The notes beneath the pieces were generated by a model. That model was not told where the DNA came from, did not search any database, and saw only the letters and a list, made by a program, of their open reading frames with translations. This document shows positions 1 to 64,000 of a DNA stretch of 64,000 nt, in pieces. Source of the stretch: Ostrea edulis (lineage: Eukaryota); the NCBI RefSeq assembly GCF_947568905.1, contig NC_079167.1:91512001-91576000 (forward strand), read 5' to 3'. The position numbers and the translations under genes are program-made. How positions within the stretch are numbered: position 1 is the first letter of the stretch; each line of letters starts with the position of its first letter.

Positions 1-100
1 ATGCAAAAAAAAAAATTAATTTGTAATGTTCTTCGATGTCCAACATATGTACAGAATTGGAATAAACTTATCTTATCTGTACATGTACTCTTCTTTAAAG

Positions 101-181
101 TTTTTATTAGCTCACCTGAGCCGAAGGCTCAAGTGAACTTTTCTGACCACATTTTGTCCGGCATCCGTCTGTCTGTCTGTC

Positions 182-220
<39 letters not shown>

Positions 221-1068
221 ATGAACCACTGGGCCAATTTCAACCAAACATGGCCAAAAGCATCCTTGGGTGAAGGGCTTTCAAGTTTGTTCAAATGAAG
301 GGCCATGTCCCTTTCAAGGGGGAGATAATCACAAAAATGCAAAAATAGGGTGGGGTCATTTAAAAATCTTCTTCTCAAGAACCACTGGATCAGAAGAGCT
401 GAAATTTACCTGAAAGCTTCCTGACATATTGCAGATTCAAGTTTGTTCAAATCATGGCCCCCTGTGGTATAATGGGGCCACAAGGGGGGATCAAAGTTTT
501 ACATACAAATATATAGGGAAAAACTTTAAAAATCTTCTTCTCAAGAACCACTGAGCCAGAAAAGCTGATTTTTACATGAAAACTTTCTGACATAGTGCAG
601 ATTCAAGTTTGTTCAAATCATGGCCCCCGGGGATAAGATGGGGCCCCAAGGGGGGATCAAAGTTTTACACACAAATATATAGGGAAAAACTTTAAAAATC
701 TTCTTCTCAAGAACCACTAAGCCAGAAAAGCTGAGATTTACATGAAAACTTTCTGACATAGTGCAGATTCAAGTTTGTTCAAATCATGGCCCCCGGGGGG
801 TAGGATGGGGCCACAAGTGGGGGAGGGGGTCAAAGTTTTACATACAAATATAGGAAAAAGCTTTAAAAATCTTCTTCTCAAGAACCATTGGGCCAAAGAA
901 GTTGACATTTACATGAAAGCTTTCTGACATAGTGTAGATTCAAGTTTGCAAAGGGTAGTTTGGGCCATAATAGGGACTATTAGGTTTTATATGCAAATAT
1001 GTATGGAAAGTCTTCAGATATGGGCCAAGGTGACTCAAGTGAGCGATGTGGCCCATGGGCCTCTTCTT
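101..1068 (+). mobile_element. Non-autonomous Helentron-type (HINE/DINE-like) element with 166-bp Cg170-like satellite repeats
   Basis: T-rich 5' end, subterminal inverted repeat ctcacctgag (111) / ctcaagtgag (1034), (gtcc/gtct)n microsatellite, central repeats at spacings of about 166, 166 and 171 bp, 3' palindrome ggcccatgggcc. Confidence 0.82.
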
Positions 1069-1084
1069 AAAAAAAAAATGATTT

Positions 1085-1192
1085 AGAATGTTTTTGTGAT
1101 TGTTGCAGGTCATTATGATGAGAATGTTTTTGTGATTGTTGCAGGTCATTATGATGAGAATGTTTTTGTGATTGTTGTAGGTCATTATGATG
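1085..1192 (+). repeat. 3 x 36-bp tandem copy of splice acceptor plus exon start
   Basis: agaatgtttttgtgattgttg(c/t)ag|gtcattatgatg at 1085, 1121 and 1157. Confidence 0.95.
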
Positions 1193-1322
1193 GGAATGCG
1201 ATGCCTAGTGCTGGTGCTCTCCCCTTTGTTCAGTCTTTTTTGTGTAATTTTAACAATCCGTGCCATGCTACTGCAAGTGCAGACGAAACTCCAGGAACCA
1301 TTGGCAGTTTCGATCAGTCCTT
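1181..1322 (+). CDS. ABCA1: ABCA exon (HYDGNAMPSAGALPFVQSFLCNFNNPC)
   Basis: AG at 1179-80, GTAAGT at 1323; conserved AMPSAG motif; 142 bp. Confidence 0.92.
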
Positions 1323-1437
1323 GTAAGTTTGGTTTTAAACATTTTGGGAAAATAGAGGTTAGGGCTGTTCAGAATTTAAATATACTACAATTCTTTTTAT
1401 TACATGGACATAATTCTTTGTTTTATATCATTTTTAG

Positions 1438-1568
1438 TTTAACTAGAGTTGTGAAAGATCTCTCGAAAGTGTTGCAGGACAACTCGGTGATAACTTTAGC
1501 TCATGTCCTGCGAGATTTTGAGTTTTATACAGGAGTCTTAAACAACATAGGCAGTGGAAACTCTACGG
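1438..1568 (+). CDS. ABCA1: ABCA exon, ECD1 (LTRVVKDLSKVLQDN)
   Basis: AG/GT boundaries, phase 2 to 1, open frame. Confidence 0.8.
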
Positions 1569-1933
1569 GTACTGTTTGACAGTTTATTTACAAATTTCTT
1601 GAAACAGAGAACTTGCTGATGTTAATATTGCTGTGTGATATCTCAATGAGCTTGGACAGTATACATTCACCTTCAGTGAAGTCTGTTTCTCCCATTTTGG
1701 AAATGTAAATCTTCCGCTAAAACATTTTCCCTTTTGATAGATGGATTCACCATGTCTTTAGGTCTGTTCATTGATATTTGTTCCACAGATCTGTACAATT
1801 GTTCATTTTTTTCCTTTAAATTTTGGATATAATCATTGAAAGCTGTTCACATGATATTCATCAGTCATTTTTATTTGAAGGGGGGTAACTACTTTTGTGT
1901 CACCTTGGAAGCACAGACACATAAGAATCACTT

Positions 1934-1935
<2 letters not shown>

Positions 1936-2008
<73 letters not shown>

Positions 2009-2018
2009 CTCTCTCTCT
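1936..2018 (+). repeat. (CT)n microsatellite
   Basis: Direct reading. Confidence 0.97.
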
Positions 2019-2112
2019 GTGTTACACTTTAGAACATTTTAAAAAACTTTTTTTCTCTACATTTAGGCTTGATTGGATGATTAAGTATTAACCTGACCAT
2101 TGTGTTTTGTAG

Positions 2113-2231
2113 GGAATATTACCTTAGGAAGTTTAGTGGTGAATCCTCAGCAAATTATCTCCGGTTTCCAAGACAATGACACCAGGCAAGCCATCATTGA
2201 TCTTTTTGGAACTTCCATCAATATTAACATG
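2113..2231 (+). CDS. ABCA1: ABCA exon, ECD1 (NITLGSLVVNPQQ)
   Basis: ttttgtag acceptor, GTAAGA donor, phase 1 to 0. Confidence 0.8.
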
Positions 2232-2827
2232 GTAAGAAATCAGGGTCTGTTTCACTCCATATAATTTGGGTTTTTGTTAGGTCTTTCAAATGAAGTTGAG
2301 GATATGATTAATATGATGCATAGACGGATAACAACAATCGCTTTTATGAATGACATTTGAAATTCTGAATGTGGTTAGGGACTCTACAAATCATCAAGGG
2401 ACATAACTACGGAGTGCATGACTCCATAGTTTACTCACTTTCACCAGCAGTATATGCCTGGACTTTAATGAGAAGGGACATCGGTGGTTTATGGAAACAA
2501 TATTTGTGTCTTGAAATCATTTTATCTAGTTTTGAATAAAACAAACATTTTTAATGATGTGAAAATCACTTGTTTCTCACAATTCTAAATATCTGCAACA
2601 TGTTTTTCTTAGATGCAGACTTTGTACTTTTGTTTGGGAGACTTGCATTTTGAATGCTCCCTTATATCTTTTTTTAACTTTGTTCCAAAGATACATGTAT
2701 GTAAAAACATGATTGTTTATGCTGTCATAAACTGAAATGCTCAAATGTATTATTTTGAAAAGAATAGAAGTATTTCAATTCATAGTGTTGACAGAATATT
2801 GAGTTTTTCATTCATGTTAATCTTCAG

Positions 2828-3124
2828 TTGAATTCGACACTTGTAAACGACATCTTGGAAGACGTAGGGGTCTGTAGAGTGCCCAATCTGAATTCGACAG
2901 GCGTAAACCCATCCACAAACCTGACCCTACTACAAGCCCAATTCCGGAATGTTATCTGTGACCAGGATCAAATTTCTCAGATTTTTAATTTTACCTCGGA
3001 ACCTGCTCGGGATCTGGTATCCAACCAGCTGTGTAATTTAACAAATCCGGAAAGTATTGGTAACGTGATTCAGTTACTGGAAGAACTACAGAGGACGGTG
3101 AATGCCACAACTCTTTTTGAAGAG
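2828..3124 (+). CDS. ABCA1: ABCA exon, ECD1 (LNSTLVNDILEDVGVC)
   Basis: ttcag acceptor, GTGAGC donor, 297 bp open frame. Confidence 0.85.
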
Positions 3125-3334
3125 GTGAGCAAGATTTGAATTTAGAAACAATTTTACATGAAATGTATTGGATATTTGCAAAGGTTCTGTGCTACATAAT
3201 TCAAGGGAGTTCTTTATTGCCTGTCAATATTAAATGTCCTATGTATGAATACATTGCAATATCTGTGAGTTACACTTGCATTCCTGAATATGAATATTTG
3301 TGACAGTTATATTTAGTAATTTTCTTTATTTCAG

Positions 3335-3442
3335 CTGCAGAGATTTGCCTTGGCTAATGCAGGCAGTTTAGGGGGAGGTGGAGGAAGTGGTCCAACAATA
3401 GATGCTAGCGCCTTACCTGCCTTGATCAGAGCATACCAGGAT
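3335..3442 (+). CDS. ABCA1: ABCA exon, Gly-rich ECD1 (LQRFALANAGSLGGGGGSGP)
   Basis: tttcag acceptor, GTAAGT donor, 108 bp. Confidence 0.8.
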
Positions 3443-3760
3443 GTAAGTGTGTAATGTAAAGAAAAAGTTGTGAGGCTGGAAATCCAACCTGGAACTCTGG
3501 TATATATATACTGGTCAGCTGTTTAGTTACATATCTCTAGTCCATGTGCTAGTCCTCATTATCTCAAAAGAATCTTGCACAGACTTGCCATGTGTTCCTC
3601 ATCCACCCTCTGTCAATGTCTCAATTCAGGGTCACAATTCTGTTTGCAGACAACAGATTTTTCCTCTGCAATGTCTTAAAAATTTTATTTACTCTCTAAA
3701 ACAATCATTCCCTATATGAAAAAATTCACATGTTAGTCTTTGTTTTTTACCCTTCTATAT

Positions 3761-3975
3761 TATATCTCCTCCCCCACCCCCACCCCCACCCCCACCCCAA
3801 ACACACCTACACACATACAATGTTATATCTCCTCCCCCACCCCCACCCCAAACACACCTACACACATACAATGTTATATCTCCTCCCCCACCCCCACCCC
3901 AAACACACCTACACACATACAATGTTATATCTCCTCCCCCACCCCCACCCCAAACACACCTACACACATACAATG
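3761..3975 (+). repeat. About 4 x 51-bp C-rich minisatellite
   Basis: atgttatatctcctcccccacccccaccccaaacacacctacacacataca. Confidence 0.92.
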
Positions 3976-4380
3976 TTGTGGTCATGACTCAACAACAAGT
4001 AATCTCAAAACCTAAATATCAGTAATCAGTAAGTGTGAAGGTGTATATGAAAACAAGCGTTCTGTAGGAAGGAAAATTTCCTCTGTTTGGGAGATCTATA
4101 GAGCTCCTGTGAAATCGTAAGAAGACCTTGTGTTGACATCGAGGATCCCAGAAATGCATCACTGGCATCATACTTTCATACAACATTTGATTGCATTTTG
4201 GTTTTCAAATGTACAATAAATCCGAATTCTTTGAAAATTTACTATCTATCTGTTTTGGAGAAATAAACATTTCCCTTATAAAGAAATAGCTATAGAAAAA
4301 TTTTCATATTTTGAAAAATGGACTGAAATATATGATTTTTCATGTAAAACTTTTATTATAAAAATTAAACAACTCGTATA

Positions 4381-4735
4381 ATTAGGGCCCCGCATGAAAT
4401 GTGGGAAGCCCTATAGTAATCACGTCCGTCTGTCCGTCAACACTTTCTTTGTGACACGATAACTCAAACAGTTTTTATCGTACAGTTTTCAAATTTTGTA
4501 CAGAAATAATGTACAATAAGAGGAAGATGCCTATAGATTTTGGGGTCATTTCACTTTTTCTGTCTGTCTGGCATGATCTTTGTTATTATGAACACTTTCT
4601 TTGTGACACAATAACTCAAGAGTTTTTATTGTACAGTTTTCAAATTATGTACAGAAATACTTTACAATAAGAGGAAGACACCTATAGATTTTGGGGTCAT
4701 GTCACTTTGTCTGTCTGTTTGAATGTCATCATCTT
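4381..4735 (+). mobile_element. Partial Helentron-like element with two ~170-bp internal repeats
   Basis: 5' hairpin-like segment, gtccgtctgtccgtc, duplicated aacactttctttgtgacac...gattttggggtcat. Confidence 0.5.
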
Positions 4736-5880
4736 TCTTATTATGACCGTATTTATTTACCACTGTCTAAGGTAGATAATTCAATTTGAATTATGATATG
4801 CATTGTATTGATATATAGAAAATTTACAAGAAATAACTCTACAACATTGTGTATGTGTATATATTTGTTTTTTTTTTTTAATGTGATATAAAAAATGCTT
4901 GATGTTACATGTATATTGAATTAAAACACGTCATTCCCAGTCAACAACTTTCGATCGGAATACGAAATAAAGTTTCTTATATCCGGTTGCAAAATGAAAT
5001 TGCTTCATGCTTCAAGTTATTGAATTATGTAGTAATTGCACGTTACACATTAGAGAACTGTTCCTTTGAATAAAGAAAGTCACAAAATAGATACAAAATG
5101 AGTGGTTTCTTATTCATTACTGTTACCGAGCTTTCGTCGGCGAAAATCTTGAAATGGCGTGTTTCACTGCGCTTGTAGACGGTAAGGTCCACATTTTCTA
5201 CATGAGTATTTTGATATTTGCTTATGAATTTTTTGTTCCTACATGGTATGTCTCGGCTAGGAATAATGGACACTTTCTCACCTATGTATGTAAAGACATA
5301 TTAATCTCTATTTTTAAAAATGTAGAACACTTTTATCAAATGACAATGTGTTTGAAAACACTTAGAGCCCCGATGTCAGAATTTCCTTTTCCAAGACATC
5401 AATATGTCAAATTCATAATCCTTTTCGAATAGTATGTACCATATTTTGTACCAGTTATCCATTTTGAATCCCCTATTACAATGGGATTTTGTTTCACTCT
5501 GTTGTGTTTGAGTGGATGAGTGTGTGTCAAACAGAAGTCATTTAAATTGCTTAAGTCTCTCATAAATATGCTTCATGATTCCTTTTTCACAAATTGGCAT
5601 TTCAATGTATCTTTATATATTATTAATTCTAACATAAATACCAGCCCCAAACATTGCTATATTAAATACAGATGTCACTTTCCTCTAATAACCCTCAGCG
5701 GGGCCCTTGCTGACCGTGTCAATTTTCTAGTTTATGTTTGGAAAAACAGTGATACATGCACTTCTGAAAGAACAGTTTATCTTTGTAAAGAATTTACTTT
5801 CTATTTAGTAAAAGACTAGATGGGGTATTAATCAGACTAAGATAGTCTTACCGAGTAATAATTTCTTCATTTCCCTGTAG

Positions 5881-6136
5881 ATCCAGCAGTTGTCCAGCGT
5901 AGGTGACCTGGTCAATGAGTTCCAGAGATTGATACAGGACGTGTCTTTGGGGTCAGGAATGGACCTGGGGTCAATGGTGTGTGGGCGCAGTAACTCCGTG
6001 CTTGGAGCGAGTGGTACAAGTCTGCTGGCTGGTTTGGGAGGTTTACTGACCACCGGGGGCGTGCAGACGGGGGGCAGTGTGGAGACTGGGAACAACACAT
6101 ACAATGCCACTGCCAATGTTACGGTTGGACAGTCAG
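5881..6136 (+). CDS. ABCA1: ABCA exon, Gly/Ser/Thr-rich ECD1 (IQQLSSVGDLVNEF)
   Basis: ccctgtag acceptor, GTAC donor, phase 0 to 1. Confidence 0.82.
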
Positions 6137-6754
6137 GTACCAGAACACAAGCCATCTTGAAACCATTCAGAGTTTATGAATATCTTTCTCAAGGATCTGA
6201 AATATAGATTAGATAGCATCTTTGTACATACATACAACTTGTTAAGAATTAAACTAGATTTTGTTATCTAACTTTGAAAGAAAACTCAATTTGTTTTGCA
6301 GTATTTATAACCAAGATAGCAACAAAATACAAGATAATTTGAAATTTCCATTAAAAAAAATGTGACAAGATCACAACTGAATTAGTGTTTAGTCATTGTT
6401 ATCAATGGAAACAAGAGGGACTATAAACAATGGTTCTCAGAAGAAAACTTGTATGCCCTGAATGTAAACTGTTTATTGAAAATTGAAAACTTTTTGTACT
6501 TTATTGTCCAATGTACGATAGATTTTGATAGAATGTCAAACAGTTATTGACTACATCTGAGGAGAACAGCTGTTTTGTTTGACCCAGGGATGGATCCGGT
6601 CGCTCGAAACTGCAGGCTGTTCAGATGGGAAGATATTGATATGGCTTCATGATTTTTCAAAGAAAATATACAACATGCATTTTCAGATTTTTTCATGTTA
6701 ATTGCATTAACAGTGCACTACTTTATTAAAAGTGGATATGATTTTTGTGAACAG

Positions 6755-6894
6755 GTGGTGTCTGTGACACGATCACAAAAATGATGTACAGTAGCCGCAC
6801 CACTCGAGTCCTGTGGAAGCAGATTCTACCAATGTTACAGGGAGAGATTCTGTATTACCCAGATACTCCTGCAGTCAGAAAAATTATCAAAGAG
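6755..6894 (+). CDS. ABCA1: ABCA exon (VLWKQILPMLQGEILYYPDTPAVRKIIKE)
   Basis: Resembles ABCA1 GKILYTPDTP; 140 bp. Confidence 0.92.
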
Positions 6895-6924
6895 GTACAT
6901 GCATAAACCAAGACACAGAAGGGG

Positions 6925-7165
6925 TTGATTGATTGTATATTGTTTAACATCCCACTCCAGAGTCTTTCACTTATGTGGAGACGTCATCACCGGTGAAGGG
7001 CTTCAAAAGTTAAGCCTATGCTCGGCGCTTATGGCCAATGAGCAGGGAGGGATCTTTATCGTGTCACAACTGCTGTGACACTGGGCCTCAGTTTTTGCGG
7101 TCTTATCGGAAGGACCACCCCATTTAGTCGTCTCTGAAGACAAGCAAGGGGTACTGAGGACAGAA
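6925..7165 (-). mobile_element. SINE-like interspersed repeat, copy 1
   Basis: Homologous to 36697-36915 and to the reverse complement of 63239-63514; (caat)n-type tail. Confidence 0.78.
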
Positions 7166-7463
7166 TGGTGAACAAAAGCAGTAAACAGATGCATGTAGAT
7201 CATGATGGAGAGGTTGGAAGTGCTTGTATTCAGAAACCAAGTGGGGAGGGGTTTTATTACTGTAGGTACACTGTACTTAAGAGTAAGAATTCATTTGCAT
7301 TTGGGATTTTGAGGGTAGAAAAAGGGAATTGTGTAATTTCAATGGCAGTCATTCTAGGATTTAGTAACAGTATATTTTATGTTGGTATTTGTATCATTTA
7401 GTATTGTAAATCTAACCTGTGCACAACTATGAAAATTAAGCGTTATTTTTAACATAATTTTAG

Positions 7464-7583
7464 GCCAACCAGACATTCGAGGAGTTTGCCAATGTGATAA
7501 ATCTGGCCAGGAACTTCAGCCAGGATTACTACTTTGACTTGTATAACTACCTGAATAACAGCGCGAACATTGAATTCCTTCGG
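7464..7583 (+). CDS. ABCA1: ABCA exon (ANQTFEEFANV)
   Basis: AG/GTAAGT boundaries, 120 bp. Confidence 0.88.
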
Positions 7584-7798
7584 GTAAGTCGTGTCTGGTT
7601 TTACGTCGTCAAGAATACATGTATGTTCCCAGGACTTTGTAAAACATTCTTGATGTAAATTTCAAAAGCCATCTATATGAGACAGGTATATATGATTATT
7701 GAATAGTACCTGTACATTTCTAAATTGTTAGAAGAGAAATGCTAAAGTAATTAACATATACAGTATTGAAAACTAATTCTGTTATTTATTTGTTGTAG

Positions 7799-7990
7799 AC
7801 TTTGACTGGTTCCTGTCTCTGTGACTTAGCTTTTGACCAGCTAAGGAGTACATCCAATATCTCCTCGAACTACAGTGCCTGTTCGTCGTTGAATGCCTTC
7901 TTAAACAACGGCAACTCGACAGGTTACGATTGGAGAAATGCCATCAATGCCACTAGATCGTTGGCACTGGGCATTGCAGAATTTGGAGGG
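7799..7990 (+). CDS. ABCA1: ABCA exon (GYDWRNAINAT)
   Basis: AG/GT boundaries, 192 bp. Confidence 0.86.
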
Positions 7991-8226
7991 GTATGATTTC
8001 ATTATGGTAGCACTTTTTAATTTCTTCAAAATGCAGTAGCAGGGCAAAATTAAAGAGAAACATTCTCTTGCAACCCTTTTACCGAAAGGACAAATTAGTG
8101 ATATGCACACAAAGTAGTGTTACATTTTACAATCTTGGGAAGGGGGGGCTGTAATTGTCTGTTTTTATGTCGTGTGTGTCTTGGTGACACTGTACAGTAT
8201 TCATCCTGTTGTAGAGTTCATTACTC

Positions 8227-8395
8227 CCTGTTTTACTTCAATCTGGAGGTACATGTAACATTAACTTGTTTTACTTCAATCTGGAGGTACATGTAACATT
8301 AACCTGTTTTACTTCAATCTGGAGGTACATGTAACATTAACTTGTTTTACTTCAATCTGGAGGTACAATCTGGAGGTACATGTAACATTAAATTG
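8227..8395 (+). repeat. About 4.5 x 37-38-bp repeat abutting acceptor 8404
   Basis: ttgttttacttcaatctggaggtacatgtaacattaa. Confidence 0.88.
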
Positions 8396-8404
8396 TTTTT
8401 GCAG

Positions 8405-8498
8405 TGCTTCAACCTGAACAAGTTTAAAGGTTACAAAAATCAGAGGCAGATGATCAATGATGGAGTGAAAAAGATTGAAGATTTGGATTTTTGGGCAG
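8405..8498 (+). CDS. ABCA1: ABCA exon (CFNLNKFKGY...DFWA)
   Basis: Resembles ABCA1 CVNLNK...FWAG; AG/GTAAGA. Confidence 0.9.
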
Positions 8499-8535
8499 GT
8501 AAGAAATAAAAGTCCTCAACTTGGTTAATTGCTTA

Positions 8536-9516
8536 GGGCTATTCCAGAAATAAATACATGAGGGGGTCGGGAGGCACCTTTTGTATATACCAAGCACCCA
8601 TAAAAAAAAAAAAAAAAAATTACCCCATGACCCATCAAATTAATAAACTCATTTTACAAGGACCCATCTAATAAAAAAAAAAAAACTAACCAGACCCACC
8701 ACAAAAATATTTTTAAAAATGAAAACGGTACAAATCTCGCGAGGTTTTCGGGACAAACATTCTAGTCAATGACGGGGTAATGCCTGTACGACATTGTATC
8801 ATAGTAGTTCTGAAGAAACGCTGTCACATCAACAATCAAAGGCATCTATGGCGGGAATGTTGGAAAGATTGGGAGTCCAAACGATGCTATTATCATGAAA
8901 TGGGTATGGATATGTTTTTCCACGAATCGTTCGTCTTCTAATGGAGCCCGTGCCCGGAGGCCTCTATATCACCATCACACCGACTGATAAATATAACGCA
9001 TCGGTACCCTTGTATAAATCAACTAAGGTTTGCCTATTTTTATTAGAAAACGGAATACCTATTGGTTTCAAAATATTCCCAAAATCGATGCACTGTAAAC
9101 TGTAATAATCTACAGAACAGAGTTCGCCGCCATCACGTCCATAGGGACCCTACTAAACGCGCCTCTAATTTGAAGAGTGCCGTAATGGAAAGTTATGCGC
9201 TGCAAAGAGCGACAACTCGAATAGTTCTATGTTACTTCCGATTTCCGATTTCGAAAGCAGCATTTCGAAAGCACGTTTTCAATTTTCCCTCCGACGTTTT
9301 GTAACCAACACGACAAGAGCGACAATAAAAATATTCTGAAAACTCAACACCCATGTGGCACAAAATAAAACAATAGAAACTACCCACTACCCATAATAAA
9401 TATTTTTTTAACAGACCAACCACGGACCAATTAAAATATGAAAAAATACGACCACCCACACAAAAAAATATCGTTTGCCGCCCGACCCCCCCATTTGATC
9501 ATTTCTGGAACAGCCC
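8536..9516. mobile_element. PIF/Harbinger-type MITE, 981 bp
   Basis: TIRs gggctattccagaaa / tttctggaacagccc, further inverted match gggggtcggg / cccgaccccc, TTA target duplication on both sides. Confidence 0.85.
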
Positions 9517-9907
9517 TTAATTAATACATGTACAAATGTATGTAAATATATTATAGATAATATAGATACATGTACATTTAGGTATGGTTAATTTATATAC
9601 TGCATCCCGGTAAAATTTTGCCTTATGTTACTGTTGTCCAGACTCATTGAAAAAAAGATTTTGTCCTTTTCTAAATTTGCCCCAAACCATTTATTAAGTA
9701 CTGTTTAAGAGCAGTAGATTAGCCCAGTTTTGAAAATCGCCCATTGAGGATGAGGGTCAAATAGGCAAACATTCAATGGGTATGAAAATTCAATGAGTAC
9801 GAAAATTCCCAGGTATACAGTACACGTCCAGAGAGTAACATACAAGTGAAGACATTGAGGATATCGGTTTTATTTCAAATGGTTATTCACACATATATAA
9901 TTTACAG

Positions 9908-10019
9908 CCTTGGAGTTTCAAGTTTCTGATAATGATCAGGACCCCCTCCCAACCCATGTGAAGTACTCCATTAGAATGGACACTGCCAAAGTCGACAGTA
10001 CAACAAGAATCCAGGACAA
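9908..10019 (+). CDS. ABCA1: ABCA exon (LPTHVKYSIRMD)
   Basis: Resembles ABCA1 HVKYKIRMD; phase 1 to 2. Confidence 0.92.
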
Positions 10020-10195
10020 GTAAGTGCCCCCTCCTTTAATCCAGGTCAAGTGCCCCCTCCTTTAATCCAGGTCAAGTGCCTTCTCCTTTAATCCAGGTCA
10101 AGTGACCCCTCCTTTAATCCAGGTCAAGTGCCTTCTCCTTTAATCCAGGACAAGTCCCCCTCCTTTAATCCAGGACAAGTGCCCCTCCTATTAAT
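10008..10195 (+). repeat. About 7 x 26-30-bp repeat derived from exon end plus donor
   Basis: aatccagg(a/t)caagtgccccctccttt; only the first copy keeps GTAAGT. Confidence 0.88.
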
Positions 10196-10446
10196 TTAGG
10201 AAAAATCATGATGGTCACACTTTCAATAATGATTCAGAATAAGATAAAATTATCCTTGATTATAAATCATCTATGGAACATCATTTGAACAGACCTACAT
10301 AATTTGCTTTTCATTTATTGAATGTATTTAAAAGACTGCTTAGTAGTCATTCTGCTTCTCAAAACTGAAAAAATCCACACTTCTGACAATCTGTGTGAGT
10401 TCAAGATATAGAAAAAGTAATTGAATTTTGAAAAATGTTGCCTTGC

Positions 10447-10555
10447 CTGTATGGGAATAGCCATTTAGATCTATTCTGAGAATAGCCATTTAGATCTATC
10501 TTGAGAATAGCCATTTAGATCTATCTTGAGAATAGCCATTTAGATCTATCTTGAG
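10447..10555 (+). repeat. 4 x 25-bp intronic minisatellite
   Basis: gagaatagccatttagatctatctt. Confidence 0.88.
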
Positions 10556-10751
10556 GAGGGAATGCTGTTTACGTGTTACTTGTAACCTTGATATGTACAG
10601 TATTGCCTATTTTGTACAGAATATACTTTGTAGGTGCCCCTCCATTTTAACTGTTGATTGCAGTTATTTATGTACATGTACTATGTAGTTCCAGAAGTAA
10701 CATACATGTAAATGCAACACATCGACAAAAACTTGTCAATTTCTGTTTCAG

Positions 10752-10928
10752 ATACTGGCGACCTGGTCCCAGGTCTACTGCTGGAATTGACACAAAATAC
10801 ATCACTTACGGCTTTGCTTACATTCAGGACATGATTGACCATGCGATCATTAATATCCAGACTAACAAGCAGGTGAACATCGGAGTGGAAACACAGCAGT
10901 TCCCCTATCCATGTTATACCAGAGACAG
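10752..10928 (+). CDS. ABCA1: ABCA exon (YWRPGPR...QQFPYPCYTRD)
   Basis: Conserved GF.YIQD and PYPCY motifs; 177 bp. Confidence 0.95.
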
Positions 10929-12443
10929 GTAAACACCTGAGTATTACCTTTATCCATGTTATACCAGAGACAGATAAACACCTGAGTATTACCTTTATCT
11001 GTGTTATACCAGAGACAGGTAAACACCTGAGTATTACCTTTATCTGTGTTATACCAGAGACAGGTAAACACCTGAGTATTACCTTTATCTGTGTTATACC
11101 AGAGACAGGTAAACACCTGAGTATTACCTTTATCTGTGTTATACCAGAGACAGGTAAACACCTGAGTATTACCTTTATCTGTGTTATACCAGAGACAGGT
11201 AAACACCTGAGTATTACCTTTATCTGTGTTATACCAGAGACAGGTAAACACCTGAGTATTACCTTTATCTGTCTTATACCAGAGACAGGTAAACACCTGA
11301 GTATTACCTTTATCTGTCTTATACCAGAGACAGGTAAACACCTAAGTATTTCCTTTATCTGTCTTATACCAGAGACAGGTAAACACCTGAGTATTACCTT
11401 TATCTGTCTTATACCAGAGACAGGTAAACACCCGAGTATTACCTTTATCTGTCTTATACCAGAGACAGGTAAACACCCGAGTATTACCTTTATCTGTCTT
11501 ATACCAGAGACAGGTAAACACCCGAGTATTACCTTTATCTGTGTTATACCAGAGACAGGTAAACACCCGAATATTACCTTTATCTGTCTTATACCAGAGA
11601 CAGGTAAACACCCGAATATTACCTTTATCTGTCTTATACCAGAGACAGGTAAACACCTGAATATTACCTTTATCTGTCTTATACCAGAGACAGGTAAACA
11701 CCTGAGTATTACCTTTATCTGTCTTATACCAGAGACAGGTAAACACCTGAGTATTACCTTTATCCGTGTTATACCAGAGACAGGTAAACACCTGAGTATT
11801 ACCTTTATCCGTGTTATACCAGAGACAGGTAAACACCTGAGTATTACCTTTATCCGTGTTATACCAGAGACAGGTAAACACCTGAGTATTACCTTTATCC
11901 GTGTTATACCAGAGACAGGTAAACACCTGAGTATTACCTTTATCCGTGTTATACCAGAGACAGGTAAACACCTGAATATTACCTTTATCCGTGTTATACC
12001 AGAGACAGGTAAACACCTGAGTATTACCTTTATCCGTGTTATACCAGAGACAGGTAAACACCTGAGTATTACCTTTATCCGTGTTATACCAGAGACAGGT
12101 AAACACCTGAATATTACCTTTATCCGTGTTATACCAGAGACAGGTAAACACCTGAGTATTACCTTTATCCGTGTTATACCAGAGACAGGTAAACACCTGA
12201 GTATTACCTTTATCCGTGTTATACCAGAGACAGGTAAACACCTGAGTATTACCTTTATCCGTGTTATACCAGAGACAGGTAAACACCTGAGTATTACCTT
12301 TATCTGTGTTATACCAGAGACAGGTAAACACCTGAGTATTACCTTTATCCGTGTTATACCAGAGACAGGTAAACACCTGAGTATTACCTTTATCTGTGTT
12401 ATACCAGAGACAGGTAAACACCTGAGTCTTACCTTTATCTGTG
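10906..12443 (+). repeat. About 34 x 45-bp array containing 23 nt of exon end plus donor CAG|GTAAAC
   Basis: tatc(c/t)(a/g)t(g/c)ttataccagagacag|gtaaacacctgagtattacctt. Confidence 0.97.
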
Positions 12444-12868
12444 ACTACCTGATTGCTTAAAGTAATGTGTCAGCTTTAAAGTGCATGGTCTCTTGTGATG
12501 GAATTTTACAGAAATATTGTATTTAATGTTTGTAATTCACTTTCCTTGTGTGAATTTCATGGCTACTATTGATGATTTATATCACAAATCACGAAGAAAA
12601 GTTTATGTGTATGTTGAAATCTGTGTTGTTTAAGCTGTATAGTTAAATTTGTATAATTTGACACATGTGCACTGTGTTTTATTGCAAATTCTTATCTTCT
12701 TTTCATCCCCAATTATCTCTTTTTATTTGTTTTTTACACTTTATATTCCAACAACCTGTCTAAGCTGAAACAAAAGTTCCCTCCTGGAGCTTGTCAGATT
12801 AAACAGGTTTCACTGTTATATACGTGTATGTTGCAGTGCCTCAGTTTTCTATTTATCTTCACCTTTAG

Positions 12869-13091
12869 GTTTATTTACGCTATATCCCGCTCCTTGCCGC
12901 TGTTCCTGGTGCTGGCCTGGGTCCTGTCTGTCGCCATGATCTGTAAGAGCATTGTCTACGAGAAGGAGAACCGCCTGAAGGAAGTAATGAAGATTATGGG
13001 GCTCAGTAACGCGGTGCATTGGGTGGCTTGGTTCATCAACTCCTTTGTTATGATGTTCATCACCATTCTGATTCTCACGATCATCCTCAAG
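12869..13091 (+). CDS. ABCA1: ABCA exon, TMD1 (SIVYEKENRLKEVMKIMGL)
   Basis: Conserved EKE.RLKE.M motif; 223 bp. Confidence 0.95.
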
Positions 13092-13411
13092 GTTAAAACT
13101 CAATATAGGACTTGCATAGTTGGAAATATTGAGAGGGAAAAACTCGAATCTATAGCTTGACATAACTTTAGATAATTTTGCAATTGACTTGAATATCCAG
13201 GTACATGTGTCTTAACTGATACTGGACTTGATCTAGAAAAACGAAGATAACATTTTATATACCTCCAAACTGATTATAACTGGAAAGTGAATTAGTACAA
13301 GTTTAGGAATGGAATATAGCAAAATTGTTGGAAATTAGGTGAAGTAAGATTGTTTGTAGTGAATCAAAGCTTACTGTAACATTTACAGTATGTTCAATAC
13401 TCTGTTTACAG

Positions 13412-13633
13412 GCTGGCAGGGTCCTGGAGCACTCTGATCCGGGTGTTATCATCGTGTTCCTCACTGCATTTGCCATCTCTACCATCATGCAGTGCTTCCT
13501 GTACAGCACATTCTTTAACCGGGCGAACCTGGCCGCCTGTGTGGCTGGCTTCCTGTACTTCATCATGTACCTGCCCTACACGCTGGCTGTTCAGTGGGAG
13601 GACTTCATGACCACAGGACATAAAGTTCTGTCT
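13412..13633 (+). CDS. ABCA1: ABCA exon, TMD1 (FFNRANLAACVAGFLYF)
   Basis: AG/GTGAGT; 222 bp. Confidence 0.95.
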
Positions 13634-13968
13634 GTGAGTACAATCACATAAAGCTGCCAGAAGTTATAGGGTAGGGTAAATTGTCTCCTTTAGTATGCTA
13701 CAGGGGCCTTAAGCTGGAAGGTTGAGTGAATCATAGCTGTTTATGTTAGAAACAGGAGGAGGATGTTTAGACTTAGTGATATCTCTCCTTAAATAAAACT
13801 TTTGTTGTTTTAAAGTTTTACCTTTTAAAATATACGTTATACATGTACTATACATTGGGGTACATTCTTCTGAGACGTGCATTTTCAGTTGTATTTGGCA
13901 TGTGTGTCCAGCTCACAGATGTGTACTTGTACATGTATTTTACAAAAAACTTTTAAATTTTGTTGCAG

Positions 13969-14173
13969 TGCTTTTCTTCTGGTGTGGCTTTTGGCTGGGG
14001 CTGTAATTATTTAGCCACTTACGAGGAACAGGCGATTGGCATACAATGGTCCAACATTGCCACCAGTCCCATAGTGGACGATGAATTTAACATGCTGTCC
14101 TGTATCTTTATGATGCTGTTTGATGCTGTGATTTATGGAATTTTCACGTGGTACATCGAGGCAGTCTTTCCAG
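13969..14173 (+). CDS. ABCA1: ABCA exon, TMD1 (EEQAIGIQW...WYIEAVFP)
   Basis: 205 bp, conserved motifs. Confidence 0.95.
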
Positions 14174-14623
14174 GTATCCATAGATACTTCAGAGATAACT
14201 TTATTTCTGAATGTTGATTTTCAAAAACTTGGAATAAACATTATTTATGCACATGCCAATCATAGGACAGATTCACGATGGCAAAGTACTCCTGCGTAAA
14301 GACTAGTCACATATCTTGCTGGATTCTCTTCATTTGCAAATTGAAGTTTATACAATGTGCTAGGGATGGATTTTGTTGGATGCATAATTTTCTTGTGGAA
14401 CCATTTTCAGGCTAAACATATCAAAAGGATTTGAACAATAAAAGTGTCAATTTTGAAAATTTCATTACATTACATGAGTAATTTTAGGGACCATTTTAAT
14501 TTTTAAAACTTTTCAATTAAAGTGTCGTTCTTTACTCAAAAAACGAAATTTTACATGTTTTAAAGTGAATGTTTAATCCGTTTGTTTGAGAAAGTTTTAG
14601 AAAAGTAATTTGTTGTGTTACAG

Positions 14624-14752
14624 GTCAATATGGAATTGCCAGAAAGTTCTATTTCCCATTCCAAAAATCTTACTGGTGTGGTGTCTCCAGTACCAAGGCA
14701 GAGGGCAGGGCCTACTTGTCTAACACACCAGATGTAGAACTCGGAAATGGTG
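14624..14752 (+). CDS. ABCA1: ABCA exon (GQYGIARKFYFPFQKSYWCG)
   Basis: Conserved GQYGI..P.YFPF..SYW motif. Confidence 0.93.
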
Positions 14753-16908
14753 GTAAGATAATGGCTAGATATTTAGAATAGTGAAAGTCTGTTCGTCAGC
14801 TTATTTGTGAAATCCACCTTTTCATTCATTGGTTCACGAGTATTATACTATGTGTCTGTATTGTCTTTCAAGGAATCCCACTGTTGCAAATTAATAAAGG
14901 TATTTCGATAGATACATGTCTTGCTCTTGCATGCTATAGAGGGTATATTGTGCCTGAACAGACAGGAAGAGTATTTTAAGGATGTTGTGAATGAATATTC
15001 ATGATCAGTCTGACTTTTGAGCATGCTATCATTTTCACTAACATGTTCCATCAGATTTAGTTCTGTTCTCTCTGTATATAGTTATCCCCCCTCCCCCACC
15101 CCGTTAAATGAAGTGGTGGAGGAGTGTACTGGAATTACCATGTTCTTTGTCTGTCTGTCCATCCGTCTGTAATGTCCATATACACATGGTCATGTACAGC
15201 AATAAAGTCTCTGCTCACCTCATCACAATTGGAATTCTAAGCAGACTTGTTCTTATGGACTTTTTGGGATGCCTCTTGCCATAGTCCGGATTCTGCATCT
15301 TATCGATATTTTATGCTTCAGTGTTCAGGATAGCATTTGAAGTTTTTTCCAAGGTGTATTACAAGCAAGATACATCTGCCATCAAATCTATTTCATGCTT
15401 CAGTGACTCTTGTTTAGGATAGCATTTTGGGTTTTTTCCTTGTATATTACAGAGACATGATTTTTCTCTACTTTAAAACGGAATTCCGCTTTCCGGACTG
15501 GAAAAATCTGTTCTCTATATAGCGGTTCTGCTTCTGGAAATTTCTAGTTTCAATAAATTTCACTGTTTACGAATCTTATTTTCGGGAATATCCAGTTTTG
15601 ACTTTGAATTTTACATAGTGGTCAGTATTTCCTTGTTGTATTCTTCTCGTTGATTGGTTGAATCATTATGATATAGCCAAATTAGCACATTGCACACTGA
15701 TTGTAAACACATGGGCCTTACAAAAATGTCCATAAAAGTATTACAAAGAGATGACAAAGTCCAGCTTTTGAAGAACCTTTTAGTCAAGTGTTGGTAGATT
15801 GTGTAGGACCTTTGCCTAAGACTAGGTTAGGGAACCAATACTTGCTTACTATTATTGGCATTTTTATTAAGCTTAAAACCTCAAAATTGGTTCACAGAAT
15901 TTTCTGTCGAGCTTCTTGAAGTCAAAATATCCATCTTCTGTCAGGGGCCCCTATATATCCCACTGGGGGAGAACTCTCAGACCACCCTTCCGCTTTTCCA
16001 ATGTCTCCCTAGAACCATGTCTGATTATAAGCAAGATATATCTGCCATCAAATGTTGCCCAAGGCTTAGGTGCTGTGTTTAATACATTTAGGTAAATTAC
16101 CATCTTATCAAAAGTCATGATTGTGTTTCATGATCATTTAGACTACTTCTAGAGCAAAGGGATTATGAGTTTAAAGTTTTGTATGAGCATTAATCTTTAG
16201 ATATGTATATCATAGATTACAGATGGATGAAATGTTTTTTTAGAAAGAATGTGGTGTTCAAATATACAAGGGTTTTGGTGTACCCCACAGGAGGTATTGT
16301 CCCCATTAGGAGAGCGCTAGTTTGCTCTGTTTTGTGAAATGCACTTTTAAAAAATATATTTTTAGCTGGGATGGCACAATAATTTAAGTTTAACCAAAAG
16401 ACGTCAAGAATGTGATTGTTTAATGTTGGTGAATGTGCAGAAATGTCCGAGTATGAATAGATTTTGTGTTGCCAGCAGAAGCTTGATGTTAAGTAATGTC
16501 TGAGTATGAATAGATTTTGTGTTGCCTGCAGAAGCTTGATGTTAAGTAGAAGTTATTTCAGTTTGATTGCTTCCTTGCGCAGTGTATATCAAAAGCACAC
16601 TACATATCAACCCCAGTTTTGAGTTCAGCATGCCTAAGCCCACAAACTTATTTTGATGTATTTCTTAAATTCTTATTCTAAAAGTAACAACCTTCTTTGC
16701 TTCAAATTTTAAAGAACAAAATGTGTTGTAGAAGTACATGATAACAAAAATTAAAGTTGCTGAGATCGTTGTTTAACAAATTTTTCATGACTAATGTTAT
16801 GATTCAGAAACAACAAATTATTCATGACTATCTTATTTTGTCAAAATACAGTTATGAATTAATTCCTTCACTAAACATTTTCCGATACATTGATCATTTC
16901 CTGTGTAG

Positions 16909-17083
16909 ATGCCAATTTGGAAGCTGAGCCTAAAAATAGAAAATTGGGAGTCTCCATAAAGAACCTGAGGAAGGTGTACAAACAAGGAAAGAAGCTAGCT
17001 GTAGACAACCTCAGCATCAACTTCTACGAGGGACAGATCACGTCATTTCTGGGACACAATGGGGCTGGCAAAACCACCACCAT
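16909..17083 (+). CDS. ABCA1: ABCA exon, NBD1 Walker A
   Basis: [17 protein letters not shown]. Confidence 0.97.
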
Positions 17084-17285
17084 GTGAGTAATTGAGCATG
17101 ATTTGTAATCTTATCTACTAAGTACATGTGCTACAGTTGTTGACAGAGAAATAATGCGAAAGAAAACTGGCTTTCAATAGCAGGAAGTTTTAATTGCTTT
17201 TTAGAAATGTTTTTCTTTTTTCATCATTATTTCAAAATTCTAACCATTGTCTCAACAGAGCAATGGTTAGAATTTTGAGTCTTTA

Positions 17286-17515
17286 ATACAATGTTTTACA
17301 CAATGTTTATACAATGTTTTATACAATGTTTAATACAATGTTTTATACAATGTTTTATACAATGTTTATACAATGTTTATTACAATGTTTATACAATGTT
17401 TATACAATGTTTTATACAATGTTTATACAATGTTTTATACAATGTTTTATACAATGATTTATACAATGATTATACAATGTTTTATACAATGTTTATACAA
17501 TGTTTTATACAATGT
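17286..17515 (+). repeat. 12-13-bp minisatellite (tatacaatgttt)
   Basis: Direct reading; ends about 40 bp before acceptor 17555. Confidence 0.92.
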
Positions 17516-17555
17516 TGGAGATCTGTTGTGTTACTGTGGTGGTATCTTTTTACAG

Positions 17556-17687
17556 GTCTATTTTGACTGGTTTATTTGAGCCCACAGATGGAACAGCTTA
17601 CATATATGGCTATGACATTCGATCCGAGATGGACAACATTAGGAAGGGTCTGGGGATGTGTCCTCAGCATAATGTCCTGTTCGATGG
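17556..17687 (+). CDS. ABCA1: ABCA exon, NBD1 Q-loop
   Basis: [12 protein letters not shown]; 132 bp. Confidence 0.96.
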
Positions 17688-17990
17688 GTAAGACTCGAAT
17701 ATTGCCCTCAATGTAAGGTCCTGTTCGATGGGTAAGACTCGAATATTGCCCTCAATGTAAGGTCCTGTTTGATGGGTAAGACTCGAATATTGCCCTCAAT
17801 GTAAGGTCCTGTTCGATGGGTAAGACTCGAATATTGCCCTCAATGTAAGGTCCTGTTCGATGGGTAAGACTCGAATATTGCCCTCAATGTAAGGTCCTGT
17901 TCGATGGGTAAGACTCGAATATTGCCCTCAATGTAAGGTCCTGTTCGATGTATCATCCCCAATGTAATGTCCTTTTGAATGGTAAGACTT
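17674..17990 (+). repeat. 6 x 44-bp array (plus partial copies) containing exon end plus donor GG|GTAAGA
   Basis: gtcctgttcgatgg|gtaagactcgaatattgccctcaatgtaag; donors at 17688, 17732, 17776, 17820, 17864 and 17908. Confidence 0.96.
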
Positions 17991-18317
17991 AAAATGTGTC
18001 TATTGAAATGTCCTGTGTTACCATTAAATCTCGGTATGTTTCTTTAATATAAGATTCTGTTTGATAAATAAAACCCAGGATAAGTTTATAATGCTATGCC
18101 CTGTTTAATGGCTAAATGCACCCACAGTGAAAGTGCTAGGAAGTTGTTTATTTACATAGAAATATTCGGTCAATTTGAGTTTGAGTTAAGGTTAATGTAT
18201 GATGTGACGCCAGGGCCTGTAGTACATAACTCTAGAGTTGGACTGTGACAGTCTGTACATGTATGTTAGAATACCTGTAAAAATTCAGTAGCTGAAGAAG
18301 AATTTGATTCTCTGTAG

Positions 18318-18457
18318 ACTGACTGTGGAGGAACACCTTTGGTTTTTTGCCCGTCTGAGAGGGTTGGAGGATGATAAAGTGAAGGCTGAGATGGAACACA
18401 TGATTAAAGATGTTGGTTTGCCTCACAAGAGGAAGGAGCTGTCATCTTCATTGTCAG
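18318..18457 (+). CDS. ABCA1: ABCA exon, NBD1
   Basis: [15 protein letters not shown]. Confidence 0.95.
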
Positions 18458-18592
18458 GTAATGAAGTTTTATATCTACATCAGGTGAAGCATCTCTGTAT
18501 GACAAAAACAAGGAGATAGGATGTCTTCCTAATAAAACTCTAGGTGGTCCATTCCTGGTGTTTACGAAAGAATCCTTGCATTACAGAGATAT

Positions 18593-19606
18593 ATAACTAC
18601 AAGTCCTTCTAATGATCAGTAATAACTACAAGTCCTTTTAATGATCAGTAATAACTACAAGTCCTTCTAATGATCAGTAATAACTACAAGTCCTTCTAAT
18701 GATCAGTAATAACTACAAGTCCTCCTAATGATCAGTAATAACTACAAGTCCTCCTAATGATCAGTAATAACTACAAGTCCTTCTAATGATCAGTAATAAC
18801 TACAAGTCCTTCTAATGATCAGTAATAACTACAAGTCCTTCTAATGATCAGTAATAACTACAAGTCCTTCTAATGATCAGTAATAACTACAAGTCCTTCT
18901 AATGATCAGTAATAACTACAAGTCCTCCTAATGATCAGTGATAACTACAAGTCCTTCTAATGATCAGTAATAACTACAAGTCCTTCTAATGATCAGTAAT
19001 AACTACAAGTCCTTCTAATGATCAGTAATAACTACAAGTCCTTCTAATGATCAGTAATAACTACAAGTCCTCCTAATGATCAGTGATAACTACAAGTCCT
19101 TCTAATGATCAGTAATAACTACAAGTCCTTCTAATGATCAGTAATAACTACAAGTCCTCCTAATGATCAGTGATAACTACAAGTCCTCCTAATGATCAGT
19201 GATAACTACAAGTCCTTCTAATGATCAGTGATAACTACAAGTCCTTCTAATGATCAGTGATAACTACAAGTCCTTCTAATGATCAGTAATAACTACAAGT
19301 CCTTCTAATGATCAGTAATAACTACAAGTCCTCCTAATGATCAGTGATAACTACAAGTCCTTCTAATGATCAGTGATAACTACAAGTCCTTCTAATGATC
19401 AGTAATAACTACAAGTCCTTCTAATGATCAGTAATAACTACAAGTCCTCCTAATGATCAGTGATAACTACAAGTCCTCCTAATGATCAGTGATAACTACA
19501 AGTCCTTCTAATGATCAGTAATAACTACAAGTCCTTCTAATGATCAGTAATAACTACAAGTCCTTCTAATGATCAGCAATAACTTCAAGTCCTCCTAATG
19601 ATCAGC
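18593..19606 (+). repeat. About 35 x 29-bp intronic minisatellite
   Basis: aagtccttctaatgatcagtaataactac; does not include a junction. Confidence 0.96.
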
Positions 19607-19651
19607 AGGTGAGATATGAAGATAAGAATTTTGATTTTCTTTACTTTTCAG

Positions 19652-19789
19652 GTGGTATGAAGAGAAAGCTGTCTGTGGCCATTGCCTTCTGTGGAAATGC
19701 TAAGACAGTCATTCTGGATGAACCGACGGCTGGAGTGGATCCGTACGCTCGCCGATCAATCTGGGAACTACTCATTAAGCTGAAGAAAA
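19652..19789 (+). CDS. ABCA1: ABCA exon, NBD1 signature and Walker B
   Basis: [10 protein letters not shown]...[11 protein letters not shown]; 138 bp. Confidence 0.97.
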
Positions 19790-20048
19790 GTAAGATCATC
19801 TGAAATTCCCTCTAGAATACACGTGTACATTCATTTCTTTTTTCCATCTTGTATTTCGAAGATAAGGCAAGTTTCCAGCACAGTATTTTTGTGGAATGTC
19901 ATGTATTTTATATGTACAGAACATGTATATTTCCTGTTTAAGATGTACATTAATTGAAAAGTGTATGTTTAATTGGATATTACCAATTTAAACTCTGAGA
20001 AGAAGATAAATATTTTTTGATGTATACTAAATGATACTGCACCAACAG

Positions 20049-20335
20049 AGAGAACCATCATCCTATCCACACACCACATGGATGAAGCTGATGTTCTAGG
20101 AGACCGCATTGCAATCATCTCACACGGAAAACTCTGTTGTTGTGGCTCCAGTCTCTATTTGAAATCTCAGTATGGCAGTGGCTTCTACCTGACTCTGGTA
20201 CGAGGAAAGGAGGGGGAGTGTGAGAAAGACATGGACTCAGATGATGACTCGGATGATGATTATCCAGATGATACATTGTCTTTGGATTCCAGACCTAGCA
20301 CCGTATCCAGTATCCGAACTGTGCGAGCCGTCAAG
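20049..20335 (+). CDS. ABCA1: ABCA exon, NBD1 H-loop plus acidic extension
   Basis: [23 protein letters not shown]. Confidence 0.93.
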
Positions 20336-20399
20336 GTATAGAATTCTCATCAATCGTAAAATATCTGTCCAGTCTTTGAAATAGCTACAGATTATACTT

Positions 20400-20580
20400 G
20401 TTTTTTCCCCTAAATTCACACGGCAGCAAATATTTGCTCTCCATTCATAAGGGTGTGACTTTTTCCCCCTAAATTCACACGGCAGCAAATGTTTGCTCTC
20501 CATTCTTAAGGGTGTGACTTTTTTCCCCTAAATTCACATGGCAGCAAATGTTTGGTCTCCATTCTTAAGGGTGTGACTTT
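20400..20580 (+). repeat. 3 x ~60-bp intronic repeat
   Basis: ttttttcccctaaattcacacggcagcaaatgtttgctctccattcttaagggtgtgact. Confidence 0.9.
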
Positions 20581-21824
20581 AGTTGTTTGATTTTAGGCTG
20601 TGTTACAAACAGACCCAATGTCATTTGAACAGCTTTAGTCAATGACTAAGAGAAAGTAATGCCACTCTCATCCACTACTTTAAGATACGCTGTAGATATC
20701 AGAAATCCTTTCTCCAAACAAGATTACTCAACTTCATCTCTCCCATTCAATTAACTTTTTCAAATGTGCCCAAATTTGAATTTGCCACATGGCTTTTCAT
20801 TTGTTATACAACATTTGTGATCTTTTTGGAAACCTGTGCAGACAACCCTGGTAAGTACATATACCTGTTATGGCTATGATAGATTTTTGTTTATACTTTT
20901 GATGTAAAACTACATTCTCTAACAAGCCTCGAGTCTGTTTCAGCCAACTCCAGAGCATGCAGATATTTCTCTGTTTCTAGTTACTGAGTATGAAGGTGTG
21001 CCAATTTTATTTCCTTTTTGCATAATAGATTTTACATTTGTTCTTTTGTGTGTGTGTATGCGTCTTGTCCCGTTTTGGCTGTAGGAAAAGGCATCTAGAC
21101 ATGTTGTGACCTTTGATCATCTATTCTGTGTATGAAACTTCGCATGTGACTCATATACATGTTAGATTGTTGGGAATTGATCAGAATATCCTTAGATTGC
21201 TTCATAGAAATGCAACCTGGAAGTTCTTGGAATTGGCAAGACGTTGATTCAAATTCATATCTATGATGTATGTTGCAATTTACAGCTGTTCCTGCTGTAA
21301 GATTGTAAGACTTTCATTCATTTTTAAGGCTCTGAACTTTCCTACGATTTATCATTTTTGTGTGATACAAATTTATTGTTAAGTTTCATTTTGATATTGC
21401 CTGTAGTTACCAACTTATTTGTTATTTCTAGAAACGCACACCCACCCACCCATGTGTTTAGGAATTGCCATGATCTATCTGGCTGTGTCTCTGTAAATTA
21501 TTTTTGTCGATTCTGTAACTTTATATGACGGAATGACATTAGAAATTCGTCCTTGACACAAAGGTTGTTTATGACCAGACAGTGTGTCTTGACACTGGAC
21601 GAAGGTCATTTGGCTAAGATCAAGATTAAAAATAAATGTATCCAAAGTCAAAAACTTTGTAAAGGAGAGAAAGGGTTAAGCATATGCTATTTGGGTAAGC
21701 CTTAAGGAAGAAAATCCAATGATAATGTGTTACAGTATTTTAAATTTACCATTCTCTCTACTTTCTGTGCTTCCTGTTGATCTAGCTTCAGCAGTTCACC
21801 TGATGTAATTACGATTTCTTCCAG

Positions 21825-21942
21825 GCCACACTCAAAGAGCAAGAAGATGAAGGATATGATGAGAATTCCAAGAGCGACTCAGGAAGTGATCCTCCATCCA
21901 AACCATCAACTCCACCACCAGAGGGAGCCTTCATGATTCCAG
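21825..21942 (+). CDS. ABCA1: ABCA exon, acidic/Pro-rich linker (ATLKEQEDEGYDENS)
   Basis: ttccag acceptor, GT donor, phase 0 to 1 bridges its neighbours; no homology recognised. Confidence 0.72.
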
Positions 21943-21974
21943 GTACAGAATTAAGCAGTTCAGTTCGTGAAAAT

Positions 21975-22125
21975 ATAGTTCCCTCGTTGTGATCGGTGTG
22001 TGGATCCCAGGTAATGGTAACAGATTATAGTTCCCTCGTTGTGATCAGTGTGTGGATCCCAGGTAATGGTAACAGATTATAGCTCCCTCGTTGTGATCAG
22101 TGTGTGGATCCCAGGTAATGGTAAC
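21975..22125 (+). repeat. 3 x 52-bp repeat carrying donor-like gatcccag|gtaatg
   Basis: Resembles the adjacent authentic gattccag|gtacag at 21942. Confidence 0.85.
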
Positions 22126-22182
22126 TGATTTCTCAGTGAATTAGAAATAAAGTGAACATCATTTTAGACCATTTATTTTTAG

Positions 22183-22391
22183 GTTTCTCCATCGATCGCC
22201 TTGGTGCATTTATCAAGAGGCATGTCAAACTTGCCTATCTGATTGAGGAGACCACCACAGAAATGGTGTACCAGCTCCCTGACGATGAAGCGGAACTCAA
22301 AAAATTTGAGAGTTTGTTTATTGACCTTGAAAAGAATCACAAAAGTCTTGGAATATCCAGTTTTGGAATTTCTGATACCAGCTTAGAAGAG
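22183..22391 (+). CDS. ABCA1: ABCA exon, regulatory domain 1 (SSFGISDTSLEE), GC donor
   Basis: Resembles ABCA1 SSYGISETTLEE; ends GAG|GCAAGA. Confidence 0.9.
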
Positions 22392-22587
22392 GCAAGATAA
22401 TTATTTCTGTTGTGGAAATATTAATCATTAGGGCTCTGCCATATTATTGTTTGTGCTCTTTAGAAATCACACTGTCAGTCTGTCTGTTTCTGTTGCATGT
22501 GATGACATACAATGTAAGTTTCAGCGGGAATAGTTTGATAAATTTCATGCATAGTACTTGGAGTAGGTAGAGGAAGACCCCCTTTCA

Positions 22588-23336
22588 TTTTTATACACCC
22601 GTCTTAAGACGGGACGTATTATGGTATGGCGTTCATGTCCGTCTGTCCGTCCGTCTGTTAGCTTTTTCGTGTCCGACCCGTAACTTAAATACTACAAGGC
22701 CTAGAATCATCAAACTTTGTCTGTAGATACATCTTGGGTAGAAGGTGTGTCGCACATTAAAACCAGGTCACTGTGACTTTTCATTAAGAAGATATCCGTC
22801 TGTCCATCCGTCTGTTAGCTTTTTCGTGTCCGACCCGTAACTTAAATACTACAAGGCCTAGAATCATCAAACTTTGTCTGTAGATACATCTTGGGTAGAA
22901 GGTGTGTCGCACATTAAAACCAGGTCACTGTGACTTTTCATTAAGAAGATATCCGTCTGTCCATCCGTCTGTAAGCTTTTTCGTGTCCGACCCGTAACTT
23001 AAATACTACAAGGCCTAGAATCATCAAACTTTGTCTGTAGATACATCTTGGGTAGAAGGTGTGTCGCACATTAAAACCAGGTCACTGTGACTTTTCATTA
23101 AGAAGATATGGCCATATATGGCAAAAACTTGTCCGGCTCATAACTTGAAAACTATTAGACCTAGAATCACCAAAATTGGTCAACTAATGCATCTTAGGTA
23201 GAAGGTGTGTCGCATCCTACTTTAAGGTCACTGTGACATTTAATTAAGGTGATATAAAAAAAAATGTTTTAATGGGTACAATCTATACTGTTAACAATAT
23301 GTGACGGGCGTATCATGTGCCGTGGCGGTGCACTTT
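22588..23336 (+). mobile_element. Non-autonomous Helentron-type element with 157-bp internal repeats
   Basis: Sub-TIR atacacccgtc / gacgggcgtat, gtcc microsatellite, repeats at 22651, 22808 and 22965, 3' hairpin gtgccgtggcggtgcac followed by ttt. Confidence 0.82.
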
Positions 23337-23677
23337 ATTCAGATTTATTGCGGGACCTTTCTGACTTGTCAGTTTTCTAGTTAGCATTAATTAACTGAAA
23401 GAGATATTGAAAGTGGGAAACAAACTACAGTTGAACTTCAGTATCTCAAACATTGATATCTCGAATACCACAGATATGTCAAAGTGATTCAGAAGTCCCA
23501 AATACGTGTTTTAAAATATATTTTAGCCTCAATATCTCAAACCCTTGAATATCTCGGAAGTTTTCTTTTGGCCCCATCGAGTTTGAGATTATGAGGTTTG
23601 ACTATTCATTTAAGTTATTCAATTGTTTGAAGATTTTTGAAGGAGTTTGGTGTAGTAAAAGTGTGCTGTAATTGTAG

Positions 23678-23762
23678 GTGTTCTTGAAAGTTGCTGAGCA
23701 GGCAGCAGATGCTGAAATGCCAGATGAAGTGCGGCGAAGTAGACTGGAGGACCTGACTGATA
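23678..23762 (+). CDS. ABCA1: ABCA exon (VFLKVAEQ)
   Basis: Resembles ABCA1 IFLKVAEE; GTAAGT donor. Confidence 0.9.
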
Positions 23763-24935
23763 GTAAGTGTGGTATTAAAGAGGATAGTGTGATATTAAAG
23801 GGAATAGTAAGTGTGGTATTAAAGATAGTAAGTGTGATAATAAAGAGGATAGTAAGTGTGGTATTAAAGATAGTAAGTGTGATAATAAAGAGGATAGTAA
23901 GTGTGGTATTAAAGGGGATAGTAAGTGTGATAATAAAGAGGATAGTAAGTGTGGTACTAAAGAGAAAAGTAAGTGTGGTATTAAAGATAGTAAGTGTGAT
24001 AATAAAGGGGATAGTAAGTGTGGTATTAAAGGGGATAGTAAGTGTGATAATAAAGGGGATAGTAAGTGTGTTATTAAAGGGGATAGTAAGTGTGATAATA
24101 GAGGGGATAGTAAGTGTGGTACTAAAGAGAAAAGTAAGTGTGGTATTAAAGATAGTAAGTGTGATAATAAAGGGGATAGTAAGTGTGGTATTAAAGGGGA
24201 TAGTAAGTGTGATAATAAAGGGGATAGTAAGTGTGATATTAAAGATAGTAAGTGTGATAATAAAGGGGATAGTAAGTGTGGTATTAAAGATAGTAAGTGT
24301 GATAATAAAGAGGATAGTAAGTGTGGTATTAAAGATAGTAAGTGTGGTATTAAAGATAGTAAGTGTGGTATTAAAGATAGTAAGTGTGATAATAAAGGGG
24401 ATAGTAAGTGTGATATTAAAGATAGTAAGTGTGATAATAAAGGGGATAGTAAGTGTGGTATTAAAGATAGTAAGTGTGATAATAAAGAGGATAGTAAGTG
24501 TGGTATTAAAGGGGATAGTAAGTGTGATAATAAAGAGGATAGTAAGTGTGGTACTAAAGAGAAAAGTAAGTGTGGTATTAAAGATAGTAAGTGTGATAAT
24601 AAAGGGAATAGTAAGTGTGGTACTAAAGAGGATAGTAAGTGTGGTATTAAAGATAGTAAGTGTGATAATAAAGAGGATAGTGGTATTAAAGAAGATAGTA
24701 GGTGTGGTAATAAAGATAGTAAGTGTGATAATAAAGAGGATAGTGGTATTAAAGAAGATGGTAGGTGTGGTAATAAAGATAGTAAGTGTGATAATAAAGA
24801 GGATAGTGGTATTAAAGAAGATAGTAAGTGTGGTAATAAAGAGGATAGTGTGGTAATAAAGAGGATAATGTGGTATTAAAGAAGATAGTAGGTGTGGTAA
24901 TAAAGAGGATAGTACATGTAAGTGTGGTTTTAAAG
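23759..24935 (+). repeat. About 40-45 x 21-24-bp array containing donor GATA|GTAAGT
   Basis: gatagtaagtgtg(gta/ata)(t/a)taaag(ag/gg); the first copy is the authentic donor. Confidence 0.96.
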
Positions 24936-25677
24936 AGGAACTTGACAATGCTATCTGAACAGTCAAAAATTCACAACTCTCTTATGTGTAGGTCATTGTC
25001 ATTGCAGTAATGAGAGTTTTAAGTTATTGAGCTTAAGTTCAGATTGTGTTCATTCAGATTATTTATCTGAATGACAACCAAATTTGTCTTGTTACATCCA
25101 GCCAAAGCAGAAGGAAGGAATTTAAAGTAAAATGAGGTTTTTGGATGGATAGGAAAAAATGTATCTTTGTAGAAGAAAAGTATATCTTTGAATATTCAAC
25201 TCATTAGACATAAATTTGTGGTGAGTTGTTAAATTATTGAACAGCACTCATAGGATAATGATGGAATGCAAATGAATCTTGTTTGAAATACTTCATTATG
25301 AAGACTATGTCTACCTGTTGTAGGCAGCAGAGTCTTGGGGGGGGGGGGGGGGGATATGTACATAAAACATTATTTCAAGTGGACAAATCAACCAAATTGA
25401 CCATTTTTACTACAATGAATATTGAGAGAAACAACTTTTTTCAACATAATGATGGTGGTTTGGGTATTTCTAGATATTGTGTCAGCTTGATCCTCCAGTA
25501 TAATTCAGATTTGTAGAGTACTTGATTTTAATTGACTGAGCACAAATAGATGTTTGGCATGAGTACTTCTGACATTAAGTATGCGATACATTGCTCTTTG
25601 TCTTGGTAATTACAAACAGGATACATAATTCGGAAAAGCCGCTGTCAGAGGTTTTCTCAACTTTTGACAATAGAATA

Positions 25678-25733
25678 AAGGTGTCATTTTACCTGTTTAC
25701 TAAGGTGCCATTTTTTACCTGTTTACTAAGGTG
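25678..25733 (+). repeat. Duplicated acceptor, 26-bp spacing
   Basis: ttttacctgtttactaag|gtg twice (AG ending at 25704 and 25730). Confidence 0.85.
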
Positions 25734-25859
25734 GTAGATTCGCTCGTCCTGTGAGTAGGCTCAGCTTTAGGAGAAAGAAGAAGAAGTCCTTCCTTAAAAG
25801 TCTGGCCAGCAGGAAAAGGTTTGGCAGGATTGACTCTGAAGAGCTCATCAGCGACACAG
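25731..25859 (+). CDS. ABCA1: ABCA exon, polybasic linker (RLSFRRKKKKSFLKSLASRKRF)
   Basis: ctaag acceptor, CAG|GTATGA donor, phase 1 to 1, open frame. Confidence 0.72.
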
Positions 25860-26000
25860 GTATGATGTAACCCATTAACTGTGGGGGGTTTTTTTGTCTG
25901 TTGTTCCTCTCTTTGATACTCAGTACAGGCACTGAAAGTCAAACAAAGACAGCACAGAAATTGTTAATGCTGAGAAATGTGTATACGAATTCTGTTGCAG

Positions 26001-26167
26001 AATCAATAGCCTCGGAAGCGATTAGTGAGGCCCCCACCGAAGCTGGATTCAGAATGGATGACTACAAGAAAGTGAATGGAAAGTTCCTTTTCCTCAGGCA
26101 GTTCCAGGCTCAGTTCATCAAACGATTCCACCATCTCAGACGATCCAAAAAAGGCTTCTTCTTTGAG
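26001..26167 (+). CDS. ABCA1: ABCA exon (QFIKRFHHLRRSKKGFFFE), GC donor
   Basis: Resembles ABCA1 KR...RRS.KGFF; ends GAG|GCAAGT. Confidence 0.9.
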
Positions 26168-26347
26168 GCAAGTTTAGTTCTACTGAATGGTGGACTCACA
26201 ATATACAAATCTGTATATTGTACTGTGTCAGTCAGGAGAGGTCTATATGCAGATGAGGCCTCGACGGGGAGTGTGGGTTTTACTGTATTAGTCTCTCATT
26301 TGACACGTAAAACTGTCTTGTTGATGATGGAGGTCCATTTCTTACAG

Positions 26348-26490
26348 GTTATCATGCCCGCATTGTTTGTGCTGCTGGCCATGGTATTTTCGGAGATCAG
26401 ACCACCAGATAATGAACAGCCACCTTTGGAACTTCAGCCCTGGAGATACGTCCCTAAGAAGGGAGACAAACATCTTTATGTCTTTTACAG
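26348..26490 (+). CDS. ABCA1: ABCA exon, TMD2 first helix (VIMPALFVLLAM...LELQPW)
   Basis: Resembles ABCA1 IVLPAVFV...LELQPW. Confidence 0.93.
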
Positions 26491-26548
26491 GTATCAAACT
26501 AACAAGGGAGACAAACATTTTTATGTCTTCTTCAGGCATCAAAAACGC
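26459..26548 (+). repeat. 2 x 45-bp duplication of exon end plus donor; second copy GT changed to GC
   Basis: aagggagacaaacatctttatgtcttttacag|gtatcaaa versus aagggagacaaacatttttatgtcttcttcag|gcatcaaa. Confidence 0.88.
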
Positions 26549-26968
26549 AGGGGAGAGATAGCACTTTGAATTTCATCAGTGGGGGAAAAAAACAATGATT
26601 GTTGATTAATTTTCAATTTGTTGCACATTAACATTTTACATACTGACCCATTCTCCCACAGACAGTAAGGATCATTGTTCATAAAAAAACAGTGTAATGA
26701 AATGATTTTTGCACAGATACTCAACAAGTTTGGTCACAATATTTCCATGAGCTAGAAGTGCAGGCTCATTTATGTATATCCAGAATTTCAGATCTGCCAC
26801 AAGGACTATATTAATCCATGTACATGTCATGTAATCTAGCCAGAACTTTGCTGATTGAACATATTTTTAGATACTAATATTATAATGGAATATGAACTGT
26901 AGATAGAGAGCATGTATTATTGCCTATATTTATTCAGTGAAATGAAAAGTTAATATATTTCTCTACAG

Positions 26969-27073
26969 CAATGATGGAAAGGGTCAGGATTGGTCAGATA
27001 GCATAGTACAAAGCCTATTGACCAGACCAGGCATCGGAAATCGCTGTATGAATCCCAGTGTCTATTCCATCAA
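26969..27073 (+). CDS. ABCA1: ABCA exon, ECD2 (PGIGNRCM)
   Basis: Resembles ABCA1 PGFGTRCM; phase 2 to 2. Confidence 0.88.
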
Positions 27074-27402
27074 GTAAGAGTTCACTCAGTCTTCATTTCA
27101 CATGGCTTACAAATCAAATCACCTCGTCGTGAATTATATACTTGAGATTTACATGTTCTTCGGAGAAAGTTGAGAATGCATATCACATGTAGTGACATAA
27201 GTGTTGACTTTAAAAAGCAGAGACAGTTTGAATTAATATCTTCTGAACTTACCTTAATATTAAGCAAGCATCTTGTAGTGACATTAGTGCTGACTTTAAA
27301 AAGCAGCGACAGTTCACATCTTCTGAACTTACCTCAGTGAGCAACCTTTGATGTGATCTGTGTGGAACATTGGTGTATAAACAGAGTCACCATCTTTTTC
27401 AG

Positions 27403-27521
27403 TGATTACCCGTGTACAGGAGAGAACTCTAATTGGGTGAACTTTCATCCTATCTATGCCAACACCACCATCGACTCCCCCAGCTGTTCCTGTGATACAG
27501 GTTTCCAAAAATGTCCCGCAG
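27403..27521 (+). CDS. ABCA1: ABCA exon, ECD2 (SPSCSCDTGFQKCPA)
   Basis: Conserved SP.C.CS...CP motif. Confidence 0.9.
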
Positions 27522-27749
27522 GTAAAAATGAATACTAGAAGTCATATTTTCTTACATTTGTCTAGAATCAAAATCACTATTTCATAGCATCCAGTTTTCT
27601 TACACTTGACTCTTTTACATTCTTCTGTGATCGTATTTGATGAACCTATAAGACACAGCATTCATTTGTATGGGATATAATTGATTCATACAGAAGCATA
27701 CTGTGCATTTGTGAGCAGCTTTAAGCTATTTTTATTGTTTCTGTGACAG

Positions 27750-27870
27750 GTGCAGGTGGTCCGGATCCCCCCCAAAAACTGTTACCTTCCTCCGACTACT
27801 TATACAACATGACGGGAAGAAACATTAGCGATTGGCTCGTCAAAACCATAAAGAGATATCAGCGGCGGAG
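27750..27870 (+). CDS. ABCA1: ABCA exon, ECD2 (GAGGPDPP...GRNISDWLVKT)
   Basis: Resembles ABCA1 GRNISDYLVKT. Confidence 0.93.
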
Positions 27871-28371
27871 GTGAGTGGAGAAGGAATATGACACCAATGT
27901 AATTGTTAACAGCAAATGAAATGTGCATCAAGGTGTTTCATGCTTGTTGTATACAGGCTGGTGTTTGTTGCACTGCATTAGGATTTCATTGTGTGGCAGG
28001 AAGGGTTTTGTGTAGAATTACAAGTGTATCTACCATTGTAAATTCTTATCAATTGTGTGGTTTTGTCAGAATTCATGGGTATCAAATTTCTTGGAATTTT
28101 TAAGAAATACAGTCTCTTTTATGCATGATTAAGTCGAAAGCTGGCTACTCAATGTTCTCTATGAACTTTTTGAGCAAGGAAAAAAAAGTCGTTTTTTTTA
28201 ATCACTTGTTTTATAATCTAGCACATTCACAATAACAGTGAAAGAAATATGGAACCACAATCAATATTTATTTAGATGGACACTGTACATGTAGGTTTTG
28301 GAAATGCCTGCACATGCTTTTGTAGCTATTACGTGATGAAATTGACAAAGAAGTTTATTAAAATTGTACAG

Positions 28372-28549
28372 ATTTGGAGGCTTCTCCTTTGGAGATGAGG
28401 ATCCCTTGGCAGCATTTAATGCTACAGAACTGAGGATAGTCTTAGATGAATTGTTTACAGTGCTGAACAATGGAACTTCGGTGACGTCACTCAATGAAAG
28501 TGTTCTGACACAAACACTAGAGGGATTAGCAACTCAGAGAGTTAACAAG
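28372..28549 (+). CDS. ABCA1: ABCA exon, ECD2 (RFGGFSFG)
   Basis: Resembles ABCA1 RYGGFSLG. Confidence 0.9.
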
Positions 28550-29549
28550 GTATGTTTTACCCCATGTGATGGGCAAGTCATTGCAGTCAAACTTCCAGCA
28601 TCAGGAATGTTTTGTTCTCTAATCTATCTGCTGTTCTGAAATTAGAATAAATAGTAAGGTTATTTTTAATAGCTAATATGGTTTAACAAAGGGATAATGA
28701 ACAATTTTGAATGAATTGAATCAACATAAATGTTTATTGTTAAATAATGATGAAAGTGAAGTAGATTGAATTTACATGACTGGTAAATGATTAGATGCTG
28801 ACTTTTTTTGCTCTAGCAACTTTTTCGAAGAGTTGTCTGTCCTTGGTATTAAAAAAAATCTACTTTTTCTAAAAATTATGTGTGGTAAATGATTAATTTT
28901 ATTTCATATTTTCATAAAGAGAATGTGTATGTAACATTTTACCAAGAGATTTGACATGTATAAAAATATAATTTCTTTAAAATATTTTAATAAAACATGC
29001 TCTTCCCATAAACTTCAATGTAAAATTCTAGGTAAAATATATAAGCAGTAATCAAAATTTTGAAAATCCCTATGATGGAATATTTTTATGGGATAAACCC
29101 TTTAAATTGATACCATGATTACAAAAATTCCACCATCCATTTTCTAGCTATGAAATATGATCGTTATACATTGAATACTTTAAGGAAAAATGTTTTGTTC
29201 TTCAGTGAATACATGATCGTATTCAAAACCATATTTTGGGTATTTTTAGCATCAAGAATATTAATTTTTCTCATTAAAGTACTTTACTATGAAATTTTGG
29301 TACTCTATTTTTCAGCTCAATTTAATTCCACAAGTTTATCATATACATGTAAATGAATCGAAATTTTTACACTTTCATTTTTGGCGAATTTTCCTCATCC
29401 GCCAAAGAAGCCCACATTTCCAGCACACCAACATGACCTGTTGTACTGTATTTTGACTCGTGTATTTTGTTTGTACTTTAATCCCATAGAATGGGTCTGT
29501 AGAGTTTTCTTTGCTTCAGTATATATATTGTTCTTGTCATCGCCTGTAG

Positions 29550-29719
29550 GTGTGGTACAACAACAAAGGCTGGTTTGCAGTGGTGGCCTACATGAGTGCC
29601 ATGAATAACCTTATTCTGCGGAGTAACCTTGACCCCTCACTTGACCCCACTCGTTACGGAATCACCACCGTCAATCACCCCATGGAGCTCACCAAAGCTC
29701 AGCTCACCGAGAAGCTTCT
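29550..29719 (+). CDS. ABCA1: ABCA exon (VWYNNKGW...YGITTVNHPM)
   Basis: 170 bp, conserved motifs. Confidence 0.96.
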
Positions 29720-30006
29720 GTAAGTTTTTGTTAAAATTGCCAGTGCCCATTCAACTGAATAACTGGCAACATGGATTTTAAAGAATTTGTCGTGTCTGTG
29801 TTAAAGTTTACATGTAAATTGTGTGTAACCAGTTAATGGTGCTCATCACGACAAGCAAAGTGATATAAAACGGGGAAAGTTAAACAAACATCTGCATTTG
29901 TAGTCAAGCAATTGTTAGGTTTATGTGTCAGTTCATTACAGGATTCTGAAAAATTTTCATCCATTTTCCAAAAGTGTAAACTTCTTTTTCTCTGGGGTCT
30001 ACACAG

Positions 30007-30184
30007 GTACCAGGCTGCCTTAGACGTTGTGATAGCTATTTGTGTTATATTTGCCATGTCCTTTGTGCCGGCGAGTTTTACCATGGTCCTCATTGAAGAG
30101 AGAGCTTCCAATTCCAAACATCTGCAGTTCGTCAGTGGAGTCAATCCTATCATTTACTGGCTGTCCAACTTCCTGTGGGACATG
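30007..30184 (+). CDS. ABCA1: ABCA exon, TMD2 ([10 protein letters not shown]...KHLQFVSGV)
   Basis: 178 bp, conserved motifs. Confidence 0.97.
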
Positions 30185-30762
30185 GTAAGATCAATGTAGA
30201 CTGTCATGTTGTTGGGTTGTTTGGTTTTTTTTTTAAGAAAAGGAGTTTTGCTCTCTTTATTATAATATTGAATGGTGGAAAATTTTTGTTGTGTATCTGA
30301 AAGTTTTATTTTCTATTCTTGTGAAGTTATATGTGGTATGAATATGGGACACTTAACTTTTGATTACATTTAAAAAATATCGAGAAAAACCCTAGTGTCT
30401 CGTGTATTTGTCATCGTGTAATATACAGACAGTAAATGCTCATAACATTGGTGGTTTTGTTGTTGATAATAATTGTTTTAAATGGGATTCCCATCGGTGA
30501 ATGAGAATTGATATGAAATTATTTATTTTTGTGGGGTCAGATTTTTCTTGCTGTAAGTAAAATGTTGACAATTATTCTTTGTTGTACACTTTACAGGTAT
30601 ATGTAGTTATATTTCTTTTGTTCATGTTGGTTTTCGATTCATTGTTGTATTATTATCTCACGACAACAAATGACCATCAGGAAAATGAATGATTTTACAA
30701 TGAGAAATCAGATTTTATGTTCCAGGTTTCTTTGACTTATGAATTTGAACACTCACTTGTAG

Positions 30763-30878
30763 ATCAACTACCTGATGCCCTGCTTGATATGCATTATAAT
30801 ATTTGTGGCCTTTGACAACCAGTCCTACGTGGGGCCAAACAACTGGCCATGTTTAGTGTTGTTAATGTTTCTGTACGG
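30763..30878 (+). CDS. ABCA1: ABCA exon, TMD2 (INYLMPC...LMFLYG)
   Basis: 116 bp; AG/GTGAGT. Confidence 0.93.
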
Positions 30879-31006
30879 GTGAGTACTATTACAGTGACTG
30901 GCCATGTTTAGCGTTGTTAATGTTTCTGTACGGGTGAGTACTATCACAGTGACTGGCCATGTTTAGTGTTGTTAATGTTTCTGTACGGGTGAGTACTATC
31001 ACAGTG
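30842..31006 (+). repeat. 3 x 55-bp array containing 37 nt of exon end plus donor GG|GTGAGT
   Basis: actggccatgtttagtgttgttaatgtttctgtacgg|gtgagtacta at 30842, 30897 and 30952. Confidence 0.96.
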
Positions 31007-31072
31007 GTGTATCATCAAATGATTTTATTTCACTTAAAAACAAAGAAAGTTTTATTGTTTTAATAGGAGATG

Positions 31073-34000
31073 TGTAGGAGAGATGGGTGATGCTAGGAGT
31101 AACTGTATGATATTGATAATGTGTGTATATGTAGGAGAGATGGGTGATGCTAGGAGTAACTGTTGTATAACATTGATAATGTGTGTAGGAGAGGTGGGTG
31201 ATGCTAGGAGTAACTGTATAACATTGATAATGTGTGTATGTGTAGGAGAGATGGGTGATGCTAGGAGTAACTGTATAACATTGATAATGTGTGTATATGT
31301 AGGAGAGGTGGGTGATGCTAGGAGTAACTGTATAACATTGATAATGTGTGTATATGTAGGAGAGGTGGGTGATGCTAGGAGTAACTGTTGTATAACATTG
31401 ATAATGTGTGTATATGTAGGAGAGATGGGTGATGCTAGGAGTAACTGTATAACATTGATAATGTGTGTATATGTAGGAGAGATGGGTGATGCTAGGAGTA
31501 ACTGTATAACATTGATAATGTGTGTATATGTAGGAGAGGTGGGTGATGCTAGGAGTAACTGTTGTATAACATTGATAATGTGTGTATATGTAGGAGAGAT
31601 GGGTGATGCTAGGAGTAACTGTATAACATTGATAATGTGTGTATATGTAGGAGAGATGGGTGATGCTAGAAGTAACTGTATAATGTTGATAATGTGTGTA
31701 TGTGTAGGAGAGATGGGTGATGCTAGGAGTAATTGTATAACATTGATAATGTGTGTATGTGTAGGAGAGATGGGTGATGCTAGGAGTAATTGTATAACAT
31801 TGATAATGTGTGTATATGTAGGAGAGATGGGTGATGCTAGGAGTAATTGTATAACATTGATAATGTGTGTAGGAGAGGTGGGTGATGCTAGGAGTAATTG
31901 TATAACATTGATAATGTGTGTATGTGTAGGAGAGGTGGGTGATGCTAGGAGTAATTGTATAACATTGATAATGTGTGTATATGTAGGAGAGGTGGGTGAT
32001 GCTAGGAGTAATTGTATGACATTGATAATGTGTGTATATGTAGGAGAGATGGGTGATGCTAGGAGTAACTGTATAACATTGATAATGTGTGTAGGAGAGA
32101 TGGGTGATGCTAGGAGTAACTGTTGTATAACATTGATAATGTGTGTAGGAGAGGTGGGTGATGCTAGGAGTAATTGTATAACATTGATAATGTGTGTATA
32201 TGTAGGAGAGATGGGTGATGCTAGGAGTAACTGTATAACATTGATAATGTGTGTATGTGTAGGAGAGATGGGTGATGCTAGGAGTAACTGTATAACATTG
32301 ATAATGTGTGTATGTGTAGGAGAGATGGGTGATGCTAGGAGTAATTGTATAACATTGATAATGTGTGTATATGTAGGAGAGATGGGTGATGCTAGGAGTA
32401 ACTGTTGTATAACATTGATAATGTGTGTATATGTAGGAGAGGTGGGTGATGCTAGGAGTAACTGTTGTATAACATTGATAATGTGTGTATATGTAGGAGA
32501 GATGGGTGATGCTAGGAGTAATTGTATAACATTGATAATGTGTGTAGGAGAGATGGGCGCTGTCTAGGAGTAATTGTATAACATTGATAATGTGTGTATG
32601 TGTAGGAGAGATGGGTGATGCTAGGAGTAATTGTATAACATTGATAATGTGTGTAGGAGAGATGGGTGATGCTAGGAGTAATTGTATAACATTGATAATG
32701 TGTGTATGTGTAGGAGAGATGGGTGATGCTAGGAGTAATTGTATAACATTGATAATGTGTGTATGTGTAGGAGAGATGGGTGATGCTAGGAGTAATTGTA
32801 TAACATTGATAATGTGTGTATGTGTAGGAGAGATGGGTGATGCTAGGAGTAACTGTATAACATTGATAATGTGTGTAGGAGAGGTGGGTGATGCTAGGAG
32901 TAACTGTATAACATTGATAATGTGTGTATATGTAGGAGAGATGGGTGATGCTAGGAGTAATTGTATAACATTGATAATGTGTGTATGTGTAGGAGAGATG
33001 GGTGATGCTAGGAGTAACTGTATAACATTGATAATGTGTGTAGGAGAGATGGGTGATGCTAGGAGTAACTGTTGTATAACATTGATAATGTGTGTAGGAG
33101 AGGTGGGTGATGCTAGGAGTAACTGTATAACATTGATAATGTGTGTATATGTAGGAGAGATGGGTGATGCTAGGAGTAATTGTATAACATTGATAATGTG
33201 TGTATATGTAGGAGAGGTGGGTGATGCTAGGAGTAATTGTATAACATTGATAATGTGTGTATATGTAGGAGAGGTGGGTGATGCTAGGAGTAATTGTATA
33301 ACATTGATAATGTGTGTATATGTAGGAGAGGTGGGTGATGCTAGGAGTAACTGTTGTATAACATTGATAATGTGTGTATATGTAGGAGAGATGGGTGATG
33401 CTAGGAGTAACTGTATAACATTGATAATGTGTGTAGGAGAGATGGGTGATGCTAGGAGTAACTGTTGTATAACATTGATAATGTGTGTAGGAGAGGTGGG
33501 TGATGCTAGGAGTAACTGTATAACATTGATAATGTGTGTATATGTAGGAGAGGTGGGTGATGCTAGGAGTAACTGTATAACATTGATAATGTGTGTATGT
33601 GTAGGAGAGGTGGGTGATGCTAGGAGTAACTGTTGTATAACATTGATAATGTGTGTATATGTAGGAGAGGTGGGTGATGCTAGGAGTAACTGTATAACAT
33701 TGATAATGTGTGTATATGTAGGAGAGGTGGGTGATGCTAGGAGTAACTGTTGTATAACATTGATAATGTGTGTATATGTAGGAGAGGTGGGTGATGCTAG
33801 GAGTAACTGTATAACATTGATAATGTGTGTATATGTAGGAGAGATGGGTGATGCTAGGAGTAACTGTTGTATAACATTGATAATGTGTGTAGGAGAGGTG
33901 GGTGATGCTAGGAGTAACTGTATGATATTGATAATGTGTGTATATGTAGGAGAGATGGGTGATGCTAGGAGTAATTGTATAACATTGATAATGTGTGTAT

Positions 34001-34460
34001 ATGTAGGAGAGGTGGGTGATGCTAGGAGTAACTGTATAACATTGATAATGTGTGTATATGTAGGAGAGATGGGTGATGCTAGGAGTAATTGTATAACATT
34101 GATAATGTGTGTATATGTAGGAGAGATGGGTGATGCTAGGAGTAATTGTATAACATTGATAATGTGTGTATATGTAGGAGAGATGGGTGATGCTAGGAGT
34201 AATTGTATAACATTGATAATGTGTCTACATGTAGGAGAGATGGGTGATGCTAGGAGTAATTGTATAACATTGATAATGTGTGTATATGTAGGAGAGATGG
34301 GTGATGCTAGGAGTAATTGTATGACATTGATAATGTGTGTATATGTAGGAGAGATGGGTGATGCTAGGAGTAACTGTTGTATAACATTGATAATGTGTGT
34401 AGGAGAGGTGGGTGATGCTAGGAGTAACTGTATAACATTGATAATGTGTCTACATGTAGG
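31073..34460 (+). repeat. About 60 x 51-60-bp array whose last copy supplies the authentic acceptor (atgtag|g)
   Basis: gtaggagag(a/g)tgggtgatgctaggagtaa(c/t)tgtataacattgataatgtgtgtatat. Confidence 0.96.
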
Positions 34461-34601
34461 TGGGCCATGATTCCATTGATGTATCCATTCTCCCGCCTGT
34501 TCAGTATTCCCAGCACCTCCATGGTGGTTCTACAGTCTGTTAATGTCTTCCTGGGCACCACTGCCACTCTGGCCACTTATGTCATTGAGTTCCTGCAGGC
34601 T
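34460..34601 (+). CDS. ABCA1: ABCA exon, TMD2 (WAMIPLMYPFS); 3' end lost in N-gap
   Basis: Resembles ABCA1 GWSITPLMYP; runs into Ns at 34602. Confidence 0.92.
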
Positions 34602-34730
34602 NNNNNNNNNNNNNNNNNNNNNNNNNNNNNNNNNNNNNNNNNNNNNNNNNNNNNNNNNNNNNNNNNNNNNNNNNNNNNNNNNNNNNNNNNNNNNNNNNNN
34701 NNNNNNNNNNNNNNNNNNNNNNNNNNNNNN
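34602..34730. other. Assembly gap (129 N)
   Basis: Direct reading. Confidence 0.99.
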
Positions 34731-34788
34731 AAAAATTATGCCAAGAAATGACTTCATGTACAAGTGTTTAACTTTGCCTGTTTGTCAG

Positions 34789-34912
34789 GAGCTGAAAAAC
34801 ATTAACGATATCCTGAAGCGTGTGTTTCTTCTGCTGCCCCAGTATGGTTTGGGGAGGGGACTGATGGACATGGCCTACAATCAGAGGGTCACCGATACTG
34901 CTGCTCTCCTGG
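34789..34912 (+). CDS. ABCA1: ABCA exon (LKRVFLLLPQYGLGRGLMDMAYNQ)
   Basis: 124 bp, conserved motif. Confidence 0.95.
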
Positions 34913-35639
34913 GTATGTAGACAAAGCATCTAATACACCAGTTTCGAGATTAGAGCTCTCCTATGTAGGAGGTGCATTTAGTGGAACTTTGAATGCTTAG
35001 GTGGGACAGAGTGGTACTACAGTCAACGAGAAAGATGATAAAATTTATAATGACCGGCTTCTTTTTAAATACTTGATGTAGGAAATATAAAATACCATCC
35101 AAAGAAATGTTTTACTAAAGTAGAAACATAAACTCAATGCCATATTTTCAAACAATGTCCTGGATATGATTGGTAGGAGCAACAAAATAACGTGATTTAA
35201 TAAGAATTCCAAGTATTTAATTACTTCTTGAATACTTATCATTTACTTAGTTTGTGTACTAGTTGAAATTAGGTGATGAAACTGCGTATGATAAACTTAC
35301 TGAGCAGATTCACTTAATGCAGTGATGAATATATGTCCCACTCCTGCGTGTAAACAAGTTGTTTTGCACCTTACTAAGTACGAGAGTTCTCCAAAGGGAA
35401 ATAACTCTGACTTATCTCGAAACCGGCGTATTGGCTGTGTTTCTGCAGATTCACAAGGTCGCTGTGAACCAATTTTTTAATTGCGAACAAGAACTATCTA
35501 CGAAATCCATGAGAGCAATGACATTTGTCATTGTGGGCCTGTTGTTGATTTTTCTCTGTGAGATAAAGTATGGTGGAATCATTAGATTTCCTGGAGGCTC
35601 AATTTTTGTGAATTTCATGGGTAACCTTATCCCAAGAAT

Positions 35640-36030
35640 ATCAAACCGTAACAGAATACACAATGTATACAATGTGTATACACAAAATTACAAACGGTAA
35701 CGGAATACACAATTTATACAATGTGTATACACAAAATTACAAACGGTAACGGAATACACAATTTATACAATGTGCATACACAAAATTACAAACGGTAACG
35801 GAATACACAATTTATACAATGTGTATACACAAAATTACAAACGGTAACGGAATACACAATTTATACAATGTGTATACACAAAATTACAAACGGTAACGGA
35901 ATACACAATTTATACAATGTGTATACACAAAATTACAAATGGTAACGGAATACACAATTTATACAATGTGTTTACACAAAATTACAAACGGTAATGGAAT
36001 ACACAATTTATACAATGTGTTTACACAAAA
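35640..36030 (+). repeat. About 8 x ~49-bp intronic minisatellite
   Basis: acaaacggtaacggaatacacaatttatacaatgtgtatacacaaaatt. Confidence 0.92.
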
Positions 36031-36293
36031 TACAACTCACCTGAGTGTTAAGTCTAGACAATCCACCAAGTTCCCCATGAATTTTAATCTAACAATAACT
36101 TGTATGCAAAGGTGACTAATTGGAATGTAAATAAAATACTTGGGCGTAGTTCCAGATAAATAAAATACTTATATATAGTAAGATAAAAGTTACAAGATAG
36201 ACATGTGAAATTTTCCGAATTCTTTTCTAACCTACTAGCAAGTTCACGAATTCTTTTCTAACCTACTAGCATCACAGAGCAAACCATCTCTTA

Positions 36294-37425
36294 GGCCATG
36301 CCAATTTGTAATCTAGTTCGTCGATTCGCCGCTTCTATTTGTAACAAATCCAAATTATAATATTATCAAAAAATAATATCCGCCCGCATGTTCAAAAATA
36401 TCCGTAAATATTTTTTCTAGTTTTTACAACAAGCGCACAAATAACCTTGATGTATATGCTGACAAATGACAGAAGCGCGGGCTCTCGAGAAATTTCCTAA
36501 CAGTGTAATACGGTTAAGTTATTCATGATGTCTATCTTAATATGTACGATACTTCATAACACTGGATTGGAAGTTGTTCCTTATGCTGGAATCGAACTGA
36601 AACCTTTGAAGCGCTATTCGATGCCACTATTTAGAGAACATTGCTAGCATATGATTGATTGTTTGATTAGCCTATATATTGACTGAAGTCTCTCTTGAGA
36701 ATATTTCACTCACATGAAGACGTTACCATTGCCGGTGAAGGGCTGCAAAATTTAGGCCTATGCTCAGCGCTTATGGCACTGAGGGATCTTTATCGTGCCA
36801 AACTTACTGTGACAAGGATCTTAGTTTTTGCAGTCCTATCTGAAGGACCGCCCCATTTATTCGCCTCTTACAACAAGCAAGGGGTACTGATCGATGACTA
36901 TTTTAAACCGGACCGACAGTTAACGACAAATTCACAAAAGGTTTGATGATGTCATATCAAAATTCAAGAAAATGCTCAAAGCGATGCAATGGATATTGCA
37001 TTTGCATTGAATGTCAAAACTGGATGTGTCCCTAGCAATATGCATATCTCTGAATCGAAAGTTTGTAGAAATGAAACTTAAATAAAATGCTTCAAAATGC
37101 AAAATACATGTATTAGGTATAAAGAAAAAAAGTCTTTGAAACCTGAAATACTTCTTATTTATTATAAACTATATCAACAAACTTGAAAAATATTAAGTTT
37201 ATGTGGTAAACAAATGATATCTGATGATTTTAGATCTTTATTTTTAGGCGCCCGCTTTTTAAAATCACACTTAATTCAATTGAAAATATTTATATTTCTT
37301 GTATTCGCTCGCCTCATAATTTTTATCTCCAAAATTAAAAATGATATTTGTAAAATAATTTCGCCCTCTCGCCTCACTTTTTTTGTTTGAAAATCCGAAG
37401 AACTATTTTACAAATTGGTGTGGCC
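36294..37425. mobile_element. PIF/Harbinger-type MITE, 1132 bp, with nested SINE-like copy
   Basis: Left TIR ggccatgccaatttgtaatctagttc versus reverse complement of right end ggccacaccaatttgtaaaatagttc; TTA duplication on both sides. Confidence 0.83.
36697..36915 (-). mobile_element. SINE-like interspersed repeat, copy 2
   Basis: ccggtgaagggc...ggcctatgctcagcgcttatgg...gatctttatcgtg...caagcaaggggtactga shared with the copy at 6925. Confidence 0.78.
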
Positions 37426-37507
37426 TTAGTAGATGAGAGAAACCTTTCCATCCTCTCATTGTGATTTTCACTTTAAATTCCTGTTAGACCTGTATAGGTT
37501 GAATTAT

Positions 37508-38050
37508 TATTATTATGTCTCCCCTCTTTCAGGGGCATACATATTGTTTTTGTACTTTCTGTCCATCCGTCTCCATCCATCCGTCTGTCTGTCACAAAAT
37601 CTTGTGAACGCTTCTCCTCCTATATGGCTTATCGGATAGACTTTGTACAATGCTTCATTGCCATTTGTAGTTGTGTAAGTTTTTGGGACAAGAGGATCCA
37701 ATTATTTTCCTAAAAGTTATAGTGGATCTAAGAGGGGTGAAGGATGTTAAAATAGCTTATGAACTCTTCTCCTCCTATATGGCTTATCCGATAGACTTGA
37801 AATTTTGTACAATACTTCAATGCCATTTGCAGATATGCATATTGCAGGGACAGAAGGATCAAATTGTGGATATGAGGGGTAGTGGGTGTAAAATAGTTTG
37901 TGAACACTTCTCCTATATGGCTTATCGGAGTTCATAATGGCTATGTTCCTGCTAATGCTTTCTCCTCCATACCATGCAGTACATTAAGGGGAGGAGGTTT
38001 CATTTGGAGCACTTTCAATTTTGGGAGCTGGGGAGACATTTGTTTTTTTA
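37508..38050 (+). mobile_element. Degenerate Helentron-type element
   Basis: Sub-TIR atgtctccc / gggagacat, tcca/gtct microsatellite, ~150-bp internal repeats (cttctcctcctatatggcttatc three times). Confidence 0.55.
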
Positions 38051-38732
38051 TAAAAACAATTTCTAGTTATGGAACATTTGAAACAAATATTACTTTTGAG
38101 GATATTTCAAGAATGGCTAACTTCTAGCTGGGTTGCCACAGAGGAATCAGAAATCAAGTGAATACATAAGAGATACTCACAGTGGCTTTGTAAATTTGAA
38201 GCAGATTTAAGATTTTGAATGTCAGTAAAACATGCTTGAGGAACAAATAGAATATGACTGCATTGAGGAATTGATTGTTGTAGACTAGTTTTCTAGTGGC
38301 CGTTCGCGGATAAAAAATGAGGTGTATAATATGTTGGTTTACCGTATCTTGATGTTAAAAAAAGATTCCCATAAATAACTTGTTGGATCTGTAAGGTTGA
38401 ACTGCTTGTGGTGAAAATTATGTTTTGCTAATGTATTAATAGTATGTAGAGAACATGTAATTTATTATTTTTTTTTCCTTGACACAGTTATCTGTCAAAT
38501 TGTATGAATTTTAAATGAGAATTTCAATCCATACAGATGAATTAGTGACGATTAAGTGAATATAATAGTAATAAAAGCAAAATTTAGGAATACTACAAAT
38601 TGCTGGCAATTGTTTTCAATTGATATGGAATCTACATGTGCAGTGAACTATTGATATTTACAATGTCTTATGAAATAGTGTGATCCGTTCAATAAAGTTT
38701 TGAAAATCAATGCTAATATTTTCTCTTTATAG

Positions 38733-38862
38733 GGGAAGAAATATACACCGATCCATTTGAATTTGAGCAAGTCGGACGAAACCTGCTGACCATGTTTTGC
38801 ATTGGCATTCTGTTTTTCACTCTTAACTTACTGATTGAATACAACTTCTTTATAAAACGAGG
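38733..38862 (+). CDS. ABCA1: ABCA exon (VGRNLLTM)
   Basis: 130 bp. Confidence 0.93.
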
Positions 38863-38947
38863 GTAAGGTTTGATTTTCTACAGAGCAGTTTGTTTGATTT
38901 AAAAAAGAGGTAGGTGCATGATTCTCAACACTCATATTTTATCTTAG

Positions 38948-39080
38948 GATGTGTTTCTGGTCCCCGAAACCTACCCACACACCTCTGGATGATGAAGATG
39001 AGGACGTGGCAGCTGAGAGGAAGAGGATTCTCTCAGGAGAGGGAAAAGATGACATCCTTAGACTGCAGAACCTCACTAAG
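38948..39080 (+). CDS. ABCA1: ABCA exon (DEDEDVAAERKRI)
   Basis: Conserved DEDEDV..ER.RI motif. Confidence 0.94.
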
Positions 39081-39469
39081 GTACAGGACTTTTTATCTTA
39101 CCAGGACAAATATCCGGGGAGCAATTGTCACAACCCCGGTGTCAGCATCATACTTTAACGGAAAGACTTTAACCTTGGCTATATCTTTTGAACCAAGGGG
39201 GATTAGGCTGTGATATTTCACATATTCCTCATGATCAGGCCAAACATTTGATAACAAGACATTTGACCTAGTGAATTTGGACTTTGACCTACTTTTCCAA
39301 ACTCTTAGCTTGGGTTATACATGTATCTCTTGAACCACAGGGGATAGGGTAAATAGATTCACACTTCCTAGTAAAATACATAATCTTCTACCAACTTTTG
39401 TTGGAATGGGTTGGTGATGGGAGTAGTCAAATGGGGATGTTTGGAGGGATGACAGGAGTCAGTGAGAAG

Positions 39470-39730
39470 AGACTGTGGAGGGGGTTACAAGGATCGGCGT
39501 GGAGAGATTATGTGAAGAGGGGGTTACAAGGATCGGTGTGGGGAGATAATGTGAAGAGGGGGTTACAAGGATTGATGTGGAGAGATAATGTGAAGAGGGG
39601 GTTACAAGGATCAGTGTGGAGAGATTATGTGAAGAGGGGGTTAGAAGGATCAGTGTAGAGAGATTATGTGAAGAGGGGGTTACAAGTATCGGCGTGGAGA
39701 GATTATGTGAAGAGGGAGTTACAAGGATAA
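39470..39730 (+). repeat. About 7 x 39-bp purine-rich minisatellite
   Basis: gtgaagagggggttacaaggatcggtgtggagagattat. Confidence 0.9.
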
Positions 39731-39852
39731 GGAAAGACTGTGGTGGGGACTATAAGGATCAGTGATGGGGAATTATGGGCTGTAAAGATGTTATTTGGCA
39801 AAGAGCTAAAACAGGCAGGAATTTACACCACAAAGTCTCTATTTCATTCCAG

Positions 39853-40034
39853 GTGTATCGTTTGTTTGGTAAGAAGGGGCGGAACACAGCAGTGGACAGG
39901 CTATGTGTGGGGGTCCCTAAGGGGCAGTGCTTTGGTTTACTGGGAGTGAATGGAGCTGGGAAGACAACTACATTTAAGATGCTTACAGGGGATATCTTTG
40001 TAACAGAAGGAAACGCCTTCCTCAACAACAACAG
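39853..40034 (+). CDS. ABCA1: ABCA exon, NBD2 Walker A
   Basis: [22 protein letters not shown]. Confidence 0.97.
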
Positions 40035-42295
40035 GTATGTCACATACAGTGTAAGTCTGTCACATACAGTGTAAGTCTGTCACATACAGTGTAAGTCTGT
40101 CACATACAGTGTAAGTCTGTCACATACAGTGTAAGTCTGTCACATACCGTGTAAGTCTGTCACATACCGTGTAAGTCTGTCACATACAGTGTAAGCATGT
40201 CACATACCGTGTAAGTCTCACATACAGTGTAAGTCTGTCACATACCGTGTAAGTCTGTCACAGACAGTGTAAGTCTGTCACATACCGTGTAAGTCTGTCA
40301 CATACAGTGTAAGTCTGTCACATACAGTGCAAGTCTGTCACATACAGTGTAAGTCTGTCACATACAGTGTAAGTCTCACATACAGTGTAAGTCTGTCACA
40401 TACAGTGTAAGTCTGTCACAGACAGTGTAAGTCTGTCACATACCGTGTAAGTCTGTCACATACAGTGTAAGTCTGTCACATACAGTGCAAGTCTGTCACA
40501 TACAGTGTAAGTCTGTCACATACAGTGTAAGTCTCACATACAGTGTAAGTCTGTCACATACAGTGTAAGTCTGTCACATACAGTGTAAGCATGTCACATA
40601 CCGTGTAAGTCTGTCACATAGAGTGTAAGCATGTCACATACAGTGTAAGTCTATCACATACAGTGTAAGTATGTCACATATAGTGTAAGTCTCACATACA
40701 GTGTAAGCATTTCACATATAGTGTAAGTCTCACATACAGTGTAAGTCTGTCACATACAGTGTAAGTATGTCACATACAGTGTAAGTCTGTCACATAGAGT
40801 GTAAGCATGTCACAGACAGTGTAAGCATGTCCCATACAGTGTAAGCATGTCACATACAGTGTAAGTCTGTCACATACAGTGTAAGCATGTCACATACAGT
40901 GTAAGTCTGTCACATACAGTGTAAGCATGTCCCATACAGTGTAAGTCTCACATACAGTGTAAGTCTGTCACATACAGTGTAAGTCTGTCACATACAGTGT
41001 AAGTCTGTCACATACAGTGTAAGTCTGTCACATACAGTGTAAGCATGTCACATACAGTGTAAGTCTGTCACATACAGTGTAAGTATGTCACATATAGTGT
41101 AAGTCTCGCATACAGTGTAAGTCTGTCACATAGAGTGTAAGCATGTCACATACAGTGTAAGTCTGTCACATACAGTGTAAGTCTGTCACATACAGTGTAA
41201 GTCTGTCACATACAGTGTAAGCATGTCACATATAGTGTAAGTATCACATACAGTGTAAGTCTATCACATACAGTGTAAGTCTGTCACATACAGTGTAAGT
41301 CTATCACATACAGTGTAAGTCTGTCACATACAGTGTAAGTCTGTCACATACCATGTAAGCATGTCACAGACAGTGTAAGCATGTCACAGACAGTGTAAGT
41401 CTGTCACATACAGTGTAAGTCTGTCACATACCATGTAAGCATGTCACAGACAGTGTAAGCATGTCACAGACAGTGTAAGTCTATCACATATAGTGTAAGT
41501 CTGTCACATACAGTGTAAGTCTGTCACATACAGTGTAAGTATGTCACATATAGTGTAAGTCTCGCATACAGTGTAAGCATGTCACATATAGTGTAAGTCT
41601 CACATACAGTGTAAGTCTGTCACATACAGTGTAAGTCTGTCACATACAGTGTAAGTCTCACATACAGTGTAAGTCTGTCACATACAGTGTAAGTCTCACA
41701 TACAGTGTAAGCATGTCACATACAGTGTAAGTCTGTCACATACAGTGTAAGTCTGTCACATACAGTGTAAGTCTGTCACATACAGTGTAAGCATGTCCCA
41801 TACAGTGTAAGTCTGTCACATACAGTGTAAGTCTGTCACATACAGTGTAAGCATGTCCCATACAGTGTAAGTCTGTCACATACCATGTAAGTCTGTCACA
41901 TACAGTGTAAGTCTGTCACATACAGTGTAAGCATGTCTCATAGTGTAAGTCTGTCACATAGAGTGTAAGTATGTCACATACCATGTAAGTCTGTCACATA
42001 CAGTGTAAGCATGTCTCATACAGTGTAAGTCTGTCACATACAGTGTAAGTCTATCACATACAGTGTAAGTCTGTCACATACAGTGTAAGTCTGTCACATA
42101 CAGTGTAAGCATGTCTCATACAGTGTAAGTCTGTCACATACAGTGTAAGTCTGTCACATACAGTGTAAGTATGTCACATACCATGTAAGTCTATCACATA
42201 CAGTGTAAGTCTGTCACATACAGTGTAAGTCTATCACATACAGTGTAAGTCTATCACATACAGTGTAAGCATGTCTCATACAGTGTAAGTATGTC
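40032..42295 (+). repeat. About 110 x 18-20-bp array starting at the donor; most units contain GTAAGT
   Basis: cagtgtaagtctgtcacata; authentic site is cag|gtatgtcacata. Confidence 0.96.
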
Positions 42296-42396
42296 CTTCA
42301 GGAGATGTTTCACTCAGACTTCTCTTCAAACAGTCATGTCTTCATAATATCGACTTCCTTTTGATAGTACTGTTATCTGTGTGTGTTATCATTCAG

Positions 42397-42538
42397 CATC
42401 CTGTCGGATATGGTACAGGTTCGCAGAGACATTGGATATTGTCCCCAGTTTGATGCATTTGACCCCCTGCTGACAGGAAGAGAGATCCTTCGATTTTACG
42501 CAAGACTGAGAGGAGTGCAGGAGAAGGATATCAAAAGG
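42397..42538 (+). CDS. ABCA1: ABCA exon, NBD2 Q-loop
   Basis: GYCPQFDA; 142 bp. Confidence 0.97.
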
Positions 42539-42674
42539 GTGAGTGAAGGTCACCGAATTATTTTCGTCTCTTTAAAGCAAAAACTGATGTGAATGAATGA
42601 AAATAATCTAGATGCTGTGCATTTAGCTCTGTGTGTCGACCTGCATTGTGTCACATCATGATAATGTTTTATAG

Positions 42675-42809
42675 GTATCGGAATGGGCCATAAGAAAACT
42701 AGAACTGCGAATTTATGCTGATAAACTGTCTGGAAGTTACTCGGGTGGAAACAAAAGGAAGCTCTCCACTGCCATATCCCTGATTGGAAATCCACAGATC
42801 ATTTTCCTG
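42675..42809 (+). CDS. ABCA1: ABCA exon, NBD2 signature
   Basis: [12 protein letters not shown]; 135 bp. Confidence 0.97.
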
Positions 42810-43180
42810 GTTAGTCAGAGGAAATAACAGCAATGGAATACTTATTTTTTTGTAAACAAGAAAACATCAAATAATAATGAAAAGAAATTCTTGAAGAACA
42901 GCTAGCAAGAAAGAGGACCATTGGCTGATCCTATGATGTTTCATCTCTATACTCTCCCATACCAAAAAATAATACATAACAGTATATTTTTAATCTATTA
43001 TTAATACAGTCATTTTTGTACTTCTTTGAATTCATACAGAAAAAATATATTATTTTTTGTGTGCTTAGTATTTGTTCATTCCTGTTTTAATTCAAATTTA
43101 CTTTTATTCTTCACTTTGCAAAGAAAATAGGAAAATGGACTTGTTAATTGTAAATATACATGTTCATATGTCTTTTAAAG

Positions 43181-43284
43181 GATGAGCCCACCACAGGAAT
43201 GGACCCTAGGGCACGAAGATTCTTATGGAACTGTATCAAGAACATCATTAAAGATGGGCGCTCAGTCATCCTCACCTCTCACAG
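43181..43284 (+). CDS. ABCA1: ABCA exon, NBD2 Walker B
   Basis: [16 protein letters not shown]...SVILTSH; 104 bp. Confidence 0.97.
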
Positions 43285-44620
43285 GTAATCTAGTTAATGT
43301 ATGGGCACTCAGTCATCCTCACCTCACACAGGTAATCTAGTTAATGTATGGGCGCTCAGTCATCCTCACCTCACAGGTAATCTAGTTAATGTATGGGCAC
43401 TCAGTCATCCTCACCTCACAGGTAATCTAGTTAATGTATGGGCACTCAGTCATCCTCACCTCACAGGTAATCTAGTTAATGTATGGGCACTCAGTCATCC
43501 TCACCTCTCACAGGTAATCTAGTTAATGTATGGGTGGTCAGTCATCCTCACCTCACAGGTAATCTAGTTAATGTATGGGCACTCAGTCATCCTCACCTCA
43601 CAGGTAATCTAGTTAATGTATGGGTGGTCAGTCATCCTCACCTCTCACAGGTAATCTAGTTAATGTATGGGTGTTCAGTCATCCTCACCTCACAGGTAAT
43701 CTAGTTAATGTATGGGCACTTAGTCATCCTCACCTCTCAGGTAATCTAGTTAATGTATGGGCACTCAGTCATCCTCACCTCACAGGTAATCTAGTTAATA
43801 TATGGGTGGTCAGTCATCCTCACCTCTCACAGGTAATCTAGTTAATGTATGGGTGTTCAGTCATCCTCACCTCACAGGTAATCTAGTTAATGTATGGGCA
43901 CTTAGTCATCCTCACCTCTCAGGTAATCTAGTTAATGTATGGGCACTCAGTCATCCTCACCTCACAGGTAATCTAGTTAATGTATGGGCACTTAGTCATC
44001 CTCACCTCTCAGGTAATCTAGTTAATGTATGGGCACTCAGTCATCCTCACCTCACAGGTTATCTAGTTAATGTATGGGCACTCAGTCATCCTCACCTCTC
44101 ACAGGTTATCTAGTTAATGTATGGGCGCTCAGTCATCCTCACCTCACAGGTAATCTAGTTAATGTATGGGTGTTCAGTCATCCTCACCTCACAGGTAATC
44201 TAGTTAATGTATGGGCACTCAGTCATCCTCACCTCACAGGTAATCTAGTTAATGTATGGGCACTCAGTCATCCTCACCTCACAAGTAATCTAGTTAATGT
44301 ATGGGCGCTCAGTCATCCTCACCTCACAGGTAATCTAGTTAATGTATGGGCACTCAGTCATCCTCACCTCACAGGTAATCTAGTTAATGTATGGGCACTC
44401 AGTCATCCTCACCTCTCAGGTAATCTAGTTAATGTATGGGCACTCAGTCATCCTCACCTCACAGGTAATCTAGTTAATGTATGGGTGTTCAGTCATCCTC
44501 ACCTCTCACAGGTAATCTAGTTAATGTATGGTCGGTCAGTCATCCTCACCTCTCAGGTAATCTAGTTAATGTATGGGCACTTAGTCATCCTCACCACTCA
44601 CAGGTAATCTAGTTAATGTA
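43254..44620 (+). repeat. About 30 x 45/47-bp array containing 31 nt of exon end plus donor CAG|GTAATC
   Basis: atgggcactcagtcatcctcacctc(tc)acag|gtaatctagttaatgt. Confidence 0.97.
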
Positions 44621-44819
44621 CAGATATGTAACAAACGTGATGATGAATATTGTTTGACAAAATATGAAAGAATAATTCTGTAGATTCCTTATTTTACACG
44701 CGTACTTAATATGGTGGAATGGCTCGTAAACTTCAAATCGCGTGAACATGAATCCGTGTGTCGTCTGTTAATCAAGAGTTCTTACAAGTATTTTAACAAT
44801 AGAAAAATGAAAGTGGGTA

Positions 44820-45634
44820 ATTATACCCCCCGAACGAAGTTCTGGGGGTGTATATAGGAATCACTGTCTGTCCGTCCGTCCGTCTGTCGGTATCCAGATT
44901 CGTGTCCGGGCCATAACTTCTTTGTTCTTTGACATAGACCTACCATATTTGACACACAGGTGGATCACCATGAGATGATGTGTCGGGTACCTTCATGACC
45001 TGTATATGACCTTGACCTCAAGGTCAAAATTAAAGGTTTTTTACAATGTATTCGTGTCTGGGCCATAACTTCTATGTTCTTTGATATAGGCATACCATAT
45101 TTGACACATGAGTGTATCACCATGAGACGATATGTCATGTGCCTTCATGACCTCCATATGACCCTGACCTCAAGGTCAAAATTGAAGGTTTTTACAATGG
45201 ATTCGTGTCAGGGCCATGACTTCTTTGTTCTTTGACATAGGCATACCATATTTGACACATGAGTGTATCACCATGAGACGATGTGTCAGGTACCTTCATG
45301 ACCCCTATATGACCTTGAACTTTGACCTCAAGGTCAAAATTTATTATAGGGTTTTGACATAGTCATACCATAAGACATGGGTGTATCACCATGAGACTAT
45401 GTGTCATGTACATTCATGACCTCTTTATGACCTTGACCTTTGATCTCAAGGTCAAAATTATAGGTTTATACCATGGATTTGTGTTCAGACTATATCTTCC
45501 ATTTTCTTCTACAAAGGCATACTATATTTTTACACTCAGGAAAGCGGTAATTTATGCCTATTAACAACACCCTTTGGGAGATTGGGGTAAGCGGGGGATA
45601 TTCTTAGTGAGCATTGCTCACAGTACCTCTTGTT
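44820..45634 (+). mobile_element. Non-autonomous Helentron-type element with ~145-bp internal repeats
   Basis: Sub-TIR tatacccccc / gggggata, gtcc microsatellite, repeats carrying gaccttgacctcaaggtca, 3' hairpin gtgagcattgctcac. Confidence 0.8.
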
Positions 45635-45839
45635 TTATTTTGCAAGTGATGCCTCACGTAAAATTATGTGATAATAAATTCCTCGCATATATTTTGGAAT
45701 CTACAGTATGCAATCTGTATTGTTAAACAGCACTTCGAGTTTATCAACAATGGTGAAGGTTTATTGTTTGCTTTTCCAACTTCTTCCACAGTTTTGTAAT
45801 TTAGTTTGAAAAAACGGAATAAGGTTTAGTAAATCTGAT

Positions 45840-46355
45840 GCGAACAGTGTGAAAACATTAAATGAATGTTCGTTTTGTGATAACAATATGTGAAAACATT
45901 AAATGAATAATTGTTTTGCGATGACAGCTCGACAGTATGTGAAAACATAAATAAATATTTGTTTTGCGATAACAGTATGTGAAAACATTAAATGAATATT
46001 TGTTTTGCGATAACAGTATGTGAAAACATTAAATGAATATTTGTTTTGCGATAACAGTATGTGAAAACATTAAATGAATATTTGTTTTGTGATAACAGTA
46101 TGTGAAAACATTAAATGAATATTTGTTTTGCGATAACAGTATGTGAAAACATTAAATGAATATTTGTTTTGCGATAACAGTATGTGAAAACATTAAATGA
46201 ATACATGTATTTGTTTTGCGATAACAGTATGTGAAAACATTAAATGAATGTTTGTTTTGCAATGACAGTATGTGAAAACATTAAATGAATATTTGTTTTG
46301 TGATGACAGTATGTGAAAACATTAAATGAATGTTTGTTTTGCAATGACAGTATGG
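45840..46355 (+). repeat. About 12 x 41-bp array whose last copy supplies the authentic acceptor (acag|tatg)
   Basis: tgaaaacattaaatgaatatttgttttgcgataacag|tatg. Confidence 0.96.
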
Positions 46356-46443
46356 AAGAATGCGAGGCTCTCTGTGGCAGGCTGGCCATAATGGTGAATG
46401 GAACATTCCGTTGTCTTGGTAGCACTCAGCATCTCAAAAACAG
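46351..46443 (+). CDS. ABCA1: ABCA exon (SMEECEALC...QHLKN)
   Basis: 93 bp, conserved motif. Confidence 0.96.
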
Positions 46444-46590
46444 GTTAATACTTTATTCAGTTATTTGTATTTTTATCAATCTTATATTTTGAAATTGTAA
46501 TCGATAATAATCTTAGGAAGTAACATGTGTATTTCATGTGATAATTTAAAGTAAAATGTAAATTAAACAATGTTCTGTGTGACACTTTAA

Positions 46591-47107
46591 AGGGACTGAT
46601 TCACGATTTTCCCCCAAATATTTTTTTACTTTTAATGATCAAAATCTACTATCTAATGTGTTGAGAAGATTTCACATAAAAATTAAGGTTATACATGTAC
46701 ATTATCTTAGAAGCTCATTTTAGAAAGTTAATTATTTGTTTTGTAAACAAAGATTGCAGTATGTTATTGTTTACGACATTTTCAAAAGAAATGGATATCG
46801 ATCCAAGTTCATTATATTTTTCACATTTCAAGCATTTTTGGGGTAAAATGTGTCATCTAAAACTTAAAATTTGTGACTATGCAAAATTAAGATGCTATAC
46901 TTTACAAAATCAATATTTCACTTGTTTGTATACATAAAAAGACTTGAGTCTTTGTTTACATAACACAGATTTAGGGCTAAAATATTGCTTTTATTTTTGC
47001 ATTCAGAAGCTCAAAAATTTGGCTGTCAACATTAGATGAGTTATATTTTTAATGTTTAACAACAAAAATGAAAAAATATTTTCATCAAAAATTGTGAACC
47101 AGTCCCT
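46591..47107. mobile_element. TTAA-flanked MITE with purine termini (Kolobok-like), 517 bp
   Basis: TIRs agggactgattcacgatttt / aaaattgtgaaccagtccct; TTAA at 46587-90 and 47108-11. Confidence 0.83.
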
Positions 47108-47141
47108 TTAAATCATAACGTCAATCCAACCATTTCAATAG

Positions 47142-47382
47142 ATTTGGTGATGGCTACACCATAATAGTCCGGGTAGCCGGTGAGAATCCAGACATGGCTG
47201 GTGTTGAGGAATTCATCACTACCACATTCCGTGGATCGGAACTATTGGAGGCCCACCATAACATGTTGCAGTACCAGCTGAAGTCCCGGGTCAAACTGTC
47301 CTACATATTTGGACAGCTAGAAAAGGTCAAGTCCAGACTCAATATTGAGGACTACTCAGTCTCGCAGACTACACTGGACCAG
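47142..47382 (+). CDS. ABCA1: ABCA exon, regulatory domain 2 (FGDGYT...[12 protein letters not shown])
   Basis: Conserved motifs. Confidence 0.96.
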
Positions 47383-47513
47383 GTAGGCTGAACAAGGACT
47401 AAATATCATGTCCAAATTGTACTCATGTGTTTATGTTGGTCAGTTTTGGTTTGTCTACGTACATGTATGTACGTATTTTTAAACTAGCAGTGCAAATTGT
47501 GTTATTTTTGTAG

Positions 47514-47604
47514 GTGTTTATAAACTTTGCCAAAGATCAAACAGATTTGTTGGATGATGAAATTCCTGTTAAATCAGAAAAAAAGAAATCTAGTATCAGA
47601 AAAG
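47514..47604 (+). CDS. ABCA1: ABCA exon (VFINFAKDQ)
   Basis: Matches ABCA1 VFVNFAKDQ. Confidence 0.94.
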
Positions 47605-47966
47605 GTTTGTTGTTTTACTATTGCTAGATATTTTGTGGTTCAGAATGCTTCTTCACTGTAAAGATTCAGTTAAAGATCACTATTCTCCATCTCATTACGG
47701 TTTTATTATGAAGATGAAGTAAAGGTACTAGTCTCATCAGATTTGATTTTCTATGCAAGGTAGGGTAGGAGTGACATAAATTATGCTTCTGTTAACTTCA
47801 TGTACTCTTAGTAAAGCTATTGCAAAGAAATTTTTACCTACAATTAAATATTAACACTTATTGCATCGTTATTTTCTCTATAGTAGTGAAACACAGGTTC
47901 ATTATGTAAGTAAATAAAGCAATGGTTGAAATTGTGCCGGTGTACAGTGATGTAATCTTTGTGTAG

Positions 47967-48098
47967 GTAATGGAATATTTCCTATTGGTGGGACCTCGGG
48001 ATACACAGACATAGACAATGATAGTATTGCGGGCTCCAGTCTAGGAGGATCATTTTTAGAGCTCCGACAACCAAACAAAAGATTCGGAGGGAACATAG
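47967..48098 (+). CDS. ABCA1: Probable symmetric C-terminal tail exon (GNGIFPIGGTSGYTDIDND)
   Basis: ctttgtgtag acceptor, AG|GTATGT donor, 132 bp, phase 1 to 1, open frame; no homology recognised. Confidence 0.62.
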
Positions 48099-48174
48099 GT
48101 ATGTCTAACATTGTAAGAGCAGAAATTGAAGCCTAATGCATCGGTGTAGTTACAAACAAGGAAACCACTAACAA

Positions 48175-48750
48175 AGATATCTTCACATTAGTGTTATTGC
48201 TGGGAGAGGGCGACATCTTCACATTAGTGTTATTGCTGGGAGAGGGCGACATCTTCACATTAGTGTTATTGCTGGGAGAGGGCGACATCTTCACATTAGT
48301 GTTATTGCTGAGAGAGGGCGACATCTTCACATTAGTGTTATTGCTGGGAGAGGGCGACATCTTCACATTAGTGTTATTGCTGGGAGAGGGCGACATCTTC
48401 ACATTAGTGTTATTGCTGAGAGAGGGCGACATCTTCACATTAGTGTTATTGCTGGGAGAGGGCGACATCTTCACATTAGTGTTATTGCTGAGAGAGGGCG
48501 ACATCTTCACATTAGTGTTATTGCTGGGAGAGGGCGACATCTTCACATTAGTGTTATTGCTGGGAGAGGGCGACATCTTCACATTAGTGTTATTGCTGGG
48601 AGAGGGCGACATCTTCACATTAGTGTTATTGCTGGGAGAGGGCGACATCTTCACATTAGTGTTATTGCTGGGAGAGGGCGACATCTTCACATTAGTGTTA
48701 TTGCTGGGAGAGGGCGACATCTTCACATTAGTGTTATTGCTGGGAGAGAG
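48175..48750 (+). repeat. 16 x 36-bp intronic minisatellite
   Basis: gacatcttcacattagtgttattgctgggagagggc. Confidence 0.96.
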
Positions 48751-49028
48751 CATACATAGGCTATGCCCAACCCTTTTGAGTTTCTCAATAAAATATGTTT
48801 AAATTAAAATTAGTGTTATTGCACATACACATGTATACACATTCGATATAACTTTATCAACTGTAAGCTTGTTGGATGTAACAGACATCAAATAGACTGC
48901 CTTTTTCTTTTAGTTTTTGAGAAAATAGCTTTTTATCACATTTTCACTTTCAGATGTCAAAAAGGAATTTTAGAACAGCTCTTTTGGGGGTTTTCTTACT
49001 TTAGAGATTGTCATATTTTCACTTTCAG

Positions 49029-49156
49029 ATTCCAGTAATTTGGCTTACACAGACGAGGAAAGCCTCACAGGAAGCACGGTGGACTTGATTCGCCCCAGTA
49101 GTGCTAGAAGTAGTACCCGGAGCTCTAACACAATGTCCAATGTCCAAATTTTCTGA
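49029..49156 (+). CDS. ABCA1: Terminal coding exon (DSSNLAYTDEE...NVQIF*)
   Basis: ctttcag acceptor, phase 1, TGA at 49154-56, followed by AT-rich UTR-like sequence. Confidence 0.72.
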
Positions 49157-50780
49157 ACAGTGCACAAGATGATGCTGTCATTGTGAAGCACAGTTAAATA
49201 CTTCAAGGGAAGGACCAGAAATACTGATAACTTGACATATCGGAATGGAACATAGAGCGCATGAGGCTTGGAGGAAATAGGACAAATGTTCCTCAATGTG
49301 ATATTAAAAAATGTTTTCTTACTTACAAGGTGACCAATGCTGCAATTGCTTTACATCTAGACCTGATCTGTGATGTGTTGAATTCTAATTTTTTTTTTAA
49401 ATCACCTTTAGAATGATATACACAGTAGTATGTGATTGTTGTACAACTTACGTTTTCTTTAGATTTTCTTTACTTAATGAAATGTACCTCCTTTTTTTGT
49501 TTACACCCTGGTGTTTTGTATTTTCCTGGTATTTTGTGTACGTGAACACCGACATGCTGGTAATGTTAATGTGTACATGCGTGAAACTTACTCAGTACAT
49601 GTAATTTGTTTTGTTTGTCAATGAGAGAATCTCATATTTTATATCCAGCAAATGTGTTTTTTTCTTAAAAGATTGTGATTGATGTTGTCCATACTTCAGA
49701 CAGTGTGATGGTTTTACTTGTTTACGACATCTGTCTTTCATCTTTAACTTTCCGTATGTAACCGGATTCCCGTGTATCAATGTAGCACGTAAAAATCAGG
49801 AAATGTACATACTTCAGTACTGTCATCCTGGATTCACTTATTCCAAAATTTGTATTTTCAAAACTCTTTGTCTCTGATACATACACAGATACCTGGGAGT
49901 GTCATCTGATATCATGGAGTAGTGGCAAGATGTAGGACTTATCCATTCTTGAATACAAAGCTGAATGTTCAGATCTCTACAGAGGCATAGACATTTTTTT
50001 TAATTCACTTTATTAATTATTGGCACTGTGGGGTTTTTTTAAAGGTCCATGGAGATCATAGGAAATAAAACTAAAATAATTCAATCTTTTTTTGTAAATG
50101 TAGTTGGGGAATATGAATTTAACTGAAACTGAACTACAATTTCAAATTTTCAGGATCTGAAGGTTGTACAACCTTAAACTATAAATTCAGGAATCAACTC
50201 TAAAATGTACTAATTCTTCCTTGTCCCAGAAAACAGTGCATCTTATGAATTGAAGAACAATTTTATTACATCTATTTGATGAATTGTTGATTTGTCATTA
50301 AAAAGAGGTTTACAGAAACAAAGTTTGATAATCGCTTGATTAACAGGAAATAAATGAAATTTGTTGTGTAGCTTTTTGGTATGTGGTGGTTGTTAACGAT
50401 TAACCCATATATGTAGGTTTCTTTTACAGAGAAAATGTGCTGAAAGTCCTTTTGAAACAGCTTTCAACACTGACTTGCAATTTCTTTATTCATCTTGCAC
50501 ACACAAGTTTCATTTTATAGTAATGTAAAACCTTTTTTAAAATATCAGAACTTAACATTTTTTAAGGACTTTCAACTGTGATGTTCCCAATGAAAACTTA
50601 ATGAATATGTGTTAAAAAAAAAGAAAAAGAAATTGACATATTTCAACACAACATCAGTATCTATCACATGTACATGAATATCCGGGAGCATAGTTTGTTT
50701 TTGTTTGTGCTGATCACATTGCTTTTGTTTTGTTCATGATCAATGATTAAATTTTTGTTATATTTGAAAAAAAAATTTAT

Positions 50781-50786
50781 AATAAA
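50781..50786 (+). promoter_or_regulatory. Candidate polyadenylation signal of ABCA gene
   Basis: AATAAA about 1.6 kb after the stop; other AATAAA copies occur earlier (e.g. 50064). Confidence 0.3.
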
Positions 50787-50839
50787 ACATGATATTACAG
50801 TTTAGTGTTCCTTCTGTATGTGAATTTACTGTGTGATAT

Positions 50840-51010
50840 TTGTATTGTTAAGAGCAGAGGTGGATCCAGGTATTGGGTTAAAGGAAGGGGTTTAAAGGAG
50901 GTGGATCCAGGTGTTGGAATTCGCGGAGGATACTGTAAGAGGTGTCCAGGAGGTGGATCCAGGTGTTGGAATTCACGGAGGATAATGTAAGGGGTGTCCA
51001 GGAGGTGGAG
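50840..51010 (+). repeat. 3-4 x ~50-bp G-rich repeat
   Basis: ggaggtggatccaggtgttggaattc. Confidence 0.75.
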
Positions 51011-52886
51011 TCTGCCATGGAAGCTCTTTAGCTTTGTTCGTTGTTGGGATGCCAAAAACATTTTGATAAATAACAATACATTCTTCATAACAATATAGAC
51101 ACTAATACCATGTCTCTCTCTCTGATGGACAATCTTCCCCTCAGAGGCTTGGAGCCCAAGGAATACTGCAGTATTCAAAACAATTTCTACTCCAACAGCC
51201 TATGGCAAACTGGGAGAAAACTTTATTTTCACATTAATATAGTTGTACTTGATCACTTGGCAGTTCTTTTAAACGCTTCGCATTCTGCTTTGGCACTTGG
51301 ATTTTAACTTCTACAATCTAGTGCTGATTAGACTCGTGTTGAATGAGTCGTGTACAAATGAAGAATGGTCCCCTTAATGTTTGAGACCAAATCAAATAAT
51401 ATGCAGAATTCGTCTCCAATTTGCAGGTAAATGTACAGGTAATAATACCCGATAATTTTCGCATTTAGTCTTACCAGTCATCTTTAATTAATTATTAATA
51501 TAGATACTCAAATTTAAACAAAACTCCTATCTTATTAATTTCATAGAAAAAATGAAAGAACAGCTGATTTATACGCGAGTTATCGTTCTTGCTCTAGATC
51601 CTCTGAGCGAAAGGGAAAAAAAACCCGAAAAACTTATGTCTCAAAATTTGTAAATAAATTACAAAAAGGTAGTTAATTGTTATTTGTCATTTTACCGGTT
51701 ACGAATACTTTTATTTTCAAATATTCTAGAAAAATATAGATCTCTAGTTGCAGGTTAAAAACCTATACTGGGCCACGATGAAATACTCTACCCGTACGTA
51801 TATTGTCACTCAAATTACATGATGACCTAGATTTGAAAGTCGGAGTTCACAAAATAGAAATAAGCGAACTTATTATAAATACCACGAATTATCAATTTTT
51901 ATCAACCTGAGCAGGAATTTAAAATATGTTACTATATGAAATCAAATGATGATAACGGAAAAATTCAAATGAAACGAAAGACGTGTTGTTTGCCTAGTTA
52001 CGGTTCATAAAATGCCAGTAGTTCGGAGTGTGTGTAGGATAATTCGTAAGGTCTCCACATTTGTCGGGATATCCCTATACGTAAAAGTTACCGATATATA
52101 AGAAATACAACGACAAATCACTTCACAATGTTCAAAGGAAATTGTGAAATATATATATATTCTTATATATGCATGTTTTTATACAATATAGTTTATTTTA
52201 ATGAAAGATTGTGAGCCAATATTGGCATACTATGTTCAAGGTTTTCCCCAAGGAAAGAGAAATGCGGTGTTGTTATACCACATGACTGCTTTCTTGTTAT
52301 TTTGATCTTGTTCAGTTTGTGAAGTATGCAATCATCTTACAGTGTCGTAACATTATTTCAGAATTTTTTAAAACATCAAAGGTCGATTGATTGATTTTTT
52401 ACTAAATTTATCATTGTTGCTTTTATTTCAAAGTATTCTTACTTGGAGCAATGCTACAAAATACGGCCATGTGACATTTTTATTAAGTTAATGTTAAAAA
52501 CCATGGTCATATTCATGATCAAAACATGTAGCCCTACACATGTAGCCTTAGTTTTTGTCCAAACACAAAAAAATCAATCAAACAAAAAAACCTACAACTT
52601 TACTTTGCAAAACTGCGGAGCTTTCGAATGCTTCGCCCTGGATCCTTGTGTACAACATTAGACCATCACATAGTCGCAGATATATATCCGCAAGTCTATG
52701 CGCATAAAATCGATAACGACACATTGCACCATTTACCTTTTCTTCGGTATTATAACGTTTGCGCACATCATTTGCGCACATTACTGACGCCTAGGGTAAA
52801 CACAGCTGGTAGAGGTCCATATGTGAATCGATTCACGGATGAATATTGACGTTCGTTTTCCGCTCCCAAAATATTAACCCCAAAAA

Positions 52887-53291
52887 ATGGATATTTTTTT
52901 AACCAACAAAGGGAAACCTTGTTTTAAATATAATGGATATTTATATCGACTGACCCGTGAATCCAAATATGCGAAATTTTACCGCTGCACCAAGAAAGAC
53001 TGCAAAGCTAACTGCAAAACAGACTTGGCTGATCTAACCATTTTAGACGGAAGATTTGACCACAACCATCCTCAACCAGAAGATAAGCAATTTCACCGAC
53101 ACAAAGTTAGACAAGGCTGCAAACGCAAGGCAACGGAAGATCCGGTTGAAAGACCATCCACGATCATTCTGAATGAAGTGGCCAAAAACTATCCGGTAGA
53201 CTTTCTTCCCGAGGATGTCCACGCTTTACGTCAGGCAATATACAGAAGTCGAAGGAGCACACAAAATGAAGAAATAGGTATTGGTTTTTAA
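52887..53291 (+). CDS. FLYWCH-type zinc-finger ORF (134 aa), probably the N-terminus of a MULE-like transposase or a domesticated derivative
   Basis: IFLTNKGKPCFKYNGYLYR...FYRC-x4-C-x19-HNH, followed by KRKA..DP.ERPS.II and RQAIYRSRR, typical of FLYWCH-MULE N-termini; possible donor ag|gtattg near 53278. Confidence 0.72.
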   Translation: MDIFLTNKGKPCFKYNGYLYRLTRESKYAKFYRCTKKDCKANCKTDLADLTILDGRFDHNHPQPEDKQFHRHKVRQGCKRKATEDPVERPSTIILNEVAKNYPVDFLPEDVHALRQAIYRSRRSTQNEEIGIGF

Positions 53292-55989
53292 CTCTTACAT
53301 ATCCCGGTATGACAATATCAATACTTGTAGTAAACATCAATTGGACACGTCGCCTTTGTTCCATTGTCTATGGAACACGGCGTTTTGTGTGTGCTTCAAT
53401 TAACTCGGAACTTCGCGCATGTCGCGCAATGGTGCGTGCATGCCGGGTTAAGAAAACAAGTAATCAAAGTACTGGAAGTACTAAGTTTGTTTCATCAAAT
53501 AAGAATAATAATAGATTCTGCCCTCTAACAAAATACAAGTCATTAGGTCAAAAGTAATTATGTAAAGTTTTATCATTCATAGGTATGCTTTATATTCTAC
53601 TTCAGAAATCTGTAAGAGTTGAGATATAAAGATATAGCAGTGTTTTCAAATTTTAATTTATCTTAGTTGTAAGATTTTTTTGTAAAAAGGGCCACCGTGA
53701 GGGATTTAGAGGGCCGGGGTTTGACCCTCTTTTTGATGCATGTTTATTAGTACTCTTTACCCAGTATACCGTAAATATGTCGCTGTCAATGCATGTGCCT
53801 TTTGAAGCTTCACATCAATTGAAAATTGAGAAATCATTCAGATGCATTGCCACGAGGGGTTTTATTTGGTCCTTAGACCTCAGAACCTTAATATGTAAGT
53901 TTTGAGATGCATCTGTGTTATTTCCCTTTTTGAGAACTCTTGTACACAGTAAGATCACAAGATGTGAGACAAATCAATTGTTTACATGTGGAAAATAGGG
54001 CATTATGCCCACCACTGCATTTGTGAATGTCTCTATGCAGCTTTATCACCCAAATCTGATTGACACACAGAACAGTTGCTCATGTCTAGCTACTAGTTTT
54101 AACTTCTTGGCATGCTCAGTGATGCAAAAGGGTTAGTGAAGTATGCACACACAAAATAAAATCAGCTATGCCACTTACTCTTACACAGAAATTCATTATT
54201 GTATTTATGTCTGTGAAAATATTTTTACTGTGTTCAAATGATCATACTGAACACGATTAATTCAAGGCTTGTGAATGGATAACCCTATCGCTAACCCTCA
54301 CCAGTCCTTTGCAACATTGAAAAATTCAAACATTGCTGCCAATGCATCCCTTCAGTCTGGCAAAGTACATCACTCCCAGCGTACTCTGCTGTTTTCAATT
54401 TTCTCCATTTAGTGTGATAATAATTGTAAATTAATTTCATTCAGTGATGATTGTAATGTTGACTGCATGACCACTGATGATAGATTGCAATAAAGAGAAA
54501 AAATTAACAAATTTTAGAAGCAATTAAAGCATGGTTTTAAATTTGAAGGTCTTTATAGTAAATGTGCACAATGACCTTCAAATAAATTCTAAGTGATTAT
54601 TATATGCATATATATCAGATCTACAGGTAAAATACATTAATTTAGTAACATATACTTGACATACCAAGAATGCACACTGTCTCTTCTGATTATGATATGA
54701 TGTTAGGGTTGGAGGGGGGAGGGGTCTCTGCTTTTTTTCCCCAAATTATCTGTCATAAACAAAGAGTTATATTTTTACTTTTCAAAGACCCAGAAAAAAT
54801 TGAATTGTTTGTTATGTAATTTAGCGTTTATAAACTAAAAACCAGCACTGGAAATGACATTTTTAGCCAAAAATGATGATTGATGATAAAATGACTCATT
54901 TTTATTTCTGCAATAACAAATTAATATGCTAATGAATATGGCTTTATTACACAAATATTGGAAGTTTCATAAAGTATATTTCATGTCTTCTCTTGCAATT
55001 TCACGTTTTTGAGGTGCTAAAATATGCCCATAATCATCACTTATTGCAAGATCTATATTATATATCGTTAAAATCAAATGATGTATGCGAGGACCACAGT
55101 CTTCATTTATAACATGGTTGATGTTAGAGTAATGTTGATGACAATTTATGCCGATATTTATGCACTGCACTAATTGTTATGGGCTTGGAAATAGGGGGGG
55201 GGGATAGCATATATATTATTACCAAAGACAACATGGTATTAATCTCTCATGGTACATATTGTCGTTCAGTGGTACAGAAAGGTTACTCATTTAAAACATG
55301 CGACTACCATCATCTAGAATGATGATAATGAAATAAAATATTGTGTTTTTGATATACTGTTGTATCAAGGAGGGAGAAAATGCAATGGACCAGACCTGGA
55401 CTTGAACATAAGGCTCCATGAGGGCGAGTCTCTAAGCAGGTGATTAATTACCAGTTGATGATTGAACCCAGCTAACTGCCACAATCCTCTCTTCACACTT
55501 TGAAGACACCAAACAGGACCTTTATATTCCCTGCATGGTAGGCACACATCACTGATGCCATGCTAGCTCAGTTGCTGGAGCACCTGACTAGAAATCCCTC
55601 ACCCCCACCCACCCCGACTTCAAACATGATGTGGACCATTGCATTTCCTTCCTGTTACACTAGCTGTTTTACAGAAACAAGAATGCTGATTTGACTTTGC
55701 ATGATAAATAGCAAATATATGCATCATCAATTTTTACTTGTAAAGCCTGCCAAAGGTCAAAGTCCTGCATATGTAATGATGGTATGTGACACATATACTT
55801 TCATGTGATGATACACCGGTGACATGCTGGTTATAATGTTTAGTGATTTAGATAACACCGAGTTACCTTTTATTTGGTTATATTTAGTACCGACGCTCTA
55901 ATCGGAACAGCCTCTGACCTTATACAGATCTTATTTAACCCGGTTTTCTTGCATCATTCATAATTGTCATTTACTACCAGCATTTCTTT

Positions 55990-56510
55990 CATAAAGAAAT
56001 ATTTACAGTTTCAATGGTTTTAACTTTTTGCCTTTGACATATTAACAAAGAATTTTTTACAGTTTCAATGGTTTTAACTTTTTGCCTTTGATATCTTAAC
56101 AAAGAAATATTTACATTTTCAATGGTTTTAACTTTTTGCCTTTGATATCTTGACAAAGAAATATTTAGAGTTTCAATGGTTTTAACTTTTTGCCTTTGAT
56201 ATCTTAACAAAGAATTATTTACATTTTCAATGGTTTTAACTTGTTGCCTTTGATATCTTGACAAAGAAATATTTACAGTTCCAATGGTTTTAACTTTTTG
56301 CCTTTGATATCTTAACAAAGAAATATTTACAGTTTCAATGGTTTTAACTTTTTGCCTTTGATATCTTAACAAAGAAATATTTACAGTTTCAATGGTTTTA
56401 ACTTTTTGCCTTTGATATCTTAACAAAGAAATATTTACAGTTTCAATGGTTTTAACTTTTTGCCTTTGATATCTTAACAAAGAAATATTTACAGTTTCAA
56501 TGGTTTTAAC
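55990..56510 (+). repeat. About 9.5 x 54-bp minisatellite
   Basis: aaagaaatatttacagtttcaatggttttaactttttgcctttgatatcttaac. Confidence 0.94.
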
Positions 56511-57169
56511 AGCCCGAAATTCTGATAGAAATAAAGTAGAATATAAATATAAAGTAGAATATAAATATAAGAAATGTTCATATTTATGTGATTCATTATC
56601 AATTAATATAATGTTGTCAGCAATATTTTATGCTGACTATGTACCATTATACTATTTATATTATTTTGTAAGTTGAAAATGATACCATTCCCTGATATGA
56701 AAGTAACCACTACAAACCTTCTCATTTGAAATATTTTGTAACTTTCAAGGAGAAATAATTCTAATTTTAACATTTTGTCCCTGAACGGTAAACAGACTAT
56801 GAATAAACCTCTTAAATGGACCTATGAAATTTAACATAACATATTTTTCACTTTAGTTTGGGCATTAGCTGAGTACAAATCAATTCTAAACACATGATAG
56901 ACTTGTTAATTGTTCAGAGCGATCAATTAGATTAAATGCCATTATCTCCTATTTGTAAGATAAATGTATGTATAGCTCATTAAGCATTCTGTAATTGTTT
57001 ATAAAGTAAATTAATGAATCAAGGTTGGGGCCATAATTTGGATTAAATATCTACATGGGGGAAATGCAACTGCTCAGGTGTACATATACTGATGACATAT
57101 ACTGGTACAGCTTATTTCTCTTGGGAGTTGCATTAACAATGCTACTTCACATCTTTTGTAATTAATTAT

Positions 57170-58100
57170 GTGAATGTAAGGCTGCATGAAGTGAACTTTT
57201 CTGATCAAAGTTTGTCCTTGTTTTTTCTGGAGGGTTTTATTTGTAATTTTTCATATTTTCAACTTTTTCTCAAAACCACTGGGCCAATTGCATCCAAACT
57301 TGGTACAAGACATACTAGGGGATCAAGTTTGTTCCAATCTCAACAATTCAAATGATTTGTATGTAATCATCGTCTTGTTTCTTTGAAATGAATACAGTTT
57401 AAACTAAGTTTGTTTCATTGAAGTACCATATATTTTTTCTTTCCATCTTTCCAAGGGGACACAATAATGAAAATAGGTCAGTATGCCCCTGTCTGTGGAG
57501 GCATCCTCATATATAGTGTAAACTTTAGTATATTTAAATAGTGCCTGCCCCCCCCCCCCCCCCCCCTTCCGGCTTGTCTACTATGAGTTTTTAAATTTTT
57601 AAATATGAAAGCATCATCATATAAGTGTAGGGTAAGATTCTTTTTCTTTTAGCCCCCCACCCCCGCTGGCATCAAGATGGGATCAGAGTGGGGGTTAAAC
57701 ATTCACATTGTTTAAATAGGGATCAACAACTGCCCTATGATTAGTGAAACCAAAATGAAAGCATCCTCATAATGATGCTATATACAGTGTAGAATCAAGT
57801 GGCCCGAGAGGTCAAGATTGCCCGGGCTACTGTGCATGTCTGTTCAGAGGTGAACACAAATGAATAAGGAATTATTTAATCATCTCTAGAACACCTATGC
57901 AGTTTATGAAATCAATTTGAAACCTCCCTCATATAGTGCGGATTTCAGTTTCTTCAACTAGTTTCAGGGGTCAAGATGGGGTCTAAAGTTTAATATAGGA
58001 AAATGTAGGGAGTCTTTTAAAAACTTCTGAAATACAAAAGATAGAAGTTTGTTAATTTATGTTATTACTGTTATAGAGCATATAGTTCAGGTGAGCCTTG
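57170..58100 (+). mobile_element. Highly degraded relative of the element at 101-1068
   Basis: Shared aagtgaacttttctga, accactgggccaatt and tcaagtttgttc; caggtgag near the 3' end. Confidence 0.5.
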
Positions 58101-58646
58101 TAGTTGTACTCTCTAAACAGATATTAAAAGCGTGTGGAAATTTTGTTTAAGTGTAGATATATAATATTTCAAGGTCAGTCATGGATTATCAATATCTGCT
58201 AAACCTTGTATCGCGATAAGTTACTATATTATCGTAGACATTCGTTTATGGTTGTGGTTACTTAGTATGGACGTAGCTTGGAGTGTGAAGGGGTAGGGAT
58301 ATGTAACGGCCCTAGAGCGCGATTTCCGCGCCCAGGGAATTCCTATAGGAAAGAAGTGCGTGCCCACGACTGGGGTAATCGTAGATCACAACGGTAAACA
58401 ACGTGATCCAAAATCAAATCCAGAAATCGATTCTGTGAAATGAAAGCGTTTTCTGAACTAAAATTCATTAATACCATCACAGAGGAAAGTTGGGAAAACA
58501 TCAATTGATATACAACACTTAATGTATAGGACAACCTCTAAAGATAAAGGGATGGATCGTATTCAAAAACCAGCAGTAATTTAATATTTTCAGAATTTGA
58601 TCACTCTCTCTGCTGTGTAGAATATCGCTTGTATGCCCTGAGCTTG

Positions 58647-58702
<56 letters not shown>
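58647..58702 (+). repeat. (CT)n(CTAT)n microsatellite
   Basis: Direct reading. Confidence 0.95.
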
Positions 58703-58705
<3 letters not shown>

Positions 58706-59377
58706 CAGATTATACAGCCAGGAATCATTGATTGAAACACATTTATTACAACCTTAGTGTGGGTCGTCTACCCGGCAAGGCATAAATTAATACCCCAGTC
58801 CAGGTGATGAGTTTTGTTTTATTGTTAAATAATTATTAATATTTGGCACATGTTTGTAAGACGACAAAAGGCGTATTCTAGCCTTGTTGTCCAGAACCAA
58901 TCTATAGCGGAACCTGACGATTGTTATCATGCACAGAAGTCGTGTTGTATCCACCGACTTCAAAGTTAAGCAGCACCACCGAGTGTCCCCATAGCACATC
59001 CACACAAAAAGCTCATCCATTTTTAATTTATCACATTTTCTCTTCACAAGTTTGAATGACACTTTAATCCAACCCATCCCGCACAGATCGTTTGTTACAC
59101 GCGAAATTCAGCGGAGTTGTCGTTGTATTAATTGGAATGCAGTGTTGCTGTGTAATCGAATAAACCGGTAATGTGATTATCTTCTTCTCCATTATTCCGT
59201 TTATTGATCCGAATGGAGTTTATTCGTGGAAATGACAAGAGAATAGATAAATATACCGACCATAAATAAGTCTTATCCTATTTCCAAAATATTTCAGTTG
59301 CCGGTCGTAATATATATTGATCTTCCGTCGGATTTAAGTGCGGTGTGGCTATTTCCAGCATTGTATAGCGAAAAATA

Positions 59378-61543
59378 TCATTTTACTTTAATCTTTACGA
59401 AATGGGTTGTCGACGTTTCTAAAGTAGTAGGCGGTTTCCTGAATTTCCTGTGCTGATACCCGGACAATGTTCCTAAATCTACAGCTTTAACTATGCGATA
59501 CATTTCACTGGGATCCTCCTCATCTGAGCTTTCTTCCGAGTCACTATATTGATAATGGTTGAAATTAAGCTTAATTTTTGAGTTATCTGGGTAAAAAGAC
59601 GACGCACCGTAACTTTTCGGTACACTTGAACTCACACGATCGGCAGCATCTGTTTCCCGGTCATTCCAATCGAACGCGACTTCATCCAAATATGACGAGG
59701 CTCCTTCCGACACCATAGACCTGATGTCGGACATACGTGATGGCGGTCGAGGGGGAATGCTACTTTCTCTAGACGACATACCAGATATTCTGATATTGTC
59801 TAAGAGGTCGTATTTTGGTTTGTGGTCGGAATCAAACTGTTCAGGGATAATGCGCCTTTTAAGGCGGGATAACTCTCCAGATGACACAGCTTTCATAGAT
59901 GAGGATCCCGTTCTTGCATTATTAACCTGATTTATGGCCCTCTTTGTACGAGAAGAGTCCTGTCTCTCCTCACAAAGTGAATTCGTTGTACTTCTAATCT
60001 CACTATTAACGCTAGATTCCACAGGGGCAAAGGTCACTCGTTTTGTTGACTTTGGCTTCACTCCGATTTTTTGTGCAATGGGTTTCGTTTTTTCATATGG
60101 CACTTTTTCACTATTTTTCGACTTGAATTTTTTGCCTACTAAACCGTAGTTGGTTATATCGTAGGTTGTGGTTTGACTAGTATTGTCACTCCAATGACCG
60201 TTTCGTTGAGCTAATGTCCTGTGAAGTTCGTCGAAATGGTGGTCAAGATCGCGCAAGATATTCCGCTCTTGTGCTGAATTCATTTTCATGTAATCGGGCC
60301 GCGTTAAAGGTCTGTTTAGCAGGCGTTTTTCGCGAAGTTTAGAGGAACCAGGCGTGTTAGAATTTCGGGGATTGGGTATGGAGTGGCCTTCCAACGAGAT
60401 GACAACTCCTTCTGGTTTCGGAGGGTCTGTATGGGTTTCAAATTTTGAAATGGTTTCCTTGATAGCAGATGACATCTTTTCAACACGATGATATAACTTC
60501 TGCTCTTGCACCAAGTTCGATTCATTGTTGTCAGATTTCGTCTGCATGGTTTTGCCCGTGACCATGTTAGGAAGACAACCATATGCTGTTGCTGATGGTC
60601 GTTTGAATGGAGAAATAAGTTTAGCTTTATCCTTATCACTGCCATTCCCATTTTTTTCACTAACTTTCACTTCTTTCTTTTTCTTTACGGGGAAAAGTGA
60701 CGGCAGCGACCGCGCTCGATACAAGCTAGGGTCGTTTTCGGCATTGTCCGTTTGTTCTCCGTAGCTCTCAATATGAGAAATGGGCGGTGGTTTTAGTCGG
60801 TTTTGCACACATTCTGTCGCATCCATAATGTCCACTGCTTCACATTTAGAAATTACTGTTCCTGTTTTTGTGTCAATTTTCTTGTTCAGAGAAACAAACC
60901 GTCGCCTTGGACTCATGGAGCGTGCGTTTTTCACTTTCGATGGTTTCTCAATCCACGGTGGATTGGGTGGATTTGATTTAATGTCATCCTGTAGCGGTTG
61001 GATTGAGACTGAGAACTGAATACGTTCACTTTTCGGCCTGTCCGTCAATGCTTTCTCAGCATCTTCATCCACAGTCATACGGGTCCTTGTCAACGAAACG
61101 CACCGTTTTCTGTGTTCTATATCTTCCTGCACTTCGTCCTTCGAGTTTTTGTAAAATACGGGTTTCTTCGTTGACAACCTTTCTGGTGGTTGAAAGAAAA
61201 CCTGAGGTTTTGGAATGGATATTGAGCGGTCTTTGCTGAACATCAGATTTGATAGTAGCGTCATACCGCTGTCTGTGCTCCTCTGAGAATGTTCCAAAAG
61301 ATGAGAATTGGAAGATTCGTCGTCGCAGGAATCGTTAACAGCTGCAACGATGTTGATGAGAGCGGCATGGCGTATACTCTCCTTTACGTCTTTCATCTTC
61401 TGAACATCGCCAATGTCGTTGTTGTAATCATCACGGGAGGCATACCTTGAGTCCTGGTCGACCATGTACGCAATGTCATCTTTGACGTCCCCGAGAGGCC
61501 GCGTTCTGTTCGCCGCGTTCCTGATGTGTGACACCTCTGCCAT
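59378..61543 (-). CDS. Uncharacterised ~721-aa Ser/Lys/Asp-rich, probably disordered protein in a single long coding exon
   Basis: 2.2-kb non-repetitive open frame in AT-rich DNA. First ATG at 61543 (MAEVSH). An acceptor ttttgttacacatag at 61586-87 lies just upstream, so further 5' exons are likely. No domain recognised. Confidence 0.8.
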   Translation of the reverse strand: MAEVSHIRNAANRTRPLGDVKDDIAYMVDQDSRYASRDDYNNDIGDVQKMKDVKESIRHAALINIVAAVNDSCDDESSNSHLLEHSQRSTDSGMTLLSNLMFSKDRSISIPKPQVFFQPPERLSTKKPVFYKNSKDEVQEDIEHRKRCVSLTRTRMTVDEDAEKALTDRPKSERIQFSVSIQPLQDDIKSNPPNPPWIEKPSKVKNARSMSPRRRFVSLNKKIDTKTGTVISKCEAVDIMDATECVQNRLKPPPISHIESYGEQTDNAENDPSLYRARSLPSLFPVKKKKEVKVSEKNGNGSDKDKAKLISPFKRPSATAYGCLPNMVTGKTMQTKSDNNESNLVQEQKLYHRVEKMSSAIKETISKFETHTDPPKPEGVVISLEGHSIPNPRNSNTPGSSKLREKRLLNRPLTRPDYMKMNSAQERNILRDLDHHFDELHRTLAQRNGHWSDNTSQTTTYDITNYGLVGKKFKSKNSEKVPYEKTKPIAQKIGVKPKSTKRVTFAPVESSVNSEIRSTTNSLCEERQDSSRTKRAINQVNNARTGSSSMKAVSSGELSRLKRRIIPEQFDSDHKPKYDLLDNIRISGMSSRESSIPPRPPSRMSDIRSMVSEGASSYLDEVAFDWNDRETDAADRVSSSVPKSYGASSFYPDNSKIKLNFNHYQYSDSEESSDEEDPSEMYRIVKAVDLGTLSGYQHRKFRKPPTTLETSTTHFVKIKVK

Positions 61544-63238
61544 GACGAGAACACTTCGTCGTTGAACCACTAAGTTATTGCAGATCTATGTGTAACAAAA
61601 ATTAATAATATATACAGGTGACACAATCCGCCGTAGTTATTAGCAGGTTTGGGTATCAAAGATTTAATTCCTGTCACAAAATTCTGCTAACTTTGTTTGC
61701 TTTTCGTAATTAAAGATTTGTATTAAATCTGTTTTGTAACTCGTCTCGCGCGGTGGTGTTTTTTTTTTTTTCAACGAGGAATTTCTTTCGATTTTGAACG
61801 ACTTCTCCTTGGAGTACACAACAAATTGACGGTCGATAGATCGTTTTCCTCCGCACCGATGAAATATTGGAGAAAGTTATACAGAAGTTTAAAGCTGGCC
61901 AAATTTGTGTATTCTCCCCTCTTTATGTTCATAATGACTATGGACAGATTTCAAGTTCGAGATTTGATAAAATGACTCTTGCCAGCGAAATCATATCTTG
62001 ATTGAAAAATCGATCTCTTGTTTTCTAATACGATTCACGTACGGTGTTAACATAAATCTATCATAATTCCACAAAGAGCATTTAAAGATAAATCATCTTA
62101 TCTTTTAGCGGACATGGGGAACAATTTCCTTAAACCATAATTCAATATTTGACAACTTTGCTATTGTTGAGATACTGTCCAACACGGAGAAAGTTTACAT
62201 TGCTATAATAATAAATTTACAGAAAGAATGTTTGTAAAACAAAAAATTAGGTTAACCTGAAACACTGAAAAAATTCAAGTACTTTTGAGGCCCAAAAAGT
62301 CAATCAAAATTCTTATCACAACAGTTGTCGCGACTTTTAGGCTTCCATTGATTTAGAATTATCGATCAGTTGATATCAAAATTAGATTATCATCGCAATC
62401 TGTTAAGTGGTCAACGTTCCGATTGCATGGGTTTTCAATATTACGACCGTTAATGAATTACTTAATTACGGAAAACTTGACATGGATTATAAATCAGGGA
62501 TAGAAACGCCAATGGTTGTCATTTTGGGCAAGAGATAACAAAAATATGAAATGATTGGAGGACTTCAATAGAATAAATTTCTTAAAATCACAAGAACCGG
62601 TTAAAAAATAAATTTTTAAAAAAAAGAGCAAACCTGTGATTGATTTCATAATCTGCACATTCAGAGTAGTTCCATAAAAGAGCCTGTACCTTGCTTATAC
62701 AGGTCGAAAAATTTCTCAAACACAGTTCAAACAAAGTGGAGCTTTTGTGTGGACATGACGTTTTGTAAGAAAAAAAATTGTTTGTCTGGCTGTTTATATA
62801 TAAATCTGTCTTAAGTAACAGGGTATATTATGAGTGTCTTTGAATAACAACACAAAGGAAACATACCCCTAAGTATTGATACATCGATAGGCACTGTACA
62901 ATGCAGCGTATTAAATATCCCCAGGATACAAATCTACACGGGAGGACCAAGACTGGGTATACATTACAAAGCTTCGGTTCTACAAGACAAGAGCTTTGAT
63001 ACAACGCTTAGATATCGTTGTTCTTACACCTGATGTCGGAGGGGTTCGTTTTAAGAATTTGTTCTTATCGCGTTATTCCAAATACGTCTGATTATGTTTG
63101 TGTAATTAGAAGAAATGTATAAAGTGTACCAAATACACACACACATAATTTTAATGTGTGTGTGCTGGTGGTGGGTGCTCATTCATCCCACGATAGATTA
63201 ACACGATTTATTCTCTTCATTCCTTTGTAAATTACTTC

Positions 63239-63514
63239 GAGTCCCGTGGGGATCCGGGTTAGAATAGGTACTCATTACCCCTTGCTTGTCGTAAGAGTCG
63301 ACTAAATGGGACGGTCTTTCGGATGAGATCGCGGAGACTGAGACCCCGTGTCACAGCAGATGTGGCACGATAAAGATCCCTCTCTGCTCAACGGCCTTAA
63401 GCGCCGACCATTGGTCTAAATTTTGCAGTCCATCATCAGCAATGGTGACGTCTCCATATTCATGACTGGAGAATTCTCGAGAGGGACGTTAAACAATATA
63501 CAATCATTCAATCA
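63239..63514 (+). mobile_element. SINE-like interspersed repeat, copy 3 (most complete)
   Basis: ccccttgcttgtcgtaagag...cccgtgtcacagcagatgtggcacgataaagatccctc...gggacgttaaacaatatacaatcattcaatc tail. Confidence 0.78.
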
Positions 63515-63732
63515 GTCGAGTGTCCCACAGGGATGGAGGAAGGCAGTGTTTGAGGGGGGGGGGGGGGTCTCGTTTGTTGTTCCGTAGTTTATGCCGTTGG
63601 GCCCTTATTAAACCCACCACCTTTACTCTACTCCTTCTCCATCACTAGTTCATTCACAGTTAGGCTTAATTCATTCAGCTAACATTACAACAATATATTA
63701 TCGTTAATTATATAAACAACCAAATTACTTAC

Positions 63733-63960
63733 GCTTTTGCTTCGTAGATTTTAGGAGTCGATGACAAGGAGGGACATGGACTCCGCCGATAATAAAGATA
63801 TCGGACTCGGGTTCTTGTCGCTTTGCATTGTTTGCAAAACGCAGATCTCATTAAACTTTGCCTATTTACACAAGCAGATTTCTCGCCATACTTTTAATTG
63901 AAGTTCTGTCTTCCATGCGGATTTTTTATGTAATTTTGTGGTGTTCTTAAAACAAACAAG
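63733..63960 (-). other. Possible upstream (5' UTR or first) exon of the minus-strand orphan gene
   Basis: GTAAGT donor on the minus strand at 63732-63727; CpG-richer sequence; direct splicing to 61585 is not in frame with its short ORF. Confidence 0.3.
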
Positions 63961-64000
63961 TACCTGCTTGAATATGGAGCACCATATATACATGAACTCA

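What the first reader, a model, noticed from the sequence alone, without database searches (positions are those of the whole stretch)
1085..49030. Gene-wide pattern: splice junctions themselves are the seeds of tandem arrays
About 15 junctions of this one gene are tandemly amplified with unrelated unit sequences of 20-75 bp and 2 to about 110 copies. Donor side: 10019, 10928, 17687, 21942, 23762, 26490, 30878, 40034, 43284. Acceptor side: 1181, 8405 (degenerate), 25731, 34460, 46351, 49029. In every case the authentic site is the exon-side terminal copy and the array grows only into the intron, leaving the CDS intact. Three introns (23763-25730, 30879-34459, 43285-46350) carry both a donor array and an acceptor duplication. 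Roughly 10 kb of intron is decoy splice sites. All of this is read directly from the sequence. Inference: either a mutational process targets exon/intron boundaries (polymerase pausing, R-loop or nucleosome-edge slippage, or repair templated on splicing intermediates), or these duplications are simply tolerated where exon-internal ones are purged. The spliceosome must still select one site among dozens of identical copies.
Basis: partly seen in the sequence, partly recalled or inferred. Interest (0 to 1): 0.9.

Follow-up and report, generated by a model that had tools for sequence, protein, structure and literature searches.

The report
Splice-junction minisatellites in an oyster gene
In a flat-oyster ABCA1-like gene, 13 exon-intron borders have been copied head to tail into the introns, up to about 114 times; most of this pattern is what random duplication in short introns plus selection on the coding sequence would leave, so it looks like a tolerated by-product.

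Summary
The window carries exons 4-50 of Ostrea edulis ABCA1-like. Its spliced translation is 100% identical to XP_056020266, and all 15 junction coordinates are right.

- **Arrays:** Thirteen junctions carry a tandem array whose unit contains or abuts the junction, about 11 kb in total. The claim at 21942 is weak. The one at 49029 is a single 23-nt copy 75 nt upstream, not an array.
- **Decoys:** They keep intact GT/AG (32, 26 and 38 donors identical to the real one in three arrays). Nearly all would give a frameshift or a premature stop.
- **Gap:** The assembly gap hides three codons and one donor. The frame fits on both sides.
- **Chance:** If duplications fall uniformly in array-collapsed introns and exon-internal ones are purged, 3-6 of 23 arrays should touch a junction, or 10 under the shortest plausible ancestral introns. 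Eleven do.
- **Controls:** Eight unselected bivalve homologues show 23 of 75 against 12-16 expected.

So geometry and tolerance explain most of the pattern, and a 1.4-2-fold excess remains unexplained.

Human F7 and CBS have VNTRs of the same kind. The scan has already noted this pattern in many other windows of this genome.

The parts
1181..49156 (+). Exons 4-50 (47 exons) of the Ostrea edulis ABCA1-like gene; stop codon at 49154-49156
   Evidence: Spliced translation is 100% identical to P0156. Pfam ABC2_membrane_3 and ABC_tran hits on exons.
1085..1198 (+). Acceptor array, 36 nt x3.2, spanning acceptor 1181 (18 exon nt). Two upstream decoy acceptors (TTGCAG) would add 12 or 24 in-frame residues.
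8229..8416 (+). 38 nt x3.7 array derived from the acceptor-8405 region. The copies have lost the AG through two small deletions but keep about 12 exon-like nt.
   Evidence: 0 of 2000 shuffles reached the score
10008..10195 (+). Donor array, 26 nt x6.7, at donor 10019. Copies carry 12 exon nt; four CAGGTCAAG decoys.
10912..12443 (+). Donor array, 45 nt x34, spanning donor 10928 (17 exon nt). 32 decoys identical to the real 9-mer; the nearest copy is GT>AT.
17670..17950 (+). Donor array, 44 nt x6.4, spanning donor 17687 (18 exon nt); 5 identical decoys
21974..22130 (+). 52 nt x3 intronic array, 31 nt after donor 21942. Only a degenerate resemblance to the junction; not counted.
   Evidence: P=0.02
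23759..24914 (+). Donor array, 24 nt x51, spanning donor 23762 (4 exon nt); 38 ATAGTAAGT decoys
25678..25733 (+). Acceptor duplication, 26 nt x2.2, at acceptor 25731
26454..26556 (+). Donor duplication, 45 nt x2, spanning donor 26490 (37 exon nt); the copy has GT>GC
30842..31006 (+). Donor array, 55 nt x3, spanning donor 30878 (37 exon nt); 2 identical decoys
31073..34460 (+). Acceptor array, 57 nt x60, ending on the first base of exon 34460-34601. 45 decoy acceptors score within the range of real acceptors.
34602..34730 (.). Assembly gap. It hides three codons (aa 1895-1897) and the donor of the exon that starts at 34460.
40035..42295 (+). 20 nt x114 array starting at intron base +1 of donor 40034. 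It contains no exon sequence; each unit carries GTAAGT.
43254..44620 (+). Donor array, 45 nt x30, spanning donor 43284 (31 exon nt that encode the H-loop region). 26 identical decoys; the units are AG|GT sites.
45848..46354 (+). Acceptor array, 41 nt x12, spanning acceptor 46351 (4 exon nt)
48933..49030 (+). Two 23-nt copies of the acceptor-49029 region, 75 nt apart; not a tandem array

Best explanation
These are intronic minisatellites of the F7/CBS kind: the first (donor side) or last (acceptor side) unit contains the exon-intron border.

Inferred origin: tandem duplications of 20-60 nt arise and expand at a high rate in introns of oysters and scallops. Duplications inside exons are removed by selection. 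Those inside introns, or straddling a border, leave the mRNA unchanged as long as the exon-proximal site is used, so they persist. The ancestral introns were short (about 100-500 nt) relative to the unit, so a third or more of surviving arrays must include a border.

Inferred splicing: the exon-proximal copy is chosen, as in the upstream-first donor selection shown for F7 and in exon definition. Use of a decoy gives a frameshift or a premature stop, which nonsense-mediated decay would remove.

Shown here: the arrays, their junction content, the intact decoys, the intact CDS, the short orthologous introns and the geometric expectation.

Not shown: the splicing behaviour and the mutation process.
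For: - Junction content of the units and correct exon model.
- The repeated exon ends encode conserved residues, and intron positions are conserved across oysters and scallops, so the arrays derive from the junctions.
- Orthologous introns are short in C. virginica and S. cucullata (for example 1968 vs 91/161 nt, 2362 vs 176/282, 3066 vs 466/124). The arrays are therefore lineage-specific expansions of short introns.
- Geometric null: 3.3-5.8 junction arrays expected among 23, or 10.0 with the shortest of three species' intron lengths, against 11 observed.
- The observed share tracks the predicted share: 0.02>0.07, 0.14>0.12, 0.25>0.41, 0.52>0.69, 0.90>1.0.
- Young 2-3-copy duplications in the control loci: 9 of 27 against 6.3 expected, P=0.12.
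- GT/AG in decoys is no more mutated than other columns (32/33, 25/27, 38/42 intact), so there is no sign of selection for or against decoys.
- Decoy use gives a frameshift or premature stop in almost all cases.
- The only annotated isoform difference is an unrelated 27-nt micro-exon.
- Experimental precedent for exclusive use of the most upstream of several identical donors: F7 IVS7 (PMC1557585).
Against: - Junction arrays exceed the null by 1.4-2.2-fold: all 9 loci 34/98 against 21.1 or 15.7 expected (P=0.0004 and 2e-6); 8 unselected control loci 23/75 against 16.4 or 12.4 (P=0.025 and 0.0013).
- One prediction bin is badly off: 0.08 predicted, 0.44 observed.
- The same junction is hit in several lineages somewhat more often than expected: 9 pairs against 5.1, P=0.065.
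- No RNA evidence could be obtained for O. edulis (one search found no transcript fragments). Use of the exon-proximal site rests on the NCBI gene model and on coding logic.
Confidence: 0.65

Rival explanations
1. A mutational process really favours exon-intron borders. Examples: slippage between splice-motif microhomologies (CAGGT-like words at the site and at nearby pseudo-sites), or co-transcriptional pausing or R-loops at splice sites. Minisatellites would then be born or expand there more often than elsewhere in introns.
For: - A residual 1.4-2.2-fold excess over the geometric null in the window and in eight unselected loci.
- A slight excess of recurrence at the same junction across lineages (9 pairs against 5.1, P=0.065).
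- Many arrays start within 0-6 nt of the border.
- Strong positive GC skew in two arrays.
Against: - The excess vanishes under the shortest plausible ancestral introns (P=0.41) and is not significant for young duplications in the controls under the own-intron null.
- A detection bias is expected: the exon half of the first copy is held constant by selection, so junction duplications stay recognisable for longer. This was not modelled.
- The GC skew is not consistent among arrays.
- The clam Ruditapes shows 0 of 18.
Confidence: 0.22
2. The arrays are kept because they do something. They might recruit U1 along long introns, serve as recursive splice sites (AG|GT units), or tune expression through unproductive splicing and decay.
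For: - 27 of 28 AG|GT units of the 43254 array, and 4 of 4 at 10019, score as possible 3' sites and would regenerate the same donor.
- Decoys keep intact consensus.
- Two in-frame decoy acceptors lie upstream of 1181.
Against: - Units are unrelated in sequence, and the arrays are absent from the orthologous introns of C. virginica and S. cucullata. They turn over quickly between congeners.
- Splice dinucleotides in the copies are no better conserved than other columns.
- Units of the 10928 array are poor 3' sites.
- No annotated isoform uses a decoy.
Confidence: 0.08
3. The arrays, or their copy numbers, are assembly artefacts.
For: One assembly gap lies in the gene. Long arrays of near-identical units are hard to assemble.
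Against: - The arrays have internal variant structure and higher-order periods (182 nt and 117 nt).
- The gap is not inside an array.
- The same kind of array occurs in six other independent bivalve assemblies.
- The CDS across every array junction is exact.
Confidence: 0.03

Closest known systems
Human F7 intron 7 37-bp VNTR (PMC1557585)
   Same: It is a minisatellite whose first unit spans the exon-intron border, so the real donor is followed by identical pseudo-donors. Only the most upstream site is used.
   Different: F7 has 5-9 copies at one donor of one gene. Here 13 junctions of one gene are involved, on both the donor and acceptor sides, with up to about 114 copies. Splicing behaviour here is inferred, not measured.
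Human CBS 31-bp VNTR at the exon 13/intron 13 border (Lievers 2001, as cited in PMC5188458)
   Same: It is a tandem repeat at an exon-intron border. Copy number is reported to affect enzyme activity.
   Different: It is a single locus. No copy-number or phenotype data exist for the oyster arrays.
Recursive splice sites (ratchet points) of long introns, from my own knowledge of the Drosophila and human literature
   Same: The units of the 43254 and 10019 arrays are pyrimidine-rich ...CAG|GTA sites that would regenerate the donor after splicing.
   Different: Known ratchet points are single, conserved sites in very long introns. These are young repeated copies, their use is untested, and most other arrays lack the AG|GT form.
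Intron gain by tandem duplication of an AGGT-containing exon segment (PMC2891723, PMC4974935)
   Same: A tandem duplication that includes splice-site sequence is silenced by splicing.
   Different: No new intron is made here. All intron positions are old and shared with other oysters and scallops.

Membership tests
Junction-spanning intronic minisatellite (F7 IVS7 / CBS type) | Head-to-tail array of 10-100-nt units lying in an intron | tested here: met
   TRF: units of 20-57 nt, 2-114 copies
Junction-spanning intronic minisatellite (F7 IVS7 / CBS type) | The terminal unit contains the exon-intron border, so the splice site is reiterated | tested here: met
   Ten arrays carry 3-37 exon nt. Two abut the border (0-1 exon nt). 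One has lost the AG in its copies.
Junction-spanning intronic minisatellite (F7 IVS7 / CBS type) | The exon-proximal copy is the one used in the mRNA | tested here: inconclusive
   Only the exon-proximal copy gives the annotated and conserved protein. Decoys give a frameshift or premature stop. No RNA data could be reached.
Junction-spanning intronic minisatellite (F7 IVS7 / CBS type) | Copy number varies among individuals (VNTR) | not testable with these tools
   Only one assembly of this species was read
Recursive splice sites | Pyrimidine tract + AG|GT(A/G)AGT that regenerates a donor | tested here: inconclusive
   The 43254 array has 27 of 28 units with a 3' site score at or above the 5th percentile of real acceptors; 10019 has 4 of 4; 10928 has 0 of 32. 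Use is untested.
Intron gain by tandem duplication | A new intron at a position absent from relatives | tested here: not met
   45 of the 46 introns could be matched to a C. virginica intron (one found no match in that comparison) and all 46 to an S. cucullata intron, at the same protein positions
Transposon-derived satellite | Unit derived from a mobile element, unrelated to the host exon | tested here: not met
   The units contain the host exon's conserved coding end, for example the H-loop codons at 43254-43284. Four other arrays with periods of 118-166 nt look element-like and were left out of the test.
ABCA1-like full ABC transporter (host gene) | Two ABC2_membrane_3 and two ABC_tran domains; full-length similarity to ABCA1-like proteins | tested here: met
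   Pfam hits on exons. 100% identity to O. edulis ABCA1-like isoform X2.

The most novel reading that the evidence does not exclude
In pteriomorph bivalves (oysters, scallops), minisatellite birth or expansion is truly biased towards splice junctions, beyond what short introns and selection explain. The cause could be splice-motif microhomology or events coupled to co-transcriptional splicing. These genomes would then hold thousands of natural arrays of identical competing splice sites.
Probability: 0.22. Interest if true: 0.7.

Novelty: new variant of a known kind. Interest (0 to 1): 0.45.

Why it matters
If the exon-proximal site is really chosen among 30-110 identical copies, on the acceptor side as well as the donor side, these genes are natural competition assays for how splice sites are selected. 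That question is still debated, and F7 offers only 5-9 copies at one donor.

The arrays also explain much of why this gene's 46 introns total 41 kb in O. edulis, against 14-18 kb in two other oysters. In the scallop ortholog, arrays account for about 52 kb of 70 kb of intron.

A true junction bias would point to a link between splicing and DNA instability. My data neither show nor exclude such a bias.

Tried and rejected
- **Naive null:** Random placement in present-day introns overstates the effect, so I replaced it with array-collapsed introns and ortholog-based ancestral lengths.
- **O. edulis paralogue as control:** A second protein search found none. I used eight bivalve homologues instead; two further look-ups failed.
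- **Transcript evidence:** A search with aa 600-720 found only three distant fragments.
- **Isoforms:** X1 differs from X2 only by a micro-exon, not by decoy use.
- **Selection against decoys:** Column-wise divergence showed no excess at GT/AG. Tiling lost register in the two most degenerate arrays.
- **Hot junctions across species:** 9 shared pairs against 5.1 expected, not significant.
- **Donor/acceptor asymmetry:** 22 to 12, P=0.12.
- **Literature:** Searches found no paper describing this as a bivalve-wide pattern.
- **Gap:** I did not read its letters from any other copy.
Full report
**What the window holds.** Pfam scans of + strand reading frames gave ABC2_membrane_3 and ABC_tran hits in the order expected for a full ABCA transporter. 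A library search with one exon, followed by a search with a full-length scallop relative, led to Ostrea edulis 'phospholipid-transporting ATPase ABCA1-like isoform X2' (P0156, XP_056020266). I placed the splice junctions by exact matching of the protein to the three forward frames with GT/GC-AG rules. The 47 exons in the window translate to residues 56-1894 and 1898-2441 of P0156 without a single mismatch. The window is therefore O. edulis, and the exon model equals the NCBI model. Its 'exon' 25731-26490 is three exons (25731-25859, 26001-26167, 26348-26490).

**The gap.** Exon 34460-34601 runs in frame up to the first N, and the next exon starts after the AG at 34787-34788. Residues 1895-1897 of the annotated protein, and the donor of that exon, have no readable letters. 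Both flanks end on codon borders, so the frame is consistent with nine hidden exon bases, but continuity cannot be verified here. I did not look those letters up. None of the 15 claims depends on the gap.

**The observation.** TRF finds 30 arrays between 1085 and 49156.
- Ten have a unit that spans a junction, with 3-37 exon bases: A1181, D10019, D10928, D17687, D23762, A25731, D26490, D30878, D43284 and A46351.
- Two abut a junction: A34460 ends on the first exon base, and D40034 starts at intron base +1.
- The 38-nt array before acceptor 8405 matches the junction region, including about 12 exon bases, but its copies have lost the AG (0 of 2000 shuffles reached the score).
- D21942 is only a degenerate resemblance (P=0.02). 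A49029 is one 23-nt copy 75 nt upstream.

Probes of 10 exon + 14 intron bases hit their own intron 1-33 times and all other introns 0-1 times. Junction arrays sum to about 11.2 kb. The repeated exon ends encode conserved residues, such as the H-loop region at 43254-43284, so the arrays derive from the junctions and not the reverse.

**Decoys.** I built a position weight matrix from 143 real donors and 144 real acceptors of three oyster orthologues.
- Donor array 10928 holds 32 decoys identical to the real site, 43284 holds 26, 23762 holds 38, 17687 holds 5 and 30878 holds 2.
- Array 40034 holds 119 donor-like sites, all weaker than the real one.
- Acceptor array 34460 holds 45 sites within the range of real acceptors.

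Use of a decoy gives a frameshift or a stop in nearly all cases. The exceptions are two in-frame acceptors before 1181 and three donor decoys (two in the 23762 array, one in the 40034 array). In the arrays that could be tiled in register, GT or AG is intact in 32/33, 25/27, 38/42, 9/9 and 6/6 copies, and is no more variable than other columns. Only two nearest decoys are disabled (10928 GT>AT, 26490 GT>GC). There is thus no sign of selection to kill decoys, and none to keep them.

**Is it more than chance?** Against random placement in introns, clearly yes. But the right null must allow for geometry. A tandem duplication of length U is tolerated if it lies in an intron or straddles a border, and is purged if it lies inside an exon. 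In an intron of ancestral length R, about 2(U+5) of R+U-1 tolerated positions touch a border.

*Ancestral intron lengths.* The array-bearing introns are short in other oysters: 1940 vs 340/182 nt, 1968 vs 91/161, 3581 vs 743/578, 2362 vs 176/282 and 3066 vs 466/124 (O. edulis vs C. virginica/S. cucullata). The arrays are lineage-specific expansions of short introns.

*The window.* I took arrays with periods of 7-99 nt in fully contained introns.

| Null model | Expected | Observed | P |
|---|---|---|---|
| Array-collapsed or ortholog-based intron lengths | 3.3-5.8 of 23 | 11 | 0.0001-0.014 |
| Shortest of the three species' intron lengths | 10.0 of 23 | 11 | 0.41 |

The window was picked because of the pattern, so these P values are optimistic.

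*Control loci.* I therefore ran the same pipeline on eight loci not chosen for it.

| Locus | Junction arrays / all arrays |
|---|---|
| C. virginica ortholog | 1/2 |
| S. cucullata ortholog | 4/8 |
| S. echinata ortholog | 3/6 |
| S. cucullata paralogue | 1/4 |
| Argopecten irradians ortholog | 9/22 |
| Pinctada | 1/3 |
| Ruditapes | 0/18 |
| Pecten maximus paralogue | 4/12 |
| Together | 23/75, against 16.4 (own-intron null, P=0.025) or 12.4 (gene-wide null, P=0.0013) |

*Across all nine loci.* The observed share follows the predicted share: 0.02>0.07, 0.14>0.12, 0.25>0.41, 0.52>0.69, 0.90>1.0. One bin is off (0.08>0.44). Young duplications of fewer than 3.5 copies in the controls give 9/27 against 6.3 expected (P=0.12). 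Expanded arrays give 12/26 against 8.3 (P=0.056).

*Reading.* Geometry plus purifying selection accounts for roughly half to two thirds of junction arrays. A 1.4-2.2-fold excess remains. It could be real. It could reflect ancestral introns shorter than I assumed. Or it could come from a bias I did not model: the exon half of the first copy cannot decay, so junction duplications stay detectable for longer.

**Recurrence.** In P0156 coordinates, the donor at residue 683.7 carries independent arrays, with different phases and units, in O. edulis, S. cucullata and A. irradians. The acceptor at 54.3 does so in O. edulis, S. echinata and P. maximus. Shared junctions between loci number 9 pairs against 5.1 expected (P=0.065). 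This is suggestive and no more. The two Saccostrea species share none, so turnover is fast.

**How it most likely works.**
- *Shown:* the arrays, their junction content, the intact decoys, the intact CDS, the short orthologous introns and the size of the geometric expectation.
- *Inferred:* frequent minisatellite birth and expansion in introns of these bivalves; selection that removes every variant altering the mRNA, so that arrays can grow only into the intron; choice of the exon-proximal site; and removal of mis-spliced RNA by nonsense-mediated decay.

The choice rule has experimental support in man. In F7, where the first 37-bp unit spans exon 7/intron 7, only the most upstream of 5-9 identical donors is used, although all are functional (PMC1557585). 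A 31-bp VNTR lies at the CBS exon 13/intron 13 border (PMC5188458). For acceptor arrays the upstream decoys are met first, so exon definition must be invoked. This is the least secure step. It may be why donor-side arrays outnumber acceptor-side ones 22 to 12 (P=0.12).

**Rivals.**
- A junction-targeted mutation process fits the residual excess but is not required by it.
- A selected function (U1 recruitment or recursive splicing at AG|GT units) has some support: 27 of 28 units of the 43254 array score as possible 3' sites that would regenerate the donor. It is opposed by the unrelated units, the rapid turnover and the lack of extra conservation of splice dinucleotides.
- Assembly error is unlikely, given the higher-order variant structure and the same pattern in six other assemblies.

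**Earlier notes of this scan.** The same pattern is reported in many other windows of this genome. Two follow-ups reached the same reading of tolerated by-products of the F7/CBS kind. These are unchecked notes. I tested the claims on my own data.

**Verdict.** This is a real and dense instance of a known kind of repeat. It is extended here to both junction sides, to 13 junctions of one gene, to more than 100 copies, and to oysters and scallops generally. It is mostly explained by tolerance and geometry. Whether a true junction bias exists remains open.

Noticed in passing
window 14872-14898: A 27-nt micro-exon (GIPLLQINK) is used in isoform X1 (P0309) and skipped in X2. It is the only difference between the two annotated isoforms.
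   Followed up: yes
window 22391/22392 and 26167/26168: Two GC-AG introns: the donors are GC instead of GT.
   Followed up: partly
window 1109 and 1145: Two decoy acceptors upstream of 1181 have a better consensus (TTGCAG) than the real one (TTGTAG). They are in frame without a stop and would add 12 or 24 residues.
   Followed up: partly
L005 (Argopecten irradians ABCA1-like, 1001-78879): The scallop ortholog has 70 kb of intron that collapses to about 18.5 kb once arrays are removed. Arrays reach 368 copies, and nine of 22 touch a junction.
   Followed up: partly
window 359-948, 4439-4718, 22638-23255, 44897-45459: Four long-period (118-166 nt) arrays of low copy number. They look like internal repeats of mobile elements and not local duplications.
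   Followed up: no
window 52887-53291 (+): A 134-aa open reading frame with a FLYWCH zinc-finger domain (E=3e-8), downstream of the ABCA gene.
   Followed up: no
window 59378-61570 (-): A 730-aa open reading frame without introns and with no Pfam family above threshold.
   Followed up: partly
window 23759-24914 and 31073-34460: Two arrays have a strong excess of G over C on the coding strand. Window-level GC skew in the 2-kb windows covering them is 0.47-0.75, and the 24-nt unit has no C at all.
   Followed up: no
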